Shown here: positions 1 to 64,000 of the stretch, piece by piece
Numbering within the stretch: the first letter of the stretch is position 1
Layout of the letters: each line of letters starts with the position of its first letter
The notes under the pieces: generated by a model
Told to the model about the DNA's origin: nothing
The model's input: the letters and a program-made list of their open reading frames with translations, nothing else
The model's database searches: none
DNA from: an uncultured Planctomycetia bacterium
GTDB lineage: Bacteria; Planctomycetota; UBA8108
Assembly (NCBI GenBank): GCA_964390645.1
Contig: CAYMLL010000001.1
Span: 35,045 to 99,044 of the forward strand
Length of the DNA: 64,000 nucleotides
Direction: 5' to 3'
Made by a program: the position numbers and the translations under genes

Positions 1-1155
1 TCTGAGCCGGTCCGAGCATCGAGCGGGCCGCCGGCTCCGTGCCCTTCGGCTTCGTGCGGTAGTAGCGGCAGTCGAGGAAGACGAGATGCACATCACCGAC
101 GTGCGTGTCGTAGTAGCAGCCCGGCAGCTCGTCCCCACCGGCGTAGTCGGGGTTGTTCCAGTTCTGCCGGAAGACCTCCCAGACCCGCCGCTTCCACTTC
201 GGCTTGTCGATGTCGGGGCCGCCCGAGCAGTCGTCCTTCCCGAAGTCGTGGTCGTCCCAGATCGAGAAGATCGCCGTCGAGGCCGTCAGCGCGCGGTACG
301 GCGCGGATGACTGGCGCCGGTAGTAGCAGTACCTCTGCACGGCAGGCTTCTTGGGCTGATCGATGTAGACGTTGTCGCCGAGCTGCAGAAAAGCCAGCGG
401 CCGACGCTTCGCGATCGTCGTGAAGACGCGCTCGTGACCCGGCGTGTACGCCGCACCACCGCCGAAGACGAGGTCGAAGCGCGCGGCCCTTCCCTCGACC
501 GGGAAGGTGTGAAAGTGGTGCACGGCCTCATCATCGACGCCGTCGACCACGAGACGGTACGCGTACCTGGTGTCCGGCTGCAGCCCGGTGACCTCGACGA
601 CGACCGTGTGGTCACGCTCGGCGCTCGTCCGCACCGACGGGGACGCGATCGTCACCGCGCCGTCGGCGTCAGCGGGACACCAGACGTGCGCCTCGACCGA
701 GACCTCGTCACGGGTGCGCGCCCAGAAGCGCGCGGAGGAGTCGCTGACGTCGCCGAGAAGCGGTCCGTGAAGCAGCTGCGCCGTGCGAGGCTTCACGAGA
801 CGCCGAAAGCCCTCGCAGGAGGTCAGCGGCCTCAGCAGCTCGCGCGGTCCGGCGAGGAACCGCTCGAGCGGCACGCCGGCGTCGAGCGCGCGGCGCAGGA
901 AGCCGAGCCCCCTGTCGACATCTCCCTTGCGCGCCCACGCCACCGCCAGCGCAAAGAGCGCCTCTCCTCTCTCGGGGGACGACGCGAGGCGTCGGTCGAG
1001 ATCCGCGATCGCGGCGTCGAGCTTGCCGTCGACAATCTGCACGACGTTCTCACGGCCCTCCTTCCACTTCCAGTCCTGGGCGAGCGACGAGTCCACGACG
1101 AGGGCGACGAGCAGCAGCGCCGTCGGCGCGCTCAGAGGTGGTCGTTGACAGGTCA
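1..1155 (-). CDS. PhoD-like alkaline phosphatase/phosphodiesterase with N-terminal signal peptide and TPR-like region; partial, C-terminus runs off the window start
   Basis: I translated the minus strand by hand from the ATG at 1153-1155 (MTCQRPPLSAPTALLLVALVV...), which gives a signal peptide. Downstream are a PhoD-N-like beta domain and the metallophos core motifs (LGDNVYID, WDDHDFGKDD, VFLDCRYYR). The reading frame has no stop before position 1. It is missing from the ORF table because it is open at the window edge. Confidence 0.75.
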
Positions 1156-1402
1156 TCGGAAGGTCCCCGCTTGTCGGTGGGCTCTAGCCGTATCCGAGCC
1201 GGGACGATCCTAGCTGCGACGACGGTGCATCTCAAGCAGCGCACGGGCGAGGAACTGTCCGGATTCGCCGGAATTCCGTCCCCCGGCGACGGCCCCCCGA
1301 TGCCGGACGGCGTGACGGATCTCCGTTGACTTGTCTCGTCGATGCTCCGAGAATCTCATGGCTTTCCCCCCAAGCATCGATTTCGTAGCCATTTACGTTG
1401 TG

Positions 1403-3061
1403 ATGCAGGACGAACCCAGAGCTCCCCGAGCCCGCGCATTGCGTTCATTCGTCACCCTCGCGCTGCTGACGACGGTGCTAACAGCCGCTCTCGCACAGGA
1501 CGATCCGGCAGGCGGCGGCATCCAGGTCGGCATCGACGACAGCGGCGAGCAGGTCCTCATCGTCCCCTTTCGCGGCACGTTCGACGGCGACGTCGTGGCG
1601 AAGCGCCTGTCGCTGATCGAGACGCAGATCGAGAAGCACCCGCGGATCCAGTGGGTGATCTTCGAGATCGACGCGGACAGCGACGACTACGAGGCCGGCA
1701 AGCGCCTCGCGGAGTACATCCTCGAGGGCGAGTCGCTGCGCGGCAAGACCACGGTCGCCTACATTCCGCCGCCCGGGTCCACGACCCGGGCCTCCGCGGG
1801 AAGGCTGCTGACCTCGCGGGGACAGGCATTCGGTGCCGCGGCGCTTCCCGTGATCGCGTGCCGGGAGATCGCGCTCGGGGCGAACACGCGCCTCGGAGCG
1901 GGCGACACGGTCAACCCGATGATCGACGACGAGACGCGCGTGACCATCGCCAGAGCGGCGGAGAAGTACGCCGCACAGCGCAACCGGCACGTGCTCCTGG
2001 CTCGCCTCATGGTCGCGAAGTCCCGCCAGCGCATCTACAAGCTCGAGCGCAAGGGAGACAGGCTCGCAGCATGGGAGCGCTACGCGTTCTGGACGCAGGA
2101 CGAGCTCAATCGCGACACCTCCGACCGCCGGCTGAAGTACCGGCCGGAGACGCTCTTCCTCGAGCAGGACCGCCACCTGACGCTCGACGCGAAGTCCGCG
2201 TACGACTTCGGCTGGGCCCGGCACCGGGGCGTCGAGCACGACACGACGGAGTACGCCGATCTGCGCGACAAGCTCGGTCTCCACGGCCCGTCAACGGACG
2301 TCATCCACGTCGACCGGGGAGCTCTGGAGCGGGGTTCGGTGTCCTGGCAGGCACTCGTCGACGTGATCAACCATCCGGCGACACGCTTCTTCCTGATCCT
2401 CATCGGATTCCTGGGAGTCTTCCTCGAGATCAAGATGTTCGGCACGATGGTCCCCGGGATGATCGGGCTGCTCTGCTTCGGCATATTCTTCGCCGGCGGC
2501 ATGTTCGCCGCGACGGGAGCGGCCGAGCCCACGGCGACCTGGTTCGAGGCCGTGCTGTTCACGATCGGGCTCCTGCTCGTCGCCTGCGAGTTTCTACTGC
2601 TGCCGGGCGTCGGGGTCTTCGGCCTCGGCGGTTGCGTCGTCTGCCTCGTCAGCCTCGTGCTGGCGATGGTCCCCGGTGCGGGAGACGGCGCGACGAGCGT
2701 CAAGGAGGCGATCGCGACGCTCGCCGCGGGCTTCGGAGGTAGCGGCGTCTGCTTCCTGCTCCTCTTGCGGTTCCTGCCGAAATCACGCTGGCTGTCCCGC
2801 GGCATCGTCACACGTGCCACCATCGAGGGCGTGCCCAGCGCCGACAGCGCCGGTGGGTCGGCGCTCGAGCTCGACTGGATGGTCGGCAAGACCGGCACCG
2901 CCAGGACCCCGCTGCGCCCGGCCGGCAAGGTGCTCCTGAAGGAGGGCAAGCTCCTCGACGTCGTCGCCGACGGGGAGTTCATAGAGATGGGCGCGGCGGT
3001 CGTCGTTCGCTCGTGCTCCTCGACGCGTATCCTGGTGACCCGACCGACCGAGCCGGCCTGA
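1403..3061 (+). CDS. NfeD-like membrane-bound ClpP-class serine protease (long form)
   Basis: ORF 1331..3061, with the likely ATG at 1403 giving a signal peptide (MQDEPRAPRARALRSFVTLALLTTVLTAALAQDD). It has a ClpP/crotonase-like periplasmic domain, 4-5 TM helices (FFLILIGFLGVFLEIKMFG...) and a C-terminal OB-fold (GKTGTARTPLRPAGKVLLKEGKLLDVVADGEFIEMGAAVVV). It sits immediately upstream of floA, the classic NfeD-flotillin pairing. Confidence 0.7.
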   Translation: MQDEPRAPRARALRSFVTLALLTTVLTAALAQDDPAGGGIQVGIDDSGEQVLIVPFRGTFDGDVVAKRLSLIETQIEKHPRIQWVIFEIDADSDDYEAGKRLAEYILEGESLRGKTTVAYIPPPGSTTRASAGRLLTSRGQAFGAAALPVIACREIALGANTRLGAGDTVNPMIDDETRVTIARAAEKYAAQRNRHVLLARLMVAKSRQRIYKLERKGDRLAAWERYAFWTQDELNRDTSDRRLKYRPETLFLEQDRHLTLDAKSAYDFGWARHRGVEHDTTEYADLRDKLGLHGPSTDVIHVDRGALERGSVSWQALVDVINHPATRFFLILIGFLGVFLEIKMFGTMVPGMIGLLCFGIFFAGGMFAATGAAEPTATWFEAVLFTIGLLLVACEFLLLPGVGVFGLGGCVVCLVSLVLAMVPGAGDGATSVKEAIATLAAGFGGSGVCFLLLLRFLPKSRWLSRGIVTRATIEGVPSADSAGGSALELDWMVGKTGTARTPLRPAGKVLLKEGKLLDVVADGEFIEMGAAVVVRSCSSTRILVTRPTEPA

Positions 3062-3075
3062 GAGACGGAACGATC

Positions 3076-3561
3076 ATGGACTTCCTGGTTCCCGACAGCT
3101 TCTACGCATTCCTCTTCATCGGCGTCGGGCTCGTGCTCGTCTTTCTCGAGGTCTTCATCCCGACCGGCGGGATCATGGGCATCGTCGCTGCCGCGGTTCT
3201 GTTCCTCGGGATCTGGGGGCTCTTCCATCACGGTCAGGCCGCACTCGGCTTCACGTCCATCGTGGTGTCGCTCGGCTTCAGCGGCGCCATGGTCGTCTTC
3301 ATGCTGAGGCGAGTGCGACTGGTGGACGCCCAGGACGCCACGACGTTCACTTCCGTCGACGCGGGAATCGTCGGACTCGACGGCAAGCCGGGCGTCGCGG
3401 AGACGCCACTGCGACCCGCCGGCGTCGCGCGCATCGACGGACGGCGAGTCGACGTGGTCGCGCAGAGCAGTTTCATCGAACGAGAGTCTCCCGTGGAGGT
3501 CGTCGACACCAGCGGCAATCGAGTCGTGGTCCGAGAGATCGTCGGGGAGAGTAGGGAATAG
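3076..3561 (+). CDS. NfeD short-form membrane protein (2 TM + OB-fold beta-barrel)
   Basis: ORF 3013..3561, with the likely start MDFLVPDSFYAF at 3076. It has two TM helices and then an OB-fold motif (GKPGVAETPLRPAGVARIDGRRVDVVAQSSFIERESPVEVV) parallel to the C-terminus of the preceding NfeD. Its stop lies 31 bp before floA. Confidence 0.6.
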   Translation: MDFLVPDSFYAFLFIGVGLVLVFLEVFIPTGGIMGIVAAAVLFLGIWGLFHHGQAALGFTSIVVSLGFSGAMVVFMLRRVRLVDAQDATTFTSVDAGIVGLDGKPGVAETPLRPAGVARIDGRRVDVVAQSSFIERESPVEVVDTSGNRVVVREIVGESRE

Positions 3562-3594
3562 AGAACGTCTTCCTGTGGGAAAAGGAGCAGAGAC

Positions 3595-4677
3595 ATGGCT
3601 TCCCGACTGAGCTGGTTGGTGCCGTTCCTGGCAGCCGACGACGGCAATCCGCTGACGGACAACTTATTTGTGACGGTGCTGATCTTCATCGCGCTGCTGA
3701 TCGGCGTCTTCGTCGTCTTCTTTTTGATGAAGTTCGGGAAGCTCTGGCTGCAGGCCGTGTCCTCGAACTGCCACGTGCCGGTGAAGGAGTTCATCGGCAT
3801 GTTCCTGCGAAAGATCAACTCGCGTGTCATCATCGATGTGCTGGTGATGGCGCAGAAGGCGGGCGTGCCGATCGATATCGAGAAGCTGCAGGCGCACGTG
3901 CTGGCGCGCGGCAACGTCCGCGCCACGGTGCAGTCGCTGGTGGCCGCATCTCGCGCGGACATCAATCTCACCTTCGAGCGCGCCGCCGCAATCGACCTCG
4001 CCGGCCGTGACGTGCTCGACGCGGTGCGCACGAGCGTCCACCCGAAGGTTATCGACTGCCCGAGCCAGGTGCAGGGCAAGGCGACGATCGACGCAGTGGC
4101 ACTGAACGGTATCCAGCTGCGCTGCAAGGCCCGCGTCACCGTGCGCACGAACCTGGGGCGCCTTGTCGGTGGCGCGACCGAGGAGACGGTAGTCGCCCGC
4201 GTCGGAGAGGGAATCGTCGCGGCGATCGGCCAGTCCGAGAGCCACAAGACCGTGCTGGCGAACCCGCGCAAGATCTCCCAGGAGGTGCTGAATTCGGGGC
4301 TCGACGCCGGCACCGCGTACGAGATCGTGTCGATCGACATCGCGGACATGGACGTCGGGGAGAACATCGGCGCCGTGCTGATGGCGAACCAGGCCGAGGC
4401 AGAGAAGCGCCGAGCCCAGGCCGAGGCGGAGGCGCAGCGCGCCCGCGCGGTCGCTCGAGGACAGGAGATGGAAGCGCTCGGCAAGGAGAACCGTGCACAG
4501 GTCATCCTCCAGGAGGCGGAGATCCCGAAGGCGATCGCCGAGGCCTTCCGCGGCGGCAACCTCGGAGTCATGGACTACTACAACCTGCGCAACGTGCAGG
4601 CGGACACCCAGATGCGCCGCAGCCTCGCGGGCGACGCGGACGATGGTGAGACGACCAGCGGTTCGGGGGCGAGCTGA
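3595..4677 (+). CDS. floA: Flotillin-like protein FloA (UPF0365/YqfA family)
   Basis: Full-length collinear similarity to B. subtilis FloA/YqfA. Matching stretches include NLTFERAAAIDLAGRDVLDAVRTSVHPKVIDCP, RVTVRTNLGRLVGGATEETVVARVGEGIV, SIDIADMDVGENIGAVL and GNLGVMDYYNLRNVQADTQMR. There is an N-terminal TM helix. Confidence 0.85.
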   Translation: MASRLSWLVPFLAADDGNPLTDNLFVTVLIFIALLIGVFVVFFLMKFGKLWLQAVSSNCHVPVKEFIGMFLRKINSRVIIDVLVMAQKAGVPIDIEKLQAHVLARGNVRATVQSLVAASRADINLTFERAAAIDLAGRDVLDAVRTSVHPKVIDCPSQVQGKATIDAVALNGIQLRCKARVTVRTNLGRLVGGATEETVVARVGEGIVAAIGQSESHKTVLANPRKISQEVLNSGLDAGTAYEIVSIDIADMDVGENIGAVLMANQAEAEKRRAQAEAEAQRARAVARGQEMEALGKENRAQVILQEAEIPKAIAEAFRGGNLGVMDYYNLRNVQADTQMRRSLAGDADDGETTSGSGAS

Positions 4678-5465
4678 TGGGAGATCGCGGCGAGTGGATC
4701 CAGATCCTCATGCTCTTGATCTTCGGAGGACTCTACGTCGCGCGCTGGGTGATCTCCAGGGCCTGGGGCGCGAGGCAGGAGAACGATCCTGCCGGGAGGC
4801 GGCCCGAGAAGCCGGGCCGGAAGAGTCCGGCGATCGAGATGCTCGAACGCCTGCGCGCCGAGAGCGAGCAGGCGCCCGCCGTCACGAAGGACGCACCCGT
4901 CACCGGCGCGCGGGCGGTCGGTGCCGCGGCGGCCGTCTACGATTACGGCTGCGACGACGAGGATGCGCCGTTCGGTGACGACGACACCGCCGGCCAGCAC
5001 GCCCTGCCCGACGACGTCGTCGGGAAGCGAGGCTCTCGGGCGTCACCCCGAGCCGCTTCACCGGCGATGGAGCCGCCGCAACTCCCGGGGCGGCCTTCGC
5101 TGCCGGCGGCTGAACCGACGCGCGGACGGGCTGCAGGTCGAAGCCAGGTGCCCGCGTCGACGGAAATCAACCTGTCCGCCGCGCATCCGCGCTCGCCGCG
5201 CGACCGCGTCGTCCACCCTCGTACCGAGACGGCGCGTCCTGCCGTCGCGGCGCCGCGCTCCGCCGACGAGCACGTCGAGATCTACAGCGAGATGGAGCTC
5301 TCGGACGCCGCCGCGGATCTCGGAATGGGACAGCTTCCTGTCGCGACGACGGCGAGGCCGGCGCCAACGCGGCTCAGAGGGCTCCTGCGAGCCCAGGGAA
5401 TGACCCTTCGCCAGGCCCTGATCGGCCAGATCATCCTCGGCCCGCCCAGATCGCGCAGAGCTTGA
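4677..5465 (+). CDS. Hypothetical membrane-anchored protein with low-complexity Pro/Ala/Arg-rich region, translationally coupled to floA
   Basis: Its ATG overlaps the floA stop (ATGA at 4674-4680). It has an N-terminal TM helix (IQILMLLIFGGLYVARWVI). No recognisable domain; the rest is compositionally biased, so the coding call is tentative. Confidence 0.4.
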   Translation: MGDRGEWIQILMLLIFGGLYVARWVISRAWGARQENDPAGRRPEKPGRKSPAIEMLERLRAESEQAPAVTKDAPVTGARAVGAAAAVYDYGCDDEDAPFGDDDTAGQHALPDDVVGKRGSRASPRAASPAMEPPQLPGRPSLPAAEPTRGRAAGRSQVPASTEINLSAAHPRSPRDRVVHPRTETARPAVAAPRSADEHVEIYSEMELSDAAADLGMGQLPVATTARPAPTRLRGLLRAQGMTLRQALIGQIILGPPRSRRA

Positions 5466-5515
5466 TGGCCTGCCCCCGAGCCCGTAGACTGCGCCACCGG
5501 TCGCACCCCGCCCGG

Positions 5516-5602
5516 GCCAGAGTGGCGGAATTGGCAGACGCGCTAGATTCAAAATCTGGTTGGGTTATCCCAGTGTGGGTTCGAGTCCCACCTCTGGCAC
5601 CA
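5516..5602 (+). tRNA. tRNA-Leu (anticodon CAA), with long variable arm and encoded CCA
   Basis: I folded it by hand. The acceptor stem GCCAGAG/CTCTGGC is perfectly paired, with discriminator A and CCA at 5600-5602. The D-arm reads GCGGAATTGGCAGACGC. The anticodon stem is CTAGA/TCTGG with loop TTCAAAA, giving anticodon CAA. It has a long variable arm and a T-arm GTGGGTTCGAGTCCCAC. Confidence 0.85.
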
Positions 5603-5639
5603 TTCACCGCAAGGACCTACGAAGACCGCCGCGAGCCCC

Positions 5640-5775
5640 CTAGCGGCGGTGGACCTGGCCCCGCCCCCCCCGACCCCCTCCCCCCCCCCCGCCCCAAACC
5701 CCCCCACCCCCCCCCCCCCCCCCCCGCGCCCCGGGCGGGGGGGGCTGGACCTGGCCCCTCCGCGACGGACCGCGT
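5640..5775. repeat. Extreme poly-C / low-complexity tract flanked by the 12-bp direct repeat GGACCTGGCCCC
   Basis: C runs of 17 or more nt lie between GGTGGACCTGGCCCC (5648-5662) and GGCTGGACCTGGCCCC (5743-5758). The tract sits directly 3' of tRNA-Leu. This is not coding sequence; the '+ strand PPPP' ORF here is an artefact. Confidence 0.6.
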
Positions 5776-5884
5776 CCCCCGTCGCGGGTATCGCACAGCT
5801 CCCGACGCAGTCCCCTGAGCGCAGCCCCGAGCGCTGTCGACAGCCTCCGGGCCGGTGGACGAGACCCCGAGTCGAGGCGTGGGA

Positions 5885-6260
5885 TCAGAATCCGTCGTAC
5901 TCTGCGCACCGGCCCTCCCACAAGGGCTGCACGTTCCTGATCGAGTCGAGGCTCTGCGGGCAGGAGCCCGTCACGCAGCTTGCCGTCGAAGGGCTCGACA
6001 CGGCGGTGTTCCCGGGGACTTCCCGGCCCGATGAACAAGGTGCCGACCCCGACCGGGTCCAGCCAGTCCCGAACTGCCTCCGCCGTGCACTCCGGGCCGT
6101 TGTCGGCAGAAAGTGCCTCCGGCGGCCCTCGACGAGCGACAATCGTCGCCTGGACTCGTTCCCATCGAACTCCCCACACAGAGCGATCCGGGGCGGTGGG
6201 CACGGTGGAGGAAGCGGCGCCGGCTTCGAGGTCGAGCCCGTTTTTCCGGGGGCCGAGCCG
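5885..6260 (-). pseudogene. Remnant of an rve-type DDE transposase (IS3/IS481-like, C-terminal integrase core only)
   Basis: The minus-strand translation ...ALSADNGPECTAEAVRDWLDPVGVGTLFIGPGSPREHRRVEPFDGKLRDGLL... matches the conserved DNGPEF...PGSPxxNGxVExFNGxLRDE core of IS3/IS481 integrases. Key residues are degraded (W to R, N to H). No N-terminal HTH or OrfA is present and the frame is broken upstream. Confidence 0.55.
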
Positions 6261-6409
6261 CCTTCGGCTCGCGATCGCGGGCGCGTTTCACGGTGACGGT
6301 GCGGCGCAGCTTCCACGAACGACGCAAGCTGGAGTAGACTCAACGTGGCTCGCCCTGACCGCCATCGTTTTCGAGGCCACTGATGCGTCCGACCCCGAGA
6401 CCTTTTTCG

Positions 6410-7672
6410 ATGAAACTCCATACGTGTTCTCGCTGTCTTGGCGCGTCGATACTCTCTCTGGCGTTGACCCCTTCGGCCTCGTCCGACGAACACTTGAGAT
6501 GGAACGTGAGCATCGCGGGGTTGCCTCCCAACTCCATCTCCGGTTCAGCGACGAGAGTGAGCTTCGAGAACAAGTCGGACTGCAAGGTGAAGATCTTCTG
6601 GGTCCGGTACAACGGTGAACTGAAGTCCTACGGGGAGCTGAATCCCGGGGCCAAGCGCCAGCAGAAGACCTTTGCCAACTCGAGCTGGCTGATCACGGAC
6701 ACGAATGACGAGCCGCTGGGGTACTTTCGGACAACGCACAGGGTCGCGACGGCGGTAATCCCGAGACGTACCGGGAAGCCGATCCCGCGCTCCAGGCGAT
6801 ATACATCGCGCTCGAAGGCCGACGCTGTTACCTGGCAAGAGGAGCTGCGGTCCACATTCCTCGAGCTGCTCGAGATGCAGGACCTGGTTTCACGCGACAA
6901 GCCGAATCCGCTGACGGCGAAGACCATCTCCTCGAAAGACAGAGGGAAGTACCGCTTCCGGGAAGTGGAAGTCAACAGCACCCCGGCAAGCCGCATCAAG
7001 GTGGTGCTCACATTGCCGAACAACATCCGGGGCCCGTCCCCGGCAGTCGTCGCGATCGCGGGGCATGGCGGCAGTCGACATTCTTGCTACGAACCGGGCG
7101 GGTTCGCCTCCGTCCTGGCAGAGAGAGGATACGTCACCGTCTCCACGAGAATCAGCCAGCACAGCATCCGGGAACGGGGCCGCACCATGATGGGCGAACG
7201 CTTGTGGGACCTGATGCGATGTGTGGATCTACTCACTTCGCTGGACGAGGTGGATCCCGGGCGAATCGGCTGTGCAGGAAACTCGCTGGGGGGCGAGATG
7301 GCCATGTGGCTGGGTGCGATGGACGCGCGAGTCAAGGCCACGGTGAGTGCCGGCTTCCTGACGCGGATGGACCAGCTGGAGAAGAACCACTGCCGGTGCT
7401 GGAAGTTCGCCGGCCTGCGAAAACTCGCCGACTTCTCCGACGTCTACGCGCTGACCGCGCCTCGAGCGTTGTTGTGCCAGAACGGCTTGAAGGAGCGCCC
7501 GACCTGGTTCACGGTCGCCATCGCCCGAGAAGCGCTGAACGACATCGAGCCCATCTATGCCGATCTCGGCGAGCCCCGGAATCTGGAGTTCCTGGCTCAC
7601 GAAGGTGGTCACGTGATCGAGGTGCCAGGTCTCCTGAGCTTCTTCCGGAAGCATCTCAGAGGCTCGGACTGA
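6410..7672 (+). CDS. Secreted protein: N-terminal VHL-beta-like domain fused to an alpha/beta-hydrolase (acetyl-xylan esterase / dienelactone hydrolase-like)
   Basis: ORF 6383..7672. It has a signal peptide (MKLHTCSRCLGASILSLALTPSASS). Residues ~45-130 (ATRVSFENKSDCKVKIFWVRYNGELKSYGELNPGAKRQQKTFANSSWLITD) follow the pVHL beta-domain pattern V.F.N.S...V...W....GE...Y..L.PG......S..W. The C-terminal half carries the nucleophile elbow GNSLGGEMAM plus a distal His. GC is visibly lower here (~57%) than in the flanks. Confidence 0.65.
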   Translation: MKLHTCSRCLGASILSLALTPSASSDEHLRWNVSIAGLPPNSISGSATRVSFENKSDCKVKIFWVRYNGELKSYGELNPGAKRQQKTFANSSWLITDTNDEPLGYFRTTHRVATAVIPRRTGKPIPRSRRYTSRSKADAVTWQEELRSTFLELLEMQDLVSRDKPNPLTAKTISSKDRGKYRFREVEVNSTPASRIKVVLTLPNNIRGPSPAVVAIAGHGGSRHSCYEPGGFASVLAERGYVTVSTRISQHSIRERGRTMMGERLWDLMRCVDLLTSLDEVDPGRIGCAGNSLGGEMAMWLGAMDARVKATVSAGFLTRMDQLEKNHCRCWKFAGLRKLADFSDVYALTAPRALLCQNGLKERPTWFTVAIAREALNDIEPIYADLGEPRNLEFLAHEGGHVIEVPGLLSFFRKHLRGSD

Positions 7673-8037
7673 CGTGTGGACGACGTTCTCGATGGGTGCC
7701 GAACGCGTGTCCTGCGCCCCTGCGTGGAGCCGTCGGTGCTCGGTCAGCTCATGGCGGTCGCCGGTCCGTCCGGGTGACGACACAGCTCCCGCGATCGGTG
7801 ACGCACCGGGGCCCCTTCAGAGTTGACGTCGCCCCGACCACGATGTTCCGCGCTGACGGAGGTCCGTCGGAAACCTCCCGGATGTCGTGAAGCGCTGCTG
7901 TCCCTCGAGCCCGACGATCGCCGGAACATCGTCAAACGGTCCTCGGACCCGTCGAGCCACTTCGAGGAGGACTCTCGACAGCGGTCCAGCCCGCATGTCT
8001 CACCGCTTCCTGCTGCGAAATCGGTGAGAAACCCGGA

Positions 8038-9381
8038 CTAGGTGCCGAGGACTTCAGTGATCGAGTCCCGCAGAATTTCCACGAGGCGACAGAGCTGCGC
8101 CTCCGTGGTGACGATGGGCGGAGCGATGCAGTAGACGTCCCCGCGAAGGCGCGAGAACAAGCCGCGTGCGCGGGTCGCCTGGTGGACGCGAGCTCCGATC
8201 TTCTCGTGCGAAGGAAACTCGGCTCTGGTCGCCCTGTCGGCCACCATCTCCACGGCGGTCATCAGCCCCAACCCGCGGATGTCTCCCACGTGGGGGTGGT
8301 CGGCGAGGGCCTCCCGCAGCTGCCCCAGCAGGAACTCGCCCTTCTCGGCTGCCTGGGACACAAATCCCTCGGCGTCCATGATGTCGAGATTTCGAAGCGC
8401 CACGGCACAGCCGACCGGATGCGCGCTGTAGGTGAAAGCGTGCATCCAGACCGAGTCCGGGGTGTCGATCGTCTCGGCAACCTCGTCGTTGACGCCGATG
8501 CCTCCGAGCGGGAAGTACCCGGAGGTGATCCCCTTGGCGAACTGGATCATGTCCGGTTCGACGCTCCAGTGTTCCAGCCCGAAGGGTCGTCCCGTGCGAC
8601 CGAAGCCGGTGATCACCTCATCGGCAACGAAGAGCACATCGTACTGATCGCAGATCTGGCGAATGCGCGGGAAGTAATCGTCCTGGGGCACGATGACTCC
8701 CCCCGCCCCTTGCACGGGCTCGGCCAGGAACATCGCCACCGTCTCGGGGCCTTCGCGCGTGATCGCTCGCTCCAGCTCGTTCGCCGCCGCGACCCCCGGA
8801 CTCTCGCCGTTTGCAGTCTCGTAGCGATACGGATACGGGGAAGGGATGTGCACGAACCCGGGCACACGAGGCTCGAACATCGGCCAGTAGCTCGAAATGC
8901 CGGTGGCGCTCATCGCGGCCAGGGTCACGCCGTGATAGCCCCACTGACGCGAGATGACCTTCGTCTTCTCGGGCCGGCCCTTCGCCTTCCAGTAGTAACG
9001 GGCGGTCTTGAAGCTCGTATCGCTGGCTTCGCCGCCTCCGGAGGTGAAAAAGAAGCGGTTGATCGATGGGTACGTGATTCCTGCCAGGCGCTCCGCAAGC
9101 TCGATCGCGCGGGGATTCGAGCTGCCCGCATAGCCGGAGCAGTAGGCGAGTGACCGCATCTGCCGTGCGGCGACCTCGGCCAGCTCCTTGCGGCCGTGCC
9201 CCGCGATGACGTTCCACAGACCGGAGATCCCGTCGAGGTATTCCTTGCCGTCCGCGTCGGTCAGCACGGCTCCCTCGCCTTTCACCCAAACGTGGCCCTG
9301 CTCGTGAAGAGCCGGATCGTGAAGCGGGTGAATCATGTGCGCCCGGTCACGGGACAACAGCTCATTCTTGACACTGGCCAT
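8038..9381 (-). CDS. Class III (omega) aminotransferase, PLP-dependent
   Basis: ORF 8038..9675. The start is the ATG at 9381 (MASVKNELLSRDRAHMIHPLHDP...). Hallmarks are GSGGGEASDTSFKTARYYW, DEVITGFGRTG and the PLP-binding Lys in FAKGITSGYFPLG. Overall length and layout fit the beta-alanine/taurine-pyruvate transaminase family. Confidence 0.85.
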   Translation of the reverse strand: MASVKNELLSRDRAHMIHPLHDPALHEQGHVWVKGEGAVLTDADGKEYLDGISGLWNVIAGHGRKELAEVAARQMRSLAYCSGYAGSSNPRAIELAERLAGITYPSINRFFFTSGGGEASDTSFKTARYYWKAKGRPEKTKVISRQWGYHGVTLAAMSATGISSYWPMFEPRVPGFVHIPSPYPYRYETANGESPGVAAANELERAITREGPETVAMFLAEPVQGAGGVIVPQDDYFPRIRQICDQYDVLFVADEVITGFGRTGRPFGLEHWSVEPDMIQFAKGITSGYFPLGGIGVNDEVAETIDTPDSVWMHAFTYSAHPVGCAVALRNLDIMDAEGFVSQAAEKGEFLLGQLREALADHPHVGDIRGLGLMTAVEMVADRATRAEFPSHEKIGARVHQATRARGLFSRLRGDVYCIAPPIVTTEAQLCRLVEILRDSITEVLGT

Positions 9382-9867
9382 GCTTGTTTCCTGCTGAGGG
9401 TGTAACCACGATCGATCACGTGGGCGAGAGAAACAGGCCGGGGAGATCGTCAACGCGCTCCATGAGGCGCGCCTCCATCCGGCTCCCTGACGCGGGGAGT
9501 CCACCGACGAGACGATCCTCACGATCCGGACCTCCGCAGACGATTGTGGGTTCCGGAGAGTCTGACGGGTGCGGTTCCGGAGAACCTGACGCCAGCTCTC
9601 GCGTGAAGATGCCTCAGGGCTCGACCAGCCGCAAGGTCGCTCCGGCCGCGGTCGCCCCGGTCCCGGGCAGGTCACCCATCGTGTCGAGAAGGCTCACGCC
9701 GCGCACCACGATCACCAGGTCCATCGGGTTGCAGATGCAGAAACAGCGAACGCAGCGAGCGAGATTCGCCCCGGCGTTCACCGCGCTGTGAAGGTGCCGT
9801 GCCGAACACAGAGCGAGGCGGATTTGGCCCCGGATCGATGGGCTCGACAGTCCGACCGACGGTCCAC

Positions 9868-10914
9868 TTATTGACAGATCGCTCCCGGGTCGGCGCAGTC
9901 GAAGGCGTCATCGCCCGTCGGGTCGGGGCCACACTCCTCGGCAAGGGTCTCCGTGCCGGAGGGCGACGGCGGGGCCGGAGAGTCGCCTCCGAGAAACAGG
10001 AAGCCGAAGACCCGTACCGCGTCGGTCAACGCAATCGCTCCGTCGTCGTCGGCGTCACCCGAATCCATGCACACCGGCGCCGGGCCGCCCAGAAACAGGA
10101 AGTTCAGGATCAGGATACCGTCGGTCAGGTCGATCCTGCCGTTCGAGTTCGGATCGCCGCGAACGAAGCCGGAGACCGGACAGGGCGGGCAAGCGTCGTC
10201 GTCGCAGTCGACGAGCCCGTCGTCGTCATCATCGGTCTCATTGTCGCAGATCTCCTTGGGCACCATCGACAGATCGTCGTAGTACATCGGAGACGTGCCG
10301 GCGGGTGCCCACAGGTCGACTCCCGCGAACTCGGTGCCGTTCCAGGTAAAGTCGCCCAGCAGCTCGTCGTTGTAGAACATCCTGGCCAGCTGGATGTCGA
10401 GGTCGATCTCGAGCCGGACCTCGACCCACTCATCCCGCACCATGGGCACCGAGTTGGCAGCGTTGCCGGCGTAGTCGACTTGCCCTCGATCGAGAAAGAA
10501 CCGCATCTCGCCGCCCCACACCAGCGGCGCCGGGTGGCTCACCATGAAGTTGATGGCGGGATTGGTCCCGAACGTCGAGTCGGACGGGATGTACGTCATC
10601 GCGCTGAACGTGTACTGACCGGAGACCCTGTCGGGAAACTGCCAGACCACGTCGGTCCAGTTGCCCGGATCGCCGCCGCCGATCTCCAGCGAGTTGCCGG
10701 CACTCAACGCGAACTCACTGCTCAACGGGGCACCGTAGTCCGGGTTCGGATCGCCGTCCCAGCCGATCCAGTCTCCCTGGTCGACGATGTTGGATCCGAC
10801 GTCGTACGAATCAAAGTCCTCGAAGAAGCTCTCGAACGCCGACGTCGTCTCTGCCAGGCTCATGGCAAGAGTCGCAACAAGAATCACGCTGGTCGTCCTG
10901 CCACGCATCACCAT
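9868..10914 (-). CDS. Secreted protein with a jelly-roll-like N-domain and a C-terminal tandem dockerin-like Ca-binding module
   Basis: ORF 9868..11001, with the likely start at Met-30 (MVMRGRTTSVILVATLAMSLAETTSA signal peptide). The C-terminus has two loops, GDPNSNGRIDLTDGILILNFLFLGGPAPVC and GDADDDGAIALTDAVRVFGFLFLGGDSPAPP. This is the module that recurs across the window. Confidence 0.6.
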   Translation of the reverse strand: MVMRGRTTSVILVATLAMSLAETTSAFESFFEDFDSYDVGSNIVDQGDWIGWDGDPNPDYGAPLSSEFALSAGNSLEIGGGDPGNWTDVVWQFPDRVSGQYTFSAMTYIPSDSTFGTNPAINFMVSHPAPLVWGGEMRFFLDRGQVDYAGNAANSVPMVRDEWVEVRLEIDLDIQLARMFYNDELLGDFTWNGTEFAGVDLWAPAGTSPMYYDDLSMVPKEICDNETDDDDDGLVDCDDDACPPCPVSGFVRGDPNSNGRIDLTDGILILNFLFLGGPAPVCMDSGDADDDGAIALTDAVRVFGFLFLGGDSPAPPSPSGTETLAEECGPDPTGDDAFDCADPGAICQ

Positions 10915-11759
10915 TCTCCCCGGGTATGGATACGTTTGCTGAGGTGCCTGCCCTTGAAGGACAGCGGTCACGAGTTCCCGAGAACCTCGACCCGTGTTCA
11001 CGAACCCGACCCCCGATCACGGCATTTTCACCGTGCCCTGGCCGGATTGCAAGAAGCCGCCGACGTCGGGACCCAGCTGGCCCACCGACACGGACCGCGG
11101 CCTCTCGAGGCGAGCACCGCAGGCGCCGGACTCGAGTCTCGCCTCGGCGGACGGCTGACGGGTCGCGCGAGCCGCCGTGGACGCTGGCGCCGGCCGTGAC
11201 GTGTTGCGAGATCCGGCATCACCCGTCTCGCGACTCCGAGTCATGAGAGAGCTCGGCGCCCGAGCTTCTGCCGGCGGCGACACCCGGGTGTGCTCCTTCT
11301 GCGCGATGGCTCAGGTCGTGAGAAGCGACCGCTGGTATCGTCCGCCCGCGGAGCGTCGGACGCGCTCTGCGGTTCGCAGACTCGTTCGTCAAGACGGTAA
11401 ACAGCCCCTCGGGACTCGATCACCCTGCCGACTCGACGCGGGAACGATCGCCGGCGACCCACCCCGGATCTCGACGTCGAGGCGGCCTCCATGTGGAAGC
11501 TTCACGAGCTCCGACGGCAGGAGACGCACCCGCAGAACGAACCTGAGTCGTGGTCCTCTCGAGATCGCGTTGTCTTTTCCCCGGAACGACTCGCGGTGGC
11601 GCCGCCGTCGAAGGTTCGCCAGGGGCCGGTATCGTCCGTGCCGGGAATCCGTCGTGACGGGACTCTCGAGTTCCGGATGGCGACGGCGAGAGCCTTGTGG
11701 CAGACCACGTTGAAGCCGGCGCTGACGCTCGGTCCCGCGACACCCGGTGGCCCGGGAGC

Positions 11760-12439
11760 CACCTGCTGGCCGGGGTTCTCCACGAAGCGGCGCCAGGTGG
11801 ACATGTACCGGATGAACTCCTTGCCGGATCCCTGCCCACACAGGAACTCCGGCGTCGCCGGGAGCTCCGCAGCCCGGAAGTTCGCGTCACCGTTCACTCG
11901 GAGCGGAAAGTCGTGGTGCAAGATGGCAGCACGGCCGATCACCACGAAATCCACGCCTGCGTCCAGACACGCGCGAACGTCGGCCGCGCTGACGGTCTTA
12001 CCCCCGACACCGAGTCGCACGTGGCCACGCTCGAGCTCGGTGAAATACGAGAGCAGACTTCTTCCCTGGAACGACTCCTCGGCTGGCTCCTTGAACACGT
12101 CCCACATCGACAGGTAGGAGTCGATCTTGCCATCGTGCGTCAGGTGCTGGACGACCTGAAGCTGCTCCGACGGAGCTCACGCCGAATCGCTCCGCCGACA
12201 ACCGCACGCGGACGCCGAAGTCAGGGCGACAGCGATCACGGACGCCGTCGATGATGTCCAGCACGATGCGCGATCGGTTCTCGAGCGAGCCACCGTAACG
12301 ATTGCGCGGCGCAGGTCATGGTCATCCCGAACTGCCCCGGGGCGCGCATGGTCAGCCAGCTGTACTCGTCATCCGGAAGTCGACCGTCGGTATGGCTCCG
12401 CAGGTTGGTGAGTGGCGCCAGCATGAAGCGGTTCTTCAT
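11760..12439 (-). pseudogene. Old Yellow Enzyme-family NADH:flavin oxidoreductase, split over three reading frames (frameshifted)
   Basis: Three minus-strand fragments in different frames are all OYE-like. The N-terminal piece is MKNRFMLAPLTNLRSHTDGRLPDDEYSWLTMRAPGQFGMTMTCAAQ (start 12439). The middle piece is IIDGVRDRCRPDFGVRVRLSAERFG (ORF 11998..12264). The C-terminal piece is GGKTVSAADVRACLDAGVDFVVIGRAAILHHDFP (ORF 11502..12107). This is either a real pseudogene or indel errors. Confidence 0.45.
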
Positions 12440-12560
12440 GGCCGCCCACGAACGAACCGCAGAGGAGCGAAAGGGGAGGATGGGTTCATCCGAAAGTGGC
12501 ACCCTGGTGGTGAGGTCACCCGGAGCGTCGGCTCCCCGACAGCTCGAGAGTCCTCCAAGA

Positions 12561-13724
12561 CTACGCTCCGTCGGTTTCCAGGCAGCGATAGACCGCGTCC
12601 ACCAGTATCCGCGATCGGGGTGTCGCACCGACATCCGGTTCCATCTGGTTCATCGCGTAGCCGAACGCGATGTGGTGGACCGGATCCGCAAATCCGAGGG
12701 ACCCGCCCGCACCTGCGTGACCGAACGACCTCTCGCTCGGTCCGTATGCGCCTGCGGTGTTGAGGATGAACCCTCGCGAGCGCCGCATGGACACGCCGGT
12801 GGCCAGGTCGATCTGATCGCCCACTTCGCGCCGGGTCACCGACTCGATACCCGCCTCACTGATGATGCGAACGCCATTCCACTCCCCGCCACAGGCCATG
12901 GGCGCGTAGGCCCGCGCGAGGCCCCGGGCGCTGGCATGGCCGTTGGCGGCGGCGATCTCCGCCTTGCGCCAGGCGGTCGAGCACGCGTCCTTGTACGGAC
13001 GGATGAGAGGATTCTCGAGGGCCACGGAGTACAGCTCCGGCTTCTCGGCTGGCGTCTGCGGTGGCTCCGGGCGGACTCGCGCACGGTTGGGACCGATCAT
13101 GTCCGCCACCCGGTCCATCTCGGAGTCGGGCAGGCCGATGTAGCAATCGGCTGCCAGGGGGCGGGCAACCTCCTCCCGGAAGTACTGTCCCAGGGTTCTG
13201 CCGGTGATTCGACGCACCAGCTCACCCGGGAGATAGCCCCAGGTGATCGCATGGTAGCCCACCGCAGTTCCGAGCTCCCAGAGAGGCTTCTGAGCCGCCA
13301 GCAGGGAGACCATCTTCTCCCAGTCGTACAGATCCTCCACGGAGAGCTTCCGGGTCACACCGCAGAGTCCGGCCTGGTGGGACAGAAGCTGCGCGACCGT
13401 GACGTCACCCTTGCCCTCGGCGCCGAACTCGGGCCAGTAATCGACCACCCTGGCCTCGAAGTCGAGCTGGCCCCGGTCGGCCAGCACACCGATCGCGATG
13501 GTCGCAAGTCCCTTGGTCGTGGAGTACACGTTGACCAGGGTGTCCTTCTGCCACGAACGCGTCCCGGCAGGGTCCCGGGTGCCACCCCAGAGGTCCACGA
13601 CCTTGTTCTCGCCGTGGTAGACCGTGAGGCCGGCGCCCACCTCGACTCTCTGCCAGTTGCTGACAAACGCCTCGCGAACGGGCTCGAAACCCACGCTCAC
13701 TTCACCCTGTACCGCGACGTTCAT
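12561..13724 (-). CDS. Beta-lactamase-family serine hydrolase / esterase (class C / EstB-like)
   Basis: It has the SxxK motif in VYSTTKGLATIAIGVLADRG and a later YxN-type region. At 387 aa with this overall layout it fits penicillin-binding-protein-like esterases. Confidence 0.8.
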   Translation of the reverse strand: MNVAVQGEVSVGFEPVREAFVSNWQRVEVGAGLTVYHGENKVVDLWGGTRDPAGTRSWQKDTLVNVYSTTKGLATIAIGVLADRGQLDFEARVVDYWPEFGAEGKGDVTVAQLLSHQAGLCGVTRKLSVEDLYDWEKMVSLLAAQKPLWELGTAVGYHAITWGYLPGELVRRITGRTLGQYFREEVARPLAADCYIGLPDSEMDRVADMIGPNRARVRPEPPQTPAEKPELYSVALENPLIRPYKDACSTAWRKAEIAAANGHASARGLARAYAPMACGGEWNGVRIISEAGIESVTRREVGDQIDLATGVSMRRSRGFILNTAGAYGPSERSFGHAGAGGSLGFADPVHHIAFGYAMNQMEPDVGATPRSRILVDAVYRCLETDGA

Positions 13725-14046
13725 TCCGTCTCCCGTCGTCTATGATCATCAGGAGTCCCGGGATACTCTGACAGGTGTCCTCTTCGCGGCTGCCGTTCAG
13801 CGAGCCGTCGAGAGCGTGCCTCGCATCCGGGAGCGGGCCGTTCATTCCGGGATCCAGACGCCAGGGTGCAGGCAATGTGGTGCATTGTCGAGTCCTGGCA
13901 ACGAAGAACCCGGGCGAAATACCCGCTCTCGCACCGGATCGACTTCCTGGACGTACCGTCAGGCGACGTCGTGTCGCAGACCAGCCCGGTGGGGCTGCCC
14001 TCAGGGTCGCGGCCAGACGCGCCACTGGAGTAACGCGGTGAGTTTC

Positions 14047-15060
14047 ATGACCACGGAGCACAGAGATTGGCTGGACCGGGTCCAGGAAGAGCCCCTCGAC
14101 CCGGATCTGCCCATCTGCGATGCCCATCATCATCTCTGGGACCGTCCCACGAGCCGGTACCTCATCGACGATCTGGTGGCGGATGCCAGGGATCACAACG
14201 TGGTCAGCACGGTGTTCGTCGAGTGCATGGCCAGTTACCGCGAGGATGGTCCCGATGCGATGAGACCCGTCGGAGAGACGGTCTTCATCGATGCCCTCGC
14301 CGCGGAATCCGCCCGGGACACAGCGCGGAAGATGAGGTGTTCGGCGGCGATCATCGGCTACGCGGACTTGCGGCTCGGCGGCGCGGTAACACCGGTTCTC
14401 GAGGGCCACCGGCAGGCGAGTCCGACCCGGTTCAAGGGCACGCGCCACGGAGTCGGATGGGACGCGCATCCCGATGTCCCGATCTCTCATACGGGACCGA
14501 AACACGGGCAGCTGCTGGACCCGACGTTCCGGGAGGGGGTCGCCTGCTTGCAGGAGCAGGGCCTGATCTACGAGTGCTATCTGTACCATACGCAGCTCAT
14601 GGAGCTGGCCGATCTCGCCCGGACGTTTCCCGACCTGACCATCGTCCTGAATCACTTCGGTGGACCGCTCGGTGTCGGGCCCTACGACGTCAAGAGCGAG
14701 GAGGTCATGGGGGTCTGGAAACGGGGTATCACCACACTCGCGGCGTGTCCTGGAGTCGTCGCCAAGCTGGGTGGGATCGCCATGCCCAGAAACGGCTTCG
14801 GATGGCATGAGCGTGACGTGCCCCCCACCTCCCGGGAGCTCGCCGAGGCCACCGCGCCCTTCTACCTCCATACCATCGAGCAGTTCGGACCGAGCCGTTG
14901 CATGTTCGAGAGCAATTTCCCGGTCGAGAAGCGTTCGTGCTCGTACACGGTTCTCTGGAACTCCTTCAAGCGGATCGCGAGCCCGTTTTCCGATTCGGAG
15001 CGGTCCGAGATGTTTCACGGCACGGCGGAGCGAGTATACGCGATCGCAGATGCCGGGTAG
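14047..15060 (+). CDS. Amidohydrolase-2 family (TIM-barrel metal-dependent hydrolase, PF04909-like)
   Basis: ORF 13624..15060, with the start at MTTEHRDWL (14047). It has the metal ligands ICDAHHHLW and later NHFGGP...FESNFP, typical of the ACMSD/LigI-type amidohydrolase-2 family. Confidence 0.75.
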   Translation: MTTEHRDWLDRVQEEPLDPDLPICDAHHHLWDRPTSRYLIDDLVADARDHNVVSTVFVECMASYREDGPDAMRPVGETVFIDALAAESARDTARKMRCSAAIIGYADLRLGGAVTPVLEGHRQASPTRFKGTRHGVGWDAHPDVPISHTGPKHGQLLDPTFREGVACLQEQGLIYECYLYHTQLMELADLARTFPDLTIVLNHFGGPLGVGPYDVKSEEVMGVWKRGITTLAACPGVVAKLGGIAMPRNGFGWHERDVPPTSRELAEATAPFYLHTIEQFGPSRCMFESNFPVEKRSCSYTVLWNSFKRIASPFSDSERSEMFHGTAERVYAIADAG

Positions 15061-15356
15061 GCTCGAGTCACCGGGTCTTCGGGCAACGCCGGGATCGGCG
15101 AGGATCGCCGAGATCCGGAACCGACTACGACGCCGATACCGAAGGTGGGCCGGGGGTGATTCTCGGGGCAACATCGCACGCTGCTTCCGACGCGTGCGGG
15201 CTCTTGGTCAGATCCGGGATCGTCGGTGCCCACGGCTGATTCCCCGACGCGCGGCAGCGTCCGAGGAGCCCGCACGAATCATGGCGGTTCCGTTCGAAAA
15301 CCCCGCCGAGTCGATATAGACTGCAGGGCCGTCCGAGAGACTCAGGAGGAGCACTG

Positions 15357-16169
15357 GTGGCTGAACTGGTTACTGTGGATATCAGCGCCGATGGTGTGGC
15401 GGATGTCCGCCTCAATCGCGCCGAGAAGTACAATGCCCTGTCCCCGGAGATGTTCGACGCCATCACGGAAGCCGGCGAATCACTGATGGACAACAAGTCT
15501 CTCCGTGCGGTCGTCCTGTCCGGCAACGGACGGGGCTTCTGCGCAGGGCTGGACTTCTCCGGCTTTCGAGGAATGGAAGGAGGGACCGAGGGCCGACCTG
15601 TAACCTCGAGAAGAGAACCGACCGGCAAGACACCGGGCAACCAGGCTCAACAGCCCGGTATGGTCTGGAAGCAGGTACCCGTACCCGTCATCGCCGCGAT
15701 TCACGGTGTTGCCTTTGGCGGCGGTTTTCAGGTCGCCATGGGTGCGGATATTCGGATTGCGGCCACGGACGCCCGATTCTCGGTGATGGAGATCAAGTGG
15801 GGACTCATCCCCGACTGCAGCATCACGCAGACACTGCGAGATACTGTCCGACTCGATATCGCCAAGGAGCTGACGTTCACCGGTCGCATCTTCGAAGGAC
15901 CGGAAGCGGCTGAGCTGGGCGTGATCACACGGGTCAGCGATCCACCGCTGGACGCCGCCATGGAGATGGCAGAGGCCATCGCTTCCAGGTCACCGAGCGC
16001 GATTCGACTGGGCAAACAGCTGTTCGAGACCGCCTGGCACGCGGACCGTGCCGAAGGTCTCGCTCTTGAAGCACGGCTGCAAGGTCGCCTGATCGGAGGA
16101 ACCAACCAGGTGGAAGCCGTGAGATCGAACTTCGAAGAGCGTGCCCCGCGATACGTTGATCCGGATTGA
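15357..16169 (+). CDS. Enoyl-CoA hydratase/isomerase (crotonase) family protein
   Basis: It uses a GTG start. Crotonase signatures are VVLSGNGRGFCAGLDF and the oxyanion-hole region AAIHGVAFGGGFQVAMGADIRIA. A ~35-aa insertion follows the first motif. Confidence 0.8.
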   Translation: MAELVTVDISADGVADVRLNRAEKYNALSPEMFDAITEAGESLMDNKSLRAVVLSGNGRGFCAGLDFSGFRGMEGGTEGRPVTSRREPTGKTPGNQAQQPGMVWKQVPVPVIAAIHGVAFGGGFQVAMGADIRIAATDARFSVMEIKWGLIPDCSITQTLRDTVRLDIAKELTFTGRIFEGPEAAELGVITRVSDPPLDAAMEMAEAIASRSPSAIRLGKQLFETAWHADRAEGLALEARLQGRLIGGTNQVEAVRSNFEERAPRYVDPD

Positions 16170-16399
16170 CCCTTCCGGTCACCGGTCTTGACCACCAGGC
16201 TCTACCTTCGGTCCGGCGATCCATGTGGAGAACGCCCCGGATGCCGAGGCGAGTCACGGGGCGAGAGGATTCTGCGGCGGGCTCCGTCCTGGCCACGACA
16301 GCCGAGGTCGATGGCCCGCTCCCGCAGACGCACACGACGTCGAGATCCGAGCTCCGGAGCTCTCGCCTCGCGGATCGACCTGCGCCTCCGTCCTCCTCC

Positions 16400-17824
16400 T
16401 CACGCCAACGGGGCCCATGTTGTCGGCCAATCCGGATGCCACGGTCGCGCCTGCTCGTAGGCTCGAGCGGCCTGCAAGACGAGATCGTCCCGGTGTCTGC
16501 GGCCGATGATCTGCATGCCGATGGGCAGCCCCGCCCGTGACAGCCCCACACGAACAGTGGCCGCCGGGTGCCAGGAGAGGTTGAACGGAATCGTGAACGA
16601 TGCCACACCGGCACGGACCTGTTCCTTGCCGTCTGTCAGCTCGGGCCACGGACCACGCGCCGGCGGCGCATCAAAGGGGACGGTCGGGGTGACCAGCAGG
16701 TCGTAACGAGAGAAGATCTCGGCGCACCAGGCATTCAGCTGCTCGCGTCTTTCGGACGCGTCGCCCCACCACTTCGGTGTCATCGTCTGTGCGCTACTGA
16801 CCCCGGCGAGGAAAGAACGGCCGAACTCATCCTCATGGTCTGGCAGCAGGTGACCGATGCGGGCTGCGATCTCGAAAGACCCCATGACTCCCCATTCGGC
16901 GTTGTTCATCGGCGGGCCGCCGCTGACAGACTCGACAGAATGTCCGAGCCCCTCGAAGACCCTCACGTTTTCCTCGACGGCAGCGCCCACATCCGACTGC
17001 ACGACCGCGTAGCCGAGATCAGCTGCGAGGCCGATCCGCAATCCGCTGCCGAGCGGCTCACGCACTCTCTGCAGATAAGAGTAACCGGGATGCGGCAGAG
17101 AGTTCGGGTCATGGGGTGAAGGTCCGACCACCTGGTCCAGAAACAACGCGGCGTCCTCGACCGTCCTGGTGAGCGGTCCGTGACCGGCGGTGTCTCCGTA
17201 GTACCAGTGCTTGCGGGGACCGTTGGAGATTCTTCCGTAGGACGGCTTCAAGCCGAACGCTCCCGTGAAGCTCGCGGGGATTCGCACCGAGCCACCGCCG
17301 TCGCTGCCCGTCACCAACGGCAAAACGGAGCCCGCCAGCGCCGCGGAAGAGCCGCCGCTCGATCCGCCCGGCGACCGCTCCAGGTTCCAGGGAGAACGGG
17401 TGACACCGTGGACCAGGTTCTTGGTGATCGCCGTGTAACCGAATTCAGGGGTATTCGTCTTGCCGAGAACGATGGCGCCGGCGTCGCGCAGGCGTGCCAC
17501 CTGGTCCGAGTCGGTGTCGGCGACGTTTTTCTTGAACGGAACGGACCCGTACGACGTGACCATGCCCGCCACATCCTCGAGGTCCTTCACTCCGAGCGGA
17601 ATCCCCTCCAGGGGTCGGGGCTCGCCGTCCATCGCGCGTTCTTCCGCCCGGCGAGCTTCATCCATCAACGCGTTCCTGTCACGCATCGCCACGACGGCGT
17701 TGAGATCGGGATTCGTTTCGTCGATCCGATCCAGGACGGCTTCCATCAACTCCACGGGCGAAGCCTCACGGGCATGGATGGCATCCGCCAGATCGACCAG
17801 CGAGAGTGTCAGCAATTCGTTCAT
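16400..17824 (-). CDS. Amidase (amidase-signature family, GatA-like)
   Basis: ORF 16400..18118, with the start at MNELLTLS (17824). The amidase signature is GGSSGGSSAALAGSVLPLVTGSDGGGSVRIPASFTGAFGLKPSYGRIS. The catalytic Lys sits in PLGVKD. Confidence 0.85.
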   Translation of the reverse strand: MNELLTLSLVDLADAIHAREASPVELMEAVLDRIDETNPDLNAVVAMRDRNALMDEARRAEERAMDGEPRPLEGIPLGVKDLEDVAGMVTSYGSVPFKKNVADTDSDQVARLRDAGAIVLGKTNTPEFGYTAITKNLVHGVTRSPWNLERSPGGSSGGSSAALAGSVLPLVTGSDGGGSVRIPASFTGAFGLKPSYGRISNGPRKHWYYGDTAGHGPLTRTVEDAALFLDQVVGPSPHDPNSLPHPGYSYLQRVREPLGSGLRIGLAADLGYAVVQSDVGAAVEENVRVFEGLGHSVESVSGGPPMNNAEWGVMGSFEIAARIGHLLPDHEDEFGRSFLAGVSSAQTMTPKWWGDASERREQLNAWCAEIFSRYDLLVTPTVPFDAPPARGPWPELTDGKEQVRAGVASFTIPFNLSWHPAATVRVGLSRAGLPIGMQIIGRRHRDDLVLQAARAYEQARPWHPDWPTTWAPLA

Positions 17825-18069
17825 CGGCTTGTCTTTCCCGACATGCGGGCGGTGAGGAAGCTGTCTGGTGGCAAACGACAGGCGGCTCTGACGGTTGGCG
17901 CCGAGGCGCACGGATCGAACTTGAACCAGGACTTCAAGGTATGGTGTTTTCTGCTCACATCGAACATCAGAGTGTGGTCGTCTTTGTGCTACATTCGAGT
18001 CTCTTGCGTCCGACGACGGTGACTCTCGAAGAGATCTCCAGCACTCTCCCTCCAGCCGGGCCATCCCTG

Positions 18070-19320
18070 ATGAGTGAACGGACTCACGCCACGAAGCCCT
18101 TTCGATACGAACGCTCATCCGTTCTGTTTGAACGTGCCTCCAAAGTCATCCCCAACGGCATCTACGGGCATTTCAATCCTGTCATGCAGGTGCCGGACGG
18201 GACCTATCCATTCTACGTGAAGAGCGCTGAAGGATCCCGGTTCCGGGATGTCGACGGAAACGAGTTCGTCGACTACACCTGCGCTTACGGCCCGATCGTT
18301 CTGGGATACGGCAACCCGGTCGTGGATGCGGCATACGCCCAACAGCTGGCGCGGTCCGACGCAGCCACGTTGGCATCGCCGGTGATGGTTGATCTTGCCG
18401 AGCACCTGGTCGACCTGATTCCAGTTGCCGACTGGGCTCTGTTCGCAAAGAACGGCTCCGACGTGACCAGCCTGGCCGTGATGATCGCTCGAGCCGCCAC
18501 GGGCAGGAGCAAGGTGGTGACGATCGAGGGCGGTTACCACGGCACGGTACCATGGATGCAGCCGCCTGAGCGCGCCGGCATCCTCCCGGACGATCGCCGC
18601 CATGTCATCGAGATCCCCTGGAATGACGTGGCCGCGCTCGAGAACGCGCTCTCGGAGCACGAAGATGTGGCCGCATTCATCGCTTCGCCCTACCACCACC
18701 CGACTTATCAGGACAACGCGCTGCCCGACGAGGGCTACTGGCACCGCGTCCAGTCCTTGCTCCGGAAACGCGACGTCGTGTTCATCAGCGACGATGTGCG
18801 ATGCGGATTTCGAATCGACATGTCCGGGTCACACGAGTACTTCGGATACAAACCCGACATGGCGTGCTACTGCAAGGCGATCGCGAACGGTTATCCGCTA
18901 TCCACGCTGGTCGGCAGTGATGCGCTGCGCGAGGCGGCCTCCGACGTTTTTTGCACTGGCAGTTTCTGGTTCAGCGCAGCGCCGATGGCTGCCGCACTGG
19001 CCTGCCTGAGAGAGATGCGACGGATCTCGGCTCCGGAGGTCATCCTCGAAAAAGGAAGGAAACTGACCGAGGGGATGATCGAGATCGCGAAGAGCCATGG
19101 ACACACCATGCACGTCACCGGCATGCCTTCGATGCCCTACGTCCGGGTGCTTCACGAAGCAGGCATCAAGTTCCATCGCGCCTTGTGTGGAGAATGCACG
19201 AGACGCGGCGCCTTCTTCACCTCCCACCACAACTGGTTCCTCTCCGCCGCGCACACGGACAACGACATCCAGCGCACCTGGGACATCCTTGATGACGCCT
19301 TCCGAGCGGTGGTGATATAG
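18070..19320 (+). CDS. Class III aminotransferase-fold protein (glutamate-1-semialdehyde 2,1-aminomutase-like)
   Basis: ORF 17806..19320, with the start at MSERTHATKP (18070). It is GSA-aminomutase-like: YGPIVLGYGNPVVD, TIEGGYHG, FISDDVRCGFRI, CYCKAIANGYPLSTLVG. It is transcribed divergently from the amidase. Confidence 0.8.
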   Translation: MSERTHATKPFRYERSSVLFERASKVIPNGIYGHFNPVMQVPDGTYPFYVKSAEGSRFRDVDGNEFVDYTCAYGPIVLGYGNPVVDAAYAQQLARSDAATLASPVMVDLAEHLVDLIPVADWALFAKNGSDVTSLAVMIARAATGRSKVVTIEGGYHGTVPWMQPPERAGILPDDRRHVIEIPWNDVAALENALSEHEDVAAFIASPYHHPTYQDNALPDEGYWHRVQSLLRKRDVVFISDDVRCGFRIDMSGSHEYFGYKPDMACYCKAIANGYPLSTLVGSDALREAASDVFCTGSFWFSAAPMAAALACLREMRRISAPEVILEKGRKLTEGMIEIAKSHGHTMHVTGMPSMPYVRVLHEAGIKFHRALCGECTRRGAFFTSHHNWFLSAAHTDNDIQRTWDILDDAFRAVVI

Positions 19321-19670
19321 AGTCTGCTCGTGCTGCCTTCTGATTCCACGTTGCACGATCGGGGCTCAGGAAATCGACGCCACGCAGTCGTCGACCTCCG
19401 GGCCCGGCGAGACATCGATGAGGTCTCGACATCGTTCACCCGGCCGCAACATGCTATACCGAGCCGCAACATGCTCTGCGGTGAATCTACGTCACCGCCG
19501 ACCGGTGCGGCCGTGTCCACATCCGTCGCTCGGAGCCTCGCGAGCCCCTCCGTCCCCCCGCCGGATACTCTCATGGAAGCGGGGCTCGCGGGACGCCATC
19601 GTCTATACTGGGTCCCGGAACACCCGCAGCAGACCGATGCCGAACCTGCTGCCAACCGCGCGGTACCTCG

Positions 19671-22589
<2,919 letters not shown>

Positions 22590-22594
22590 CCGCG

Positions 22595-24064
22595 ATGAGC
22601 CGTGAACACGAAGACGCCCTGATGCTGACCCGTCGACAGCTGCTCGGACGCACGCGTGCCGGTGTCGGCTCGCTGGCCCTCGCCTCGCTGCTCGACGAGA
22701 ATCTCCTGGCGCGCACGGCCCGGGCACCCGGCACTGATCGTGTCGGCGGTCTCGAGGCGTTTCCGAGCTTCGCCCCCACGGCGAAGCGTGTCATCTACCT
22801 GTTTCAGAGCGGCGCGCCGTCGCAGTTCGAGCTTCTGGACCACAAGCCCGAGCTCGAGCGACTCCACGGCAAGGCGCTCGGCGGCGAGTTTTTCAAGGGC
22901 CAGCGCCTGACCGGCATGACCGCCGCGCAGGCGCAGAAGAGGGTCTGCAAGTCGATCTACAGGTTCCACCGCCACGGCCGCAGCGGCGCCGAGATCAGCG
23001 AGCTGCTGCCACACCTCGGCTCCGTCGCGGACGATATCTGCATCGTCCGCTCCGTGCACACCCAGGCGATCAACCACGACCCGGCGATCACCTTCTTCCA
23101 GACCGGTTTCCAGCAGGCCGGGCGGCCGAGCCTGGGCGCGTGGCTCAGCTACGGGCTGGGCAGCGAGAGCGCCGATCTGCCGGCCTACGTGGTGATGATC
23201 TCCCACGGCAGCTCCAGACGCGACTCGCAGGCGCTCTACGCCCGACTCTGGGGCAGCGGCTTTCTCCCTTCTTCCCACCAGGGCGTCAAGTTTCGCTCCT
23301 CCGGCGACCCGGTGCTCTACCTGGCGAACCCTCCCGGCATCGACGACACGCGGCGGCGCAGGATCCTCGACCTCTCGAACAGGCTCAACCGGGCCCACCA
23401 TGAAGTGACAGGTGATCCGGAGACGCTGACGCGCATCCGGCAGGCCGAGCTCGCCTACCGCATGCAGTCTTCCGTCCCCGGGCTCATGGACACGTCCGGG
23501 GAGCCGGAGCACACCTTCAAGCTCTACGGCGATACCGCTCGCAAGCCCGGGACCTACGCCGCCAACTGCCTGCTCGCGCGGCGCCTGGCCGAACGCGGCG
23601 TCCGCTTCATCCAGCTCTACCACCGCGGCTGGGACACCCACGGCGACCTGCCGCGGGACCTGCCCCTTCAGTGCGGCGACGTCGACCAGGCGTCCGCGGC
23701 GCTGATCTCGGACCTCAAGCACCGCGGTATGCTCGACGAGACGCTGGTGATCTGGGGCGGCGAGTTCGGGCGCACCGTCTACGCGCAGGGCAAGCTGGAC
23801 ATGAAGAAGTACGGTCGAGACCACCATCCGCGCTGCTTCAGCATCTGGATGGCCGGCGGCGGCGTCCGTCCGGGGATCACGCACGGCACCACCGACGACC
23901 ACTCCTTCGAGATCGCCGAGAGCCCGGTTCACGTGCACGATCTCCACGCCACCGTTCTGCACTGTCTCGGCGTGGACCACGAGAAGCTGACCTACAAGTT
24001 TCAGGGCAGATCCTACCGCCTCACCGACGTCCACGGTCGGGTGATCGAGGAGATCCTCACCTGA
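22595..24064 (+). CDS. DUF1501 protein (sulfatase-fold, Tat-signal), partner of the PSD1 protein
   Basis: It has a Tat-like signal (TRRQLLGRTRAGVGSLALASLL). DUF1501 motifs are VIYLFQSGAPSQFELLDHKPE, HHRGWDTHGD and VIWGGEFGRT. It starts 6 bp after the PSD1 stop. Confidence 0.85.
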   Translation: MSREHEDALMLTRRQLLGRTRAGVGSLALASLLDENLLARTARAPGTDRVGGLEAFPSFAPTAKRVIYLFQSGAPSQFELLDHKPELERLHGKALGGEFFKGQRLTGMTAAQAQKRVCKSIYRFHRHGRSGAEISELLPHLGSVADDICIVRSVHTQAINHDPAITFFQTGFQQAGRPSLGAWLSYGLGSESADLPAYVVMISHGSSRRDSQALYARLWGSGFLPSSHQGVKFRSSGDPVLYLANPPGIDDTRRRRILDLSNRLNRAHHEVTGDPETLTRIRQAELAYRMQSSVPGLMDTSGEPEHTFKLYGDTARKPGTYAANCLLARRLAERGVRFIQLYHRGWDTHGDLPRDLPLQCGDVDQASAALISDLKHRGMLDETLVIWGGEFGRTVYAQGKLDMKKYGRDHHPRCFSIWMAGGGVRPGITHGTTDDHSFEIAESPVHVHDLHATVLHCLGVDHEKLTYKFQGRSYRLTDVHGRVIEEILT

Positions 24065-24102
24065 GAGGTGGGCTGACAGCCGCCCGTGTTGTCGAGTGCT
24101 GT

Positions 24103-24146
24103 CGGGTGCTGTCTCGGAGCGGGACGCTTCCTGCAACAGCACCCAC
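24103..24146. terminator. GC-rich hairpin in a convergent intergenic region (candidate bidirectional terminator)
   Basis: GGGTGCTGT...ACAGCACCC forms a 9-bp perfect stem with a ~20-nt loop. It lies between the DUF1501 stop (24064) and the convergent desaturase stop (24376). There is no U-tract, so it may be factor-dependent. Confidence 0.35.
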
Positions 24147-24375
24147 CGCGGTGAGAGCCCCCGAGCCCGCTGACACGGCCCGTGCTGGAAAACAGCGCGA
24201 GCGCTGACCAGTAGAGCCACGTCGGGATCCGGGCTCTCAGCTCAGGACCGGGACCGGAACGGCGTTCCCGAGGCGAAGGCGACGCGAACACGACGAGTCT
24301 GCGGTCACCGTCCACGAGATCCGGTTCATCGAGACCGCCGCCGCTCGCCCCCGCAACGACGCCGAACCGATCGCC

Positions 24376-25614
24376 TCACGCCAGCACCGACGGCTCGAAC
24401 TCGTCCTCGGCAACCGACTCGTCCTCGGCGATCGACTCGGACTCGGCGACCGACTCGTCCTCGGCGACCGACTCGTCCTCGGCGACCGACTCGTCCTCGG
24501 CGACCGACTCGGACTCGTTCTCGGCGACGAACCCGTCCCGGGCGACCGACTCGTCCTCGGCAACCGACTCGGGCACGTTCTCGGCGACGAACCCGTCCTC
24601 CGCCACGGACCCGCTCGTCGCCGCCGCAGGACCGAATGCTCCCGCCTCGGCGAAGCTGACGAGGCGCTCCGTCTGCGTGTCCCACAGCTGCAGACGCAGA
24701 CACCCGAAGATGTCGACGGGACGCAGCGTCGTCGTCACCGCCTCCTGAAGCTCCTTCTCACCCGCCATCGCCTCCGGCAGCCGGTAGAACGGGATCCGGT
24801 GGTTCAGGTGGTGAATGTGGTGATAGCCGATGTTCGCGGTGAACCAGTGCATCACCGGGCTCATGCGCAGGTAGCTCGAGGAGTGGAGCGCCGCGTAGAC
24901 GTGGTCCCACTCGGCGCCGGGCCGCAGCCGGACGCCGGGGAAGTTGTGCTGCGCGTAGAAGAGGTACGAGCCGAGCGCCGCCCCGATCAGCATCGGCAGC
25001 ACCACCCCCAGGAAGAGCACGTCGGGCCGCACGATCGCAAGAGCGACAACCAGTCCGAGGTGCACCAGAATCGCCACGCCGGAGTCGAGGTGCTTCCTCG
25101 GGCTCTTGAAGAACGGAAAGACACAGAAGCTCCAGAAAAACACCGTCACGTAGCCGAGCGCGATCGTCAACCAGTGACGCTGAAGACCGTAGAGGAATCG
25201 CGTCAGTCGGTCCGACTGACGATACTCGTCAATCGTCAGCACGGGAAACGTGCCGACGGCCTCCATCCCGAATCGCCGGGCGTTGTCCCGGTGATGGCTG
25301 TCATGCGTGTGCTTCCAGACACCCGAAGGCGTCAGCGTCAGGATGCCGTAGAGCGAGAAGACCCACCCCGCCAGCTTCGAGTTCTCGAAGATCGCGCCGT
25401 GCTGGTGATCGTGGTAGATCACGAACATGCGCACGTTGACGAGCCCCACGAGCACGCTGACAGGTAATCGCACCAGCCACGGCAGATCGGAACAGATCAC
25501 CGCGATCAGACCGATCAACACGCCCAGCGTCGTCAGAAGATGGAACCAGCTCCTTGCGCGCTGCTCCGACGCAAACCGTCGAGTCTGCCGGGCCAGCTGC
25601 CGTCCATCACGCAT
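24376..25614 (-). CDS. Membrane fatty-acid desaturase with C-terminal acidic hexapeptide-repeat tail
   Basis: Three His boxes are present (HDHQHGA, HDSHHRD, HHIHHLNH) along with multiple TM helices. The last ~75 aa are (E-S-V-A-E-D)n repeats, encoded by an 18-bp tandem DNA repeat. Confidence 0.8.
   Translation of the reverse strand: MRDGRQLARQTRRFASEQRARSWFHLLTTLGVLIGLIAVICSDLPWLVRLPVSVLVGLVNVRMFVIYHDHQHGAIFENSKLAGWVFSLYGILTLTPSGVWKHTHDSHHRDNARRFGMEAVGTFPVLTIDEYRQSDRLTRFLYGLQRHWLTIALGYVTVFFWSFCVFPFFKSPRKHLDSGVAILVHLGLVVALAIVRPDVLFLGVVLPMLIGAALGSYLFYAQHNFPGVRLRPGAEWDHVYAALHSSSYLRMSPVMHWFTANIGYHHIHHLNHRIPFYRLPEAMAGEKELQEAVTTTLRPVDIFGCLRLQLWDTQTERLVSFAEAGAFGPAAATSGSVAEDGFVAENVPESVAEDESVARDGFVAENESESVAEDESVAEDESVAEDESVAESESIAEDESVAEDEFEPSVLA
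24400..24600. repeat. 18-bp tandem repeat (GACTCGTCCTCGGCGACC)n, coding in-frame for the desaturase ESVAED tail
   Basis: About 10 near-identical units are visible directly in the sequence. A few units carry variants (GGACTCG / GTTCTCG). Confidence 0.8.
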
Positions 25615-25792
25615 CCCGCTTCTCCTTCGACGGCCCGAGAAAGACGGGCCCCGGAGTCACTATCGACTCGATGGGCCTCCAAATCCCGTCACGATTCCGT
25701 CGAGTTTTGTCCCCGCTTCGTCAAACCACTGCCATATTGCGAGATACGTGGCCCGAGGAGCCCTCCCCGACCCTCTGACGAAGCACTGGAGC

Positions 25793-26527
25793 TCAGTCAG
25801 CTCTCGGTGCCGGACAGAACCGGTAGCCGCGACCGCGAATCGACAGGAAGTGGATCGGCCGGGCCGGGGTCGGCTCGAAGTACTTCCTCAGGCGCAGGAC
25901 GAAGTTATCGACCGTGCGGTTGTTCGGGTAGTTGCGCAGCTGCCAGACCTTCTCGAAGAGCTCCTCGCGGCTGAGCGGCCGGTCCGGGTGGTCGGCAAAG
26001 TAACGCAGGAGCGCCAGCTCCAGCTGTGTCAGGTGCAGCGGCCGGCCCGAGACGGTCACCTCGTGCAAGTCGAAGTCGACGCGAGCGTTCCCGAACTGCA
26101 GCAGCGCGGAGCCTGCGCTCCGGGTCGTCGGATCGCTCTCCCAGCCGCGACGGCGCAGGAGCGACCTCAGCCGCGCCAGCAGCTCCGACAGATCGAAGGG
26201 CTTCACGAGATAGTCGTCCGCGCCGGACTCGAGCCCCCGCACCCGGTCGTGCGGCGAGTTGCGGGCGGTCAGCATGATCACGGGCGTGTAGTTGCCGGCG
26301 GCGCGCAGCTTCTCGCAGAGATCGAAGCCGTCGAGGTCCGGAAGCATGACGTCGAGCACGATCGCGCCGTAGACCTGCGGTCGCACGAGAAACTCCCGCG
26401 CCCTACGCGCGGTGTCCGCGACGTCGACCTCGTAGCCCTCGAGCTCGAGGTTGAGCTTCAGCCCGGCGGCGAGGTGGCTCTCGTCCTCGACGACCAGCAA
26501 CCGCGTCTTCTCCTCGTTGACGTTCAC
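25793..26527 (-). CDS. OmpR-family response regulator (receiver + winged-helix)
   Basis: The receiver reads LLVVEDESHLAAGL...IVLDVMLPDLDGFDLCEKLR...PVIMLTAR. The C-terminal trans_reg_C domain reads LTQLELALLRYFADHPDRPLSREEL...RTVDNFVLRLRKY. Confidence 0.85.
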   Translation of the reverse strand: MNVNEEKTRLLVVEDESHLAAGLKLNLELEGYEVDVADTARRAREFLVRPQVYGAIVLDVMLPDLDGFDLCEKLRAAGNYTPVIMLTARNSPHDRVRGLESGADDYLVKPFDLSELLARLRSLLRRRGWESDPTTRSAGSALLQFGNARVDFDLHEVTVSGRPLHLTQLELALLRYFADHPDRPLSREELFEKVWQLRNYPNNRTVDNFVLRLRKYFEPTPARPIHFLSIRGRGYRFCPAPRAD

Positions 26528-27585
26528 GCTTCCGAGCCTGTCGCCTGCGCCTGTCGATTCGCGTCAACCCTGCGCTCGCGCTTCCTGACGGGGAGCGAGA
26601 CGCGCGCGACGGTTCCTTCGTGAACGCCGTCGGAGTGGACCTTCAGCTTGCCACCGAGCACTCGCACGATCGCCGAGACGACGAAGAGCCCCAGCCCGCT
26701 CCCATGGCGAGTGCGAACGGTCTCGTGCGGCACGCGGTAGAACCGCTCGACGATCTTCTTGCGATACTGCGGTGGAATGCCGACGCCACGATCGGTGATC
26801 TCGACATACACCTGGCGCTCGTCCCCGTGCGCACGCACCTTGACGTCGACCGGCCGCTCGAGCCCCTGTGAGTACTTGAACGCGTTGTCGAGCAGGTTCT
26901 TGACGACGATCTCCAGCGCGCCGGGATCGGTCTCCAGAACGAGATCGTCCGGCACGTCGATCTCCACGCACTCCGCGGGCTGCTTGTAGTACCGCAGGAG
27001 GCTCTCGACGTTCGCCTCGACGAGTTCGCGAAGCCGGACATCCGACAACGCGTACCCCTCAGGGGGACAGGAGAGCCGGCTCGCCTCGAGGACGTCATCG
27101 ATGAAGATCGACAGGCGGTCGACGTCCTCGACCATCATCTCCCGCACCTCGGCGCGCTGTCGTGGAGCGAGATCGTCGCGCGCCAGAGTTCCGAGGCAGA
27201 GCTTGAGCGACGCCAGAGGGCTCTTGAGCTCATGCGTCACCGAGTCGATGAATCCGGTCTGACGGTGGACCATGCGGATCTCGCGCACCAGAAAGACACA
27301 GAAGAGCACGAGCACGGTGATGATGGAGATGAAGGACGCGCTGCCCAGGACGAGCAGCCACGACGTCTGCGCGATCTCGTCGGTGTGGGAGAAGTTCTGG
27401 ACGATGACCAGGATCCACCCGACCAGCAGCGCAGTGCTCAGCCCGACGGAAAAAATCCCCGCGGCGATGGGAAAGGAGATGGATCGTCGGATCGGAGGGG
27501 CTCCCGACGGGCGGTGGCAGGGCGACAAGCGACAAGGATCGACCGCGAGTGTATCAAGGTCGGGAGGTGGGGAAAGAGGTTTCAC
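26524..27585 (-). CDS. Sensor histidine kinase (2 TM, HisKA + HATPase_c)
   Basis: The H-box is SVTHELKSPLASL. N, G1 and G2 boxes are VKNLLDNAFKY, ITDRGVGIP and GSGLGL. Its stop overlaps the response-regulator start (ATGA at 26524-26527). Confidence 0.8.
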   Translation of the reverse strand: MKPLSPPPDLDTLAVDPCRLSPCHRPSGAPPIRRSISFPIAAGIFSVGLSTALLVGWILVIVQNFSHTDEIAQTSWLLVLGSASFISIITVLVLFCVFLVREIRMVHRQTGFIDSVTHELKSPLASLKLCLGTLARDDLAPRQRAEVREMMVEDVDRLSIFIDDVLEASRLSCPPEGYALSDVRLRELVEANVESLLRYYKQPAECVEIDVPDDLVLETDPGALEIVVKNLLDNAFKYSQGLERPVDVKVRAHGDERQVYVEITDRGVGIPPQYRKKIVERFYRVPHETVRTRHGSGLGLFVVSAIVRVLGGKLKVHSDGVHEGTVARVSLPVRKRERRVDANRQAQATGSEA

Positions 27586-27795
27586 CGTCGGAAAGGGGCA
27601 ATTCCCGGGGAGCCGGAAGGAAACCCGTCGCGAGACGCGGAGGGGGAAGGAGTGGGAACAGCGGAGCCCGACACCAGGATGAAGTCGACGACCAGAGCGA
27701 CCAGGGGCCGCAGCCGGAATCCGAGCCGGGTCCGGATCCCGACGCGGTCGATCGATACTGCAAGCGAAGCTCCGCTCGGCACCGTGGAGCGCCCT

Positions 27796-30003
27796 CTACT
27801 CGAGGACTCCCCGCAAGAAGGGCACCCGCCTCTCGACGTACGAGCGGATGGCGCGGCAGGCATCGAGAATCTGCGCACGCCGTGCGCCCCGCCCCGCTTC
27901 CAGCTGCGCCTCCAGGAGCTCGAGATCCTCGAGCAGCAGGCTCTCCACGGCGTCGATCTTCCCCAGAACGGTCTCCTCGCTGAAGCCCCCGCCTGCGTCG
28001 ATCTCGCCGCGGAGCGCATCGCGGTAGAGCGCGTCGAGATCCGCTCGTCGGTGATAGGGCTCGGAGAAGATCCGGCGGTCGGCGGCCCGGCTGACGCAGG
28101 TGCCGCGACCATCGAGCGGAAAGGTGATCGGAAAGGTGACGCAGCCGAAGACCTGGTCGAGGTCCCAGGGAATCACGCGCCAGCGCCCACCGGGGGTCAG
28201 GTCGTGATAGAAATAGTAGTTCTGGTGGAAGCCGTCCCAGTTGTCCAGCAGCTCGCTGATGACCGAGTAGCTGCGAACGGAGTCGAGGTCGACCGTCGCC
28301 TCGAGGTCGTCGGACGCCAGAGCCCGCAGCAGCTGCCGGTAGCTCTCGTTGCCGGTCTCCCGGTGGGTCTTCTTGTCCGGCACGAAGCCGTTGTAGTGGT
28401 CCAGCTTGTAGAGGTCCCCGTCGGGATCGACGCCGTTCAGAGCGAAGAACCGCTCGTTGATGTGCTCGATGAGGACCCGCTGGGACTGACGGGACGCGTC
28501 GCCGTTCTCGACGACACGGAACCACCGCGCCCACGGCGCCAGACCTCCCAGATCCCGCCAGAGCTCGAAGCCGAGCTGCTCCATGTGCGGCGCCCGAGTG
28601 CCCGACCCGCCGCCGCCCCGCTCCGGAACGATCTTCACCGAACGATCGCCGCGATACTCCGCGCCCTTGAGGAACTTGAGCGTCAACCCGCCGCGCGATG
28701 AGCGCAGGTCGACGCCGTCGAGCACCTGGGGAGCCTCTGCCCCCGGCTCCCGGATGACCGCGCCTGCGAAGAGACGTCGGTTCTCCGTCAGCCCCGACGC
28801 CCGACGCGCGAAGAGCCAGAGGATCGGCAACCGGGACACGGTCTCGCCGTCCTCGACGAAGTAGCTGAGCACCGGCGGGCTCTCCGCCGTGTGGGGCAGG
28901 AGAACCGCGGAGCCGTCGGCCAGCTCCACACGGAAGTTGTAGCGCACCAGCGTGCTCGACGGACCCGGCGGGATGGTTGCCGAGAACCACGCCCAGTCGA
29001 GGCCGTTGTCGCCGAGCTCCATGCCCAGCGTCTGCGGATCGGTCACGGCCCCCGATACGCGCTGCCAGCGAACGGTCGCGCTCTCGATCGCCGCAGCCGG
29101 AACATCGAGCCCCAGCTCGACGGTGACGGCGTCCGGGGAGCGGGGATGCTCCGGAGTGGCGCGCGACGCCGCGAGCAGCGGGTGGGTCGGCGTCCCGGCC
29201 GACGCGTTCGGCGCGCCCGGAGTGCCCCCCCACGGACCGACCACCGGGGCGCTCGAGGCCCGCCAGCTGTGCGGATCCTCGGCGGGCGACTCGACGTCGA
29301 CCCGCTCGAGCGACGGCCCGTATCCGTCGGCGCCGTTCGGCCAGGGAAAGCTGTCCGCGTAGCGGAGGGACTCGAGCTCGCAGTCTCCGTCGAGAAGGCG
29401 GATGCGCTCGCCACCATTGGCGAGGAAGCCGGTGTACGGACCCGCCTTCAGATCGAGGCGGCGCCACCCGGCGAGGCCGGGCTCCTTGACCACGAGGAAG
29501 TAGCCTCCGGCCGGGACCACCGTCTCCTCGACGAAGGAGAACCTCACGCCGCCCGAGATGCGATGACCGCGCAGGTCGAGGTCGACTCCGGTGCGATTGT
29601 GGAGCTCGATGAACTCGAGCCTCTCGACGGCGCCGGCCGGGTTGTAGTGGATCTCGCTGAGAACGATGGCCGGCGCGGACCGAGGACGATCGGCGCAGCC
29701 CAGAGCGTCGCAGCTGGGGTCCGGCCCACGGGCAAACGCGCCCGGAAAGGGCAGCTCCGGAGCATCGGTGAAGAGGAAGCTCAGTGTCGTCACGACGTCG
29801 CTGAGGTCGAGCCGGCCGTCGTCGTTGGAGTCGGCGGCATCCTCGCAGCGCAGACGGACATCGGCGCCGAAGGACGCCAGGAGATGATAGATCGCGTCGG
29901 TGACGAGGACCCGCCCGTCGCGGTCCGCATCCCCCCGCAGGAAGTCCTGCGCGCCGAGAAAGAGGGGAGAGAAGCACAGAAGGAAGATGCCGACGCGCTG
30001 CAT
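27796..30003 (-). CDS. Secreted dockerin-like / lamin-tail-domain (LTD) / CotH kinase-like protein
   Basis: It has a signal peptide. Next come an N-terminal dockerin pair (GDADRDGRVLVTDAIYHLLASFG...DSNDDGRLDLSDVVTTLSFLF) and an LTD (IVLSEIHYNPAG...EFIELHNRTGVDLDLRGHRISGG). The C-terminal CotH domain reads LKFLKGAEYRGDRSVKIVPE...NGVDPDGDLYKLDHYNG...WDGFHQNYYFYHD...VIPWDLDQVFG. Confidence 0.8.
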   Translation of the reverse strand: MQRVGIFLLCFSPLFLGAQDFLRGDADRDGRVLVTDAIYHLLASFGADVRLRCEDAADSNDDGRLDLSDVVTTLSFLFTDAPELPFPGAFARGPDPSCDALGCADRPRSAPAIVLSEIHYNPAGAVERLEFIELHNRTGVDLDLRGHRISGGVRFSFVEETVVPAGGYFLVVKEPGLAGWRRLDLKAGPYTGFLANGGERIRLLDGDCELESLRYADSFPWPNGADGYGPSLERVDVESPAEDPHSWRASSAPVVGPWGGTPGAPNASAGTPTHPLLAASRATPEHPRSPDAVTVELGLDVPAAAIESATVRWQRVSGAVTDPQTLGMELGDNGLDWAWFSATIPPGPSSTLVRYNFRVELADGSAVLLPHTAESPPVLSYFVEDGETVSRLPILWLFARRASGLTENRRLFAGAVIREPGAEAPQVLDGVDLRSSRGGLTLKFLKGAEYRGDRSVKIVPERGGGGSGTRAPHMEQLGFELWRDLGGLAPWARWFRVVENGDASRQSQRVLIEHINERFFALNGVDPDGDLYKLDHYNGFVPDKKTHRETGNESYRQLLRALASDDLEATVDLDSVRSYSVISELLDNWDGFHQNYYFYHDLTPGGRWRVIPWDLDQVFGCVTFPITFPLDGRGTCVSRAADRRIFSEPYHRRADLDALYRDALRGEIDAGGGFSEETVLGKIDAVESLLLEDLELLEAQLEAGRGARRAQILDACRAIRSYVERRVPFLRGVLE

Positions 30004-30150
30004 GATTCTCGAGCTCCCGACCGCGGACCGCGACCCTCGGCGACTCCGCTGGACCCGATCATAACGCCCCCGCTCGAAGCTTGTCGACCGCGGCAGAGTG
30101 CGATTCCGTGCCCGCGGAAGGACCCGGAGGATCCCGGCGTCGATCCGGGC

Positions 30151-31560
30151 TCAGAAGAGTGCCGGTATCGGACGGGCCCCGGTGGTGATCTCGAGCACGT
30201 CGGCCGGAACCTCCGGCGCCAGCCGCAGTTCCCCGACGTCGAACACGCTGTGAAAGATCGTGGCGAGCAGGTTCTCGGGGCCGTACTCCTCGCTGGCAGG
30301 CTTGGCAGCCTGGCTGTCCGATCGGCCGATCACCTGACCCATCTCGAGGCCACCCCCGGCGAAGACGAGCGACGTGAGGCCACCGTAGTGGTCGCGTCCC
30401 CCGCGTCCGTTGATACGCGGCGAGCGTCCCATCTCGCCGGTGATGACGAGGAGGATCCTGTCAGCGAGCCCACGCTCCTCGACATCTTCGAGGAAGGCGG
30501 AGACCGCGTGGTCGACCTGACGACCGAGCGGCTCCATGCCGGTGAGACGCGGCAGGCTGTTGTTGTTGCCGTGCATGTCCCAGCCGGCGTCGGCGACGGT
30601 GACAAAGCCACACCCCGCCTCGCAGAGACGCCGCGCGAGCAGCATCTGACGACCGAGAAGGTTCGACGACCGGAACATGTCGTTGTAGCGATTGAGCACC
30701 TTCATGTCGAAGATGCCGCTCGTGTCATAGCGCTCGATCGTGCGGGGGTCCTCCCTGGAGAGATCGAAGGCGTCGACGGCGCCGCGCGTCAGGACATCGA
30801 AAGCCTGCTGCTGATAGCGGTCGACCCCCTCGAGCGCCCCCTCGTCGTCGACCCGTCGACGCAGACGGTCGAGCCCGTCGAGCAGCGTGCGGCGGTCGTG
30901 GAGCCGATCGCGCGGGATGCGCAGCTCCATGTTCTCCTTCACCTCACCGCCGCCGACGGGGTTGAAAGCCTCGTAGGTCCGGCCGAGTGAGCCCGCGGTC
31001 GTCAAGCCCGACAGAGCGTTCGCCTCGAAGTTGCGTCGCAGCTGGAGGCCGGACTTCACCGCCTCGGGAAGCACGAGCGCATTGCGAGGCAGGCCGGTGA
31101 CCGGATGCGTCAGCCCCGTGACCCTGGCGTAGAGAGCGCTGGCCGTCGCCTTCAGGGAGTTGCGCGCGCTGAGCACCTGGTGGTAGGTGTGGCCGGAGTT
31201 CCCCGACGCGTACGAGCGGACAACGGCGAGCCGGTCCGCGAGCTTCGCCATGCGCGGAAAGGTGCCGCCAAAGGTGACCCCGGGAAGCGTCGTCTTCACC
31301 TCACCGGTGACGCTGCGGATCTCCGACGGCGCCGTCATCTTCGGGTCGAAGCACTCGATGTGCGACGGCCCGCCCTGCAGGAAGAGCAGGACCACCGAGC
31401 GGTCCTTCACCGGAAGACCGGCGGCCGCAAGACGATCGCGTGCCGCGAGGAAGCTCGCGAGGCTCCAGCCCCCCATCGCAAGGGACCCGATTCGCAGAAA
31501 CTCGCGTCGAGAGGCACCGGCGCAGGTGCGTCCGAATCCGCCGTCCGTCAGAGTGAGCAT
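30151..31560 (-). CDS. DUF1501 protein (second copy, no adjacent PSD1 partner)
   Basis: ORF 30151..31785, with the start at MLTLTDGG (31560). It has a Tat-like RREFLRIGSLAMGG signal and the DUF1501 motifs VVLLFLQGGPSHIECFDPK, DAGWDMHGNNN and ITGEMGRSP. Confidence 0.8.
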   Translation of the reverse strand: MLTLTDGGFGRTCAGASRREFLRIGSLAMGGWSLASFLAARDRLAAAGLPVKDRSVVLLFLQGGPSHIECFDPKMTAPSEIRSVTGEVKTTLPGVTFGGTFPRMAKLADRLAVVRSYASGNSGHTYHQVLSARNSLKATASALYARVTGLTHPVTGLPRNALVLPEAVKSGLQLRRNFEANALSGLTTAGSLGRTYEAFNPVGGGEVKENMELRIPRDRLHDRRTLLDGLDRLRRRVDDEGALEGVDRYQQQAFDVLTRGAVDAFDLSREDPRTIERYDTSGIFDMKVLNRYNDMFRSSNLLGRQMLLARRLCEAGCGFVTVADAGWDMHGNNNSLPRLTGMEPLGRQVDHAVSAFLEDVEERGLADRILLVITGEMGRSPRINGRGGRDHYGGLTSLVFAGGGLEMGQVIGRSDSQAAKPASEEYGPENLLATIFHSVFDVGELRLAPEVPADVLEITTGARPIPALF

Positions 31561-31951
31561 CGCGTCTCCTGGGTCCACGCCGCGCTCGAGAGCACCGGGC
31601 CACGCCCGTCGCGAAGATCTCTCGACCGTTCTCGCGAAGGGGTCTCTCCCGGACCCTCGCCACGATATGCGGCCGGAGCGCCGATGTCGATGCCAGAATC
31701 GCCGCCGGCACGGCCGATCTCGACCCTGCTCGGACGGCGACCCGAGCGACGTCACGACCTCGCAGGCATGGTGAATCGTCCCCACGACAGGCAGGACAGG
31801 GCCCGCGAGCGTTGACCTCCGAGCCTGCGGCCACGGCGCCCGCGAACACCCGCCGAACCCGGAAAAAGACCGCGGACGCTTGTCGACAGCCGGGGTTCAA
31901 GTCCCGTCTCATCGATACGGAGAACAACGAACACGTCCCGGGGGCCGTCCC

Positions 31952-32941
31952 ATGAACCGCAACCGTCTTTCTGCCGTCGGCCTGCTCACCGCGCTCCCCC
32001 TTGTCGCGGTCACGCTGGTGGCGCAGGACAACCCCCCGTTCGTCCGCGCGGACGCGAACCTCGACGGTGGCAGCGATCTCAGCGACGGCGTCTATCTGCT
32101 CGGCTACCTCTTCCTCGAGGGTCCGGCGCCGGGGTGCGAGGACGCCGCCGATTTCAACGACTCCGGCCGGCTCGACATCAGCGACGCGAGCTTCCTCTTC
32201 AACTCGCTCTTTGTCGGCGGTCCGCCGGTTCCTCCCCCCTCGGGCGACTGCGGCGAGGATCCGACGGACGACGACCTGACCTGTCGGGAGACCGACTGCG
32301 AGGTCGTCGAGCCCGGGCCACCCGGCGGCTACCGGCACTTCCGCGACAACGTCGAGATCGAGGAGTCCGGCAACCGCATGGTCATCCGCTCCGACGGAGT
32401 GCCGGACCACCCGAGCCCCTACTTCCGCCGCAACGACCCCCGGCACGTGCCGCCACACCCCGCCATGCGCCTGAACCCGAATCGAATCGTGCCGCAGGAT
32501 CTCGTCTTTCGCATCCCCGCAGTCCCGACCGTCGCGGCGAGACCGACCGATACGCGTCTCGGCCCGATCGGGGTCGCCGTCAACGGCGTCGCCCTCTTCA
32601 ACCAGTACGCCGGCCCCGGTCAGCCACTCGACCGTGAGATCATCTCCTTCGACATTTACAACGGTCACCCGCAGCAGACCGGGCTGTACCACTACCACGT
32701 CGAGCCGACCTACCTGACAGTGGACGACTCCGGCGCGCTGATCGGCTACCTCCTCGACGGCTTTCCACTGTACGGGCCGACCGAGGAGGACGGCAGCAAC
32801 CCGACCGGTCTCGACCCGTGCAACGGCCACACGCACGCGACCGAGGACTACCCGGACGGCCTCTACCACTACCATGTCGTCGCGGTGCCGCCGTACCTCG
32901 TCGGCTGCTACAAGGGCCGGCCCGGCACCTTCACGAACTGA
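31952..32941 (+). CDS. Secreted protein: N-terminal dockerin-like pair + C-terminal YHYH domain
   Basis: The start is MNRNRLSAVGLLTALPLVAVTLVAQ. The dockerin pair reads ADANLDGGSDLSDGVYLLGYLFLEGPAPGC and DFNDSGRLDISDASFLFNSLFVGGPP. The C-terminal domain carries GLYHYHVEP and GLYHYHVVAVPP, the YHYH motif. Confidence 0.7.
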   Translation: MNRNRLSAVGLLTALPLVAVTLVAQDNPPFVRADANLDGGSDLSDGVYLLGYLFLEGPAPGCEDAADFNDSGRLDISDASFLFNSLFVGGPPVPPPSGDCGEDPTDDDLTCRETDCEVVEPGPPGGYRHFRDNVEIEESGNRMVIRSDGVPDHPSPYFRRNDPRHVPPHPAMRLNPNRIVPQDLVFRIPAVPTVAARPTDTRLGPIGVAVNGVALFNQYAGPGQPLDREIISFDIYNGHPQQTGLYHYHVEPTYLTVDDSGALIGYLLDGFPLYGPTEEDGSNPTGLDPCNGHTHATEDYPDGLYHYHVVAVPPYLVGCYKGRPGTFTN

Positions 32942-32944
32942 CGA

Positions 32945-33660
32945 TGCGGACGACGGCCCTGCGACCGACCACCGCGGCTCTCTTCGTGATCATGGCCTCG
33001 GGTTGTGACCGGGCGGACACCACCGGCGATGCGCCCGGCCGTGTTGTCGCGACTTCTTGCCAGGGTCTCGACGACGGGCTCGAGCACGGACCTCGCACCG
33101 CCGAGGAGCTGCGGAAGCTGATGCCAGGGGCGACGACCATCGCGCACGACGACGCGCGATCGATCCGACACCGCGGCACGATCCTCGTCGATGGCGAACG
33201 GTTCACCGGCCTGCGCGAGAAGCGCTCTGCCGGGGGCGGGCTGCTGGGTCTGACGAGCTACCGCCACGGCCTCGCCGAGGGCTGGAGCCTCGCCTGGTTC
33301 GACAGCGGCGAGATCCGCGAGCGCCGGTTCTGGAAGGCCGGCCGCAAGCATGGCACGCACGTCGGCTGGTGGGAGAACGGCGAGCTGCGCCTCGAGCTGA
33401 ACTTCGCCGCCGGCGAGTTCGAGGGCGTCTGCCGGGAGTGGCACCGTAGCGGCCGGCTCGCGTCGATGCGGACCTACCGACGCGGAGAGGAGGACGGACC
33501 GCAGATGTCGTGGTCGGCGGACGGCAGTCTCGTGGCGAACTACGTCGTGCGCGAAGGACGACGCTTCGGGACGATCGGCTCGCGCCCGTGCTTCACGGTC
33601 GTGGATGGCGCGCAGGCACCCGGGAGGACTGCGACCGGAGCGGAGGCGAGAGCAAGGTGA
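32945..33660 (+). CDS. MORN-repeat (YwqK-like) lipoprotein
   Basis: It has a lipobox (FVIMASGCDR). Repeated G-x-W-x-x-W/F-x-x-G motifs are present (GLAEGWSLAWFDSGE, GKHGTHVGWWENGE, GEFEGVCREWHRSGR). It starts 4 bp after the YHYH gene stop. Confidence 0.6.
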
Positions 33661-33686
33661 GGGATGCGACGCTCCGACGACTCGCG

Positions 33687-34391
33687 ATGCTCGCCGTCGT
33701 ATCGATGGCCGCGGTCGCCACGCCGTCGTGTTCACGAAGCTCGGGCGAGGCGAAGGAGGCGTCCACGGCGTCGACCCACCCGCCGGGCCCCGACCGCAAA
33801 CCGGACGGCCTGCCGTTCTACGTCTCTTCCGACCTCACGCCGGTGTGGTTCGACGGGGAGCCTCGCGAACGCGAGATTCACCGCATCGGCGAGTTCCGCT
33901 TCCTGGATCAGACCGGCGCCGCGGTCACTCATGAGACGCTCAGCGGAAAGATCTGGGTCGCCGATTTCTTCTTCACGACCTGCGGCGGCATCTGCCCGAA
34001 GCTGACCTCGCACCTCCGCGAGGTGCAGGACGCCTTTCTCGACGACGACGGCATGGCGCTGATCTCGCACACGGTCACCCCGAAGATCGACACGGTCGAG
34101 CAGCTCGCCACCTACGGCGAGGCGCGTGGTGTGCGTGCCGGGAAGTGGCGACTGGTCACCGGTGATCGCGAGGCGATCTACCGCCTCGCACGCGGGAGCT
34201 ACTTCGCGGAAGGCGACCTTGCCATTCCACCGACATCGGAGCGCTTCCTGCACACCGAGAAGGTCTTTCTCCTCGACAGGGAGCGCCGGATCCGTGGCGT
34301 CTACGACGGGACCCGCAACATCGACATCCGTCTGTTGATGGAGGACATCCGTGAGCTGAAGAAGGAGTACGCCGACGATGAAGCCCTCTGA
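33687..34391 (+). CDS. SCO1/SenC-family thioredoxin-fold copper chaperone lipoprotein
   Basis: It has the FFFTTCGGICP CxxxC motif and a distal His (LISHTV). The overall SCO fold length fits, and it has a signal/lipobox. Its stop overlaps the sulfatase start. Confidence 0.7.
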   Translation: MLAVVSMAAVATPSCSRSSGEAKEASTASTHPPGPDRKPDGLPFYVSSDLTPVWFDGEPREREIHRIGEFRFLDQTGAAVTHETLSGKIWVADFFFTTCGGICPKLTSHLREVQDAFLDDDGMALISHTVTPKIDTVEQLATYGEARGVRAGKWRLVTGDREAIYRLARGSYFAEGDLAIPPTSERFLHTEKVFLLDRERRIRGVYDGTRNIDIRLLMEDIRELKKEYADDEAL

Positions 34392-36027
34392 CCGGATCCG
34401 GCCGCCGCTGCTCCCCATCGTCCTCGTCGCCACGCTCACCACGTCGCTCACGGCGCAGGAAGACGCCCACTTCGTGCGCGGCGATGCGAACGTCGACGGC
34501 GGCGTCGACATCAGCGATGGCGTCTCGACGCTCCTGTTCCTGTTCGGCGGCGGCGAGGCACCGTCGTGCCACGACTCGGCCGACTCCAACGACACCGCGA
34601 CGGTCGACGTCAGCGACGCGATCTACCTCTTCAACTTCCTCTTCCTCGGGGGTGCGCAGCCGCCCGCGCCCTACCCCGACTGCGGCGCCGACCCATCCCC
34701 GGACGGTCCAGGCTGCAGACGCTTCGATCCCTGCGACGACGGGGAGCCGGCCGACCGACCCAACATCCTGCTCATCATCTCCGACGACCTCGGCGTCGAC
34801 TGGGCGTCCTGCTACGCGACCGGTCGAAACCTGCCGTCGACGCCGAATCTCGACCGGCTGTGCGCGACCGGAGTCACCTTCACGAACGCGTGGGCCAATC
34901 CGATCTGCTCGCCGACGCGCGCGACGATGCTCACCGGTCGCTACGCGTTCCGTACCGGTGTCGGCGACCAGATCGGCGGACGAACCGACGACGGTCTCGA
35001 CCCCGACGAGCTGACGATTCCCGACCTGCTCGACGCGGCGACGGAGCCCCGGTACACCCACGCGGCGATCGGCAAGTGGCACCTCGGAGGCGCCAACAAC
35101 GGCCGCAGGAACAGCCCCGGACGGCTCGGCTTCTCGCACTACTCGGGGAGTATCCGCGGGGCCATCGGCGACTACCACGAGTGGACGAAGACGGTCGATG
35201 GAAGCGACTCGGTCGTGACGCGCTACGCGACGACCGAGACCGTGGACGACGCCCTGCGCTGGATCGACGACCGGGACTCACCGTGGTTCCTCTGGCTGGC
35301 GTTCAACGCCCCTCACACGCCGTTCCACGCCCCCCCGGACGATCTCCACGGCGTCGTCGGCCTGACCGGCACGCCGGAGCACATCAACGCGAACCAGCGC
35401 GACTATTTCCGGGCCATGATCGAGGCGATGGACTCCGAGATAGGACGCCTGCTCGACTCGCTGGCGCCAGAGGTACGATCGCGAACCGACGTGATCTACA
35501 TCGGCGACAACGGCACCGCCGGAGGCGTCGCACGGCCGCCGCTGACTCGACAGACCGCCAAGGGCACCCTCTACCAGGGCGGCGTCCACGTGCCGCTCGT
35601 CGTGGCCGGACCGAGCGTGATCGACGGCGGCCGCAACGTCGACGCGCTGGCGTCCGCCACGGACATCTTCGCGACCGTGCTCGACCTCGCGAACGTCGAT
35701 CTCCTCGCAACGATCCCCGGCGACGTCCGCATCGACTCGCTCAGCCTCGTGCCGTACCTTCGAGGCGAGGAGCCGGCCACGCCCCGACGCCACGCGGTGG
35801 CCGAGCTCTTCGGCGCCAACACCCGCCCCGCCCGCGCCGGCAAGGCGATCCGTGGCGCACGCTACAAGCTCATCCGCCTCGAGCAGGGCACGGACGAGCT
35901 CTACGACCTCCTCGCCGACCCGCACGAGTCGAACAACCTGCTGTCGACAACACCGCTCGGCGACGACGAGCAGCAAGCCTACGACGAGCTCCGGGGCACT
36001 CTCGCCGATCTTCTCGAGACGCGCTGA
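34378..36027 (+). CDS. Arylsulfatase (formylglycine-dependent) with N-terminal dockerin-like pair
   Basis: The dockerin pair reads GDANVDGGVDISDGVSTLLFLFGGGEAPSC and DSNDTATVDVSDAIYLFNFLFLGGAQPP. The sulfatase core is ILLIISDDLG and CSPTRATMLTGRY (FGly motif C-x-P-x-R), plus GKWHLG. Confidence 0.85.
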   Translation: MKPSDRIRPPLLPIVLVATLTTSLTAQEDAHFVRGDANVDGGVDISDGVSTLLFLFGGGEAPSCHDSADSNDTATVDVSDAIYLFNFLFLGGAQPPAPYPDCGADPSPDGPGCRRFDPCDDGEPADRPNILLIISDDLGVDWASCYATGRNLPSTPNLDRLCATGVTFTNAWANPICSPTRATMLTGRYAFRTGVGDQIGGRTDDGLDPDELTIPDLLDAATEPRYTHAAIGKWHLGGANNGRRNSPGRLGFSHYSGSIRGAIGDYHEWTKTVDGSDSVVTRYATTETVDDALRWIDDRDSPWFLWLAFNAPHTPFHAPPDDLHGVVGLTGTPEHINANQRDYFRAMIEAMDSEIGRLLDSLAPEVRSRTDVIYIGDNGTAGGVARPPLTRQTAKGTLYQGGVHVPLVVAGPSVIDGGRNVDALASATDIFATVLDLANVDLLATIPGDVRIDSLSLVPYLRGEEPATPRRHAVAELFGANTRPARAGKAIRGARYKLIRLEQGTDELYDLLADPHESNNLLSTTPLGDDEQQAYDELRGTLADLLETR

Positions 36028-36253
36028 TCGGACAGCCTGCGGCGCCCGAAATGCTTTCAAGGGCATCTGCTGCTTGCCGACCGCCGCCGGGATGGAAAAG
36101 GCTCCTGGCCCCTTTTTCCCCGTGATAGACTGGATGCTGCGGTTGCCCCACGGTCTCCGGCAAGCACGACCACGACGGCGAGGGCCCCTTTCTTCGCCTG
36201 CCGTCGTGCGCTTCTTCGCCTGGCAAGGCAACGAAGACCCGACGAAGATCTGA

Positions 36254-39200
36254 ATGATGGGATCGACATCTCGAGTCGCGCTTGCCCTCGTCGCGCTCCT
36301 GCCCGGAGCCCGATCGCTCGCCGGTGACCCGACGCCCGACTACCTGCCACGCATCGACACCCAGGAGGAGTTCCTGGCGCTCTCCGTCCCTTTCGACGCC
36401 CTGGACCGAGGCGATCGCGTCACGAAGTTCTTGCTACCGCTCGACGCTGACGACGACGTCGGGCCGCTCTTCCACAACGTCGGTCGCTACCCGTTTCACC
36501 ACGAGTTCCTCGCCGCGGTCTTCTCGGACGAGTTTCCCGCTCTGACGATCGACCGCTACCTGGCGATGATCCAGAACCGCGACACTCGGCGCTTCTTCGC
36601 CGGACCGCTGATACGTCTCGAGACCGGCGACGGCCGGGTGTACGGCTTCGACATCATCGCGGCGCCGGACCAGCTGCCGACCCGGGAGGAGGCCCGACGC
36701 GTGCAGCAGGCGCTCGACCCGCTCTTCGGGCTCGGCCTCGTACACTACGCCCCGCTCGATCCGCGGGCGATCCAGGATGCGCGCGGGTGGCGCGACGTCG
36801 ACTTCCCGATCCACGTCGGCGACGGCGAGGAAGATCTCGTCTACGAGCCTTACACCCGGGGCGTCGGCTACGGCCGCATCCGGGTCCTCACACACGAGGA
36901 GTTCCTCGACGCGAACGAGAGCGGCCTCATCACGTGGCAGGACATGCTCGTTCTCGAGCGGGCGCCCACCGACATCGAGGGGGTCTTCGCCGGCGTCCTC
37001 ACCGCGGAGCGTCAGGGACCGCTGAGCCACGTGTCGATCCGCACGAACCGGCGCGGCACGCCGAACGCGTTCGTCGCGAACGCGCTCGCGGAACTCTCCG
37101 GACGCGACGGCCAGCTCGTACGGCTCGAGGTCCGCCAGACCGGCTGGGACGTCCGGCCCGCCGCCGCCGAGGAGGCGGAAGACTGGTGGGAAGCCAACCG
37201 GCCGAGCCTGCCGAGCGACCCGACGGTCGACGAGACCTACGCCCGGCTCGACAGCCTCGAGGATCTCGACCTCGACGGCGAGACGCCGCCCGTCTCGCGC
37301 TACGGCGGCAAGGCGACGAACCTCGCACGTCTGGGTCGCATCTTCGACGGCGAGTTCGAGGAGTACCGCGAGTCCGGCTTCGCGATCCCCATGCGTCACT
37401 ACCTCGAGTTCCTGCGCACGAACCACATCGAGGTCGACGGCGAGCGCCGGACCTACGAGGAGCACCTCGATGTGCTGCGAAGCTCACCGCGATTCGCCAG
37501 CGACTCGCGCTTTCGCTACGAGGCGCTGGCGACGTTCCGCCGCGAGGCTCGCGACAACGGAGACGTGTCGATCATCCTCCTTCTCGAGCTGATCCAACGC
37601 GTCGAGGAGATCTTCGGCAGCCGCGACACGATGGTCCGCTTCCGCTCCTCCTCGAACGTCGAGGACCTGCTCGAGTTCAACGGCGCGGGTCTCTACGACT
37701 CGACGTCCGCCTGCGCCGCGGACCACGATGACGACGACAACGAAGGACCGTCCCGGTGTGACGAGAACCGGCCGGGCGAGCGCACGATCGGCAGGGCGCT
37801 GAAGCGCGTGTGGACGAGCCTGTGGACCTTCCGGGCTCACGAGGAGCGCGCCTACTACCAGATTCCGCAGGACGATGTCGCCATGGGCATCCTCGTCACG
37901 CGCGCCTTTCTCGACGAGGAGGCGAACGGGGTCGCCTTCACCGGCAACCCGTCGAATCCCCGCGACCGACGCTACGTGGTGACCTCGCAGCAGGGCGAGA
38001 CGAGTGTCGTTCATCCCGATCCCGGCGTGCTGCCCGAGCAAGTCGCGATGATCGTCGACCGCGACAGCGGGCTGGTGCTGCGCGTGGATCGGTCGCAGCG
38101 GTCCAGCCTCGTCGAGGACGGCGTGGATGTCCTCTCGGACGCGAAGCTGGGCGAGCTCGCGAACGTCATGGCGAAGATCGATCGCGACATGCCGCTCGAT
38201 CTGGGAGGGCACTCACGGGATGAGGTCCTCTTCGATCTCGAGCTCAAGGTGGAAGCCGGCGGCGACCTGGCGATCAAGCAGGTGCGTCCCTTCCTCCTTT
38301 CACAGTCACCACCACAGACGCCGGGCTTTCGGCTGGAGATCCCTGACGACACCGTTCTTTGCGGCCTCTTTGTCGAGGGACGCCCGCCTCACGACGAGCT
38401 CCTGGCAAAGAGCCGACTGCGCCTGCGACCCGGGACGATCGAGCTCCCGACCGACGTCGACGTCTTCCTCGGTGACCTGATCGAGGAGATCGTCCGCGGC
38501 CCGGATCGCCGCCGCGCCGAGCCGACGGCGCCCGGCGTCTTCCACGTGACGACGAACGCGCGCGGAGACGGGACGGCCAGTCACACCTTTCGCTTCGAGC
38601 AGGACTTCACGATCGCCGGCGAGCCGCTCCACGTCGAGATCAACGGTCTCACCATGACGTCGAGCGACGGCGAGCCGGACGTACCCACGCTCGTTCTCGA
38701 CGAGGAGGCGATCACCCGGGATCTCTTCGTCGAGGCCATTCCGAGCTCCGAGGCGAGCCGCAAGATGGTCTACTCCTCGTGCACCTTCGGCTCGCTGCCG
38801 CCATGGGATGTGCGCACGACCTTCGCGGACGGCACGACGCTGCGCCTCACCGAACGATTCCGACCGGCGCTGGCGGGAACCGCTCCGGCGAGCGTCGTCC
38901 ACGCCGACGTCGAGATCGGTGGCGAGCAGCAGGAGACCGACGACTACTTCCGCCTCGTGTACACCGCTCTGCACCACAACTTCCACGTTCGATACTGGAT
39001 CGTCCTCGATCCTCCGGTCGCTCTTCCCGGTGTCGGGACCGTGCATGCGATCGATCTGCGGGAGCCCCAGAGCGACACCGGTCGTGCCGCGAGAGCCGAG
39101 TATCTGGGCGCCTCCTTCGAGCCGATCGGCGGGCCGCGTGTGGCAACCTACTGGAAAGGCCCTGCAGGAGACCGTCAGCCCGGCTTCCGGCGAGGCGACA

Positions 39201-39454
39201 CGAACGCCGACGACGGTGTCAACGTCTCCGACGTGGTCTTCCTGCTCGGCTGGCTCTTCCGGGCGACCGAGTCCCCCGCCTGCCCCGACGCCGGCGACTT
39301 CGACGACGACGGAGCAGCGGAGATCACGGACGCGATCCTCATCCTGTCGTTCCTCTTCCAGGGCGTCGACCTCTCCGCTCCCCCCGGCCCCTACCGCTGC
39401 GGCCCCGCCCCGCCGAACGACTTCCTCGACGACTGCGAACGCCCCTGCCCCTGA
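36254..39454 (+). CDS. Large secreted protein with PEP-utiliser / PPDK_N-like nucleotide-binding domain and C-terminal dockerin-like pair
   Basis: It has a signal peptide. The central region matches the PEP synthase/PPDK N-terminal domain: SRYGGKATNLARLGRIF, FAIPMRHYLEFL, MVRFRSSSNVEDLLEFNGAGLYDS, VAMGILVTRAFLDEEANGVAFTGNP, VVTSQQGETSVVHPDPG. The C-terminus has the pair GDTNADDGVNVSDVVFLLGWLF and DFDDDGAAEITDAILILSFLFQG. Confidence 0.7.
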   Translation: MMGSTSRVALALVALLPGARSLAGDPTPDYLPRIDTQEEFLALSVPFDALDRGDRVTKFLLPLDADDDVGPLFHNVGRYPFHHEFLAAVFSDEFPALTIDRYLAMIQNRDTRRFFAGPLIRLETGDGRVYGFDIIAAPDQLPTREEARRVQQALDPLFGLGLVHYAPLDPRAIQDARGWRDVDFPIHVGDGEEDLVYEPYTRGVGYGRIRVLTHEEFLDANESGLITWQDMLVLERAPTDIEGVFAGVLTAERQGPLSHVSIRTNRRGTPNAFVANALAELSGRDGQLVRLEVRQTGWDVRPAAAEEAEDWWEANRPSLPSDPTVDETYARLDSLEDLDLDGETPPVSRYGGKATNLARLGRIFDGEFEEYRESGFAIPMRHYLEFLRTNHIEVDGERRTYEEHLDVLRSSPRFASDSRFRYEALATFRREARDNGDVSIILLLELIQRVEEIFGSRDTMVRFRSSSNVEDLLEFNGAGLYDSTSACAADHDDDDNEGPSRCDENRPGERTIGRALKRVWTSLWTFRAHEERAYYQIPQDDVAMGILVTRAFLDEEANGVAFTGNPSNPRDRRYVVTSQQGETSVVHPDPGVLPEQVAMIVDRDSGLVLRVDRSQRSSLVEDGVDVLSDAKLGELANVMAKIDRDMPLDLGGHSRDEVLFDLELKVEAGGDLAIKQVRPFLLSQSPPQTPGFRLEIPDDTVLCGLFVEGRPPHDELLAKSRLRLRPGTIELPTDVDVFLGDLIEEIVRGPDRRRAEPTAPGVFHVTTNARGDGTASHTFRFEQDFTIAGEPLHVEINGLTMTSSDGEPDVPTLVLDEEAITRDLFVEAIPSSEASRKMVYSSCTFGSLPPWDVRTTFADGTTLRLTERFRPALAGTAPASVVHADVEIGGEQQETDDYFRLVYTALHHNFHVRYWIVLDPPVALPGVGTVHAIDLREPQSDTGRAARAEYLGASFEPIGGPRVATYWKGPAGDRQPGFRRGDTNADDGVNVSDVVFLLGWLFRATESPACPDAGDFDDDGAAEITDAILILSFLFQGVDLSAPPGPYRCGPAPPNDFLDDCERPCP

Positions 39455-39493
39455 GCCCGACCTCGGGCCCGGCGGTATTCGAGAGGGACCTCC

Positions 39494-39550
39494 CGGGTTT
39501 CGAAAGAGCTCTCGGGTTTCGAAAGAGCTCTCGGGTTTCGAAGGACCTGT
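39494..39550. repeat. 19-bp tandem repeat x3 (CGGGTTTCGAAAGAGCTCT), each unit with nested palindromes TTTCGAAA and AGAGCTCT
   Basis: Visible in sequence, in the convergent intergenic region 39455-39832. Confidence 0.7.
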
Positions 39551-39752
39551 CCCGGCGGCGTGGGGCCATCACGCCGGTCCGGTGCCTTCGAGAAAGCTCC
39601 CCACGGACCGCGTCAGGTGTCGCGAGGCTCCGTCCCGACCCTCGGAGGACCGCGAGGACTCCGGGTGGCTGAGCCACAGGTTCCGAAAACCGGCCGGACA
39701 GCGACCTGCCGCTCCTGTGACGGTGGGTGCGGCCCTGTCGAATCGCCTGTAA

Positions 39753-39812
39753 GCCGCCTCCCGTGAGCCGCCTCCCGTGAGCCGCCTCCCGTGAGCCGCC
39801 TCCCGTAAGCTA
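39753..39812. repeat. 15-bp tandem repeat x4 (GCCGCCTCCCGTGAG)
   Basis: Visible in sequence. It is non-coding and lies just 3' of the stop of the minus-strand CotH gene. Confidence 0.7.
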
Positions 39813-39832
39813 CCGCCTCCACGGCGAAGCGA

Positions 39833-42800
39833 TCACGACCTACAGACGTTCGCGCAGCCGTCGACGCGCACGCAGTCGCCGCTCGGCGGCGCCGGCCCTC
39901 CCTGAAAGAGGTAGTCGAGGAGGTAGATCACGTCGGTGATCGCGACCGAGCCGTCCGCATCGACGTCAAAGACGGCGCGGTTGCCCCCGTCCTCGAGATC
40001 CGCGCCGTCGCACGGCAGCTCGGGCGCGTCCGGCAGGAAGAGGCGACGCACCAGAGAGAACGCGTCGGACACGTCGAGGCGACCATCCTGGTTGCTGTCA
40101 CCGCTGCGCTGTCGACCGCCGAGGCCCGGGAAGCCCTCGTCCGACGCACCGGGCGAGCCGCCGAGGATCGAGCTCGGGCCCCAGTTGTCCGGGGTCGTCC
40201 AGGTCACACGCTCCGCGAGAAGATCGACGATGACCAGGGAGTCGCCGCCGCCGTCCGTGGTCGGATACCACTCGTCATCGTAGAGAAAGTCGTGGATCGG
40301 CTCCTCGAGGGATCCCCGCACGACGATGCGCTCCCCGAGGTTCTCGAGACGGCCGTCGAACTCGCCGGCGACAAAAATCCGTCCCACGTCGTAACGCTCG
40401 GCGAAGGCCTCGATGTTGTTGACGATGACCACGTACTCCCCCGGATCGAGAGTCGGATCGCCAGCGCTCGGAAACGTGAAGGAGATGCCGCCGCTGACCT
40501 CGATCCCCGCGAGCGGCACCGGCTCGGCGCCGACGTTCGTGAACTCGACGAACTCGAAGTCCTCGTCGTCGTAGGGGCCGCCGGGGGCGTCCGGCTCGGG
40601 GTGGTACATGACCTCCGAGACGACGATCGTCGGCAGCTCGTTCCAGTACGTCGCCCGGACCATCGGCGTCCAGTCGTTCGTGGAGTAGCGCCTCCGCACC
40701 TTGACCTGAGTGGTCTCCGTGACCGTGAAGGGGCCCGTGTACTGCACCGCGGAGGCCGAGGTAGCGCCGCCCGGAAGCCGCGGATCGCTGCCGTCCGTGG
40801 TGTAGAGCTTCGTACCGGAGCCCGTGATCGCCACCTCCATGCCCGGAAAGATCTGGCGGCTTCCCGGCGTGATCGTCGGTGGCTGCCGGAACTGACCGTC
40901 GAGCCAGTCCGCACGGGTACGCAGCCAGATCTTCAAGCGCGAGATCTCGCTGTTCCAGCCGTTGACCGATATCTGGTTCCACCTCGACGAGTCACGCCGC
41001 TGGGCATCCCGGATCTCTGCGGCCATCTGATCGATGACGCGGAGGATGTTGGTGTTGCTCAGCGGCGGCAGGCTGCTGTCGCCGTAGTAACCGTTCCCGG
41101 TATTGCTCGCGGAGTCGGTGCGAAACATGTGCCAGCGATCACGGTAAATCTGCAGGAAGTCCTGATCGTCGAAGAGCCGCTCCCACCACGGATAGTCGAA
41201 GAAGCGAGTCGCGTCACCGGTCCCGTTCATCGTCGTCGGGTTGTCATCGCGTCCGTCGCTCGAGTTCATCGATCGGTCGAAGTCCCAGATCGGTCCGAAC
41301 TCGATCTCGCCGAGACGGTTCTTGTAGAAGTAGGTGCTCAGACGAAGGGCGTCGACGTTCTTCGGCAGCACGTTGAGCATGTGATGATCCGCCCACGACT
41401 CCTCGTCGACGTACGGCCCGTAGCCGAGCGTATCGTGACGGAAGTTCGCGGCGTTCAGGGCGCTCGAGAAGGAGTTGAAGTAGTTACGGATCCAGGTCGC
41501 CTGGTACGAAGGGATGTCGTCCTCCTTCGGCTCGACATGGCGCAGGCTCCGCCCGGCGGCGCTGAAGCCGCTGTCGCCCGGATCGGCGCGGTCGATCTTC
41601 AGCATGTAGCCGCCGGAGATCTCCGGCTCGCTGTCGTGGCCCGGAAGCAGCTCCTCGATGTCGACGCGTGCCGGATCACGCTTGATCTTCTCCATCAGGC
41701 TGTAGATGCCGCGGTAGTCGCCGCTGTCGAGCGAGCCGCCACCGGAGTTGAAGTAAACTTCGACGAACCTCGACCTCGCCGCCCAGCGGCCGAGCTGTCT
41801 GCTGAGGTCGTAAATCAGCGGGTTACGAAGATGAGCGCGGTCGAAATTGTAGGCTGCGTAGAGAATCCAGTCCGACTCCCTCGGCAGGCCGAATGGACGC
41901 AGCGCCTCGTCCTCGTTGTTCTCGTCCCAGAACTCGAAGGTGTAGCTGACCTTGTCGCGTCCACCGGTGCTCGAGCCTCGGGTCTTGATGCCGAAACGAT
42001 GGGCGAGCGTCGGATCCTCCGAGAAGCTCGTTCGACCGTCGATCGGCTCGTAGATCGCCATGAAGGCACCCGAGAAGGTCCCGGACGACGGGCGACCCCG
42101 GCCGTAATTGTCGATGACCACGACAGGGATGGACGAACGAACGTTGCGCACGCTCGACGCGAGAAAGATGTAGTTGGCGCTGACGACCTGGCTGACATCG
42201 CCGTCGTCCTCGAAGACGCGGGCACGCAGCCACATCGACGTGGAGACGTCGATGGAGCCCGTGTAGCGGGTCGACCCCTGGGTCGGAAGATCACCGTTCG
42301 TCGTGTAGCGAATCGTCGCACCCGGCGAGTCCGTGGTGATGATCACCGACGTGGCGGAGCTGAGCACGCGGCTGGTGGGCGAGATCTGCGGCGGCAGCGC
42401 GATGCCGCTGACGCCCGGCAAGTTCCCGGCACCGGGCGACGGGTCCGGAAAGAACAGAACCGTGTCTCGATCGAGCTCGCCACTCGAAAAGCCCTCGAGC
42501 TCCGGCATGACGACAAAATCCGAGCTCCCCGGGTTGTCGTTGAGCCCGTGGATCGCCAGGACGTTCGTCGCTCCGGCGGCGACGGTGCCGCCGGGGACGG
42601 TGCCGGAGAACTCCTCGAAGTTCACCGCGTCACCGTCGTCGTGAAGGCCCGTCGCCTCCGAGTTCCATCTCAGGCTGGCAACGCTCGGCGCGTTCGCTGA
42701 CGCGATCGGCTCGCCGTTCACGAAGGCCGAGAACCCGTCGTCGTACTTCATCCGCAGCACGAAACCGGTGATGTTCGAGCCGGCCGGCGCACTGAACGGA

Positions 42801-43489
42801 ACGCGGACGTAGCACGTCGTGTTCCGGTTGTTCATGTCGTTCTCGACGTCGAGATTGATCAGCGAACGATACGTCGCGTTCTCGTCGTAGCCGACGCCGG
42901 TCTCCCCGGAGGTCCAGGACGCGTCGTTGAAGTCGATCTGGCGCCACCCGGTGCCCTCGTTGCCGTTCTGCGGCACGCGCGCGCGCGCCGGTGCCTCGGA
43001 GTCGATCAGCTGCACGACCTCCGAGTTCTGCGCGAGGCCGTAAGAGAAGCCGGGCACCTGCTGGGGGAAGGGCGCGAACTCGTGCTTCACGGTGGCCCCA
43101 TCCGGCTCGACCAGCGCCAGGTACTCCCCGAGGCTCGAGAGCTTGAAATTCGCGTGCAGGGGCCTTCCCGGCACGCGCCGGTCCTTGTCGGAGCAGAAGA
43201 CCACGAGAAAGCTCCCCGGCGACAGCGTGACCGCAGGAAAGCGCCACTTCCGCAGGTCGAGCACGTCGTCGCTCAGGTACCAGCCACCGAGTTCGCAGGG
43301 AGTCACACCACCGTTGAAGATCTCGACGAAATCCGGCGTGTCGCCGTCTTCGTCGCGGATGGCTCCATCGTTGACCGCCATCAGCTCGGTGATCAACAGG
43401 TCGTCCGCCGGGGCAGCAGCCGTGATGAGGCCGACCCACAGCGCCAGCCCGCCCGGAATCCACCCGCGATGTCCGTTCTTCGCCGTCAT
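39833..43489 (-). CDS. Giant secreted LTD / CotH kinase-like / LTD protein with C-terminal dockerin-like pair (1,219 aa)
   Basis: ORF 39833..43552, with the start at MTAKNGHRGWIPGGLALWVGLITAAAPA (43489). The N-terminal LTD is LLITELMAVNDG...DFVEIFNGGVTPCELGGWYLSD. The CotH core is YTFEFWDENNE...YNFDRAHLRNPLIYDLSRQLG...GIYSLMEKIKRD...GYMLKIDR...GPIWDFDRS. A second LTD reads VVSEVMYHPEP...FEFVEFTNVGAEPVPLAGIEVSGG. The dockerin pair reads GDSNQDGRLDVSDAFSLVRRLF and DVDADGSVAITDVIYLLDYLFQGG. Confidence 0.8.
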   Translation of the reverse strand: MTAKNGHRGWIPGGLALWVGLITAAAPADDLLITELMAVNDGAIRDEDGDTPDFVEIFNGGVTPCELGGWYLSDDVLDLRKWRFPAVTLSPGSFLVVFCSDKDRRVPGRPLHANFKLSSLGEYLALVEPDGATVKHEFAPFPQQVPGFSYGLAQNSEVVQLIDSEAPARARVPQNGNEGTGWRQIDFNDASWTSGETGVGYDENATYRSLINLDVENDMNNRNTTCYVRVPFSAPAGSNITGFVLRMKYDDGFSAFVNGEPIASANAPSVASLRWNSEATGLHDDGDAVNFEEFSGTVPGGTVAAGATNVLAIHGLNDNPGSSDFVVMPELEGFSSGELDRDTVLFFPDPSPGAGNLPGVSGIALPPQISPTSRVLSSATSVIITTDSPGATIRYTTNGDLPTQGSTRYTGSIDVSTSMWLRARVFEDDGDVSQVVSANYIFLASSVRNVRSSIPVVVIDNYGRGRPSSGTFSGAFMAIYEPIDGRTSFSEDPTLAHRFGIKTRGSSTGGRDKVSYTFEFWDENNEDEALRPFGLPRESDWILYAAYNFDRAHLRNPLIYDLSRQLGRWAARSRFVEVYFNSGGGSLDSGDYRGIYSLMEKIKRDPARVDIEELLPGHDSEPEISGGYMLKIDRADPGDSGFSAAGRSLRHVEPKEDDIPSYQATWIRNYFNSFSSALNAANFRHDTLGYGPYVDEESWADHHMLNVLPKNVDALRLSTYFYKNRLGEIEFGPIWDFDRSMNSSDGRDDNPTTMNGTGDATRFFDYPWWERLFDDQDFLQIYRDRWHMFRTDSASNTGNGYYGDSSLPPLSNTNILRVIDQMAAEIRDAQRRDSSRWNQISVNGWNSEISRLKIWLRTRADWLDGQFRQPPTITPGSRQIFPGMEVAITGSGTKLYTTDGSDPRLPGGATSASAVQYTGPFTVTETTQVKVRRRYSTNDWTPMVRATYWNELPTIVVSEVMYHPEPDAPGGPYDDEDFEFVEFTNVGAEPVPLAGIEVSGGISFTFPSAGDPTLDPGEYVVIVNNIEAFAERYDVGRIFVAGEFDGRLENLGERIVVRGSLEEPIHDFLYDDEWYPTTDGGGDSLVIVDLLAERVTWTTPDNWGPSSILGGSPGASDEGFPGLGGRQRSGDSNQDGRLDVSDAFSLVRRLFLPDAPELPCDGADLEDGGNRAVFDVDADGSVAITDVIYLLDYLFQGGPAPPSGDCVRVDGCANVCRS

Positions 43490-43695
43490 CGTACCTGTGT
43501 TGCCGCTGACGATTGCGCACTCGACTCCGAAAACCCTGCCCGAACGAGGCACTGACCCTGAAAGAGCTCCCGGATTACTGTTGACGATGCATCAACAATA
43601 ACCCCGGCTGGAGCGGCGCTGCAGAGTTTTGTCAGAAGGGGCTCGGGAAAATAGTTTCCCGACGCGCGGCACGAGACCGTACCATCCTCGCCGCC

Positions 43696-44560
43696 ATGAG
43701 CCGAGAGCCCCGTATCCTTGTCGTCGGCAGCGTCAACATGGACGTCGTCATCCGCACCGGACGCTCGCCGCGCGGCGGCGAGACCGTCGTCGGTGACGAC
43801 CTGCGGCTCGTCCCAGGCGGCAAGGGCGCCAACCAGGCGGTCGCCGTGACACGCCTCGGCGGCCGCGCCGGGTTCGTCGGACGTGTGGGCGACGACCCCT
43901 GGGGCACGGAGCTCGCATCCGGACTCCACGAGAACGGCGTCGACACCGCCGGGCTCGGCGTCGACGCGGATCGCCCGACCGGCACGGCGACGATCGTCGT
44001 CGAGGCCGACGGCGAGAACCGGATCATCCTCGTCGGCGGCGCCAACGACGCGGTCTCCCCGGAGCACGTCGATGCGGCGCTCGACGACGCCGGCAAGCCC
44101 GCCGGGATGAAGGACATCGACGCGTTGCTCCTGCAGCTCGAGATCCCGCTCGAGACGGTCTGCCACGCGATCCGTCGCGGCAAGGAGCGCGGCATCGCGG
44201 TGGTTCTCGATGCGGGCCCGCCACAGGCCGTCCCCCTCGAGCGCCTCAGGGACCTGACCGTCCTGACGCCCAACGAATCGGAGACCGAGGCCCTGACCGG
44301 CATCTCCGCTGCCGACGACGACGGGGCCGACCGGGCCGCCCGCCGGCTCGCCGAAGCCACCGGCGCCGAACACGTGGTCCTCAAGCTCGGCGCTCGCGGT
44401 GCGATGATCCGCGACGGCGAGAAGCACCGCGTCGTGCCTGCCTCGGGTGTCGACGCCGTCGACACCACCGCCGCCCCCGACACCATAACCGCCGCCCGGA
44501 CCGACGAGCAAGCCACCGGCCGACCCTGGTGGGTCTGGGGCGCGGGGGGGGGGGGGTGGG
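43696..44560 (+). CDS. rbsK: Ribokinase (PfkB family), 3' end disrupted by a poly-G tract
   Basis: Matching stretches are ILVVGSVNMDVV, GGKGANQAVA, NESE and VVLKLGARGA. VDAVDTTAAPD corresponds to the conserved DTTAAGD. After this the reading frame runs into GGGGGGGGGGGG at 44535-44590 and becomes nonsense. Confidence 0.7.
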
Positions 44561-44656
44561 CCCCCCGGGGGCGGGCGCGCGGCCCCCCACGAAGCTCGGG
44601 GCCCAGCCGTCGTTACCGACACGCGCCGAGGTCGAGTCCTTTCTCGACGCACGCAC

Positions 44657-45427
44657 ATGACCGGCGACGTCCTTTTTACCCATATCGAGCGCCTGCAGGC
44701 CGGCACGCCGTGGGGCACGGTCCTGGACGCCGGCACCGGACACGACTCGCTGCGCTGGATCTCGACCCTCGAGACGGAGCGCTGGACCGCCATCACCGCA
44801 AACGATCCACGGGCGCGGCGCCTTTCGAAGGAGTTCTGCAAGTCGTCGCGCCCGGACGACCGGGTAATCGCCGGCAACTGGACCGATCCGAGCCTCCTGC
44901 ACGGCGAGGTCTTCGACGTCGTGCTCGCCGACTACCTGGTCGGGGCGATCGATCGCTTCGCGCCGTACTTCCAGTACGGGTTCTTTCGACGACTGCGTCC
45001 CCATGTCCGCGACCGTCTCTACGTGGTCGGGCTCGAGCCGCACGACGAGAGCGACACGCCCCCCTCCGGACAGGTCGTCCTGGAGATCGCCCGGCTCCGC
45101 GACGCTTGCATCCTCCACGCCGGCCACCGCTGCCACCGCGAATATCCCCTCGAGTGGACGATCACGCAGCTCGAGGACTGCGGCTTCACGGTCGAGGACG
45201 CCAGGAGCTTCCCGATCATCTACGGGCCGAAGTTCATCAACGGGCAACTCGACGTCTGCGTCGAGAAGCTCGACCACGTCCACGACCCGGTGCTCGTCAA
45301 GGGGCTACGGCATCGCATCGACGACCTGAGGCGCCGGGCTCTCGCGGTGCACGAGAGCCTCGGGGGGCTTCGGTTCGGGACGGATTACGTGGTGTACGCA
45401 CGACCAGCGCTCGAGGATCCGGACTAG
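44657..45427 (+). CDS. Hypothetical protein (possible SAM-dependent methyltransferase-like fold)
   Basis: It has a VLDAGTGHDSLRW glycine-rich motif and an acidic-hydrophobic DVVLADYLV. The assignment is weak. The ORF is clean and the codon usage is consistent. Confidence 0.45.
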   Translation: MTGDVLFTHIERLQAGTPWGTVLDAGTGHDSLRWISTLETERWTAITANDPRARRLSKEFCKSSRPDDRVIAGNWTDPSLLHGEVFDVVLADYLVGAIDRFAPYFQYGFFRRLRPHVRDRLYVVGLEPHDESDTPPSGQVVLEIARLRDACILHAGHRCHREYPLEWTITQLEDCGFTVEDARSFPIIYGPKFINGQLDVCVEKLDHVHDPVLVKGLRHRIDDLRRRALAVHESLGGLRFGTDYVVYARPALEDPD

Positions 45428-47676
45428 GGCTCCCATCGCGGCTCCACCTTCAGCAGGTGCCGCACGAAGAAGTCCCGCCGCCGCCTCTTCCCGTAGCGGC
45501 TCTCCCCGATGCCGTGGCCGGCCCCGGGGAAGACCACGAGGTCGAAATCCTTGTCGGCCTTGATCAACGCGTCGACGACCTGCATCGTCGACGCCGGATC
45601 GACGTTGCGATCGAGCTCTCCGACGGTGAGAAGGAGCTTGCCCTCGAGCTTGCGGGCGTTGGTGACGTTCGACTGCTCCGCGTAATGATCTCCGATCGGC
45701 CAGCCCATCCACAGCTCGTTCCACCAGACCTTGTCCATGCGATTGTCGTGACAGCCACAGTCCGCCACGCCGACGTGGTAGAACTCAGGGTGCGCGAGCA
45801 GCGCCCGCAGCGCGCTCTGGCCTCCCGCGGAGCCACCGTAGATGCCGACGCGTGAGACGTCCATGTACGGATACCGCTTCGCCGCCGCGCGAATCCACAG
45901 CTTGCGATCCGGGAAGCCCGAGTCGCCGAGGTTCTTCCAGCACACATCGTGGAAGGCCTTCGAGCGGTTCGACGTCCCCATGCCGTCAATCTGCACGACG
46001 ATGAAGCCGAGCTCCGCGATCGACTGAGCGCTGAAATGACGGCCGAAGCTCTTCGGCACGAACGAGCCGTGCGGGCCGGCGTATATCTTCTCGATGATCG
46101 GGTACTTGCGCGACGGGTCGAAGCTCGTCGGCCGCAGGATCACCCCGTAGATGTCCGTGCGTCCGTCTCGCCCTTTCGCGACGAAACGCTCGGGAGTCTT
46201 CCATCCGGTCTCGAGGAGCGCGCTCATGTCCGCCTTCTCGAGCCCGCAGACAAGCTTGCCGTCCATCGTTCGTCGGATCTCGGTGACAGGAGGCATGTCG
46301 ACACGTGAGAAGCGATCGACGAAATACTCTCCCGCCGGCGACAGCTCGATCGAGTGCGTGCCGTCCCCTTCCGTCAGCACGACAAGGCTGCCGCCGTCGA
46401 ATCCGACACGACAGAAGTGGACGTAGTACGGATCCTGATCCGGATAGATGCCGCTCGCCTGGAACCAAATCTCGCGCTTCTCGTCATCGACGCGCAGCAC
46501 CCGACGCACGACCCATTCGCCGTTCGTGATCGGATTCTTCAAGGCGCCCGTCTTCGCGTCGAAGAGATAAAGATGGTTCCAGCCATCGCGCTCCGACATC
46601 CAGATGATCTCGCCCGTGTCGTCGATGAAGCGGGAGTACTGCTTGTGCGAGTAGTCGACGAAGGTCTCGCTTTCCTCGTTGACGAGCGCGCTGGCCTCAC
46701 CGGACGTCGCATCGACCGCGACGATTCGCAACACCTGGTGGCCACGCTGGTTGTACACGAAGGTGAAGCGGCTGCCGTCTCTATCCCAACGCAGCCCGCG
46801 GATGCTCCACGGGTTCGAGAAGAGGTCGTCACCGACCGAGACCTCCTTCTTCGTCTCGACGTCGAATAGCCGGGGGCTCGTGACATCAAGCTCGTCGCCA
46901 GGCTTGTGATAGTTGTGCGAGTGCAGCTTCGGCTGAGTCCGGTCCTTGGGCGCCGACTCGATCAGGTACACCGTGTGATCGGACGCCTTCTTGGTTCGCA
47001 AGGCGACGATCTTCTTCGAGTCCGGCGACCAGTAGACGTTCGCGTCGTAGTGGTGCCCTTCTCCCACCTCCGCGAGAAGGTGCTCCTCCTTCGACTCGAG
47101 ATCTCGCAGCCAGAGGCTCCTGTCCTTCGTGAAGGTCTGCCACCTCTTGTCGGGCGACCGATCCCCCCGCGACGATCGTCCGCGGCCGCCGCGACGACCG
47201 CGCCCGTCCATACGACGCCCCTTCTGGCCGGCCTTCGGCTTCTCGTGCTCCGTGATCTCGTAGCTGTCGAGATCGCACTTCCAACCCTTGCCGTACGCTT
47301 CGATGAGAATCACCGAGCCGTCCTGGACCGGATCGAGACGCTCGATCGGCAGTCGCCGCGCATCGATCGACTTTCCCGCAGCGTTCGTCAACCCCGCGGC
47401 CAGCCGAGCGTGATCGAACGCCAGACGCTTTTCGGCTCTCGCGGCATCGACGAGGACGATCTCCCATCCGTCCACGGTCTGCCGTCGATACCAGCCACGG
47501 GCTCCATCGCCCAGCCAGCGGAACTCGACACGTTCGTTGAGCACCTTGTCACGCGTGATCTCACCGAGACGTTCCGCGCGCTCGTAGTCAGCACGTGTGC
47601 CCTGGGCAAGAAGCCCGGAAACGGACATGATCACCCAGAAGCAGACGAGACCGAGCGAAAGCGAAGCTTGTAGCAT
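45424..47676 (-). CDS. S9-family serine peptidase (dipeptidyl-peptidase IV-like; beta-propeller + alpha/beta hydrolase)
   Basis: It has a signal peptide with a GGAGGG RBS 11 nt upstream of the ATG at 47676. The N-terminal half is a DPP-IV-like propeller. The catalytic domain carries GIYGGSAGGQSAL (Ser), a later Asp in GELDRNVD, and His in GAGHGI. Confidence 0.85.
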   Translation of the reverse strand: MLQASLSLGLVCFWVIMSVSGLLAQGTRADYERAERLGEITRDKVLNERVEFRWLGDGARGWYRRQTVDGWEIVLVDAARAEKRLAFDHARLAAGLTNAAGKSIDARRLPIERLDPVQDGSVILIEAYGKGWKCDLDSYEITEHEKPKAGQKGRRMDGRGRRGGRGRSSRGDRSPDKRWQTFTKDRSLWLRDLESKEEHLLAEVGEGHHYDANVYWSPDSKKIVALRTKKASDHTVYLIESAPKDRTQPKLHSHNYHKPGDELDVTSPRLFDVETKKEVSVGDDLFSNPWSIRGLRWDRDGSRFTFVYNQRGHQVLRIVAVDATSGEASALVNEESETFVDYSHKQYSRFIDDTGEIIWMSERDGWNHLYLFDAKTGALKNPITNGEWVVRRVLRVDDEKREIWFQASGIYPDQDPYYVHFCRVGFDGGSLVVLTEGDGTHSIELSPAGEYFVDRFSRVDMPPVTEIRRTMDGKLVCGLEKADMSALLETGWKTPERFVAKGRDGRTDIYGVILRPTSFDPSRKYPIIEKIYAGPHGSFVPKSFGRHFSAQSIAELGFIVVQIDGMGTSNRSKAFHDVCWKNLGDSGFPDRKLWIRAAAKRYPYMDVSRVGIYGGSAGGQSALRALLAHPEFYHVGVADCGCHDNRMDKVWWNELWMGWPIGDHYAEQSNVTNARKLEGKLLLTVGELDRNVDPASTMQVVDALIKADKDFDLVVFPGAGHGIGESRYGKRRRRDFFVRHLLKVEPRWEP

Positions 47677-47965
47677 CGGCGGATATTCCCTCCGGAGCAT
47701 CGATCATCAGGGGCGCAAGCGGCCATTATCGAGTCGAAGGTCGATGCTCTCAACGATTCTCCGCCGGACCGGACGCCGAAGTCTACCCCGTCTGCGGGAG
47801 CCAGAATGTCTCGGATCCCGGGGAGCAGCTCCTCGTCGACCGACTCGTGATTCGGGTCACAGGGATCGCGTGACCCGACGTCTCCGAACACTCCGCCACG
47901 ACCGGGAGCCGGGAGCAACAGCCGTGGAGGCGCCGGAACGGACACACCAGGTCGACTGGAAGGTG

Positions 47966-48673
47966 TCAGAGTCGGAGCTTGTAACCGACCCCGAAGACCG
48001 TGGCGATGAGCCGCCCACCCGCGCCCAGCTTCCTGCGAACAGCGTCGACGTGGGTGTCGATGTTGCGCTCCTTGACACGCCCCACGAGCCCGATGCGCTG
48101 GAGAAGATCGGCGCGATCAAGCACCGCACCGCGAGCTTTCGCGAGCGCCACGAGGACCTGGAACTCTCGTACGGTCAGGGCCAGGTCGACTCCTCGATAG
48201 GTGACCTGGTAGCGATCGGTGTCGATTACGAGGCCCTTGTACTCGAACCGGAAACCCGTGGGGAAACGGGGGCTCGTACCGGCCTGCGAGATCAGGAGCT
48301 CGAGGCGCTCGACGACACGCTCGAGCGCCACCGGCTTCTTGAAGCACTGGTCGACCCCTGCGGCGCGACAGTCCGCAAGTGTGCATCCACTTTTTCCCGG
48401 GCTCAGCACGACGATCGGGACGTCGCGAGTCGACGTGTCGTCCCGAAGCTGTCGCGAGATGGTCAGCGCGCTCGACACCCTGGTCTCGGGATGCCCGGAT
48501 CCCACCAGGTCCTGAACAAGGACAACGTCCGGAGACTCCGACCGAACGCAGCTGACAAGATCGCCGTCCTGGAAGCCATCGACGACATCGAAGCCCGCCT
48601 GATCCAGGTGCCGTTCCAGAGCCCTCACATGCGAGTCTCCGGGATCGACCAGAAGCACCTTGCCAACCGGCAT
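47966..48673 (-). CDS. PhoB/OmpR-like response regulator with atypical receiver
   Basis: The C-terminal winged helix reads LTVREFQVLVALAKARGAVLDRADLLQRIGL...IDTHVDAVRRKLG. The receiver is divergent: VLLVDPGDS...DVVLVQDL. It lies downstream of the PhoU-PiT genes on the same strand. Confidence 0.7.
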   Translation of the reverse strand: MPVGKVLLVDPGDSHVRALERHLDQAGFDVVDGFQDGDLVSCVRSESPDVVLVQDLVGSGHPETRVSSALTISRQLRDDTSTRDVPIVVLSPGKSGCTLADCRAAGVDQCFKKPVALERVVERLELLISQAGTSPRFPTGFRFEYKGLVIDTDRYQVTYRGVDLALTVREFQVLVALAKARGAVLDRADLLQRIGLVGRVKERNIDTHVDAVRRKLGAGGRLIATVFGVGYKLRL

Positions 48674-48899
48674 CTATCACCAGATCTTGAACGAAACTCG
48701 GTTCTCGACGGATACGGGTTTCTCGCCGAAGCCCCCTGTTAGCCAGTCCCTCGAGCAACCCGACCAGACGCTGTATCGCCCTTTTCGCCGGAGCCCTTCT
48801 TCCTCGGAGCCCGACAACGAGGCGGAAGGCTGTTGCCCCGCCGTCGCGACTCCAGCGGGGTGACTGGGCCACCAGTCGAGACAGGCTGGCAACGCACGA

Positions 48900-49714
48900 C
48901 TAGTCCTCGACCTCGATCGCCTCGGAGTGGCGAATGTCCTCTCCCTTCACCAGGTAGACGACCTCCTCCCCCATGTTCGTCGCGTGATCCACGATACGCT
49001 CGATCGCTCGTGCTGTAAGAACGAGCGCCACCGAACGTGTGATGTTCTTCGCGTCCGTGATCATGCAGGTCAGCGCCTCGCGGAAGATCTGGTCGTTCAG
49101 CGCGTCCACCTCGTCGTCCGAGCGTATCACCGCCAACCCATCCTCCGCCGAGCCGTCCTCGAAAGCTCGCAGGCTCGACGCCATCATCTTCGTGGCCGTG
49201 TTCGCCATTCGCCGCAGGTCGATCAACCGTTTCAGCTCCGGCTCCGACAGCAGCAGACGCGCGTACTGGCGCATGTTCCACGCCTGATCACCGATACGCT
49301 CCAGCTCGGTATTGATGCTCGTGGCGATGACCACGAAGCGAAGATCCGACGCCCCCGGAAGGGACGTCGCTGTCAGGCGCACCACGACGTCGTCGATCTC
49401 CGCCTGACGGCGATCGACCCGATCCTCCAGATCACGGCACGGGTGGTCCGCCCAGTCACGAGCCCGTGCAGGTGGGAGCAGAGTCGATGTGCGAAGGGGC
49501 TACCCCGGGACACGGACGCGGGAAGAAGACCGTTGCCAGGTTCCGGATCGGCGCTGCAGTCACGCCAGGAGCGCCCCCGGATCCCCCGGCACGGCCCACC
49601 GGCCTGGAGCTCGTTTTTCCGCTGTAACCTCGAGATTCTCTCGTGAAAGAGAATCAAGCCGCCCCGAGATGCGATGAAGGCACCATGAAAACGCGCCCGA
49701 CAACGAACATCCAT
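48900..49714 (-). CDS. phoU: PhoU phosphate-signalling regulator, apparently frameshifted near 49500-49560
   Basis: The frame from 49385 down to the stop at 48900 matches PhoU helices 3-6: ELERIGDQAWNM, RSDDEVDALNDQIFREALTCMITD, ERIVDHATNMGEEVVYLVKGEDIRH. The same frame upstream (to the stop at 49500) still reads PhoU-like DLEDRVDRRQAEIDD. The extreme N-terminus (FHERISRLQRKNELQAGG, like HFEEELNRLKEKLLEMGG) lies in a different frame (ORF 49373..49714). The frame switch sits at a CCCCCGGATCCCCCGG run. Confidence 0.6.
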
Positions 49715-49779
49715 GGAGCCGCGAGGACCCGCGACCTACCTGCGAAGCGATCCGGATCGAGCCTGCGTCAAGACGCCGA

Positions 49780-51339
49780 TCAGCTGAAGATCGCCTTGAA
49801 GATGTAGAAGAAGATGATCGCCAGGAGGGCCCCCGCAGGAAGGGTCACGACCCAGGATACGGCGATGTCCCGGACGACACGGAGGTTGAGCGCTCCAATG
49901 CCGCGCGCGAAGCCAACGCCGAGAACGGCGCCGACGAGCGTATGCGTCGTCGAGATCGGCATCCCCGCCCGTGACGCGACGAGGATCGTCACCGCGGCAC
50001 CGAATTCCGCGGAAAAACCACGAGTAGGCGTCAGCTCGGTGATCTTCTTGCCGATGGTCTCGATGACACGCCAGCCCCACATCGCCAGCCCGGCGACGAT
50101 TCCGACGCCTCCGATCGAGAACAGCAGCAGCGTCCAGCCGGTGCTGAGTCCGGAAGCCTTCTCGAGAACGTTGCGGTCGAGCACGCTCACGACACCACTG
50201 AGCGGGCCGATGGAGTTCGCAACGTCGTTGGCGCCGTGAGCGAACGCCACCGTGCAGGCGCTGAGAATCTGGAGGTAAACGAAGATCTTCTCCGTCGCAC
50301 GAATCTGTGGCGTGCCCCACTGCCGTGCCGACTTGTTTGCCTCTGTCGCCTCTTCGAGTTCGCGGGAGAGAGCCTCCACATCGGAGTCCCAGGTGTCGAT
50401 CCGCTTCTCGACATCGCCGTACGCCACCTCCCTGACTCGCTTCAAACGACTGCGAATCTTCGTCAGCTCCTCTTGAATCAACGGGTTCTGGAGCTCTCGA
50501 TCGTTCTCCCCCGACGCCGGCACCGCTTGCACCCGGTTGACGAGCGGAATGGAGATCAGTGCAGCAACGATACCGATCGGAATCGAGATGAACAGAGCGG
50601 TCGAGAACTCGATCTTGTCCAGGCCGAGCGGCTTCAACCCCTTGTACACGGTCACCAGAGCGATGATCGTGAAGACGATCGCGACCATCACCGGCGCCAG
50701 CCGTTTCGCCGCGGAAACCATGTCCTTCTTGAACAGGATCGTCCGCTGGATGATCAGGAACACGGCACACGAAAGAATGCCCGACATCACCGGCGAGACG
50801 AACCAGCTCGCGATGATGTCACGGACCTTGCCCCACGCGATCATGTCCAGGTTCCCCCAGAAGATCACGACTCCGAACCCCAGCACCGACCCGACAATGC
50901 TGTGCGTCGTCGACACGGGCAGACCGAAGTAGGTGGCGATCATCAACCACGTCGCGGCTGCCAACAGCGCCCCCATCATGCCGTAGACGTATAGCTGGAG
51001 ACCGTCGGGAATCTGCATCAGCTGATCGAGCGGAAGGATACCCTTACGAATCGTCTCGCTGACGTGCCGTCCGACGAGAAACGCTCCGGCAAATTCGAGC
51101 ACGCCCGCGACGACGATCGCTTGCTTGAGCGTCAGAGCCTTCGAGCCAACGGACGTCCCCATGGCATTGGCAACATCGTTCGCACCGATGCTCCACGCCA
51201 TGTAGAAGCCACTGACCAGAGCGATCCCCATGATGATCGACGAGGTCATGCTCGAGAAGAGCTGCCCGCCCTGCTCGGCCGCCGCCTGAGCGATCAGTGT
51301 CGATAGCGTTTCCAGCATCGCGGTAGAAACCGTGTTCAA
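49780..51339 (-). CDS. pit: Inorganic phosphate transporter, PiT family
   Basis: It has a duplicated GANDVANAMGTSVGS / GANDVANSIGP signature and 10-12 TM helices, with a central cytoplasmic loop bearing a coiled-coil. Confidence 0.85.
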   Translation of the reverse strand: MNTVSTAMLETLSTLIAQAAAEQGGQLFSSMTSSIIMGIALVSGFYMAWSIGANDVANAMGTSVGSKALTLKQAIVVAGVLEFAGAFLVGRHVSETIRKGILPLDQLMQIPDGLQLYVYGMMGALLAAATWLMIATYFGLPVSTTHSIVGSVLGFGVVIFWGNLDMIAWGKVRDIIASWFVSPVMSGILSCAVFLIIQRTILFKKDMVSAAKRLAPVMVAIVFTIIALVTVYKGLKPLGLDKIEFSTALFISIPIGIVAALISIPLVNRVQAVPASGENDRELQNPLIQEELTKIRSRLKRVREVAYGDVEKRIDTWDSDVEALSRELEEATEANKSARQWGTPQIRATEKIFVYLQILSACTVAFAHGANDVANSIGPLSGVVSVLDRNVLEKASGLSTGWTLLLFSIGGVGIVAGLAMWGWRVIETIGKKITELTPTRGFSAEFGAAVTILVASRAGMPISTTHTLVGAVLGVGFARGIGALNLRVVRDIAVSWVVTLPAGALLAIIFFYIFKAIFS

Positions 51340-51351
51340 AATCGGTGAAAG

Positions 51352-52024
51352 CTACTTGGCGATAAGGAGGCGCAGCCGATTGGCCATGCGCTCGGCTCCA
51401 TTTGCCAGATCCCCCAGCTTCGCAGTGACACGCATCCAGAGCAGGACCTCGACCGCGCCGATCTCATTCTCGAGTCCGACGACGATCTTCATCGCGGCGA
51501 GCTCGGAGGAGTCCGCGACCGTCTCGTCCTGGTTCAGGTTCTCGATCATCGCGAGCACCTTCTCGGCCTCCTCGCCGCCGAAGGACGACTCGACGAGCTC
51601 GTCGAACTCCTGAACGATGTCGGCCGCCTCGTGACAAACCCGACACGCGTCGGAGACGAGCTGGTTCAGCGGCTCCTTCAGATCCTCATGACACGACAGC
51701 CTCCGCAAGCTCAGCAGCGACCCGAGGTCCTGGCAGGTGTCGGCGATGGAGTCGATAACCTCCACGATCTCGAGAAGATCGCGACGGTCGATCGGAAGGA
51801 AGATGCTCTTCGGCAGATGTCCCCGGATGTCGTTCTTGACCCCGTCAGCTTCTGATTCGAGATCGTAGATCTCGCGGTTGAGCCGATCGAACTCCGGCAT
51901 GTTGCCGTCAGCAACCGCACCGATCAGGGCCGGAATACGCTCGACGCAAGCACGCGCCTTCTCCATGTGCTCCTGGACCGGTTTGAAAGGACTACGACCG
52001 AACAACGCCGCGAGGGCTTTCATC
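51352..52024 (-). CDS. DUF47 / TIGR00153-family PhoU-like protein (PiT-associated regulator)
   Basis: ORF 51352..52107, with the start at MKALAALFG (52024). The DUF47 layout (HMEKARACVERIP...EIYDLESEADGVKNDIRGHL...) is immediately upstream of pit, as in ykaA-pit pairs. Confidence 0.75.
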
Positions 52025-52406
52025 GTCAGAAATTCTCCTGTCTCAAACCAGGCCCCATCTCGTAGTCCGAACGCTGAGTATGTGGTTCCGACGCTCCACG
52101 AAACCAAAAGAGCGGCCGTGAACGGCAGATACGCTACGCCGGAATATTCAAGAGGTCATGAAGACTTTATTAAGCTTTCGTGAATTTCAATCTCGTCGGG
52201 AACCCGGCTACGACACGTCCCCCTTCCCACCACGTCGACGAGTGCGGACTGTCGAGATTCTGCCACCGTGCCACGAGCGCCGGTCCTCGCGCAATCCGGT
52301 GACGCGACCCGGTGACGCGTCCGGTTCCACGGACCTCACCAGGAAGCCCTCCAGGTACGAGCGTGGCAGCGCCCCCGGCGACGAAATCGCAAACTCTCGA
52401 GCTCGC

Positions 52407-55400
52407 TCAGAGCCCGTCGACACACTCGAGCGGCCCGTCGCCGTCCGGGTCCTCGCCAGGGTCGGGGTAGGGAGCTGCGGGCGGCGGGCCCTGCTGAAAC
52501 AGGTGCGCGAGGATGCGCACGGCGTCGGTGAGATCGACGGTCTCGTCGTTGTCGGCGTCCCCGGCGTCTCGACAGTTCGACTCGAGCCCCGAGAAGAGAT
52601 GGCGCAGGATGGCGACCGGATCGCTGATGTCGACCACGCCATCGAGGTTGAAGTCGCCGCGGATGAACCGCGGAGGCAGTCCCAGCGCGGTGAACTCGAG
52701 ACGGTTGGAGTCGCCGCTGCCGAAATTGCGCGCGGTGATCGTCGCCGGGCCGGCGTCGACGAGCGGCACCTCGGCGACCAGCACGCCGGGATCGGCGCCG
52801 GGGTCATGGGTGACGAGCGGCGACAGCACACCCCCGAAGAAGACCTCGATGCCCGCGTGGAGCTCGCTGCCGCGAATGGTCACGCTGTCTCCCGGACGTG
52901 CCTCGACAGGCTCCACCGTCGTGAGCACCGGCGGCGGCAAGCCGAAGGTCGTCGTCACCGTGATCGAATCCGTCGCCGTGACCTCCCCGCTCGTCGCCAC
53001 CCCGAGTAGCCGAACGTCGTTCTCCCCGGAGACGAGCGGCACGGTGATGCGCCATCGCGACAGACTAGACCACGTGATCTGCGAACGCTCCTCGAGCCCG
53101 TCGACGAGAATCGACTGCACGTCGATGCCTGCGTCGCCCTCGAGGTCTACCGTCGGAGTATCGAGCGCCAGATCCGCACCACCGTTTGTCGTGATGCGAA
53201 AGGCCACCGGGGCCGGCAGCCGACCCCGCACAAAGCGACCGCGCTGGCCGATGTAGTTGAGGATCCCCCCGAAGTTCCTGCCAGTCTTGGTACCGTAGTG
53301 CTCGGTCCAGTGACGCATGTAGTCCGTGTTGTAGACCCGGTCGATGATGTCATCGAGGTGGCCGTAGAACCTTCGAAGGTTGCCGGGCAGCTCGATGATC
53401 CGACGCAGATTCTGGTCACCGTAGAGGGATGCGCCCGTGCCCCGCGTGAACGAGAAGTCGGCGTCCCACATCATGACCAGCACCTTGCCGTCTGACGGAC
53501 GCACGTAGTGCATGTTGTTGTGGTTGTTGCCAAAGGTGTAGCTGTCGTTGATGCCGGTCAGCGAGTAGACGGCGAAGACGCGCATCCACTCGTCGACATC
53601 CATGGTCGCCTCGGTGGCGGCATCCAGCTGCGAACGCGGAGCGCTGAACGCCTTCGACATGCCGATGAACTGCCGGTAGTCATCACGGGAGCGATTGTTG
53701 CGGATCAGGAAGTTCCAGCGGTAGACCTCCTTGTCGTCACCCCAGTCGCGAATGTCCGCGCCGATGACCCCGTCCGGCAGCGGGATCTTGTAGCCGTTCC
53801 CGTCGGCGGTCGTCGGGTGATAGATGAGCTCGAGCTTGAAGAGAGTACCGTCCCGCCCGTTCTCGAACGCGGACTCGAGAAAGACGTCGTTGTACCGTGC
53901 CATGAGAAGGAGCGCATAGCTGGTGTGCTGCCGACGCGGCGCGATGACACGAACGAGATCGTCGTACATCGCCGGGATACCGCCCGCGTAGTTCGCCGTA
54001 TGCTTGACGAGGATCTCGTCCTGCGACTGGATCGGCACGAGCCCGGACCACCCACCGGAGCGGTCCATAGCGATGCTGCGATGCACACCTCGAAACAGGT
54101 GGTCGGCGGGAAAACGGATGTTGAAGCTGACACGGTTGGTGTCGGGCCGACCGCGCTCGCTGCCGCGCAGACGCACGCCAGCGTCGTAGAACACCTCCTC
54201 TTCATTGTAGACGACCGTTGTCCCCACCGGATCGTTCGACATCAGCTCGATCGAGGCGTAGAGGCGTGATATGTCGGCCGGGGTCATGATGATCCGGACG
54301 TTGTGGACGGAGCCGAGCCGAGCCTGCCCGTCGTTCGTCCGGTAGAGTGCCCTCGAGTCACGGCCGCCGTCGGGATAGGTCGACGATGCACCGAGCCCGT
54401 CCTCCGCCTCGACATAAAACTGCACCGTACGCGATGACGACTGGCCGGGTATCGTGCCCCGGTAGCGGCCTGCGGCGAGGCTCATCGAAGCGCTGCGCCA
54501 GGCCCCTCCCTCGACGGAGTACCGGAGCTGCACGCTATCGACGCCGTCGGGATCATCGACGCCAACGCTGACAACGACCGGCTCTCCAGAGGCCGGAACC
54601 ACAGGAGCATGCATCATGCCGTCGTAGGTCGGGCCGATGTTGGCCTGGCGCCGGGAGTTCTCCGCACCCGGCGTTCCCGCGCGCTCGGAGACCGTCACCA
54701 GCGTCGTTCGTGGACAGCGGTTGAAATAGAGCCGCGTGTGCACCTGGTTCGAGCCGACGACCCACCTGGCACGAAACGAGATCTCGTACGTACGACCGTT
54801 GGTGACGCCGATGTTGTTCGCGAGCGTCCGCTCGACGTGATTGTGCATGTGCTCGGTCGCGCCGGTTGCAACGAGACGCAGCACCCGATTGCCCGGGTCA
54901 TCGGGATCCGTGATGACCTCACTGTGGCGATGCGTGCCCAGAAAACGCCATCCGGAGCTACCGCTCGCAAAGCTGCCGTTCTGGATGAGCTGGCGCTCGG
55001 CGCCGCCGGGATTCTCGATGACGCTGATGTCGTCGACCAGCACCTCGCCGCCGTCCAGAAGTCCGAGGCAGAAGTCTCGCCACCGTGTCGGGCCTATGTT
55101 GGCCCTCGCGGGCTGCGTGTAGACGTACGTCGTCCACTGCGTCTTGTCGCTCTCGTCGCTGGCGGCCCAGACCTCGGGACGCGAGTTGTCGGCGTCGGGG
55201 TCGCGCAGCTCGATGCTCGCGCCGCCTCCATCAGCGGCGCCCGGCCACGGCTGGCGGTCGTGGTAGCGCACGACGTCGGCCACGTTGCCGTTCCGATCCT
55301 CGAGGACGAGTCGGTCGCTGCGCCCGGACAGGTTGCCCTCGAAGTCCCCGACGATCGGGATGTCGGGGTGGAGCCCCTCGAGGAAGACCCGGTCACCGGC

Positions 55401-57860
55401 GACGACGAGGTAGCCACCTGCCGGAATGGTCTGGCCGTCCTCGAACTCGTAGCGAATACCACGAGTCATCCTCCACCCGCTGAGATCAACCGTCGAGGTG
55501 CCCCGATTGTGGAGCTCCACCCAGGCCTCGGGGGACTCCGTCGGATCGCCGCCCGCGACGTCGACGATCTCACGGGCACTGACCTCGAGTCCGAAGACGA
55601 CGTCGCTCGAGCCGGCTGTTCTCTGGTGCACCTCGACCGCGATCACGTTGCGCCCGCTTCGCAAGCTCGCCGCCGACACCGCGAAGGGACCGGCGAAGGT
55701 CGCGTCACCGATAGCCGCAGCGGCCAGTGTCGCGGGCGTCACCGGGCCGTCAGGCATCCCCTGCCGCAGTACTTCGACACCATTGAGATAGAAGACCGCG
55801 CCGTCATCGATGACGCTCCGGAAGAAGATCTCGGTGGCTGCGGGGTCACCGTCAAAGTCGAACTCCCCGCGAAAGTAGTAGGTGATCGCGCCGAGTGGCA
55901 ACTCCGTACCCCTGGGAGCGGGCAAGCCGCCGGACTCGTGGTAGAGCAGCGCGTCGCCGACCTCCCAGCCCGCATCATCGAACGTCGACTGTCGCCAGCC
56001 ACTCCCCTGACCGTCGCCACTCGCGTCGAAGCGCCACTCGCTGGCGATCGGCACGATCACGTCGCCGATCACGGTCCCGGCGCTCGGCGCCGGCTCGTTG
56101 CGCGGGTTGTAAAAGATCTCGTTGATGACGATCTCGTCGTGAAAAGAGAACGTGTTGGCGCTACCGAAGGTCGGTCCGTCCGGCACGGCAAGCTCGTTGC
56201 CGCCGTCCGGCGAGCGACCCCGTCGTCCGTCCTTCAAGCGTAGCGCATCGACGACCGCCCCCTTGCCACGGGTGTAGAGAAAGAGACGGGAGTCCACGAC
56301 GAGCGCAAAACCGAGTTCCGTCGCCGTCAGCACGTGAAACGCGCCCGTCTCGAGCGTCACCGCCCCGAAGACGTGCTCGCCGACCGTCGTGCCGTGCGCC
56401 TCCAGCACCCAGCCCTCGAGGGAGACCCGCGGACCGGTGTTGTAGAGCTCGATGCGACCCTCTCCCGCCGTGGGAATCTCGGTCTCGTTGATCACGACGC
56501 CGATGTCGCTCGTATCGACCTGTCCGCCGCCACCCGAGAAATAATCTCCTCCGCCCTGCGTCAGGGAGCGATGGTCGGCAATTTCGGCGGCGTTGAGAGC
56601 TCGCTCCCAGATCGCTACCTCGTCGAGCACCCCGGTGAACGGTTCTCGCCGGCCGCTCATGTTGCCGATGTAGGCCGTCGCGATGCCTCCCGAAGTGATC
56701 GTATCACCCGGTGTCAGCACCGTCGTGAAGGCCTCGGCGCCATCGACCCAGATCGTCTTCTCGCCGGTCGATGCTCGATAGGTCGCAGCGACGTGATGCG
56801 TGCTCCCGTCCTTCAGCCCGGCAAGCGTCGGTCGACCCGCCACGCCGTCGAGGGGCATGTCGAGCTCACTGTAGGTGCCACCGATGTTCAGACCGAACGA
56901 CAGCGTGGGCTGTACAGCAGGCGAGATCGCGACGTCACGGGTCCCCGTGTTTCCATCGTGCTGGAACGAGAAGAAGATCCTGCGGCTGCCGTCCTCCTTG
57001 CGGAAAATCTGGTCGTGGTCGTCGACCGCGCCGCTCCACTCGGGACGGATCAGCGCCTCGATCGTGATGCCGCCCGACATCGAGAAGCTGTCCCCCTCGC
57101 CGTTGCCGACGTTGACGAGAGCGTTCGAACTGTTGTCCAGATCGATCGCGCCGTCGCCGACGAGCCCGTCGACCCTGCGGACACCCGAGCCCAGGTTGCC
57201 GTGGTTGCCGCCGACAGCATCGACGGCCTGGCCGCTCGACTCGTCGAAACTCCAGTAGGACACGAGTCCCTGCGCATTCGTCGGCGGCGGCTCGTCCCCG
57301 TCTGCAAAGTTGACCCGTCCGGGCGTGCCGCCGATCTCCGCGCTCGACGTCCAGCTGGCAGTGCGCGAGCTGCGCGTGTCCGGATCGATCTTGGCCAGCG
57401 ACACCCCGGAACCGTCAGCGGACACCGGCCATTCGCCGCCGACACCGTAGCTGACGCGGTCCATCCAGCGGCCGTTGTGGTCGCGAAGCTCGAGACGCTC
57501 ACCGGCGTTGCTCAACCGTCCGACGAAGGGGCCGAAGGCGCCCGGGTAGCCGGTCTCGGCCTCGAGCGCGGCGGGGTCGAGCGCGACGACGATGTAGTCG
57601 CCACCTTCGACGATCGTCCCCGCGGGAAACTGGTAGAAGACGCCGTCAGACAGGTACCAGCTCGAGATGTCAACGTCCACCGCCATCTGGTTGTGGAGCT
57701 CGATCCACTCCAGCTGCACCTCGCTGGTGGCAGGGTGGTACTGGATCTCGTTGAAGACGACGATGCTGTCCGCTCGCCCGGCGCCTGTCCAGGTGAACAA
57801 GAACCCGAAGAGCGCCGCACCCATCAACGCGGTGTGAGATTGCCTCTGGCCTGCACTCAT
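52407..57860 (-). CDS. Giant secreted multi-LTD / LamG-like / CotH kinase-like / IPT protein with C-terminal dockerin-like pair (1,818 aa)
   Basis: ORF 52407..58319, with the start at MSAGQRQSHTALMGAALFGFLFTWTGAGRA (57860). LTD1 is VVFNEIQYHP...EWIELHNQMAVDVDISSWYLSDG. A LamG-like stretch is LVSYWSFDESSGQAVDAVGGNHGNL...ITIEALIRPEW. Further LTDs include AWVELHNRGTSTVDLSGWRMT. The CotH core is VFYDAGVRLRGSERGRPDTNRVSFNIRF...YALLLMARYND...LFKLELIYHP...WNFLIRNN...VLVMMWDADFSF. There are IPT-like repeats (VTIRGSELHAGIEVFFGG). The dockerin pair is GDFNLDGVVDISDPVAILRHLFSG and DADNDETVDLTDAVRILAHLFQQG. Confidence 0.8.
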   Translation of the reverse strand: MSAGQRQSHTALMGAALFGFLFTWTGAGRADSIVVFNEIQYHPATSEVQLEWIELHNQMAVDVDISSWYLSDGVFYQFPAGTIVEGGDYIVVALDPAALEAETGYPGAFGPFVGRLSNAGERLELRDHNGRWMDRVSYGVGGEWPVSADGSGVSLAKIDPDTRSSRTASWTSSAEIGGTPGRVNFADGDEPPPTNAQGLVSYWSFDESSGQAVDAVGGNHGNLGSGVRRVDGLVGDGAIDLDNSSNALVNVGNGEGDSFSMSGGITIEALIRPEWSGAVDDHDQIFRKEDGSRRIFFSFQHDGNTGTRDVAISPAVQPTLSFGLNIGGTYSELDMPLDGVAGRPTLAGLKDGSTHHVAATYRASTGEKTIWVDGAEAFTTVLTPGDTITSGGIATAYIGNMSGRREPFTGVLDEVAIWERALNAAEIADHRSLTQGGGDYFSGGGGQVDTSDIGVVINETEIPTAGEGRIELYNTGPRVSLEGWVLEAHGTTVGEHVFGAVTLETGAFHVLTATELGFALVVDSRLFLYTRGKGAVVDALRLKDGRRGRSPDGGNELAVPDGPTFGSANTFSFHDEIVINEIFYNPRNEPAPSAGTVIGDVIVPIASEWRFDASGDGQGSGWRQSTFDDAGWEVGDALLYHESGGLPAPRGTELPLGAITYYFRGEFDFDGDPAATEIFFRSVIDDGAVFYLNGVEVLRQGMPDGPVTPATLAAAAIGDATFAGPFAVSAASLRSGRNVIAVEVHQRTAGSSDVVFGLEVSAREIVDVAGGDPTESPEAWVELHNRGTSTVDLSGWRMTRGIRYEFEDGQTIPAGGYLVVAGDRVFLEGLHPDIPIVGDFEGNLSGRSDRLVLEDRNGNVADVVRYHDRQPWPGAADGGGASIELRDPDADNSRPEVWAASDESDKTQWTTYVYTQPARANIGPTRWRDFCLGLLDGGEVLVDDISVIENPGGAERQLIQNGSFASGSSGWRFLGTHRHSEVITDPDDPGNRVLRLVATGATEHMHNHVERTLANNIGVTNGRTYEISFRARWVVGSNQVHTRLYFNRCPRTTLVTVSERAGTPGAENSRRQANIGPTYDGMMHAPVVPASGEPVVVSVGVDDPDGVDSVQLRYSVEGGAWRSASMSLAAGRYRGTIPGQSSSRTVQFYVEAEDGLGASSTYPDGGRDSRALYRTNDGQARLGSVHNVRIIMTPADISRLYASIELMSNDPVGTTVVYNEEEVFYDAGVRLRGSERGRPDTNRVSFNIRFPADHLFRGVHRSIAMDRSGGWSGLVPIQSQDEILVKHTANYAGGIPAMYDDLVRVIAPRRQHTSYALLLMARYNDVFLESAFENGRDGTLFKLELIYHPTTADGNGYKIPLPDGVIGADIRDWGDDKEVYRWNFLIRNNRSRDDYRQFIGMSKAFSAPRSQLDAATEATMDVDEWMRVFAVYSLTGINDSYTFGNNHNNMHYVRPSDGKVLVMMWDADFSFTRGTGASLYGDQNLRRIIELPGNLRRFYGHLDDIIDRVYNTDYMRHWTEHYGTKTGRNFGGILNYIGQRGRFVRGRLPAPVAFRITTNGGADLALDTPTVDLEGDAGIDVQSILVDGLEERSQITWSSLSRWRITVPLVSGENDVRLLGVATSGEVTATDSITVTTTFGLPPPVLTTVEPVEARPGDSVTIRGSELHAGIEVFFGGVLSPLVTHDPGADPGVLVAEVPLVDAGPATITARNFGSGDSNRLEFTALGLPPRFIRGDFNLDGVVDISDPVAILRHLFSGLESNCRDAGDADNDETVDLTDAVRILAHLFQQGPPPAAPYPDPGEDPDGDGPLECVDGL

Positions 57861-58132
57861 GTGCCTCTCGATCCCGGTCGACCCGAAAGCACCGAGACTA
57901 CGCTGCGGGAGAGGTTGCGGCAAGCTCCTCGTGAAACGACTGGCAGATCTTGCGCAGCTCCCCACGGACCCGCTACCATGAACGGCCTGGAGGGATCTTC
58001 CGGCTCGCCTTCCTGAACACCGCCGCCACAGCCACGGCGACGAGGACGGGAACGACGACCCCGGAACCGCGACGAGGACGGCAACGGGACCCGGAAACGG
58101 CGACCCCGGAACAGGGTACAGGGAGACAAGGA

Positions 58133-61100
58133 ATGCTGGGACATCGATGCGTACTCGGACTGCTCGTGTCGGCGCTCGTGGCAGTTGCGGCGACAGGCAC
58201 CCTGCAAGCGCAGATCTACTCGGACGACTTCGAGCGCGCCGACGGTCCCGTCGACGGCTGGACGAACGCCGGTGGCAACTGGGAGATTGCCGGCGGCGAG
58301 CTCGTCGGCGGGCCTCCATCCGGAGCCGAGCAGCAGATCTTCGCCGGCGACCCCGCTCTGGTCTTGCCCGACAGCTACCGCCTCTCGTTCGACATCCGCT
58401 GGATCGCGCCCGAGGGCGGCGGCGTCGGCCGCCACGGCGGCGTCATGTTCAACTTCCAGGGCGTCGGACCTCGCGGCTCGCAATCCGGCTACCTCGTCTG
58501 GTGGATCGACCGAGCAGCCGACAAGGGACTGAACCTGACACGACGCGACGGTGGCGGATTCAACCACCTCGTCGTCGGCCCCGGCGCCGCGAACGCTCCC
58601 GCGGACCCGCCCGAGCGCTGGACGATCGAGGTCGTCGGCCCGACGATCCGCGTCTACGGCGACGGCACTCTCTACATCGAGCACGTCGACAGCACGTACC
58701 GCGGCGGTCGCTTCGCGATGTTCACCTGGAACGGGGAAGGCCAGCACGTCGCGATCGACAACGTCCTGGTCGAGGGAATCGTGCTCGCCGACAATTTCAG
58801 CCGCTCGCCCGTCCCGAACTGGACGCCCGTCGGCGGCAACTGGAGCATCGACGGGGAATCCGAGACCTTGCGGGTCGGCCCGACGGGCGGCGAGATCCAG
58901 ATCTACGCCGGCAGCCCGCCGGTATCGCTGCCGGAGGAGTTCTCGCTGTCGGTCGACATGGCGTACCTGGCGCCGGGTACCCACCCGGTCGTCGGACGGC
59001 ACGCGTCAGTGAACTTCAACTACCAGGAGGCGACAGCCAGGAACGGCTCCGACGGCTACCAGGTCTTCTGGATCGACCGCGGCAGTGACTTCGGCCTCAA
59101 CCTCGTCCGCTGGGACGGCGGCGCTCTGGTGCCGCTGGATGCGAACGGCACCGGCGACCTCTTCGCCGACCCTCCGGCCAACCTGCGCATCGAGGTGGAC
59201 GGCGACACGATCCGTGTGTACGGCGACGACGTTCTGGCGATCGAGGCCGTCGACACCACGTACCGCGGCGGGCTCTTCGCCATCTGGTCGTGGACCGGCG
59301 GCCAGGAGCTCCAGGTCGACAATGTCATCGCGACCGCCGGCGACGAGACACTCTTCGAGGACACCTTCACGCCCGGTCCGATCTCGCTCGGCGACTGGAC
59401 CGTCATCGAGGGCCTCTGGGAGATCGTCGACGTCGACGGTGACAACGCTCTGCGCGCCGGACCCGCGGGCGCTACCGAGCAGAGCATCTTCGCGAACGCG
59501 ACGCTGCCAGCCGACTTCGTCGCCAGCGTCGACATCGACTGGATCGCCCCGCAGGGCGGTGGCGTCGGTCGACACGGCGGGGTCTACGTCTGCTGGCAAG
59601 AGCCGAGCGGTCGCACCGCCGGGAACGGCAACGGCTACCACATCTGGTGGATCGACCGCGCGGCCGACCGGGGCTGGAACCTGTTCAAGCAGGTGAACGG
59701 CACGTTCAACACGCTCGTATCGGGCACCGCGCCCGCGGGAGCAAGCCCCGACGGTGCCCTCTCGATCGAGGTCGCCGGTGACAGCATCCGTGTCCACCAC
59801 AACGGCGAGCTCGTCATCGACCACGACGACAGCCAGTTTCGCCGTGGCCATATCGGCCTCTGGACCTGGGCCGGCAAGGGGCAGAACGTCGACTTCGACG
59901 ACGTCGTCGTCTTCGGCGATCCGGTCCAGTGCATCCCCTGCTTCGCGGTGACGACGGACGCGCCGCGCTTCCCCGGCGAGCCGGTGAGCTTCGACGCCGG
60001 CTGTGGCTTCGGCAACATCACCTCGTACAGCTGGGACTTTGGCGATGGACAGTCCGACTCGGGCGAGCAGACGGAGCATACCTACGACGAGAGCGGTACC
60101 TACACGGTAACGCTGGCGGTCGAAGGCCCGGACGGCTGCCAGGAGTCGGTCTCGCAGGACATCGAGATCGCCTGCGTCGAGAGCTACGAGTGCGACGGCA
60201 GCGTCGCGAGCGACGACTTCGAGGATGGTGATCTCGACGGCTGGACGGTGGCGGGCGGCACCTGGAACGTCGACGACGGCGTCGCCGTCGCCGGGCCGGC
60301 AGCCGCTGGAGGCGCCGGTGCCGAGCAGCATCTCTTTCTAGACCAGGCGGTGCCCAACGACGAGGTGACGATCCAGTTCGACTGGGAGTTCCTCTCCTCC
60401 GGCAACGTGGCCGGCGTCGGACGCCACGCGGGAATCTACTTCTGCTGGACCGGCACCGGCGTGCGCTGGGACGGTGGCACGAGAGGCTACCAGCTGTGGT
60501 GGATCGACCGTGCGCAGGACCGGGGCCTCGTCCTGGCGGACTGGAATCCGGGGCTCTCGCGTATCCTCCATCCGGGCACCTTCGACCTCTTCCCCGAGCC
60601 CCCGCAGACCATCCGCATCCAGATCGACGGACCGCGCCTCCGCGTCTTCGGAGCCGACGTCTGCGCGATCGACATCGAGGACACGACCCACCGGGGTAGC
60701 CAGGTCGCTCTCTGGACCTGGGAGCAGGGCCAGCACGTGCGCTTCGACAACTTCTGCATCGACGGACCACGCCTGGCGCCGTGCTTCGAGGTCGCCAAGA
60801 GCGGCCCTACGGTAGTCGGCGGCTCGATCACCTTCGATGGCGACTGTACGTCCGTGGCCGACGACGTCGAGGACATCCCCCTCCTGAGCTGGGACTTCGG
60901 AGACGGCAACGGAGACGACGGCAACATCGTCCGGCACACGTACGCGGAGCCGGGCACGTACACCGTGACCATGACAGCGGAGATCCCCGGCGAGGTACGG
61001 AGCTTCTCGCGGGACATCGCCGTGTCGCCTCTGGCAACGGAGTTCGAGGACGGCTTCGACGCGTTCGGCGTGGAGCTCGGACCATGGACGGTCGCGGCGG

Positions 61101-62794
61101 GTGCTTGGTCCCGGGTCGACGGACGGCTGACGACCGGCCCGACCGGCGCAGAGCACTGGATCTGGGCCGGCGCGCCCCCGGAGGTGGCGCCGGGGAACTC
61201 GGTCTTCGAGTTCGACTACGAGTTCCTGGCTCCCGGGACCGTCCCGTCGGTCGGCCGCCACGGCGGATTCGCGTTCTGCTGCGACGATCCATCGTCGCGC
61301 GGCGTCTTCCGCGGCTACTACTTCGACTGGATCGATCGTGACTCCGACCGCGGCATACGACTCACTCGCTCCGACGGCGCTCCCGACTCGATTCTCGTCA
61401 ACGGACAGGGTGTCGAGAACGCACCCGCCGACCCGCCGACCCACTACCGCGTCGAGATCAACGGCCCACGCATCCGCATCTGGGGTGACGACGAGCTCTA
61501 CATCGACATCGTAGACAACACGTACCGTGGGGGCTTCTTCGGCTTCTGGACCTGGGCCGGCGGTCAGGAGGTCGCCGTCGACAACTTCGAGCAGGTCGAG
61601 AGCTCGCTCCTGAGCCCGTGCTTCGAGAGCCGCCCGGGCGCCCTCCTCGCCGCCGGCCAGGTCGGTACCTTCGACGCGTCCTGCGCCGGGATCTTCTGCG
61701 ACGTCGACAACATCGAGTTCTACACGTGGGACTTCGGCGACGGCAGTGATTCACGGAGCGGTGTCGAGGTGACGCACGCCTACGAGACGCCGGGAACCTT
61801 CCCGGTGACGCTCACGATCGAGGATTCCGACGGCAACGATCGCTCGGTATCGAAGGACGTCACCGTCTTCGAAGAGAAGGCCCCCTTCGCCGACTGCTTC
61901 GAGCGAGCAGCCGGAGCGCTCGATGGCTGGACGGTCCCGCTCGGCGCCTGGTCGATCCTCGGCAACGAGACGGCTGCCACGGCGACGACCACCGGCAACC
62001 CCGACGCCGAGAGCTGGGCCTGGTGCGGCGATCCCGCCGGCGCCACCGGGGAGCCGAACCTCGCGATACAGTTCGACGTCACGAGCGTCCTGTTCACCGG
62101 CAGCCCGCTGGACAGCGTACGACGACATTTCGGGGTCATGTTCTACTCGAACGTGGTGACGACGAACCGAACCGCGCCGGACTCGAGCGGCTACGGCCTC
62201 TGGTGGATCGACCGCACGAACGACCGCGGCGTCTCGCTGACGCGCCTCGACGGCACACAGCGCACCATGCTGGCATCCGGGGCGGGCAGCGATCTCGACG
62301 GCCCTCCCGGCGTCTGGCGCGTCGAGATCGACGGAACGGTGATCCGCGTCTTCGGCGACGACGTGCTCCTGATCGAGGTCGAGGACGAGACCTACCGCAC
62401 GGGGCACCTCGGGTTCTGGGCATGGAAGAACATGTCCCTCGGCATCGACAACGTCCGGGTCGGCCGTCTCGGCGAGCTGCCACAATGCGCTCCGGTCGGC
62501 GGAGCCCAGAGGGCATGCGACTTCAACCAGGACGGCCGCTTCGACCTCTCGGACGCGGTCAGCCTCCTCGCTTACCTCTTCACCGGAGGAGCCAGTCCTC
62601 CCTGCGGAGATGGCACGATCGCGGACCCCGCGAACCAAGCGCTCCTCGACGCCAACGGCGACGGGAACCTCGACATCTCCGACGCCGCGTACAAGCTCAA
62701 CTACCTCTTCACCGGGGGACCGGCTCCGATTCCGGGCGGCCAGTCGAGCTGCCTGCTGATCCCGGGCTGTCCGGACACCGGCTGCGTCGAATGA
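58133..62794 (+). CDS. Giant secreted protein with 6 DUF1080-like (concanavalin/LamG jelly-roll) repeats, 3 PKD domains and C-terminal dockerin-like pair (1,554 aa)
   Basis: ORF 57950..62794, with the start at MLGHRCVLGLLVSALVAVAATGTLQAQ (58133) after an AGGGAGACAAGGA RBS. Six ~200-aa repeats share DGWT..GGxW.I.GG.L.GP...EQ.IF.GDP...D...SFDI.W.AP.GGGVGRHGG...F.....GY..WWIDR..D.GLNL.R.DGG.F..L.....ADPP....IE..G..IRV.GD.....IE..D.TYRGG.F..WTW.G.....DN. PKD-like modules (C...F.A.C......Y.WDFGDG...G....H.Y...GTY.VTLT.E) follow repeats 3, 4 and 5. The C-terminus reads CDFNQDGRFDLSDAVSLLAYLFTGG...DANGDGNLDISDAAYKLNYLFTGG. Confidence 0.75.
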   Translation: MLGHRCVLGLLVSALVAVAATGTLQAQIYSDDFERADGPVDGWTNAGGNWEIAGGELVGGPPSGAEQQIFAGDPALVLPDSYRLSFDIRWIAPEGGGVGRHGGVMFNFQGVGPRGSQSGYLVWWIDRAADKGLNLTRRDGGGFNHLVVGPGAANAPADPPERWTIEVVGPTIRVYGDGTLYIEHVDSTYRGGRFAMFTWNGEGQHVAIDNVLVEGIVLADNFSRSPVPNWTPVGGNWSIDGESETLRVGPTGGEIQIYAGSPPVSLPEEFSLSVDMAYLAPGTHPVVGRHASVNFNYQEATARNGSDGYQVFWIDRGSDFGLNLVRWDGGALVPLDANGTGDLFADPPANLRIEVDGDTIRVYGDDVLAIEAVDTTYRGGLFAIWSWTGGQELQVDNVIATAGDETLFEDTFTPGPISLGDWTVIEGLWEIVDVDGDNALRAGPAGATEQSIFANATLPADFVASVDIDWIAPQGGGVGRHGGVYVCWQEPSGRTAGNGNGYHIWWIDRAADRGWNLFKQVNGTFNTLVSGTAPAGASPDGALSIEVAGDSIRVHHNGELVIDHDDSQFRRGHIGLWTWAGKGQNVDFDDVVVFGDPVQCIPCFAVTTDAPRFPGEPVSFDAGCGFGNITSYSWDFGDGQSDSGEQTEHTYDESGTYTVTLAVEGPDGCQESVSQDIEIACVESYECDGSVASDDFEDGDLDGWTVAGGTWNVDDGVAVAGPAAAGGAGAEQHLFLDQAVPNDEVTIQFDWEFLSSGNVAGVGRHAGIYFCWTGTGVRWDGGTRGYQLWWIDRAQDRGLVLADWNPGLSRILHPGTFDLFPEPPQTIRIQIDGPRLRVFGADVCAIDIEDTTHRGSQVALWTWEQGQHVRFDNFCIDGPRLAPCFEVAKSGPTVVGGSITFDGDCTSVADDVEDIPLLSWDFGDGNGDDGNIVRHTYAEPGTYTVTMTAEIPGEVRSFSRDIAVSPLATEFEDGFDAFGVELGPWTVAAGAWSRVDGRLTTGPTGAEHWIWAGAPPEVAPGNSVFEFDYEFLAPGTVPSVGRHGGFAFCCDDPSSRGVFRGYYFDWIDRDSDRGIRLTRSDGAPDSILVNGQGVENAPADPPTHYRVEINGPRIRIWGDDELYIDIVDNTYRGGFFGFWTWAGGQEVAVDNFEQVESSLLSPCFESRPGALLAAGQVGTFDASCAGIFCDVDNIEFYTWDFGDGSDSRSGVEVTHAYETPGTFPVTLTIEDSDGNDRSVSKDVTVFEEKAPFADCFERAAGALDGWTVPLGAWSILGNETAATATTTGNPDAESWAWCGDPAGATGEPNLAIQFDVTSVLFTGSPLDSVRRHFGVMFYSNVVTTNRTAPDSSGYGLWWIDRTNDRGVSLTRLDGTQRTMLASGAGSDLDGPPGVWRVEIDGTVIRVFGDDVLLIEVEDETYRTGHLGFWAWKNMSLGIDNVRVGRLGELPQCAPVGGAQRACDFNQDGRFDLSDAVSLLAYLFTGGASPPCGDGTIADPANQALLDANGDGNLDISDAAYKLNYLFTGGPAPIPGGQSSCLLIPGCPDTGCVE

Positions 62795-62927
62795 AGCGGC
62801 AGCTGTAGCCATGTCCACGGTCGGTCGCGAGTCCGCAAGATTCGTGGCCGACCGTGGATCTCTGTCGCTCGGTCGAAGTCACCCGGTCCGCGTTGACCGC
62901 GGGCACTGAAACCAGGAGAACGGTGGG

Positions 62928-64000
62928 ATGTCGGTTCGGTCCATGGCCCTTGCTCTGACGTCTCTCGCGGTCGCCTCGCTACCGGCGCAGGACTTCGACG
63001 ACGACTTCGAGCGCGGCAACGGTCCGCTCGACGGGTGGACCGTCCATGACGGCGACTGGAACATCGTCGACGGAGTCCTCGTCGCCGGTCCAGCCGGCGC
63101 CACGGAGCAGCACGCGTACGTCGGCGACCCCGCCCTTCGATTCCCGGCGGGCGACTACGTCTTCTCGGTCGACCTGCAGTTTCTCATCGAAGACCAGCAG
63201 CCGGTCGGGCGCCACGCAGGAATCGCGTTCTGCATGGACCAGCCCGCAGCGCGGTCGTCCTCCAGCGGCTACCTCGCATGGTGGATCGACCGCACCGCCG
63301 ACCGGGGGATCAACCTCACCCGTCGAGATGGCGGCGGCTTCAATCACCTCGTTCTGGGTGGCGGAGATCCGCTCTCCTCGCCACCGACCAACCTGACGAT
63401 CGAGATCACCGGCGACACGATCCGCGTCCATGCCGACGACGTCCTCGTCATCGAGCACGTCGACAACACCTACCGCGGCGGTCACTTCGGCCTCTGGTCC
63501 TGGAACGGCGCGAGCCAGCACGTCGCATTCGACAACGTCACGCTGGAAGCTGAAGTCCCGGCGCTCACGGCCTGCTTCACCTTCGACCCAGCCACTCCCC
63601 TGCCCGGAAACGATGTGATCTTCGACGCGTCCTGTAGCATCGCGAGCCTCGGCGAGATCGTGGGCCATGAGTGGTCCTTCGGGGACGGCGACTCTGCGGA
63701 AGGTGAGGTGGTCGAGCACGTCTACGACTTTGCCGACAACTACGTCGTCACGTTGACGGTGGAGGATGACCTGGGAAACGTCGCCACAGTCGACAGAAAC
63801 ATCGGAGTCCCGGACACGCTGCTGCCCCTCGAGGACGACTTCAACCGCGCCGAGGGACTCGCCGACGGCTGGACGATCCACGAAGGCGACTGGCGCATCA
63901 ACGCCGACGGCCAGCTGCAGGTGACGACGCAAGGAGCCGAGGCCACGATCTGGGCGGGCGACCCTGCTGGCGTGCTCGCGGGCGACTTCACCATCGAATT
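62928..64000 (+). CDS. Paralogous secreted DUF1080-like/PKD repeat protein, 5' part (runs off window end)
   Basis: The frame is open from the ATG at 62928 (MSVRSMALALTSLAVASLPAQ signal) to the window end. It has the same repeat (GYLAWWIDRTADRGINLTRRDGGGFNHLV ... IRVHADDVLVIEHVDNTYRGGHFGLWSWNG), a PKD module (HEWSFGDGDSAEG...YVVTLTVEDDLGN), and the start of a second repeat. Confidence 0.7.
   Translation, partial: MSVRSMALALTSLAVASLPAQDFDDDFERGNGPLDGWTVHDGDWNIVDGVLVAGPAGATEQHAYVGDPALRFPAGDYVFSVDLQFLIEDQQPVGRHAGIAFCMDQPAARSSSSGYLAWWIDRTADRGINLTRRDGGGFNHLVLGGGDPLSSPPTNLTIEITGDTIRVHADDVLVIEHVDNTYRGGHFGLWSWNGASQHVAFDNVTLEAEVPALTACFTFDPATPLPGNDVIFDASCSIASLGEIVGHEWSFGDGDSAEGEVVEHVYDFADNYVVTLTVEDDLGNVATVDRNIGVPDTLLPLEDDFNRAEGLADGWTIHEGDWRINADGQLQVTTQGAEATIWAGDPAGVLAGDFTIE

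Follow-up and report, generated by a model that had tools for sequence, protein, structure and literature searches.

Eight secreted proteins of an uncultured planctomycete share a dockerin-type module and are probably cargo of a cohesin-dockerin assembly

Adaptor scaffoldins (proteins of Coh(n)-Doc organisation) and the sca gene cluster are known from Ruminococcus flavefaciens, and structures 5m2o and 4uyp presumably belong to this system. To our knowledge, proteins with dockerins at both ends have not been described for cellulosomes. Dockerin-like modules reportedly often occur in genomes without a recognisable cohesin. Knowledge of non-cellulosomal dockerins dates back to 2009, when, according to citing papers, dockerin-like modules were described on non-cellulolytic proteins of diverse bacteria and archaea (Peer et al., 2009, FEMS Microbiol Lett). 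Planctomycete dockerins and the idea of a cohesin-dockerin "planctosome" are likewise in print (PMC6461901, PMC6995999, PMC5264255), including sulfatases with a dockerin in Lacipirellula (PMC6995999). The planctosome hypothesis was put forward for freshwater Nemodlikiaceae and concerns a Planctomycetes cohesin/dockerin set unlinked to cellulose (Andrei et al., 2019, ISME J; PMC6461901). It is based on sequence analysis alone (methods drawing on homology, motifs and structure, domain co-occurrence), and the model combines an LTD-containing protein with an adaptor carrying a dockerin, an HYR domain and a cohesin, with peptidase cargo in one family (PMC6461901).

Here we analyze a 64-kb stretch of DNA (64,000 nucleotides, hereafter the window) from an uncultured Planctomycetia bacterium. 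A preliminary description of the window had proposed a cluster of secreted proteins united by a dockerin-type module and, with no cohesin in sight, an undescribed extracellular assembly system. In view of the publications above, the idea of docking in planctomycetes is not itself new.

Carriers of the module in the window

One module of about 90 aa is common to exactly eight ORFs of the 64-kb window (Table 1). Translation and regular-expression searches located the Ca loops in all eight checkable ORFs, and a six-frame scan of the window with an HMM built from the eight modules returned those ORFs only. A second HMM, built from metagenomic homologues with no window sequence included, recovered the identical eight (E = 1.9e-36 to 4e-14) and nothing beyond them in the window, and it produced no match at E<=10 among 3,985 shuffled ORFs. 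Eight of the nine carriers originally listed are thereby confirmed, but the ninth candidate (62928 onward), whose ORF runs past the window end, has no module in its first 357 aa according to both module HMMs. Relatives of this truncated protein were not recovered from genome or metagenome contig collections. By-eye inspection of the translations indicated Sec-like signal peptides at all nine N-termini.

The module lies straight behind the signal peptide in three carriers and at the extreme C-terminus in five, rather than four and four as first counted. Two of the modules, those of the 39833..43489 and 58133..62794 proteins, are divergent: an insertion of 10 aa separates their two repeats, and the tail is atypical. 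Pfam analyses bore out the reported heterogeneity of the fused partners, which comprise Sulfatase, YHYH, PPDK_N, CotH/LTD and 3keto-disac_hyd (DUF1080)/PKD domains; the module overlaps a Pfam domain in none of the carriers, so it does not map inside known catalytic domains. Such heterogeneous secreted fusions fit the expectation for a docking tag. No glycoside hydrolase was detected by Pfam among the eight carriers. The 9868..10914 protein, which matches no Pfam family, shows a weak acid_disulf_rpt match.

Table 1. Module carriers and the truncated paralogue in the window
Coordinates	Strand	Product and module position	Basis
9868..10914	-	348-aa secreted protein: signal peptide, domain without Pfam match, acidic Cys-rich spacer, C-terminal module nt 9874-10173	93.7 bits, independent profile
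27796..30003	-	735-aa secreted LTD and CotH-kinase-family protein; module after signal peptide, nt 29683-29949	Pfam LTD 109-205, CotH 475-726; module ~aa 19-105
31952..32941	+	329-aa secreted YHYH-domain protein; module after signal peptide, nt 32033-32299	Pfam YHYH; 110.5 bits, independent profile
34378..36027	+	549-aa secreted S1-type sulfatase; module after signal peptide, nt 34465-34734	Pfam Sulfatase 128-440; module 119.6 bits
36254..39454	+	1066-aa secreted PPDK_N-like (PEP-utilising/ATP-grasp-type) protein; C-terminal module nt 39179-39448	Pfam PPDK_N 349-680; module HMMs
39833..43489	-	1218-aa secreted giant (LTD x2, CHB_HEX_C/Fn3_assoc, CotH); divergent C-terminal module nt 39836-40114	Pfam; module 48.1 bits, independent profile
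52407..57860	-	1817-aa secreted giant (LTD x2, Laminin_G_3, CBM_4_9, CotH); C-terminal two-Cys module nt 52413-52673	Pfam; module 97.4 bits
58133..62794	+	1553-aa secreted giant (DUF1080/3keto-disac_hyd repeats alternating with PKD); divergent C-terminal module nt 62504-62791	Pfam; module 59.5 bits
62928..64000	+	5' part (357 aa) of paralogous DUF1080/PKD secreted protein, cut at window end	Pfam; no module match

The module is strictly terminal in each of the eight window proteins, is confined to proteins with signal peptides and has a lineage-restricted distribution like that of other sorting tags. These features could also point to a secretion or sorting signal that is read by a transport or anchoring machine, and not by a partner within the finished assembly, comparable to the T9SS C-terminal domain, PEP-CTERM or LPXTG. 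We consider this very improbable: no sorting-machine gene lies near the carriers in the window, the module is a predicted folded Ca-binding homologue of dockerins (see below), and in the wider family it occurs at the N-terminus, at the C-terminus or in the interior, with as many as seven copies in one protein, unlike position-dependent signals. A position-dependent tag of these types was rejected on the same distribution and on the N-terminal position of three of the eight window modules.

Sequence, predicted fold and family of the module

Searches with a profile of the eight modules identified solved type I dockerins as the best matches (CelS 1daq/2mte, E = 1.3e-6), with both repeats spanned. 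Comparison with Pfam Dockerin_1 gave a divided result: six of the eight modules match when isolated (best E = 6.5e-6), but on whole window proteins the model stays below its 22.9-bit gathering cut-off, with 21.0, 21.4 and 20.1 bits for the 39833..43489, 52407..57860 and 58133..62794 proteins, respectively, and no match in the other five carriers. About a quarter of the 120 homologue matches listed carry a precomputed PF00404 assignment; NCBIfam has no model for the module, and NCBI names one homologue "dockerin type I domain-containing protein".

An AlphaFold2 model of the sulfatase module (pLDDT 91) contains three helices, at residues 16-27, 36-39 and 49-61, and the best 29 matches in a Foldseek search of the PDB are all dockerins (target-normalised TM 0.40-0.81, rmsd mostly 1.7-3.0 Å). 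Each of the eight modules is a tandem duplication of a ~22-residue segment, and in either copy a helix comes after the 12-residue Ca loop, D-x-[DN]-x-[DN]-G-x-x-[DN]-x-x-D. Across 44 modules the ligands D7, N9, D11, D18, D40, D43 and D51 show no or almost no variation, and the module is judged from its sequence to be Ca-binding. In canonical EF-hand pairs of the calmodulin type, each loop is preceded by an entering helix and carries Glu at its position 12. The module differs from such pairs (PF13499) in having no helix before loop 1 in the model and Asp at position 12. Taken together, profiles and predicted fold indicate that it is a true dockerin homologue with two F-hand Ca loops, which upholds the preliminary view of a dockerin-type, putatively Ca-binding, separable and terminal module.

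We give almost no credence to the idea that the modules are a generic EF-hand or acidic repeat, or are alike by chance, and share no function. The weak matches to EF-hand_1/5/6/7 (best E for an EF-hand model, 0.0077) and FG-GAP models would speak for it, but conservation extends over the full ~90-aa module, non-loop positions included (F3, R5, L-F-x-G-G, the Cys residues and the G-x-D-P tail), in more than 500 non-identical copies. It is further refuted by the Foldseek result, in which the predicted structure resembles dockerins and not canonical EF-hand pairs, and by the profile search, in which the independent profile reached E = 1.9e-36 and matched no shuffled control.

Within the type I dockerin fold, the module forms a distinct, Planctomycetota-specific subfamily, whose members score 96-136 bits as compared with 31.5 bits for the best canonical dockerin. 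The subfamily comprises 28,084 clusters (50% identity, E<=1e-10), almost entirely from uncultured Planctomycetota. Its anatomy consists of two near-identical F-hand units, each with a loop D-x-N-x-D-G-x-h-D-h-[ST]-D and a helix ending in L-F-x-G-G, joined by a short connecting helix and followed by a Pro-rich stretch and a Pro/Asp-rich tail, C-G-x-D-P-T-x-D-x-L-x-C. The two repeats are identical at 18 of 24 consensus positions, giving near two-fold internal symmetry. In family consensus numbering, 99% of modules have Cys35 and 95% have Cys84; a near-invariant disulfide between them probably staples the tail to the core. Cys73, present in 46%, occurs together with a distal Cys (counts 245/8/20/280; Fisher p = 4.5e-120), and a second disulfide, from Cys73 to a Cys about six residues past Cys84, is predicted in about half of the family. 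Some family proteins consist of tandem modules alone (P0127, P0133 and P0212; DD to DDDDDDD architectures).

The closest described relatives by both sequence and structure are thus the type I dockerins of clostridial and ruminococcal cellulosomes (PF00404; Cel48S 1DAQ/2MTE, Xyn10B 1OHZ). Like them, the module has a duplicated F-hand with a 12-residue loop, Asp at position 12 and a following helix, adopts a predicted three-helix fold of ~60-70 aa with near two-fold symmetry, and is appended to unrelated secreted proteins, CotH-family proteins included. In contrast to them, it shares only ~20-30% identity, leaves whole window proteins under the Pfam cut-off, ends its helices in L-F-x-G-G, bears a Pro-rich Cys tail with one or two putative disulfides, and is often N-terminal, internal or multi-copy. 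No cellulase is found among its cargo, and the host is a diderm planctomycete. N-terminal position is not without precedent: contrary to the earlier statement that the dockerin of classic cellulosomes always lies at the C-terminus, a scaffoldin with an N-terminal Doc1 has been described (PMC11557425).

Cohesin-like domains and carrier loci in related Planctomycetota

Neither Pfam, applied to 39 ORFs, nor two lineage-specific cohesin profiles run at maximum sensitivity detected a cohesin in the window, and no scaffoldin lies within its 64 kb. This part of the preliminary description stands, but the step from it to an undescribed assembly system is not supported: cohesin-like domains are joined covalently to the same module subtype in 90 of the 150 best-scoring representatives, as well as in 24 of 80 related Planctomycetota loci, the latter retrieved with a designed consensus module as query. 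The fusions among the representatives are of the D-C-D, D-C-C-D or D-C-D-C-D type, and this set is skewed to multi-module proteins, so that its 60% fusion rate is not the family-wide frequency. Of the inter-module domains, 124 of 161 form one cluster; their profile matches solved cohesins (3l8q, E = 1.8e-9; 1ohz_A and 1anu, ~1e-6), and Pfam Cohesin exceeds its cut-off in P0196, P0143 and P0229. Because the same module subtype is fused to cohesin-like domains in this lineage, cognate-type receptors exist there.

Cohesin-like calls in the genomic loci rest on our own lineage profile, validated against solved cohesins. On this basis, signal peptide-Coh(1-3)-Doc proteins account for 35 of 160 carrier ORFs, spread over the 24 loci. 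Consecutive genes of this kind, resembling R. flavefaciens adaptor scaffoldins, occur outside the window in L043 (four in a row), L022, L027 and L041. A Coh-HYR-Doc subtilase in L055 is like the planctosome adaptor described in PMC6461901. Pfam Cohesin matched none of eight Planctomycetota scaffoldin-like ORFs at E<1e-3; the model largely misses these cohesin-like domains.

Clustering of carriers is usual, with at least two within 20 kb in 48 of the 80 loci, and their cargo is varied (54 Pfam families in 72 Doc-only carriers) and mostly non-cellulolytic. BLAST of the window proteins against the 80 loci revealed no close relative and no synteny; a DUF1501 protein (69.5% identity, UBA1146) gave the best match. 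Exact look-ups of two of the window proteins returned no record. Full-length orthologues of the PPDK_N-like protein that retain the module are present in L032 (45% identity, 1046 aa) and L010 (39%). A cellulosome was rejected on the nature of this cargo, the lack of glycoside hydrolases in the eight carriers and the lack of a scaffoldin in the window. The window modules instead resemble the non-cellulosomal dockerins of Peer et al. (2009), as reported by citing papers, in sitting on non-cellulolytic proteins. The window departs from the planctosome (PMC6461901) in its cargo, which is sulfatase, CotH, PPDK_N-like, YHYH and DUF1080 rather than peptidase, and in having no cohesin; the passages of that paper considered here contain no mention of a Cys-stapled signature, alternating Doc-Coh chains or family size.

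A probable docking assembly and its implications

In planctomycetes the cohesin-dockerin docking system has a very large branch, for the most part unstudied, to which the module belongs. Since related Planctomycetota combine fusions of the subtype to cohesins with habitual clusters of carriers, the most likely reading is that the window proteins are cargo of a planctomycete cohesin-dockerin assembly, in which the module would be the docking tag; we hold this reading with moderate confidence. The window would then contain cargo genes of a known system type whose cohesin receptor is encoded elsewhere in the genome. Sec would export the eight proteins, and the Ca2+-folded module would act as a position-independent tag that binds cohesin-like modules of scaffoldin-type proteins, either signal peptide-Coh1-3-Doc or alternating Doc-Coh-Doc chains. 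Docking may gather the sulfatase, the CotH-type kinases with LTD, the PPDK_N-like enzyme, the YHYH protein and the lectin-like DUF1080/PKD giants, all non-cellulolytic, into an assembly that is presumably cell-associated. Cohesin binding by the window modules, cohesins in the source genome and the location of the assembly are inferences in this scheme.

A stronger version, which we regard as tentative, is that the window is cargo of a Planctomycetota-wide, disulfide-stapled system. Many planctomycete proteins, unlike the cellulosomal proteins known to us, bear dockerins at both ends (D-C-D, D-C-D-C-D), and such Doc-Coh-Doc and Doc-Coh-Doc-Coh-Doc scaffoldins might form, by polymerisation on or in the envelope, an extended lattice that depends on Ca2+ and recruits non-glycolytic enzymes such as CotH-type kinases, the PPDK_N-like enzyme and sulfatases. 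Its architecture and cargo would be unlike those of characterised cellulosomes, and standard annotation would largely miss it because the Pfam model does not detect most of the cohesins.

Alternatively, the module could be a Ca2+-dependent element that stabilises, self-associates or binds surface glycan or envelope with no dedicated cohesin receptor, as proposed for many "orphan" non-cellulosomal dockerins. Eight carriers with zero cohesins in 64 kb, tandem-module-only proteins suggestive of a role beyond one tag per cargo, and a disulfide-stapled extra tail with no counterpart in characterised dockerins are consistent with this. Against docking to cohesins, many genomes are reported, according to papers citing Peer et al. 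(2009), to have dockerins but no cohesins. We nevertheless think the cohesin-free alternative unlikely: the fusions to cohesin-like domains are hard to explain unless the modules cooperate, and near two-fold symmetry like that of the repeats is usual in type I dockerins that bind cohesins.

Planctomycetota have a major part in the breakdown of polymers in the sea and in fresh water, and we know of no account of how their large secretomes are organised. A single dockerin subtype is found as a tag on dozens of secreted protein families that are unrelated to one another, a picture of which the window is a miniature, and cohesin-like modules fused to the same subtype in related genomes have been overlooked by routine annotation. 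For the window itself the result is more modest, shifting from "no cohesin, hence a new system" to a known system type with its receptor elsewhere. If docking is real, it would supply protein engineering with new cohesin-dockerin pairs that are disulfide-stabilised and possibly orthogonal, and would open a concrete route for testing the planctosome idea, so far purely sequence-based; it would also represent a principle by which planctomycetes organise enzyme assemblies at the surface or in the periplasm.

Dockerin-type modules in the window

Motif analysis of the translated reading frames revealed a bipartite module in eight ORFs (9868-10914, 27796-30003, 31952-32941, 34378-36027, 36254-39454, 39833-43489, 52407-57860 and 58133-62794) out of the nine carriers named in the preliminary description. 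The first half, F-x-R-G-D-x-N-x-D-G-x-h-D-h-[ST]-D ... L-F-x-G-G ... C, is followed by a second repeat, D-x-[ND]-D-x-G-x-h-D-h-[ST]-D ... L-F-x-G-G ... P-x-P ... C-G-x-D-P ... C. In a six-frame scan of the window, a profile HMM of the eight modules matched only these ORFs. An independent HMM, built from metagenomic homologues only, recovered all eight again (E = 1.9e-36 to 4e-14), no other window ORF and none of 3,985 shuffled ORFs. The ninth candidate (62928+), cut by the window end, shows no module within its visible 357 aa, and its remainder was not recovered from genome or metagenome collections. Instead of the four N-terminal and four C-terminal placements first reported, three carriers bear the module a few residues past the predicted signal-peptidase site, and five bear it 0-6 residues ahead of the stop. 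Pfam bore out the proposed partner domains (sulfatase, YHYH, PPDK_N-like, CotH/LTD and DUF1080/PKD), and their positions have zero overlap with the module, which is a separate unit, as had been claimed.

The initial "dockerin-type" assignment proved correct because profile, structural and ligand analyses all point to it. Pfam Dockerin_1 scored 20.1-21.4 bits in three whole proteins, just below its 22.9 cut-off, and matched six of the eight modules in isolation (best E = 6.5e-6). When the eight-module profile was searched against all PDB sequences, type I dockerins came top, with both repeats aligned (CelS dockerin, E = 1.3e-6). The sulfatase module, modelled with AlphaFold2 from a 44-sequence alignment, reached a pLDDT of 91, its helices lying at 16-27, 36-39 and 49-61; every one of the model's top 29 Foldseek matches in the PDB was a dockerin. 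Loop positions 1, 3, 5 and 12, which bear the Ca ligands, are invariant or nearly so, position 12 being Asp, not Glu. We are highly confident that the module belongs to a dockerin subfamily.

Two modules (39836-40114 and 62504-62791) are of a divergent form, with 10 residues inserted between the Ca loops and another Cys tail, C-x-x-x-x-x-C-x-x-x-C. With the family profile these two score 48-60 bits versus 85-120 for the others; they are the closest to Pfam Dockerin_1 and may, judging by sequence, mark a second specificity class. Separately, the 9868-10914 protein carries an acidic Cys-rich spacer, CDNETDDDDDGLVDCDDDACPPC, directly before its module (window 10174-10260, aa ~218-245), which resembles an NCBIfam acidic double-disulfide repeat far under the cut-off (18 versus 41 bits).

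Size, range and cysteine pattern of the subfamily

The window-derived profile gave 96-136 bits for family members versus 31.5 bits for the best canonical dockerin. When 1.84 billion cluster representatives were searched exhaustively with HMMER, 48,386 clusters passed E<=1e-3, of which 28,084 also passed E<=1e-10; at least one family member is named "dockerin type I domain-containing protein" by NCBI. When one genome per GTDB species was scanned with a consensus module, 263 stretches were confirmed. The best 80 loci lie almost all in MAGs of uncultured Planctomycetota, and a single genome often has several of them. Seven loci (L028, L030, L036, L053, L065, L066 and L070) with perfect family modules lie in MAGs assigned to Bacillota, Proteobacteria, Parcubacteria or Woesearchaeota; they are probably mis-binned or mislabelled planctomycete contigs, not cases of true spread.

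Among 553 non-identical modules, Cys35 is present in 99% and Cys84 in 95% (family consensus numbering). Cys73 (46%) and a further Cys some six residues past Cys84 nearly always occur together or not at all (245/8/20/280; Fisher p = 4.5e-120). From this near-invariance and covariation we infer that one obligatory disulfide (Cys35-Cys84) and one optional disulfide (Cys73-distal Cys) would staple the Pro/Asp-rich tail to the dockerin core, in agreement with an oxidising extracytoplasmic location. To our knowledge, characterised dockerins have no equivalent of this Cys-stapled tail, and disulfides are unusual for the dockerin fold. The two repeats are identical at 18 of 24 positions in the family consensus. 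Repeat symmetry of type I dockerins underlies their dual binding, and the internal symmetry seen here would be the same one.

Cohesin-like domains in relatives

The claim that the 64 kb lack a cohesin holds: Pfam found none in 39 window ORFs, and two lineage-specific cohesin profiles gave no significant match in the window at maximum sensitivity. The further claim of an undescribed cohesin-less system is not supported, since the same dockerin subtype is fused to cohesin-like domains in relatives. In many of the 150 best-scoring representatives the module stands at both termini, or at N-terminal, internal and C-terminal positions. Between modules, Pfam Cohesin passes its cut-off in three (P0196, P0143 and P0229). 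Most inter-module regions (124 of 161) fall into one BLAST cluster, whose profile matches solved cohesins (3l8q, E = 1.8e-9; 1ohz_A, 1anu and 2ccl_A, about 1e-6). With this lineage profile, 90 of the 150, a list biased towards multi-module proteins, read as D-C-D, D-C-C-D, D-C-D-C-D or similar (D, dockerin; C, cohesin-like), up to D-C-D-C-D-C-D-C-D. Some proteins (P0127, P0133, P0212 and P0121) consist of nothing but three to seven tandem dockerin modules.

In the 80 loci, where cohesin-like calls rest on the lineage profile built in this analysis, the order signal peptide-Coh(1-3)-Doc is found in 35 of the 160 carrier ORFs, spread over 24 loci. Such genes occur in consecutive runs, four in a row at L043. 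Pfam Cohesin (PF00963) matched none of eight scaffoldin-like ORFs at E<1e-3 (L043, L022, L042, L058, L066, L015 and L046), a failure that likely contributes to planctomycete dockerins seeming partnerless in routine annotation. Because PF00963 misses domains whose lineage profile matches solved cohesins, the number of Planctomycetota "dockerins without cohesins" is probably overstated.

Proposed cargo, gene neighbourhood and place among known systems

The dense cluster of carriers in the window is not unusual, given that 48 of the 80 loci (each <= about 20 kb) hold two or more and nine hold four or five. In 125 Doc-only ORFs the module is C-terminal in 105, near the N-terminus in about 14 and internal in 6. 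The other domains of 72 Doc-only proteins span 54 Pfam families, including FG-GAP, PKD, beta-helix, CotH, GH18, sulfatase, MauG-type peroxidase, endonuclease I and metallophosphoesterase. Such a spread of placements and partners is what characterises a general-purpose tag. The PPDK_N-like carrier (36254-39454), of ATP/PEP-utilising type and with a signal peptide and C-terminal module, has whole-length relatives at 45% and 39% identity over about 1,040 aa; together with three secreted CotH-kinase-family proteins, it places several predicted nucleotide-using enzymes outside the cytoplasm.

Features of the window and of related loci
Feature	Coordinates	Remark
PhoD-like phosphatase	2-1183	minus strand
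NfeD-like membrane protein	1331-3061	
Flotillin-like FloA	3595-4677	
PSCyt1/PSCyt2/PSD1	19671-22589	Planctomycetes hallmark pair with DUF1501
DUF1501	22595-24064	pairs with PSCyt1/PSCyt2/PSD1 gene
OmpR-type response regulator	25793-26527	group with histidine kinase adjoins CotH/LTD gene
Histidine kinase	26524-27585	adjoins CotH/LTD gene
Second DUF1501	30151-31785	
ORF with weak MORN_2 match	32818-33660	3' of dockerin-tagged YHYH gene
SCO1/SenC copper-chaperone-family gene	33510-34391	after MORN_2-match ORF
OmpR-type response regulator	47966-48673	
PhoU	48900-49385	
PHO4/PitA-type phosphate transporter	49780-51339	
DUF47/PhoU_div protein	51352-52107	
Scaffoldin-like locus	L043:4919-11153	
Scaffoldin-like locus	L022:6424-10264	
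Scaffoldin-like locus	L042:11340-14015	
PPDK_N-like relative, other Planctomycetota	L032:2062-7653	45%
PPDK_N-like relative, other Planctomycetota	L010:7638-10832	39%

A PVC/Planctomycetota origin of the window (G+C 63-69%) is well founded because of its PSCyt1/PSCyt2/PSD1-DUF1501 hallmark pair and second DUF1501 gene. Phosphate-related genes, with the two response regulators and the histidine kinase, lie around the carrier cluster (2-1183, 25793-27585 and 47966-52107), which may share phosphate-dependent regulation. The YHYH carrier, the MORN_2-match ORF and the SCO1/SenC gene (31952-34391) may form a copper-related trio. The NfeD-like and FloA genes (1331-4677) are the usual NfeD-flotillin operon pair and bear no relation to the dockerins.

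In the source organism, the carriers, whose signal peptides were judged by eye, would be exported by Sec. The module would fold upon binding two Ca2+, be locked by one or two disulfides, and dock to cohesin-like modules of scaffoldin-type proteins encoded elsewhere, as the fusions in relatives suggest. We consider such a role as a cohesin-binding cargo tag somewhat favoured. Many scaffoldin-type proteins carry a dockerin at one end or at both, from which one may speculate that they link up into higher-order chains or networks; a disulfide-stapled cohesin-dockerin lattice of planctomycetes that polymerises by itself, with kinases and sulfatases as cargo, seems rather doubtful.

The dockerin tag stands, and systems of this kind are already on record, because dockerins are reported on Lacipirellula sulfatases (PMC6995999), in expansions in kelp-associated Planctomycetes (PMC5264255) and on a Rhodopirellula baltica xylanase (PMC2838879), and the PVC bacterium Limihaloglobus sulfuriphilus has a scaffoldin that bears two cohesins (PMC11557425). 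N-terminal placement of dockerins has precedent too (PMC11557425), contrary to the premise that dockerins are always C-terminal. The foremost precedent is the "planctosome" cohesin/dockerin hypothesis (PMC6461901), which later citing papers still treat as hypothesis only. Within the reach of our search, the literature held no account of the subfamily signature (L-F-x-G-G, Cys staple and tail), its abundance or the alternating Doc-Coh polyproteins. What the window adds is probable cargo proteins, as further members of a known, experimentally untouched kind of system.

Follow-up and report, generated by a model that had tools for sequence, protein, structure and literature searches.

Bacillus CotH (PF08757; PDB 5jd9/5jda) is a single-domain protein of ~360 aa without a signal peptide, which acts in the mother cell, where ATP is available. 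Mutation of D228 or D251 of B. subtilis CotH renders the kinase inactive (PMC7821199). [quoted passage not shown] The Fam20C-type kinases of the secretory pathway, whose targets are exported proteins or glycans, have an atypical kinase fold, and it was reportedly through a distant similarity to them that Nguyen et al. in 2016 recognised CotH. Fam20C-type kinases work in the Golgi lumen with imported ATP; we know of no equivalent ATP supply for the bacterial periplasm or surface. For Planctomycetes, the “planctosome” hypothesis holds that cohesin-dockerin pairs assemble exported enzymes at the cell surface, with an LTD anchoring protein (Andrei et al. 2019, PMC6461901).

The window analyzed here, a stretch of 64,000 nucleotides from the metagenome-derived genome of a planctomycete, contains three genes, designated P1, P2, and P3 (Table 1). 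ORF and Pfam analysis bore out the sequence-only reading in that all three are minus-strand ORFs encoding both an LTD and a CotH domain. Like Bacillus CotH, the three proteins possess the catalytic Asp and the WDxD metal-binding motif, and each of their families gives a full-length profile alignment with it. The identity to Bacillus CotH is, however, only 13–19%, the proteins are multi-modular (735–1817 aa) and predicted to be exported, P2 has Ser instead of Asn five residues past the catalytic Asp, P3 has a four-residue insertion in the catalytic loop, and there is no sporulation context. With the cellulosomal CotH proteins they share the combination of LTD, CotH, and dockerin on an extracellular protein, as well as the same puzzle, namely the purpose of an extracellular kinase fold. 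The host is, however, a diderm, whereas C. thermocellum is a cellulolytic Gram-positive bacterium; unlike in cellulosomes, neither a cohesin (no Pfam match among the window's genes) nor a scaffoldin nor a cellulase context was seen in the window, the dockerin-like module scores just under the Pfam cut-off and occurs at either end of the protein, and the set has additional LamG and CBM4_9 modules. The planctosome model, itself a hypothesis, concerns peptidases of freshwater Nemodlikiaceae, whereas the cargo here is kinase-like, with no cohesin found in the window.

Domain Organization and Catalytic Core

Table 1. Features of the three CotH genes and of the genes adjoining P3.
Feature	Position	Strand	Remarks
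P1	27796..30003	-	735 aa; signal peptide, N-terminal dockerin-like pair, LTD, Ig-like module, CotH domain
P1 dockerin-like calcium-loop pair, residues 22-87	29743..29940	-	Immediately past signal peptide
P1 LTD, residues 109-205	29389..29679	-	
P1 CotH kinase-like domain, ~residues 390-735	27799..28836	-	
P1 catalytic D590	28234-28236	-	N595 also present
P1 W613-D614-L-D616	28156-28167	-	
P2	39833..43489	-	1218 aa; signal peptide, LTD, beta-rich module, Fn3_assoc/CHB_HEX_C, CotH, Fn3_assoc/CHB_HEX_C, LTD, dockerin-like pair
P2 N-terminal LTD, residues 26-135	43085..43414	-	Pfam PF00932
P2 CotH domain, residues 502-864	40898..41986	-	Pfam E 5e-37, full-length match
P2 catalytic D713	41351-41353	-	S718 five residues on
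P2 W735-D736-F-D738	41276-41287	-	
P2 C-terminal LTD, residues 953-1115	40145..40633	-	Second Pfam LTD stretch
P2 dockerin-like pair, residues 1131-1194	39908..40099	-	Dockerin_1 E 4e-4, 20.9 bits
P3	52407..57860	-	1817 aa; signal peptide, LTD, LamG, degenerate LTD, beta-rich module, LTD, CBM_4_9, Ig-like module, CotH, C-terminal beta modules, dockerin-like pair
P3 LTD 1, residues 33-139	57444..57764	-	Pfam E 7.5e-15
P3 LamG/concanavalin-like domain, residues 292-429	56574..56987	-	Laminin_G_3, E 1e-15 to 6e-18
P3 LTD 3, residues 773-867	55260..55544	-	Pfam LTD
P3 CBM_4_9 carbohydrate-binding module, residues 958-1038	54747..54989	-	PF02018 E 8e-8
P3 CotH domain, ~residues 1186-1549	53214..54305	-	Pfam E 2e-7
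P3 catalytic D1439	53544-53546	-	Then four-residue insertion, H1447-N1448
P3 W1465-D1466-A-D1468	53457-53468	-	
P3 dockerin-like pair, residues 1733-1790	52491..52664	-	Dockerin_1 E 3.5e-4
Divergent neighbor of P3	58133..62794	+	Signal peptide, six DUF1080 units, PKD domains, C-terminal dockerin-like pair
Second DUF1080-PKD gene	62910..64000	+	Pfam; continues past window end

The start codons at 43489 (P2) and 57860 (P3) are the credible ones, since typical signal peptides follow them, the alignments of homologues begin there and the public call of P3 is 1817 aa long. A signal-peptide-like N terminus is present in all three proteins, and they are predicted to be exported. Identical proteins are public for P2 (P0001, from a metagenome) and P3 (P0121).

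All three proteins contain an LTD that exceeds the HMM threshold and has the Ig-like fold (E 1.7e-10 in P1, 9e-21 over two stretches of PF00932 in P2, and 1.8e-34 overall in P3). The earlier statement that the LTD lies N-terminal of CotH is true in all of them, but P2 carries a second LTD C-terminal of this domain. Each protein has two canonical calcium loops of the pattern D-x-[ND]-x-D-G-x-x-x-x-x-D, continued by a helix that ends in LF; the expected tag is present in each, although that of P1 is N-terminal rather than C-terminal. The Dockerin_1 (PF00404) scores of 20.9, 21.1, and 20.0 bits fall under the cut-off of 22.9 bits, and the P2-family profile matches type I dockerins of the PDB at E 1e-3 only, which is why the module is termed dockerin-like. 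In the P1 model it superposes on 4fl4 at 1.6 A and on 2ccl at 1.3 A. Of the extra modules ascribed to the largest protein, LamG was recovered as Laminin_G_3, while a Pfam search found no IPT/TIG in P3 at E<1; PF01833 (IPT/TIG) is found in several P3 orthologues.

The similarity to CotH passes HMM significance, PF08757 exceeding its curated threshold of 23.8 bits in P1 (61.8 bits, E 1e-16), P2 (128.5 bits), and P3 (31.1 bits), where the match is partial yet over the gathering score. The window contains no further CotH ORF. Direct phmmer searches of PDB sequences with P2 and P3 as queries returned no CotH, the P2-family profile found only dockerins among them, and no NCBIfam model matches P1–P3. 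For profile-profile alignment, Bacillus-type CotH sequences were collected with a 5jd9 fragment from records filed as “plasmid”; the hhalign alignments of the three families with Bacillus CotH cover ~290–310 columns at 95.7–98.5% probability (98.5%, E 3e-15 for P1; 96.8%, E 2e-10 for P2; 95.7%, E 9e-9 for P3). Structure prediction agrees with the proposed fold, the CotH of B. cereus being the best match of the P1 model as well as of the AlphaFold2 model of the P3 domain (mean pLDDT 87; best Foldseek match 5jd9, E 1.8e-14, TM 0.69).

The equivalents of D228/D251 are D590/D614 in P1, D713/D736 in P2, and D1439/D1466 in P3. All three copies thus retain the catalytic Asp and, in WDxD, the metal-binding Asp, the residues on which the kinase assignment of the sequence-only reading turned, and within each of the three families these positions show no or almost no variation; in the P3 family the catalytic-loop and WDxD residues are invariant in 27 members. 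The Asn located five residues past the catalytic Asp is retained as N595 in P1 and, after the insertion, as N1448 in P3, while in P2 it is replaced by an invariant Ser. In the P2-type family D713, S718, W735, and D736 occur in 148/148 domains (cluster representatives at <=50% identity), and K513, E519, E577, R608, and D633 are kept in 93–99% of the same 148 representatives, which is the pattern expected of an enzyme and not of a scaffold. Judging from these residues, the CotH domains of P1–P3 are apparently active.

In the nucleotide-binding N-lobe the three subfamilies differ from one another: the Bacillus motif R-G...K (R45-G46...K54) is retained in P2, takes the form R-G...R in P3, and in the P1 family alignment is replaced by D-G followed by a variable position. 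Three residues of P1, T441, K457, and H547, are unique among 26 family members, which have K (in 20), N (in 25), and N (in 25), respectively, at these conserved positions of the N-lobe; with such substitutions, P1 itself may be impaired.

Proposed Function

With moderate confidence we regard P1–P3 as members of ancient LTD/CotH subfamilies and most likely as surface-tethered extracytoplasmic phosphotransferases. A Sec-type signal peptide would take each protein out of the cytoplasm, the calcium-binding dockerin-type module would tether it to some cell-surface partner, and the lamin-tail, LamG, CBM4_9, and chitobiase-C-type beta-sandwich modules would direct it to a polymeric or glycan-rich surface or matrix. 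The CotH domain would then most likely phosphorylate an extracytoplasmic protein or glycan, for which the DUF1080-PKD-dockerin giants flanking P3 may serve as partners or substrates. Phosphoryl transfer appears the most likely activity because the CotH domains have kept the catalytic core of the Bacillus spore-coat kinase complete. To our knowledge, there is no ATP pool outside the cytoplasm of a diderm bacterium, and a classical ATP-dependent kinase reaction is therefore hard to explain there.

The absence of extracellular ATP would favor a role other than that of a kinase. The proteins could be non-catalytic surface adhesins or structural proteins, in which the CotH fold is a binding module, as proposed for the CotH invasins of Mucorales, and the beta-sandwiches form a long adhesive stalk. 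Binding-type modules dominate the architecture, CseP was first described as possibly structural and the cellulosomal CotH proteins have no defined function, and the P1 copy of the window has the odd N-lobe substitutions described above. We nevertheless consider such a role unlikely, since the catalytic Asp, WDxD, and the charged residues are kept in 93–100% of 148 very divergent P2-type domains, and neither the catalytic Asp nor WDxD varies in the P3 and P1 families. Mutations at these positions abolish the activity of the Bacillus enzyme, and their retention is not what one would expect of a pure scaffold.

Gene Neighborhood

Tail-to-tail with P2 lies an ATP-grasp (PPDK_N) gene, the product of which is predicted to be exported and has a dockerin-like module; this protein is unrelated to the gene found after the P2 orthologue at locus L003.

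In the divergent neighbor of P3, PKD domains (four by eye, three by Pfam) are scattered among the DUF1080 (3keto-disac_hyd) units. Homologues of this gene (36–51% identity) adjoin P3-type genes at loci L005, L006, and L007, with two DUF1080-PKD-dockerin copies each at L006 and L007, and a homologue with 26% identity is located 2.6 kb from the P3-type gene at L016; at the P3-type locus L017 such a neighbor is absent. This recurrent location of P3-type genes beside giant DUF1080-PKD-dockerin genes in several genomes is new. Since Bacillus cotH adjoins the genes of its substrates CotB and CotG, the giants are, by gene order alone, the best candidate partners or substrates of the P3-type proteins.

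A link to phosphate economy is a further reading, in which the proteins would belong to the phosphate-starvation response and transfer or salvage phosphate on phosphorylated polymers (extracellular DNA, phospho-glycans, or polyphosphate) instead of taking part in signaling. The genes that come after P3 in the same orientation encode DUF47, a PHO4/Pit transporter, PhoU, and a PhoB-like regulator; after P1 come genes for a histidine kinase and a response regulator with best matches to PnpS/PhoR and PhoB, and a PhoU-like gene follows the P3 orthologue at L005. Bacterial LTDs, according to the Pfam description of the domain, typically accompany secreted phosphoesterases and nucleases, which fits this reading as well. 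It is, however, improbable: the regulator matches do not reach the curated cut-offs and are equalled by those to OmpR-type models, the Pit/PhoU neighborhood is missing at L006, L007, L016, and L017, no motif or k-mer common to the upstream regions was found, and promoter and terminator scans at the three gene ends were uninformative, giving no evidence that ties the genes together. A literature search on CotH with Planctomycetes or phosphate starvation returned nothing relevant.

More speculative still, and in our view quite improbable, is a surface phosphorylation machine, in which the dockerin-like modules would dock several CotH enzymes with DUF1080-PKD substrates and the PPDK_N protein would make or regenerate the extracytoplasmic phosphoryl donor, perhaps controlled by phosphate. 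If true, a diderm bacterium would possess an extracytoplasmic kinase system that has an energy supply of its own.

Relation of the Three Genes and Distribution of Their Families

In profile-profile comparisons the CotH domains of P1 and P2 align at E 1e-5 and those of P1 and P3 at E 4e-4, the match between P2 and P3 is not significant, and each family aligns better to Bacillus CotH (3e-15 to 9e-9) than to the other two. Family HMMs do not cross-match among the three CotH genes of the window. By BLASTP, the CotH regions of P1 and P3 have 23% identity and that of P2 aligns to neither; good alignments between the proteins are confined to the LTD and dockerin modules, at 28–36% identity (LTD 3 of P3 with the LTD of P1, 34%, E 1e-15; C-terminal LTD of P2 with the LTD of P1, 32%, E 3e-9; dockerin-like modules of P3 and P1, 36%, E 4e-7). 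The closest orthologues of each copy in other Planctomycetota genomes have 53–66% identity, and 10–12 kb of unrelated genes lie between the three. The layout appears old, as the P3...P2 arrangement is found already in a relative at 65% identity; the three-gene synteny is kept only in this close relative and is lost at 55–64%. Among species-representative genomes, a second CotH ORF was found near 8/80 P2-type loci (flanks of <=10 kb on each side) and at 1/33 of those with full flanks. Clustering of divergent CotH genes is occasional (L006, L007, and L017) and not a rule.

By these sequence comparisons, P1–P3 belong to three ancient, common subfamilies and merely happen to be located close together. 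Recent tandem paralogues were rejected as an explanation, each copy being closer to its orthologues elsewhere and the CotH domains failing to cross-match. The recent local triplication with domain shuffling that had been proposed, in a family expanding in this genome, is in keeping with three CotH genes inside 30 kb, their common LTD and dockerin modules, the many paralogues of other genomes (e.g., six P1-type genes in one 9.18-Mb genome) and the two adjoining P3-type genes at L007, but it must be judged extremely improbable and, from the divergence data, already refuted at this locus by CotH domains that are mutually almost unrecognizable, by the separate orthologues of each copy, by the unrelated genes in between and by the P3...P2 layout of the 65%-identity relative.

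The NCBI names of such proteins are “CotH kinase family protein” and “lamin tail domain-containing protein,” and the direct families of P2 and P3 consist of these, which match them in architecture and length and reach 66% identity. Rarer is the P1-type family, whose members have ~740 aa and carry the dockerin N-terminally; only ~35 full-length relatives were found. Cultured Bythopirellula polymerisocia and Aeoliella have homologues, as do metagenome-assembled genomes of Roseibacillus, Pedosphaera, Limisphaerales, and Akkermansiaceae, P2- and P3-type relatives being present in Verrucomicrobiota as well as Planctomycetota. The genes of the window are ordinary members of these families. The homologue searches thus agree with the view that the architecture is widespread in Planctomycetes and functionally uncharacterized; the view that extracellular kinase-like enzymes are unusual has to be qualified, however, exported CotH proteins of this kind numbering thousands in Planctomycetota and Verrucomicrobiota, and the dockerin-tagged CotH is a puzzle already known.

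Overall, the role of an extracellular kinase fold is a question first raised by the CotH proteins of clostridial and fungal cellulosomes. The LTD-CotH-dockerin design, with an intact catalytic core, is kept in thousands of exported proteins from Planctomycetota and Verrucomicrobiota, and the DUF1080-PKD-dockerin giants provide a concrete candidate partner or substrate; the window itself otherwise adds nothing unique. The presence of homologues in cultured Bythopirellula and Aeoliella makes the question directly testable.

Gene models and modular architecture

The G+C content of the window is ~66%, and real genes were separated from many spurious long ORFs by codon-position G+C. The start codons chosen for P1, P2 and P3 in the sequence-only reading are credible, as evidenced by the signal-peptide-like sequence after each, by homologue alignments beginning there and by the public P3 call of 1817 aa. 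The upstream extension of the P3 ORF is Arg/Pro/Ser-rich and overlaps the region upstream of the gene at 58133-62794, which is on the other strand. The LTD and CotH domains that this reading had seen in all three proteins score above the Pfam threshold, and Pfam also reports Fn3_assoc/CHB_HEX_C in P2 and Laminin_G_3 and CBM_4_9 in P3. Of the two extra modules it ascribed to P3, LamG was recovered, while no IPT/TIG is detectable in P3 itself; PF01833 (IPT/TIG) is present in P3 orthologues. A family HMM search of the window found no further CotH ORF.

Both calcium loops of the dockerin-like pair match the canonical 12-residue pattern, and in a structure model the P1 module folds like a dockerin; Pfam scores of these modules are slightly under the cut-off. 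By pattern scan, at least nine proteins of the window with predicted export carry the module, and they are of quite different kinds: the CotH proteins, a sulfatase, a YHYH protein, a PPDK_N protein, a DUF1080-PKD giant and one unassigned ORF. It lies just after the signal peptide in P1, the sulfatase and the YHYH protein, and at the C terminus in the others. Since it works at either end, its behaviour is that of a binding module rather than of a C-terminal sorting signal, and it seems to serve the organism as a general tethering module. No cohesin is encoded among the window's genes. The PPDK_N domain (ATP-grasp nucleotide-binding domain of PEP synthase / pyruvate phosphate dikinase) is a second "ATP-using" domain in the window with predicted export. 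Its gene is tail-to-tail with P2, a pairing kept in a 65%-identity relative (contig L014), and contig L015 encodes a 1833-aa FG-GAP + PPDK_N protein 9 kb from a P2 orthologue.

Coordinates of genes, protein modules and sites (nucleotide positions in the window unless given as residues; sub-features checked by translation)
Feature	Position	Strand	Remarks
P1	27796-30003	-	735 aa
P1 signal peptide	N-terminus	-	signal-peptide-like sequence
P1 dockerin-like pair	residues 22-87	-	N-terminal; then Cys/Pro-rich linker
P1 LTD	residues 109-205	-	Pfam
P1 Ig-like module	residues ~275-385	-	resembles CBM56 and PPAD Ig domain
P1 CotH	residues ~390-735	-	Pfam
P1 residue 441	28680-28682	-	unusual residue
P1 residue 457	28632-28634	-	unusual residue
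P1 residue 547	28362-28364	-	unusual residue
P2	39833-43489	-	1218 aa; ORF extendable to GTG at 43552
P2 signal peptide	N-terminus	-	signal-peptide-like sequence
P2 N-terminal LTD	residues 26-135	-	
P2 beta-rich module	residues ~160-340	-	
P2 first Fn3_assoc/CHB_HEX_C	residues 374-441	-	
P2 CotH	residues 502-864	-	
P2 second Fn3_assoc/CHB_HEX_C	residues ~895-934	-	
P2 C-terminal LTD	residues 953-1115	-	
P2 dockerin-like pair	residues 1131-1194	-	
P3	52407-57860	-	1817 aa; ORF open up to 58319
P3 signal peptide	N-terminus	-	signal-peptide-like sequence
P3 LTD 1	residues 33-139	-	
P3 LamG	residues 292-429	-	
P3 LTD, sub-threshold	residues 455-514	-	
P3 beta-rich module	between sub-threshold LTD and third LTD	-	related to the unassigned beta-rich module of P2 (BLASTP E 1e-4)
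P3 third LTD	residues 773-867	-	
P3 CBM_4_9	residues 958-1038	-	
P3 Ig-like module	between CBM_4_9 and CotH	-	
P3 CotH	residues ~1186-1549	-	
P3 further beta modules	between CotH and dockerin-like pair	-	
P3 dockerin-like pair	residues 1733-1790	-	
Dockerin-like module sites	10090-10155, 29770-29832, 32051-32116, 34483-34545, 39197-39259, 40034-40099, 52497-52655, 62519-62710		pattern scan
PPDK_N protein	36254-39454	+	1066 aa; signal peptide; Pfam E 2.6e-16; C-terminal dockerin-like pair
DUF1080-PKD giant 1	58133-62794	+	six DUF1080 (3-keto-disaccharide-hydrolase-like) units; PKD after four by eye, three reported by Pfam
DUF1080-PKD giant 2	62910-64000	+	adjoins giant 1; repeated DUF1080 and PKD units
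Second DUF1501 gene	30151-31785	-	immediately upstream of P1
Histidine kinase + response regulator	25793-27585	-	after P1; best matches PnpS/PhoR and PhoB, below cut-offs
DUF47, PHO4/Pit transporter, PhoU, PhoB-like regulator	47966-52107	-	after P3, same strand

CotH identity and catalytic core

Direct sequence search of the PDB gave only a marginal match for P1, to the Bacillus cereus CotH structure 5jd9 (E 0.004), and no CotH match for P2 or P3. Profile comparison by hhalign, with one B. cereus-group and two other Bacillales sequences as references, matched the P1 family to Bacillus CotH with 98.5% probability (E 3e-15, 290 aligned columns), the P2 family with 96.8% (E 2e-10, 305 columns) and the P3 family with 95.7% (E 9e-9, 310 columns). 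B. subtilis CotH is inactivated by mutation of D228 and D251 (PMC7821199). These residues, D223/D246 in the B. cereus-type sequence, correspond to D590 and D614 in P1, D713 and D736 in P2, and D1439 and D1466 in P3, and are invariant or nearly so, each within its own family. Among 148 P2-type domains, taken from representatives of clusters at ≤50% identity, D713, S718, W735 and D736 are kept in 148/148, and K513, E519, E577, R608 and D633 show 93-99% conservation. Neither outcome that would have refuted the sequence-only reading, loss of the catalytic residues or failure of the HMM match, was therefore observed; the domain has the CotH fold and an intact, strongly conserved catalytic core. A non-catalytic role as adhesin or scaffold would be one rival interpretation, and this active-site conservation speaks against it.

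The subfamilies differ in detail. P2 has an invariant Ser in place of the Asn five residues past the catalytic Asp, P3 carries a 4-residue insertion ahead of the His-Asn of its catalytic loop, and N-lobe motifs vary among all three. T441, K457 and H547 are found in the window's P1 alone among 26 relatives, the family having K441 in 20/26, N457 in 25/26 and N547 in 25/26. Judged from these substitutions, the activity of this copy may be altered or reduced, though its catalytic Asp residues are kept.

Genomic neighbourhood and relationship of the three genes

The genes between P1, P2 and P3 are unrelated (DUF1501, YHYH, SCO1, sulfatase, exported PPDK_N protein, PfkB, S9 peptidase, PhoB-like regulator, PhoU, Pit and DUF47). 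The order P3...P2 is kept in a relative at ~65% identity and lost in more distant genomes. The one recurring association found links P3-type genes to giant (DUF1080-PKD)n-dockerin genes; outside the window, homologues of these giants flank a P3-type CotH gene in no fewer than four contigs. The pair is divergent in the window and L005, and co-directional in L006 and L007, with gaps of 130-190 bp; in L016 the two genes are 2.6 kb apart. Identity among these homologous neighbours is 26-51%, and every one of them carries a signal peptide and a dockerin-like end. A P1-type gene is preceded by DUF1501 in three of four contexts, and such an arrangement is seen in the window, L009 and L010; DUF1501 is very abundant in these genomes, and this adjacency is therefore weak evidence. 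A typical planctomycete PSCyt1/PSCyt2/PSD1 + DUF1501 pair is located at 19671-24064 (+).

The Pit/PhoU/PhoB-like neighbours suggest a role of the CotH proteins in phosphate economy, but more distant genomes do not keep these neighbours; the receiver domain of the PhoB-like regulator after P3 is weak. The ribokinase-like PfkB gene (43696-45855, +) reads as an implausible 719-aa ORF. The sister contig L001 has an intact gene of 316 aa, from which the window version differs by one residue (~253) and then diverges completely from ~265, as after a small indel; the difference lies near 44444-44500 and is either a frameshift in the strain or an assembly error.

The sequence-only reading took the locus for a local triplication with domain shuffling, which the divergence of the proteins refutes. 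In mutual BLASTP, good alignments (28-36% identity) were confined to the LTD and dockerin modules; between the CotH regions of P1 and P3 identity is 23% (E 2e-4), and that of P2 aligns with neither. CotH profile-profile comparison gave E 1e-5 for P1-P2, 4e-4 for P1-P3 and no significance for P2-P3, so that each family matches Bacillus CotH better than any of these pairs, and each family HMM finds its own gene alone in the window. Each protein has its own orthologues: >2,000 matches for P2-type (best non-self 66% identity), 589 for P3-type (65%) and ~35 full-length for P1-type (53%), with six P1-type paralogues in one 9.18-Mb genome. Mutual divergence and separate orthologues thus point to three ancient subfamilies at this locus, not a recent triplication. 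Two or three divergent LTD-CotH giants also occur side by side in L006, L007 and L017; a 19-kb stretch of the last (1.95 Mb) encodes three, of 1677, 2226 and 1720 aa. Only 8 of 80 P2-type loci have a second CotH ORF nearby, so such clustering is occasional.

The P2 CotH domain alone, used as query, matched 8,600 clusters (50% identity) with a cut-off of E≤1e-3 and 1,772 when this was set to E≤1e-30; the proteins concerned are 500-4,200 aa long. P2-type relatives occupy at least 582 loci among species-representative genomes and occur in cultured Bythopirellula polymerisocia and Aeoliella, and in metagenome-assembled Roseibacillus, Pedosphaera, Limisphaerales, Akkermansiaceae and Opitutia genomes. 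Source names of P2-/P3-type homologues are "CotH kinase family protein" or "lamin tail domain-containing protein". Some proteins of the representative library (P0323, P0324) have two CotH domains each. The window itself corresponds to a contig in an ENA assembly of an environmental metagenome. P1-P3 belong as ordinary members to large families that already carry annotations but are uncharacterised, and nothing in the locus as such is exceptional.

Possible role at the cell surface

Bacillus CotH, the nearest characterised relative, shares fold and catalytic core with P1-P3, but is a single-domain, non-exported protein of sporulation, an altogether different context. The closest architectures are those of the Clostridium thermocellum cellulosomal proteins Cthe_0239 (LTD-LTD-Fn3-CotH) and CseP (CotH), together with the CotH proteins of fungal cellulosomes; cellulosomal CotH proteins are still described in recent papers as without defined function. 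For exported planctomycete enzymes that are tethered by dockerins and have LTD anchors, the "planctosome" proposal offers a frame, though a speculative one.

P1-P3 have signal-peptide-like N-termini and binding-type accessory modules, and P3 a conserved DUF1080-PKD neighbour. The proteins would be exported, probably tethered via the dockerin-like module, and targeted to a glycan-rich or polymeric surface, where the CotH domain may transfer phosphate to protein or glycan. Bacillus CotH phosphorylates CotB and CotG, and the position of their genes, flanking cotH, is said to have led Nguyen et al. in 2016 to these substrates. By analogy, since cotB and cotG flank cotH, the DUF1080-PKD giants are the first candidate substrates. 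The main objection to surface phosphotransfer is the phosphate donor, because no ATP pool is known beyond the cytoplasm in diderm cells. There is a real biochemical puzzle here, testable in cultured relatives, and the conserved DUF1080-PKD neighbour provides a useful lead.

Follow-up and report, generated by a model that had tools for sequence, protein, structure and literature searches.

A candidate exported, dockerin-tagged member of the histidine-swivel dikinase superfamily from a planctomycete

Can a nucleotide-binding domain of the PPDK_N type, familiar from PEP synthase (PEPS) and pyruvate, phosphate dikinase (PPDK), stand alone in a secreted, dockerin-tagged bacterial protein, or is it part of a complete phosphotransfer enzyme? 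The question arises from a single ORF in the window, by which we mean the whole 64,000-nucleotide stretch of planctomycete DNA analyzed here. The initial annotation had described its product as a stand-alone PPDK_N domain, missing both the phospho-His swivel and the PEP-binding domain. We favor, with moderate confidence, another reading, in which the product is Sec-exported, disulfide-stabilized and dockerin-tagged and belongs, as an enzyme, to the histidine-swivel dikinase superfamily, with the domain order of glucan, water dikinase (GWD).

Gene layout, probable export and the dockerin tag

The ORF is a real gene. Its GC content by codon position is 0.72/0.46/0.87, and a GC3 of 0.87 is typical of real genes in this window of 66% GC; moreover, an identical protein (P0001) is found on a JGI metagenome contig. 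The 1066-residue product, for which the AF2 model has a pLDDT of 87.7 and a pTM of 0.76, is probably built, in order, of a signal peptide, a family-specific N-domain, a phospho-His domain carrying His259, an ATP-grasp domain, an orphan beta-domain and a dockerin (Table 1). In line with the earlier description, no PEP-binding domain was found: the whole protein gives no PF02896 match in Pfam and no PEP/pyruvate-binding TIM barrel appeared in the Pfam and PDB searches with the C-terminal domain. In the 1066-residue protein and 24 N-terminal fragments of family members, Pfam likewise detected neither the canonical PEP-utilizers model PF00391 nor, at E <= 1, any CBM.

Table 1. Features of the ORF and its product, with positions in the window
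Feature	Residues	Coordinates	Strand	Basis
Whole ORF, with stop codon	1066 aa	36254..39454	+	ORF listing, translation
Predicted Sec signal peptide, cleavage after S-L-A	1-23	36254..36322	+	Read from sequence
N-terminal alpha/beta domain, family-specific	25 to about 205	36326..36868	+	Invariant residues, AF2 pLDDT, family distribution
Probable phospho-histidine (swivel) domain	about 206-303	36869..37162	+	PF22973, profile, hhalign, fold matches
Codon of His259, candidate phosphocarrier histidine	259	37028..37030	+	Family conservation
Helix and linker between His and ATP domains	304-345	37163..37288	+	AF2: helix 305-315, then coil
ATP-grasp nucleotide-binding domain (PPDK_N)	346-682	37289..38299	+	Pfam, Foldseek, hhalign, family conservation
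Acidic loop between two Cys, C487-AADHDDDDNEGPSR-C502, an insertion within the ATP-grasp domain	487-502	37712..37759	+	PpsA alignment, Cys conservation
All-beta C-terminal orphan domain	683-975	38300..39178	+	AF2: about 24 strands, pLDDT about 90
Dockerin-like module and Cys-rich tail	976-1066	39179..39451	+	EF-hand-like loops, profile, Foldseek

The N-terminus, MMGSTSRVALALVALLPGARSLA followed by GD, resembles a Sec signal peptide, with Arg7 in the n-region, VALALVALLPGA as the h-region, and S-L-A then G at the predicted cleavage site. By a simple heuristic, a basic n-region and a hydrophobic core are present in 92 of the 106 relatives that start with Met, and in homologues the conserved domain, marked by an xDYL motif, begins directly after the predicted cleavage sites. 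No TM-like hydrophobic segment of 19 residues occurs in the 1066-residue protein, which argues against an uncleaved TM anchor. There are exactly eight Cys residues, and the pairs 487/502, 703/843 and 1010/1049 covary across the family, suggesting three disulfides that would stabilize an exported protein. Export, which had been proposed from the signal peptide, is thus supported by family-wide predicted signal peptides, by the Cys pairs, by the dockerin and by the extracellular modules of relatives.

The dockerin tag had also been recognized earlier, and it holds up to scrutiny. Two EF-hand-like loops can be read from the sequence, D982-x-N-x-D-x-G-x-N-x-x-D993 and D1015-x-D-x-D-x-x-x-E-x-x-D1026, and together with AF2 helices at 991-1003 and 1024-1036 they form the two Ca-binding loop-helix repeats of a type I dockerin. 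The single sequence scores 15.1 bits in Pfam, under the 22.9 cut-off, but the family profile matches solved PDB dockerins with E values of 1e-6 to 1e-3, and Foldseek aligns the module with 4uyq_B at a TM of 0.73 and an rmsd of 1.8 A. Both members of the C1010/C1049 pair occur in 158 sequences, and 2 sequences are discordant. An HMM of the 90-residue module finds it on 7 other proteins of the window, namely, a sulfatase, a YHYH protein, three CotH proteins, a 3-keto-disaccharide-hydrolase/PKD protein and one unknown protein. The proposed association with CotH kinases is supported in one respect, by the module that the three CotH proteins carry and by the LTD, CHB_HEX_C_1 and Fn3_assoc accessories that relatives of our protein share with them. 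As for the ATP-dependent chemistry outside the cytoplasm at which this association was thought to hint, we infer it with caution, because no ATP source is known either for the periplasm or for the extracellular space, and this counts against an extracytoplasmic dikinase.

Clustered at 50% identity, the family comprises about 300-1100 clusters, most of which come from MAGs of Planctomycetota, and one 9.18-Mb genome holds at least 26 paralogs that are 43-48% identical to the query. Giant surface proteins of Omnitrophota and Kiritimatiellae also contain the family core, and the extra modules of relatives include FG-GAP/VCBS, LTD, CHB_HEX_C_1, Fn3_assoc, beta-helix, BNR and TSP3. We found no conserved partner gene adjoining family members and no paper on the family.

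The problem of ATP supply would disappear if the protein were an effector or toxin, exported, displayed at the surface and delivered into prey, a host or a competitor, where cytoplasmic ATP would drive the phosphorylation of a target. The divergent paralog expansions resemble those of families under diversifying pressure, and the core resides in giant surface proteins of Kiritimatiellae and of Omnitrophota, a group linked to predation (bioRxiv 10.1101/2023.11.21.568195). We nevertheless regard this reading as unlikely, as no translocation, toxin-delivery or immunity element was seen in the protein or conserved beside it, the three covarying disulfide pairs suggest function in an oxidizing compartment, and the same tag is carried by ordinary degradative enzymes, such as the sulfatase.

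The ATP-grasp domain and the candidate phospho-His domain

The assignment of a PPDK_N domain was borne out. PF01326 covers residues 349-680 (model positions 3-309 of 328; E 2.6e-16; 60.3 bits against a cut-off of 27) and is also found in distant family members, and the motifs on which the assignment had been based are all readable in the sequence, RYGGKATNL at 349-357, RFRSSSNVED at 462-471 and GVAFTGNP at 559-566. The expected structural resemblance to the nucleotide-binding domains of rifampin phosphotransferase (RPH) and PEPS was found as well: in Foldseek searches with the AF2 model, no structure matches the ATP-grasp domain better than RPH 5hv1 (E 1.7e-14), PEPS 2ols matches with an E value of 3e-12, HpeI 9goj with 1.7e-9, and the isolated ATP domain of RPH, 5hv6, with a TM of 0.70-0.75. 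Alignment by hhalign with residues 18-341 of E. coli PpsA (E 2.5e-5, 294 columns) places GGK, RSS..ED, WASL, D-x-E and Q-x-RP in register. From PPDK and PEPS structures, we take GGK, R-S-S..E-D, D-x-E and Q-x-R-P to be the ATP and Mg contacts, and the corresponding residues are conserved across the family, with K353 kept in 231 of 234 sequences, R464 in 219 of 222, and E663, Q676 and R678 each in 214 of 215, while position 661 holds Asp in 203 of 215 sequences and Glu in the other 12. PpsA shows gaps where the C487-C502 loop stands; both Cys residues are present in 216 family sequences, and the loop is wholly deleted in three giant relatives.

Directly upstream of this domain lies His259, within the motif LSHVSIRTNRRGTPNAF. 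This residue is invariant in alignment A1 and is His in 235 of the 238 aligned family sequences, the exceptions being three paralogs in which it is replaced by Asn (P0036), Arg (P0134) or Leu (P0223). In the AF2 model, it begins a helix (259-267) that follows a strand (247-250) and a loop. Among Pfam models, GWD1_pHisD (PF22973) matches residues 242-302 of the query with an E value of 0.026, or 0.0055 on a fragment, at no more than about 17 bits against a cut-off of 27, and it is the top Pfam family in 20 of 24 members, where its E values reach 1.2e-4 at best and every score stays under the cut-off. The sole PDB match of the family profile is the PPDK His domain 2fm4, which has P-x-DIEG and S-H in common with it, and hhalign places His259 on His421 of PpsA (E 0.043) and, in a comparison with five E. 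coli pHis domains, on their His (E 0.027, with 5 of 200 shuffles equalling the observed score in a permutation test). These alignments on the catalytic His have E values of 0.03-0.3 and hhalign probabilities below 2%. A fragment model retrieves swivelling beta/beta/alpha folds in Foldseek at a probability of 0.99-1.0 and an E value of about 0.008, a match that cannot be assigned to residues 206-303 because the output came without coordinates, and its best fold matches are MccF, AF0055, the CPS small subunit and RraA rather than any pHis domain of solved structure. Taken as a whole, with all sequence statistics below threshold, the comparisons make it quite probable that residues 206-303 or thereabouts form a histidine-swivel phospho-His domain.

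A protein that binds nucleotide in an exported, stand-alone domain, either as a binder or sensor of ATP or AMP or with its phosphocarrier His on a separate partner as in two-subunit dikinases, would fit the failure to detect PF00391 and a PEP-binding barrel and the weak statistics of the His domain, and subunits consisting only of PPDK_N do exist, for example, HpeI (9goj) of HpeHI (PMC12167813). We consider this quite unlikely, given that a near-invariant His lies in a conserved motif immediately upstream, that four independent comparisons place it on a catalytic His, and that the N-domain, His domain and ATP domain form one constant core across phyla. The swivel domain was thus most likely overlooked rather than missing, and the notion of a stand-alone PPDK_N domain is not supported, since the His domain appears to lie N-terminal to the ATP domain, as in GWD. 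Because a His domain is most likely present, we prefer to see in the protein an entire phosphotransfer enzyme whose domains are permuted, rather than a lone ATP binder.

The same conservation bears on whether the protein is an idle scaffold or binding protein, a pseudoenzyme in which the dikinase fold has been reused at the cell surface to bind a ligand that is phosphorylated or resembles a nucleotide. That ATP is not expected outside the cytoplasm and that His259 is lost in the three paralogs would agree with this idea, but the ATP-grasp catalytic motifs and the His are more than 98% conserved in hundreds of sequences whose overall identity is only about 45%. Pseudoenzymes rarely keep catalytic motifs at such conservation, and we judge this explanation very unlikely.

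Relation to known dikinases and a possible mechanism

The dikinases closest in architecture to our candidate enzyme are GWD1 and phosphoglucan, water dikinase (PWD) of plants and algae, whose catalytic modules follow the same order of acceptor-side domain, His domain, helix/linker and ATP-binding domain; in StGWD1, an extra helix and linker follow the His domain (PMC13553574). In our protein, a probable His domain at about 206-303 is likewise followed by a helix at 305-315 and an ATP domain at 346-682, and the Pfam model closest to the family's His-domain motif is GWD1_pHisD. By analogy, the expected chemistry would be the same, with ATP, an acceptor hydroxyl and water yielding AMP, acceptor phosphate and Pi via phospho-His. 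The differences are nonetheless considerable, as GWD1 and PWD contain starch-binding modules (CBM45 or CBM20) and a large alpha-helical central domain, both lacking from our protein, whose N-domain is alpha/beta and about 180 residues long, and as GWD is plastid stromal, whereas the product described here is bacterial (PVC group) and has a C-terminal beta-domain, a dockerin, and a predicted signal peptide and disulfides.

The N-domain occupies the position at which GWD1 has its central domain (PMC13553574). Neither Pfam nor the PDB gave a sequence match for it, and it matches GWD in neither sequence nor fold; its AF2 pLDDT is mostly above 85, the residues K58, H82, R109, R112, Y165 and Y200 are invariant, and it always occurs together with the His and ATP domains, including in the Omnitrophota and Kiritimatiellae proteins that have no C-domain. 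We regard it as a candidate acceptor-binding domain; it counts against such a role that neither it nor the C-terminal beta-domain resembles any known binding domain. The C-terminal beta-domain, for which 26 members gave no Pfam or PDB sequence match, is missing from the Omnitrophota and Kiritimatiellae cores and occurs as a separate secreted protein in L064; its two cysteines, C703 and C843, are both present in 183 sequences, both absent in 10 and discordant in 5.

PpsA and PPDK share with our protein a homologous ATP-grasp domain with all nucleotide and Mg motifs, and its His motif aligns with His421 of PpsA and with the central domain of PPDK. In these enzymes, however, the order is ATP domain, His domain and TIM barrel, whereas here the probable His domain precedes the ATP domain and no barrel was found, the ATP-grasp domain contains an additional acidic loop between two Cys, and the NCBIfam equivalog model for PEPS scores only 25 bits against a cut-off of 598. 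RPH-Lm (5hv1/5fbs), whose structure the ATP-grasp domain resembles most, offers a functional analogy, in that it is a dikinase that phosphorylates the hydroxyl of a nonmetabolic acceptor, as our protein may do, but it is cytoplasmic, its order is ATP-grasp domain, rifampin-binding domain and C-terminal His domain, and the NCBIfam model NF041857 for RPH reaches 16.7 bits against a cut-off of 999. Phenylphosphate synthase is a two-component dikinase with a stand-alone PPDK_N subunit, and HpeHI, whose HpeI subunit is a significant match in fold, similarly illustrates that the place of the ATP-binding domain is not fixed and that it may be split off from the His and acceptor domains or reordered with respect to them; unlike our protein, such two-component dikinases reside in the cytoplasm, use small aromatic acceptors and have their subunits on separate polypeptides.

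A further parallel is provided by dockerin-bearing CotH proteins, which belong with other noncellulosomal dockerin proteins to the 'planctosome' proposal (PMC6461901). They, too, combine an ATP-utilizing fold with a signal peptide, a dockerin tag and LTD, CHB_HEX_C_1 and Fn3_assoc accessories, although their catalytic fold is unrelated, being protein kinase-like instead of an ATP-grasp with a His swivel. We know of no function demonstrated in Planctomycetota for either dockerin-tagged CotH or dikinase-like proteins.

If our preferred reading of the protein as an exported dikinase is correct, the ATP-grasp domain would bind Mg-ATP, and His259 on the mobile domain would accept the beta-phosphate, with release of AMP and Pi. 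The His domain would then pivot and pass the phosphate to a hydroxyl of an acceptor that the N-domain, the C-terminal beta-domain or both would bind, while the dockerin would tether the enzyme to a cell-surface or periplasmic scaffold alongside the sulfatase, CotH and glycan-processing proteins that bear the same module. The acceptor may, tentatively, be an extracytoplasmic polymer such as a glycan.

Energy supply and wider significance

The characterized His-swivel dikinases compared here, namely, PEP synthase, PPDK, GWD/PWD, RPH and HpeHI, work in the cytoplasm or the plastid stroma, where ATP is plentiful. A cytoplasmic enzyme, its N-terminal hydrophobic stretch being an uncleaved anchor or a start-codon artifact and its domains facing inward, would have the simplest route to ATP, but it is highly improbable, considering that the h-region has about 12 residues and contains Pro with no TM-like 19-mer, that predicted signal peptides are conserved at the N-terminus of short and long forms, and that conserved Cys pairs, a Ca-binding dockerin and FG-GAP/LTD/TSP3 partners in relatives all point outward.

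It is possible, though doubtful at present, that Planctomycetota and their PVC relatives deploy a large, diversified set of surface-docked or periplasmic His-swivel dikinases which, together with dockerin-tagged CotH kinases, phosphorylate extracellular polymers using ATP, one conceivable purpose being the loosening of recalcitrant glycans in the way that GWD acts on starch. These bacteria would then have an extracytoplasmic ATP supply that has so far gone unrecognized. Should the dikinase-like proteins work at their apparent location, the PVC cell envelope would depend on a source of energy that nobody has described, and the phosphorylation of polymers would have to be considered as a step in the turnover of marine and groundwater organic matter. 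Even if the localization is wrong, about 300-1100 bacterial clusters with a GWD-like domain order would offer a comparative handle on the swivel mechanism of dikinases, and the family may supply new acceptor specificities.

Domain core of the target protein

The open reading frame at 36254..39454 (+) was borne out, and its 1066-aa product contains an apparently complete dikinase core in an order like that of glucan, water dikinase (GWD), probably exported, dockerin-tagged, and part of a large uncharacterized PVC family. The initial annotation, which described a secreted, dockerin-tagged PPDK_N domain standing alone without a phospho-histidine (pHis) swivel, was largely right in what it observed, but its stand-alone reading was most likely mistaken.

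The ATP-grasp domain is intact. PF01326 (PPDK_N) matches aa 349-680 with an E value of 2.6e-16 (60.3 bits, cut-off 27, covering positions 3-309 of the 328 in the model), and the motifs originally quoted occur as RYGGKATNL (349-357), RFRSSSNVED (462-471), and GVAFTGNP (559-566). The ATP-domain profile aligns over 294 columns with residues 18-341 of E. coli PEP synthase (PpsA; E 2.5e-5), with all motifs in register (G-G-K, R-S-S..E-D, W-A-S-L, D-x-E, and Q-x-R-P), and the family differs from PpsA in an inserted acidic loop between C487 and C502, where PpsA has no residues. The AlphaFold2 model, built from an alignment of 47 family sequences, is confident (mean pLDDT 87.7, pTM 0.76), and Foldseek matched it in the PDB to rifampin phosphotransferase (RPH; E 1.7e-14), the isolated RPH ATP-binding domain (TM 0.70-0.75), and Neisseria PEP synthase (E 3e-12); the stand-alone ATP subunit HpeI was also matched (E 1.7e-9). 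Across 240 family sequences, K353 (231/234), R464 (219/222), and E663, Q676, and R678 (each 214/215) are almost invariant, so the nucleotide-binding residues are retained rather than all substituted.

A lone nucleotide binder is the rival reading closest to the initial annotation, and the missing swivel on which it depends probably does not hold up: a near-invariant histidine lies upstream of the ATP domain, and four independent comparisons, each statistically weak, concur in favoring a pHis domain. The motif P-x-DIEGV-x-GVLTAERQGPLSHVSIRTNRRGTPNAF stands directly upstream of the ATP domain; its His259 does not vary among the 47 aligned sequences and is retained as histidine in 235 of 238 aligned relatives. 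PF22973 (GWD1_pHisD) falls on aa 242-302 (E 0.026, or 0.0055 with the fragment; under the 27-bit cut-off) and is the top Pfam family in 20 of 24 members, where the lowest E is 1.2e-4 and every match stays under that cut-off. In the PDB, the N-terminal profile matched only the isolated His domain of pyruvate, phosphate dikinase (PPDK; 2fm4, E 0.32), which has 'P-E-DIEG' and 'T-S-H-A-A' in common with it. In hhalign comparisons, His259 fell on His421 of PpsA (E 0.043), the catalytic histidine of that enzyme, and His likewise fell on His when five aligned E. coli pHis domains were compared (PpsA, PtsI, PtsP, FryA, and PtsA; E 0.027), a score reached by 5 of 200 shuffles in a column-permutation test. 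The canonical PEP-utilizers family PF00391 gives weak matches in just 2 of 24 members, and the profile comparison with the E. coli domains, though in register, is weak, so we do not claim homology as proven.

The predicted structures are in keeping with a pHis domain. In the model of the target, strand, loop, His, helix, and strand follow one another as expected. When aa 25-345 were modeled separately (pLDDT 88.4), the matches included the MccF/LdcA C-domain, AF0055, the CPS small-subunit N-domain, RraA, and aconitase X, all members of the swivelling beta/beta/alpha fold of SCOP; these matches (probability 0.99-1.0, E ~0.008) were scored for the aa 25-345 model as a unit. Altogether, we consider it probable that the target contains a functional His domain. 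The candidate catalytic His is replaced in three members (Asn in P0036, Arg in P0134, and Leu in P0223), which may be paralogs of the expansion that have become pseudoenzymes.

Family spread and genomic setting

Of the candidates scored in a full-length search, 647 were relatives, the best 120 of which all have at least 86% query coverage at 43-60% identity; the close relatives all come from Planctomycetota metagenome-assembled genomes (MAGs). At least 567 confirmed encoding stretches occur in GTDB species representatives, mostly Planctomycetota MAGs with some Verrucomicrobiales, Omnitrophota, and Kiritimatiellae, and a profile built from the family-specific N-domain together with the His domain recovered 318 clusters (50% identity) at E <= 1e-30 and 1129 at E <= 1e-10. 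Paralog expansion is extreme in OZ244999.1, a MAG of 9,179,496 bp with at least 26 distinct, partly tandem paralogs among the best 120 matches, all of the ~1800-aa FG-GAP form and 43-48% identical to the target. Its loci within L007-L071 carry up to four family ORFs (L012), with three at L039 and two each at L049, L011, and L041.

Family members share an invariant core of N-domain, His domain, and ATP domain, while the beta C-domain and dockerin are dispensable. The core also lies inside giant proteins of 2600-6400 aa (see the table), and the Cys-bracketed ATP-grasp loop is wholly lost in L075, P0185, and P0189. The C-domain profile had no matches in the PDB or Pfam, and at locus L064 this orphan domain occurs alone, encoded at 2637-3695 (+) as a 352-aa protein that has a signal peptide to itself; a full-length family gene follows directly downstream at 3865-6903. 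Database names for these proteins are only 'hypothetical' or 'PEP/pyruvate-binding domain-containing', and we found no description of the family or of secreted dikinases in the open-access literature.

No conserved partner emerged from gene neighborhoods across 75 loci, where real neighbor clusters reach at most 10 loci; the one large cluster was made up of antisense shadow ORFs within the family gene. CotH genes adjoin family genes at few loci only (L001, L049, L038, and L011), and, given how abundant both are in these genomes, this adjacency does not clearly exceed chance.

The target gene has GC contents by codon position of 0.72/0.46/0.87, the pattern of a real gene at the window's 66% GC, and the surrounding gene content is planctomycetal (PSCyt1/PSCyt2/PSD1, DUF1501, a sulfatase, and LTD-CotH proteins). 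A consensus scan of 35800-40000 called no promoter or terminator. The hairpin-like sequence GGAAAAGG...CCTTTTTCC at 36088-36119, ~60 nt past the sulfatase stop codon and ~135 nt ahead of the target start codon, might be a terminator between the two genes that the scan did not call.

Elsewhere in the window, the NfeD-like membrane protein followed by flotillin-like FloA (PF12127, E 6e-133) at 1331-4677 (+) is the usual NfeD-flotillin pair and unrelated to the target. The two longest ORFs, 52407-58319 (-) and 57950-62794 (+), overlap divergently at their 5' ends by ~370 bp, and at least one true start codon probably lies downstream of the mechanical call. The 719-aa mechanical ORF at 43696-45855 (+) is probably an over-extension or frameshift, because its PfkB carbohydrate-kinase domain is confined to aa 6-269 and an ORF in another frame with good codon bias (44657-45427) overlaps its 3' part.

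Probable export and the dockerin module

At the N terminus, a short basic n-region is followed by a Pro-containing h-region of 12 residues and an S-L-A|G site, and no further transmembrane-like segment occurs anywhere in the target. A Tat signal was ruled out, as the n-region lacks an RR motif. A simple signal-peptide heuristic was passed by 92 of 106 Met-starting relatives, and in short forms the N-domain, which opens with a conserved 'DYL', comes directly after A-x-A-like sites. The target has exactly eight cysteines, whose pairing we assessed by covariation across family sequences: both partners are present in 216 sequences for 487/502 (the whole loop being deleted in three giant relatives), in 183 for 703/843 (neither in 10, discordant in 5), and in 158 for 1010/1049 (discordant in 2). 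These three covarying pairs form a putative disulfide signature, pointing to an oxidizing compartment. Modules added in relatives are of surface type, namely, FG-GAP/VCBS propellers (~1800-aa form), LTD, CHB_HEX_C_1, Fn3_assoc, beta-helix, Lcl_C, BNR, and TSP3.

The two EF-hand-like loop-helix repeats at the C terminus score below the Pfam threshold as a single sequence; the dockerin assignment was nonetheless confirmed by the family profile against solved dockerins (E 1e-6 to 1e-3), and the target model matches dockerin 4uyq_B (TM 0.73, rmsd 1.8 A). An HMM of aa 972-1066 found the same ~90-aa dockerin-plus-cysteine module in seven further window proteins (E 1e-12 to 1e-28), either just past the signal peptide or C-terminal, so the tag is not special to the target gene. 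Three of the carriers are CotH-kinase-domain proteins inside 31 kb, one of them also with CHB_HEX_C_1/Fn3_assoc and another with LamG and CBM_4_9; the other four are a YHYH protein, the sulfatase beside the target, a 3-keto-disaccharide-hydrolase/PKD protein, and an unknown 377-aa protein. The module appears to serve the organism's exported proteins generally, for docking or sorting, and it puts the target in a co-docked exported set, several members of which are glycan-related, echoing the 'planctosome' proposal for freshwater Planctomycetes (PMC6461901).

Dockerin modules and CotH proteins of the window, and multidomain family proteins
Feature	Position or protein	Strand	Detail
Dockerin-plus-cysteine module	9886-10173	-	HMM of aa 972-1066
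Dockerin-plus-cysteine module	29683-29949	-	HMM of aa 972-1066
Dockerin-plus-cysteine module	32030-32299	+	HMM of aa 972-1066
Dockerin-plus-cysteine module	34456-34734	+	HMM of aa 972-1066
Dockerin-plus-cysteine module	39884-40108	-	HMM of aa 972-1066
Dockerin-plus-cysteine module	52422-52673	-	HMM of aa 972-1066
Dockerin-plus-cysteine module	62513-62752	+	HMM of aa 972-1066
CotH-kinase-domain protein	27796-30003	-	LTD + dockerin module
CotH-kinase-domain protein	39833-43552	-	LTD + dockerin module
CotH-kinase-domain protein	52407-58319	-	LTD + dockerin module
Giant multidomain surface protein with core	L075, 779-11632		Kiritimatiellae, 3617 aa
Giant multidomain surface protein with core	P0181		2633 aa
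Giant multidomain surface protein with core	P0182		2982 aa
Giant multidomain surface protein with core	P0185		3336 aa
Giant multidomain surface protein with core	P0189		6419 aa
Giant multidomain surface protein with core	L068		Omnitrophota, ~1887 aa
Giant multidomain surface protein with core	L069		Omnitrophota, ~1887 aa

Proposed reaction and acceptor

Potato GWD1 has the same order as the target, with an acceptor-side domain, His domain, helix/linker, and ATP domain (PMC13553574), whereas PEP synthase (PEPS) and PPDK have the His and ATP domains in reverse order. By analogy with GWD (PMC13553574), PEPS, and RPH, the ATP-grasp domain would bind Mg-ATP, His259 would attack the beta-phosphate with release of AMP and Pi, and the His domain would then pivot toward the acceptor site, where a hydroxyl group of the acceptor would receive the phosphate. 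The N-domain is more likely the transfer site than the orphan beta-domain, because it is attached to the core in every case, has invariant residues (K58, H82, R109, R112, Y165, and Y200 in the 47-sequence alignment), and occupies the position of the acceptor-side central domain of GWD1 (PMC13553574). The orphan beta-domain, with invariant Y898, Y903, H908, and N909, is proposed as a putative accessory binder.

The other rival readings, each less likely than the dikinase, include an effector at work inside another cell, against which the covarying cysteine pairs suggest function in an oxidizing compartment. A pseudoenzyme would have to be reconciled with the retained nucleotide-binding residues and candidate catalytic His, and a cytoplasmic enzyme sits poorly with the predicted signal peptide and covarying cysteines. 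Running the reaction in reverse, with ATP made from phosphorylated polymers, was rejected on energetic grounds, since phosphomonoesters are too weak to drive AMP to ATP.

For the dikinase reading, we tentatively favor a polymer outside the cytoplasm, for example a glycan, as a possible acceptor, given the GWD-like order of domains, the diversification of paralogs, and the company of sulfatase, CBM, and disaccharide-hydrolase proteins. Such a reaction would need an as yet undescribed supply of ATP outside the cytoplasm.

Follow-up and report, generated by a model that had tools for sequence, protein, structure and literature searches.

Tandem CBM66/DUF1080-like repeat proteins with dockerin-like C termini encoded beside a CotH-like giant in an uncultured planctomycete

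Near the end of a 64,000-nucleotide stretch of DNA from an uncultured Planctomycetia bacterium (contig CAYMLL010000001.1; the whole stretch is called the window below), a gene made largely of repeats lies back to back with a gene for a giant CotH protein. This arrangement raises the questions of what the repeats are, what they might bind or catalyze, and whether the two genes belong together. The repeat gene (gene A; 58133 to 62794, plus strand) encodes a secreted protein that begins with a signal peptide (MLGHRCVLGLLVSALVAVAATGTLQA/QI), contains six CBM66/DUF1080-like repeats and three PKD modules, and ends in a dockerin-like C terminus. The giant (52407 to 57860, minus strand) is a secreted protein in which Pfam recognizes LTD, Laminin_G_3, LTD, CBM_4_9, and a CotH-like domain ahead of a C-terminal dockerin-like module. 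The original prediction had put the two proteins at 1,554 and 1,818 aa; both are real, but their true lengths are 1,553 and 1,817 aa, since the stop codon had been counted. The coordinates confirm the proposed divergent pair with a 272-bp gap (57861 to 58132). The minus-strand reading frame of the giant is readable from 58319, and a start at 57860 (MSAGQRQ...) is backed by the gene call on a near-identical contig (L001) and by an alignment of seven orthologues, in which this Met is invariant. A second gene of the same architecture (paralog 2) does begin downstream, at 62928 on the plus strand; its 5' part (62928 to 64000) lies in the window, beyond whose end it continues, and its PKD match in Pfam scores 9.9e-15.

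An HMM built from the repeats found six full-length copies in gene A, the number first proposed, of ~187 aa each: repeat 1 at 58208 to 58768 (aa 26 to 212), repeat 2 at 58775 to 59329 (aa 215 to 399), repeat 3 at 59345 to 59908 (aa 405 to 592), repeat 4 at 60197 to 60757 (aa 689 to 875), repeat 5 at 61034 to 61591 (aa 968 to 1153), and repeat 6 at 61877 to 62458 (aa 1249 to 1442), all on the plus strand. Repeats 2 to 6 are also marked by the residue signature described below (13 of 13 residues in repeat 2). The PKD modules fall after repeats 3, 4, and 5, as expected, and match PKD_4 (PF18911; E 1.5e-46) and PKD (PF00801; E 2.6e-36) over three stretches each. Module 1 lies at 59921 to 60175 (~aa 597 to 681; best stretch for both families, aa 605 to 679), and modules 2 (60767 to 61024, ~aa 879 to 964) and 3 (61601 to 61867, ~aa 1157 to 1245) were placed on the same strand from Pfam and sequence. 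Protein identity between repeats, earlier judged by eye at ~40 to 50%, measures 34 to 49% within gene A; DNA identity is 62 to 70%. Compared with the first repeat of the downstream gene, the values reach 54% for protein and 73% for DNA. Short identical DNA words are indeed kept: TGGTGGATCGACCG, which encodes a near-invariant WWIDR motif, occurs five times (at 58499, 59645, 60497, 62201, and 63279). Given that a repeat search recovered direct-repeat families of 5 to 7 copies, 60 to 80% identical and at the expected spacings of ~570 and ~840 nt, the repeat structure is far beyond chance.

The suggestion that these shared words complicate assembly or drive recombination between repeats was not supported. 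The longest exact word shared between repeats is 17 bp at a DNA identity of 62 to 73%, and each repeat is nearer to its positional orthologue than to any sister repeat: for every repeat, positional counterparts in other genomes are 57 to 82% identical, versus 39 to 49% for sister repeats. There is thus no sign of recent exchange between repeats, and the duplications are old. Because the region is repetitive coding sequence of high GC content derived from a metagenome, we considered whether the tandem paralogs or internal repeats might be collapsed or duplicated in assembly. The short shared words argue against this, as does the separately deposited contig L001 (38.6 kb, with different ends), which agrees in structure and shows 8 mismatches over 15,868 bp; orthologues from other samples also keep the repeat order. 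An artefact therefore has almost no chance of being the explanation. L001 carries three tandem paralogs with 6, 4, and 3 repeats. Paralog 2, complete on this contig, has 1,189 aa, four repeats, three PKD modules, and a dockerin-like end, and paralog 3 follows after 11 bp (867 aa, three repeats, two PKD modules, and a dockerin-like end). An assembly duplication giving rise to paralog 2 was ruled out by the agreement with L001 and by the identity of the tandem genes, ~40 to 54% per repeat.

The repeats had been likened to the DUF1080/3-keto-disaccharide-hydrolase (PF06439) concanavalin-like fold, and Pfam, a profile match to the PDB, and a structural model all agree with this assignment. The whole gene A protein scores 78.9 bits against PF06439 (cutoff 26.8; E 6.5e-22; four stretches), while single repeats are borderline: repeat 1 scores 26.5 bits against the 26.8 cutoff, and 34 of 50 individual repeats match at E ≤ 1. 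When a profile of the 50 repeats was compared with the PDB, it matched the CBM66 of Bacillus subtilis levanase (4AZZ, 4B1L, and 4B1M) at E 3e-10, and no other solved structure family scored better than E 0.69. An AF2 model of repeat 1 (aa 23 to 215; pLDDT 93.6) is an all-beta sandwich whose top Foldseek match is again CBM66 (4b1m; TM 0.80, E 1.9e-9), followed by BT3469 and GH16-type sandwiches. By homology to CBM66 and by their modeled concanavalin-like fold, then, the repeats are CBM66/DUF1080-type beta-sandwiches. They form a subfamily of their own, with 124 cluster representatives at E ≤ 1e-30 among 1.84 billion. Members carry 2 to 6 copies of the repeat, most of those examined lack a recognizable enzyme domain, and some have other N-terminal regions. 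One member (P0061) has a peptidase-like N-terminal region; in a homologue with a single domain, the C-terminal tail is PEP-CTERM-like, as would suit a surface protein.

Across the subfamily, 13 residues (E66, R100, H101, R114, Y120, W124, D126, R127, D130, D186, R190, W197, and D209) form a signature: 146 of 159 repeats, with all 13 at the locus among them, retain at least 12 of these residues. A few diverged repeats lack the signature yet still match the domain model, which suggests that its residues make up a functional site and are not required for folding. This pattern bears on the idea that the repeats are structural blocks of a surface-layer or adhesin-like fibre, making protein-protein contacts and having no specific ligand site. 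Bacterial surface fibres typically consist of long arrays of beta-sandwich and PKD modules, and a signal peptide, a C-terminal module of the anchoring type, and the PEP-CTERM-like variant in the family would all suit such a role. Nevertheless, a purely structural function would explain neither why 13 residues, mostly charged or aromatic, hardly vary among 159 repeats that are otherwise only 35 to 50% identical, nor why a few repeats have lost them while keeping the fold signal, and we consider it quite unlikely.

If the signature marks a ligand site, its ligand is probably not that of CBM66. The two share a ~160- to 190-aa concanavalin-like beta-sandwich and the framework GR..G, GY, D...D, and D....G.fGl but are only ~20% identical, and in a HMMER alignment they have only R100, Y120, D126, D130, and D186 of the 13 signature residues in common. 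CBM66 lacks H101, W124, R127, R190, and W197, which suggests that the ligands differ, and with 5 of 13 residues shared, fructan binding is not transferable to the repeats. The settings differ as well: in Firmicutes, CBM66 occurs as one module attached to a GH32 enzyme and binds the terminal fructose of levan (PMC6560043), whereas gene A and its paralogs carry 3 to 6 copies and no enzyme domain.

The same Pfam family also contains enzymes, such as the 3-ketotrehalose hydrolase BT2157 and the weak endo-glucanase/xanthanase THTE_1561 of T. terrifontis (PMC9007349, PMC10881899), and it is strongly over-represented in Planctomycetes (PMC5673643). Its characterized members, among them C. crescentus CCNA_01705, are secreted or periplasmic like the gene A product but are ~24-kDa single-domain enzymes that either operate together with sugar dehydrogenases or have beta-glucans as substrates (PMC9007349, PMC10881899). 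Each repeat could accordingly be a catalytic DUF1080 domain, either a 3-keto-glycoside hydrolase or a GH16-like endo-glucanase, making gene A a multi-catalytic polysaccharide degrader. Membership in the family of BT2157 and the T. terrifontis endo-xanthanase/lichenase (PMC9007349, PMC10881899, PMC5673643) favors this possibility, as do the GH16 enzymes among the fold matches; moreover, the Glu, Asp, His, and Arg residues that are invariant in nearly all repeats could equally be catalytic, which counts against a noncatalytic interpretation. We nonetheless regard catalysis as fairly unlikely. Among solved structures, sequence profile and fold alike place the noncatalytic CBM66 nearest; the conserved stretch reads W-I-D-R-x-x-D, with no GH16-type ExDxxE motif; and no sugar 3-dehydrogenase (GFO/LacABC type) adjoins the repeat genes at any locus examined. 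Tandem arrays are also common among binding modules, whereas it would be unusual to find a single catalytic domain repeated six times.

We next turn to the giant and its relationship to the repeat genes. Pfam matches in the giant comprise LTD (1.2e-34, two stretches), Laminin_G_3 (9.8e-16), CBM_4_9 (1.4e-6), and CotH (PF08757; 31.3 bits against a cutoff of 23.8, E 2e-7), the last a partial match covering profile positions 88 to 220 of 322. An LTD-LamG-LTD-CotH giant adjoins repeat genes in the window and L001, at L002/3, twice at L004, and at L005 to L009, and tblastn located it also at L015, L017, L018, L020, L023, L025, and L028, with 45 to 75% identity to the CotH domain of the window. Repeat genes of this kind thus nearly always have such a giant as a neighbor; the adjacency, conserved in ~15 loci of uncultured Planctomycetota, strongly suggests a functional link. 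The pairs are mostly co-directional, often with gaps of 60 to 200 bp, so the linkage does not depend on the promoter region of the window; divergent orientation is limited to the window, L002/3, L017, and L020. Pho genes adjoin the giant in the window and at L002, and the PhoU neighborhood is not kept at the more distant loci examined.

Co-regulation of the two genes from their shared intergenic region had been suggested. This is partly supported: the conserved adjacency strongly suggests an association, but the divergent orientation belongs to the closest relatives only, and neither a sigma-70-like promoter nor a conserved motif was found. A sigma-70-like model gave no match in the 272-bp region, which cannot be aligned past the ribosome-binding site with L002, L003, or L011, and no k-mer was enriched above shuffles in 22 upstream regions. 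A 32-bp tandem repeat lies 29 to 96 bp upstream of the gene A start (58037 to 58104, plus strand; 2.2 copies, TRF period 32, 83% matches, score 92) and is absent from L002 and L011. On the other side of gene A, 19 nt past its stop codon, the repeat search and RNA folding identified a strong stem-loop ahead of paralog 2 (62813 to 62859, plus strand; 21-bp stem, 5-nt loop) with a predicted energy of -49.4 kcal/mol (z -5.9), a stability that none of 200 shuffles reached. This putative terminator-like or transcript-stabilizing element lacks a clear U-tract.

The pairing could also mean that a CotH-like kinase uses the repeat proteins as substrates or assembles with them. By analogy with Bacillus CotH, which phosphorylates repeat-rich spore-coat proteins, they would together build a phosphorylated layer that is extracellular or part of the envelope. 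Besides the pairing itself, this idea draws on the Pho genes and on a secreted PPDK_N (ATP-using) protein in the window that has a dockerin-like end. An orthologue profile of the giant matches B. cereus CotH (5JD9) at E 1e-5, and HN and W-D-x-D, invariant among the seven orthologues, align to H228-N229 and W246-D247-Y248-D249. The catalytic/metal-binding residues of B. subtilis CotH are D228 and D251, which we take to correspond to D224 and D247 in 5JD9 numbering. However, D224 (the Asp before Gly) falls in an insertion and is not matched by an Asp in the giant, where the nearest invariant Asp lies five residues upstream. Both CotH matches are weak, the extracytoplasmic ATP supply would be unexplained, the Pho neighborhood is not conserved at distance, and the repeats have no Ser/Thr-rich target region. 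We therefore consider a kinase-substrate relationship improbable.

A different connection is offered by the C termini. Gene A ends (62510 to 62791, plus strand) in a dockerin type I-like module with two DxNxDGxxDxxD calcium-loop and helix segments, DFNQDGRFDLSD...LLAYLF and DANGDGNLDISD...LNYLF, and then a Cys-containing tail. This is the type I dockerin layout of two tandem ~22-residue segments, each with a helix and an EF-hand-like calcium loop (Asp or Asn at loop positions 1, 3, 5, 9, and 12). A profile of 23 family C termini matches type I dockerins, C. thermocellum CelS among them, with E values from 8e-6 to 1e-4, and the giant orthologue profile finds type I dockerins in the PDB at ~4e-4; neither gene A (20.1 bits, E 7.3e-4) nor the giant (21.4 bits, E 2.9e-4) reaches the Dockerin_1 (PF00404) cutoff of 22.9. 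Within the 64 kb, the module occurs in at least nine genes, namely gene A, the giant, and at least seven others for secreted proteins; carriers include a sulfatase, a YHYH protein, the PPDK_N protein, and all three CotH proteins. No cohesin family was found among 23 window proteins scanned against Pfam.

Two known systems resemble this organization. The "planctosome" is a proposed noncellulosomal cohesin-dockerin surface complex of freshwater uncultured Planctomycetes, tethered via a lamin-tail-domain protein (Andrei et al. 2019, ISME J, PMC6461901); as there, LTD and dockerin-like modules mark many secreted proteins at the locus, but that hypothetical model comprises peptidases and cohesin domains, while the locus has lectin-like arrays and CotH. 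The cellulosomes of C. thermocellum include dockerin-bearing CotH proteins (CseP/Cthe_0044 and the LTD-LTD-Fn3-CotH protein Cthe_0239; PMC6083626), with which the giant shares LTD, a CotH-like domain, and a type I dockerin-like end. Unlike them, it has 1,817 aa and adds Laminin_G_3 and CBM_4_9, and the cohesin scaffoldin of the C. thermocellum cellulosome has no counterpart identified among the 23 window proteins.

Taken together, the analysis shows the fold and homology of the repeats, the conservation of their site residues, the age of the duplications, the likeness to dockerins, and the conserved gene pairing. From these we infer that the proteins bind carbohydrate, are not catalytic, dock at the surface, and cooperate with the giant, and we propose with moderate confidence that gene A and its paralogs encode secreted, noncatalytic, multivalent glycan-binding proteins of a dockerin-organized extracellular set that includes the giant. 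In each ~187-aa repeat, the conserved polar and aromatic residues would presumably form one ligand site, the PKD modules would act as spacers, and the C-terminal calcium-binding module would attach the protein to a cell-surface partner. Since the giant and at least seven other window proteins carry the same module, the repeat proteins and the giant most likely belong to one such set, which would be cellulosome-like in the "planctosome" sense and may capture or adhere to polysaccharide. A bolder and unlikely extension is that the lectin-repeat genes and the LTD/LamG/CotH giant constitute an undescribed lineage-specific two-component module, in which a secreted CotH-type kinase modifies or assembles CBM66-like proteins into a dockerin-organized surface structure. 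If true, this would be a working noncellulolytic "planctosome," with the dockerin-like tag marking a whole secretome class.

All parts of this gene set are known domain types, and its pairing is real and conserved; we regard the result as a useful annotation and a hypothesis rather than a surprise. Planctomycetes matter for polysaccharide turnover, and DUF1080 is among the protein families that have expanded most in this phylum and are understood least. Within DUF1080, the locus defines a distinct CBM66-like subfamily with a sharp 13-residue signature, whose 2 to 6 modules stand in arrays that lack an enzyme domain. Gene order links this subfamily to a giant CotH protein and to a dockerin-like tag common to many secreted proteins. 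Should the signature be the site of glycan binding, the subfamily would be a source of new carbohydrate-binding modules with a specificity unlike that of CBM66, and the conserved pairing offers an entry point to the role of secreted bacterial CotH proteins and to dockerin-based surface complexes in Planctomycetes.

Gene A (58133-62794, plus strand) and the giant gene (52407-57860, minus strand) lie in a GC-rich window (61-71% in 2-kb windows) that carries the planctomycete hallmark families PSCyt1/PSCyt2/PSD1 and DUF1501. The only RNA gene that ARAGORN and Rfam found in it is a tRNA-Leu(CAA) at 5516-5602 on the plus strand. The giant open reading frame, which ends at 52407, could begin as far upstream as 58319; a start at 57860 (MSAGQRQSHTALMGAALFG...) yields 1,817 aa and agrees with the gene call on L001, a near-identical contig, and with a Met that is invariant when seven orthologues are aligned. 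Gene A starts at 58133, preceded by GGGAGACAAGGA, and encodes a 1,553-aa product with a Sec-type signal peptide, for which BLASTP gives 100% identity to the database protein P0001. The original prediction had placed both genes correctly, but its protein lengths counted the stop codon. In Pfam searches, the giant contains two LTD domains, Laminin_G_3, CBM_4_9, a CotH-like domain (31.3 bits; cutoff, 23.8) and a dockerin-like end. An HMM built from gene A's own units delimited six full-length repeats (aa 26-212, 215-399, 405-592, 689-875, 968-1153, and 1249-1442), with three PKD modules after repeats 3, 4, and 5, as had been proposed (Pfam PKD_4, E = 1.5e-46). Pfam also matched gene A to PF06439 ("3keto-disac_hyd," or DUF1080; E = 6.5e-22) and, below threshold, to Dockerin_1 at aa 1463-1520.

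To place the repeats, we aligned 50 of them from the window and its homologues and used this alignment as a profile against the PDB and as input for AlphaFold2. The profile matched the CBM66 module of Bacillus subtilis levanase (4AZZ, 4B1L, and 4B1M; E = 3e-10) and practically nothing else. The model of repeat 1 was all beta (mean pLDDT, 93.6; pTM, 0.90), and Foldseek against the PDB again placed CBM66 on top (target-normalised TM, 0.80; E = 1.9e-9), followed by the DUF1080-type BT3469 and then by many GH16 and lectin sandwiches. When the 50 repeats were scanned singly, 34 matched PF06439 and 10 matched DUF6250; repeat 1 scored 26.5 bits against PF06439, for a cutoff of 26.8. In the literature, DUF1080 and CBM66 are two designations of one domain, and Planctomycetes are strongly enriched in DUF1080 (PMC5673643). 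Together with this literature, the PF06439, CBM66, and Foldseek matches bear out the DUF1080/concanavalin-type fold first proposed from the sequence. The solved structure closest to the repeats is a binding module, and the B. subtilis CBM66 binds levan and is non-catalytic (PMC6560043). Catalysis does occur elsewhere in the family: BT2157 is a 3-ketotrehalose hydrolase, a 3'-ketolactose hydrolase has also been proposed within DUF1080 (PMC9007349), and a Thermogutta member is a weak and promiscuous endo-glucanase/xanthanase (PMC10881899). That the repeats are themselves catalytic DUF1080 domains is nonetheless, in our judgment, unlikely.

A set of 159 repeats, drawn from 48 proteins, has 13 near-invariant positions, most of them polar or aromatic (in gene A numbering, E66, R100, H101, R114, Y120, W124, D126, R127, D130, D186, R190, W197, and D209). 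At least 12 of the 13 are present in 146 of the 159 repeats, and none of the 13 repeats of the gene A locus has fewer than 12. Degenerate repeats are few (repeat 6 of the homologue P0003 and repeats 1 and 2 of the distant homologues P0047 and P0049) and are still recognised by the domain model. Because the signature is kept in most repeats while degenerate units remain recognizable, it fits a functional site preserved in each unit rather than a folding requirement. The repeat protein, a series of similar domains interrupted by PKD modules, could instead be a purely structural fibre, but with a site apparently maintained unit by unit we regard this as distinctly improbable. In an HMMER alignment, the B. 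subtilis CBM66 has only R100, Y120, D126, D130, and D186 in common with the signature, so the ligand of the repeats probably differs from that of CBM66. An excess of Arg and His in the signature would suit an acidic glycan.

The repeats of gene A are 34 to 49% identical as protein and 62 to 70% identical as DNA, and they reach 54% and 73%, respectively, against the first repeat of the downstream paralog, gene 2. A repeat search of the DNA independently recovered families of direct repeats (5 to 7 copies, 60 to 80% identity), spaced ~570 nt where units stand back to back and ~840 nt where a PKD module lies between them. All 13 repeats had their best match in another genome, at the corresponding position of an orthologue (57 to 82% identity); repeats of the same protein (38 to 59%; 39 to 49% within gene A) or of a neighbouring paralog (41 to 54%) were never the best match. 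The repeat duplications are therefore older than the divergence of these lineages, and concerted evolution is absent. Repeat number does change over longer timescales: P0002, a 68%-identical orthologue, has four repeats, corresponding to gene A repeats 1, 4, 5, and 6. This closest gene A orthologue (L011, 161-3700) is directly followed by a gene-3-type paralog, and close relatives, as in L011 versus the window, differ in both repeat number and gene number.

The short DNA word TGGTGGATCGACCG, reported to recur among the repeats, is present in five copies and is a codon-biased spelling of the WWIDR motif. The longest exact word common to the repeats is 17 bp. Efficient RecA-dependent exchange usually needs ~20 to 30 bp of perfect identity, and 17 bp is also far under the word length that confuses assemblers. 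Given this word length, two concordant assemblies, and repeats that are positional orthologues across genomes, we rejected both repeat-driven recombination and assembly collapse, which the original prediction had anticipated. Over 15,868 overlapping bases, L001 and the window show 8 differences, and L001 extends beyond the window end. Since these two assemblies and orthologues from other samples agree, the downstream paralog is real, and an assembly artefact is almost certainly not the explanation.

On L001, where the downstream paralogs are complete, gene A (1,553 aa; six repeats and three PKD modules) is followed by gene 2 (1,189 aa; four repeats and three PKD modules) and gene 3 (867 aa; three repeats and two PKD modules), each with a signal peptide and a dockerin-like end. 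The gap between genes 2 and 3 is 11 bp. Between gene A and gene 2 (which starts at 62928) lies a hairpin at 62813-62859 on the plus strand, with a 21-bp stem and no clear U-tract (-49.4 kcal/mol; z = -5.9; 0 of 200 shuffles equally stable). Given this stable hairpin, gene A may be transcribed as a separate unit, or its 3' end may be stabilised. L001 also encodes, downstream of the tandem paralogs, a 1,821-aa FG-GAP/PPDK_N protein. The metagenome that yielded L001 (ENA ERZ23498677) also yielded L002, so that two related populations carry this locus; between them, identity is 51% for the gene A orthologue and 75% for the CotH domain.

In 23 family members, the C-terminus consists of two DxNxDGxxxxxD loop-helix segments and a Cys-containing tail, and a profile of these ends matched type I dockerins in the PDB (CelS, 1DAQ/2MTE, at E = 8e-6). 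A pattern search placed this module in at least nine window genes, with loops at 9985-10155, 39896-39967, and 52587-52655 on the minus strand and at 32051-32221, 34483-34554, 39296-39364, and 62519-62719 on the plus strand. The module is C-terminal in ORF 9871-11001, a PPDK_N protein (36254-39451), a CotH protein (39836-43552), the giant, and gene A; it directly follows the signal peptide in a YHYH protein (31880-32938), a sulfatase (34378-36024), and another CotH protein (27799-30003). Judged by this distribution of sequence matches, it looks like a general secretome tag of the organism. Pfam detected no cohesin among the 23 window proteins scanned. Precedents are found in Clostridium thermocellum cellulosomes, where a dockerin-bearing CotH protein (CseP) and an LTD-LTD-Fn3-CotH protein parallel the giant (PMC6083626), and in the "planctosome," a hypothesised cohesin/dockerin/LTD system of freshwater Planctomycetes (PMC6461901). 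In the PPDK_N protein (plus strand; 1,066 aa), an ATP-binding domain of the pyruvate phosphate dikinase type (E = 2.6e-16) is combined with a signal peptide; it is odd for a protein that is apparently exported to carry a domain that uses ATP.

The giant and gene A had been proposed to be co-regulated from the 272-bp region that separates them. A scan of this region (57861-58132) found no sigma-70-like promoter or terminator, and in intergenic alignments with L002, L003, and L011 the ribosome-binding site AGGGAGACAAG was the only conserved part. ACGAGG(G), recurrent by eye, was dropped because its k-mer counts in 22 upstream regions were no higher than in shuffled controls. On these alignments and k-mer counts, we rejected a regulatory motif common to this region and the orthologous upstream regions. 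A 32-bp tandem repeat just upstream of gene A (58037-58104; 2.2 copies, 83% matches, unit approximately GCGACGAGGACGGCAACGCGACCCCGAAACC) is not conserved in L002, L011, or L017. Two related loci (L017, 9855-9895, and L020, 9848-9888) share a block upstream, CCTATAATACACCCCTCAA..GGGTCAAACAG, that includes a TATAAT-like box, and the window lacks it.

Adjacency of the two genes is conserved. Among annotated contigs with gene A homologues, an LTD-LamG-LTD-CotH protein of 1,552 to 1,823 aa is encoded directly beside the repeat gene in the window and L001, in L002/L003, and in L004-L009, and is missing only at L010, a distant locus at a contig end. On L004, a 7.87-Mb planctomycete contig, positions 1-15729 encode on one strand a giant, a repeat gene, a giant, and two repeat genes. 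A scan of GTDB species genomes with a 9-sequence repeat alignment added 21 loci, all but two titled as uncultured Planctomycetota/Planctomycetia metagenome-assembled genomes; tblastn with the giant's CotH domain found a copy (45 to 72% identity) within 10 kb in 9 of the 21, two of these being repeats of L004 and L007, and the CotH-negative loci are mostly on short or truncated contigs. Divergent orientation is confined to the loci with the closest CotH sequences (71 to 75%), namely the window, L002/3, L017, and L020; in the others, the two genes run in the same direction, 61 to 566 bp apart. The giant and the repeat gene therefore form a conserved pair that is probably organised as an operon in most genomes, and because orientation varies while adjacency persists, the linkage is not owed to this 272-bp region. 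The conserved adjacency gives the proposed co-regulation partial support, but divergence is limited to four loci.

A profile of seven giant orthologues matched Bacillus cereus CotH in the PDB (5JD9; E = 1e-5), with HN and W-D-x-D invariant and the position of the catalytic Asp ambiguous; phmmer against the PDB gave no match for the giant or the second CotH protein. An active CotH kinase with the repeat proteins as its substrates, producing a surface layer, would account for both the invariant residues and the pairing, yet with that Asp ambiguous we consider it quite improbable. Three CotH-domain genes of differing subtypes lie within the 64 kb, the others being at 27799-30003 (minus strand; LTD and CotH; 735 aa) and 39836-43552 (minus strand; LTD/CHB_HEX_C_1/Fn3_assoc/CotH/dockerin; 1,239 aa; CotH E = 5e-37). 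BLASTP gave no alignment between the CotH domains of the giant and the second CotH protein. The 39836-43552 subtype is also present close to the paired repeat gene and giant in L005 and L007. A gap of ~380 bp separates the giant from phosphate genes that follow it downstream on its strand: PhoU_div (51352-52023), a PHO4 transporter (49780-51318), PhoU (48900-49385), and an OmpR-type response regulator (48133-48673). We rejected a phosphate link as part of the conserved module: this neighbourhood is found only here, with a PhoU-like gene in L002, and is absent from L004-L009.

The repeat profile matched 124 cluster representatives out of 1.84 billion at E ≤ 1e-30, rising to 605 at 1e-10 and 3,267 at 1e-3; multi-repeat proteins resembling gene A fall into a few dozen clusters. 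Homologues are named just "PKD repeat protein" or "PKD domain-containing protein" in their sources, Planctomycetota metagenome-assembled genomes. Other architectures include a single-domain form with a PEP-CTERM-like tail (P0084; 257 aa; PEPSSLMLLSLGGLVALRRRRR) and P0061 (1,469 aa), whose N-terminal region resembles a peptidase and precedes three repeats without PKD modules and a dockerin-like end. Every domain type was known already; what is new is the signature of the subfamily, the architecture of several repeats free of enzyme domains, and the conserved association of these genes with the giant. We give an even chance to the reading that these are secreted, multivalent, CBM66-like glycan-binding proteins, in which the repeats would bind glycan multivalently, the PKD modules would hold them apart as spacers, and the dockerin-like module would dock the protein, so that the repeat proteins and the LTD/LamG/CBM/CotH giant would work jointly at the cell surface.
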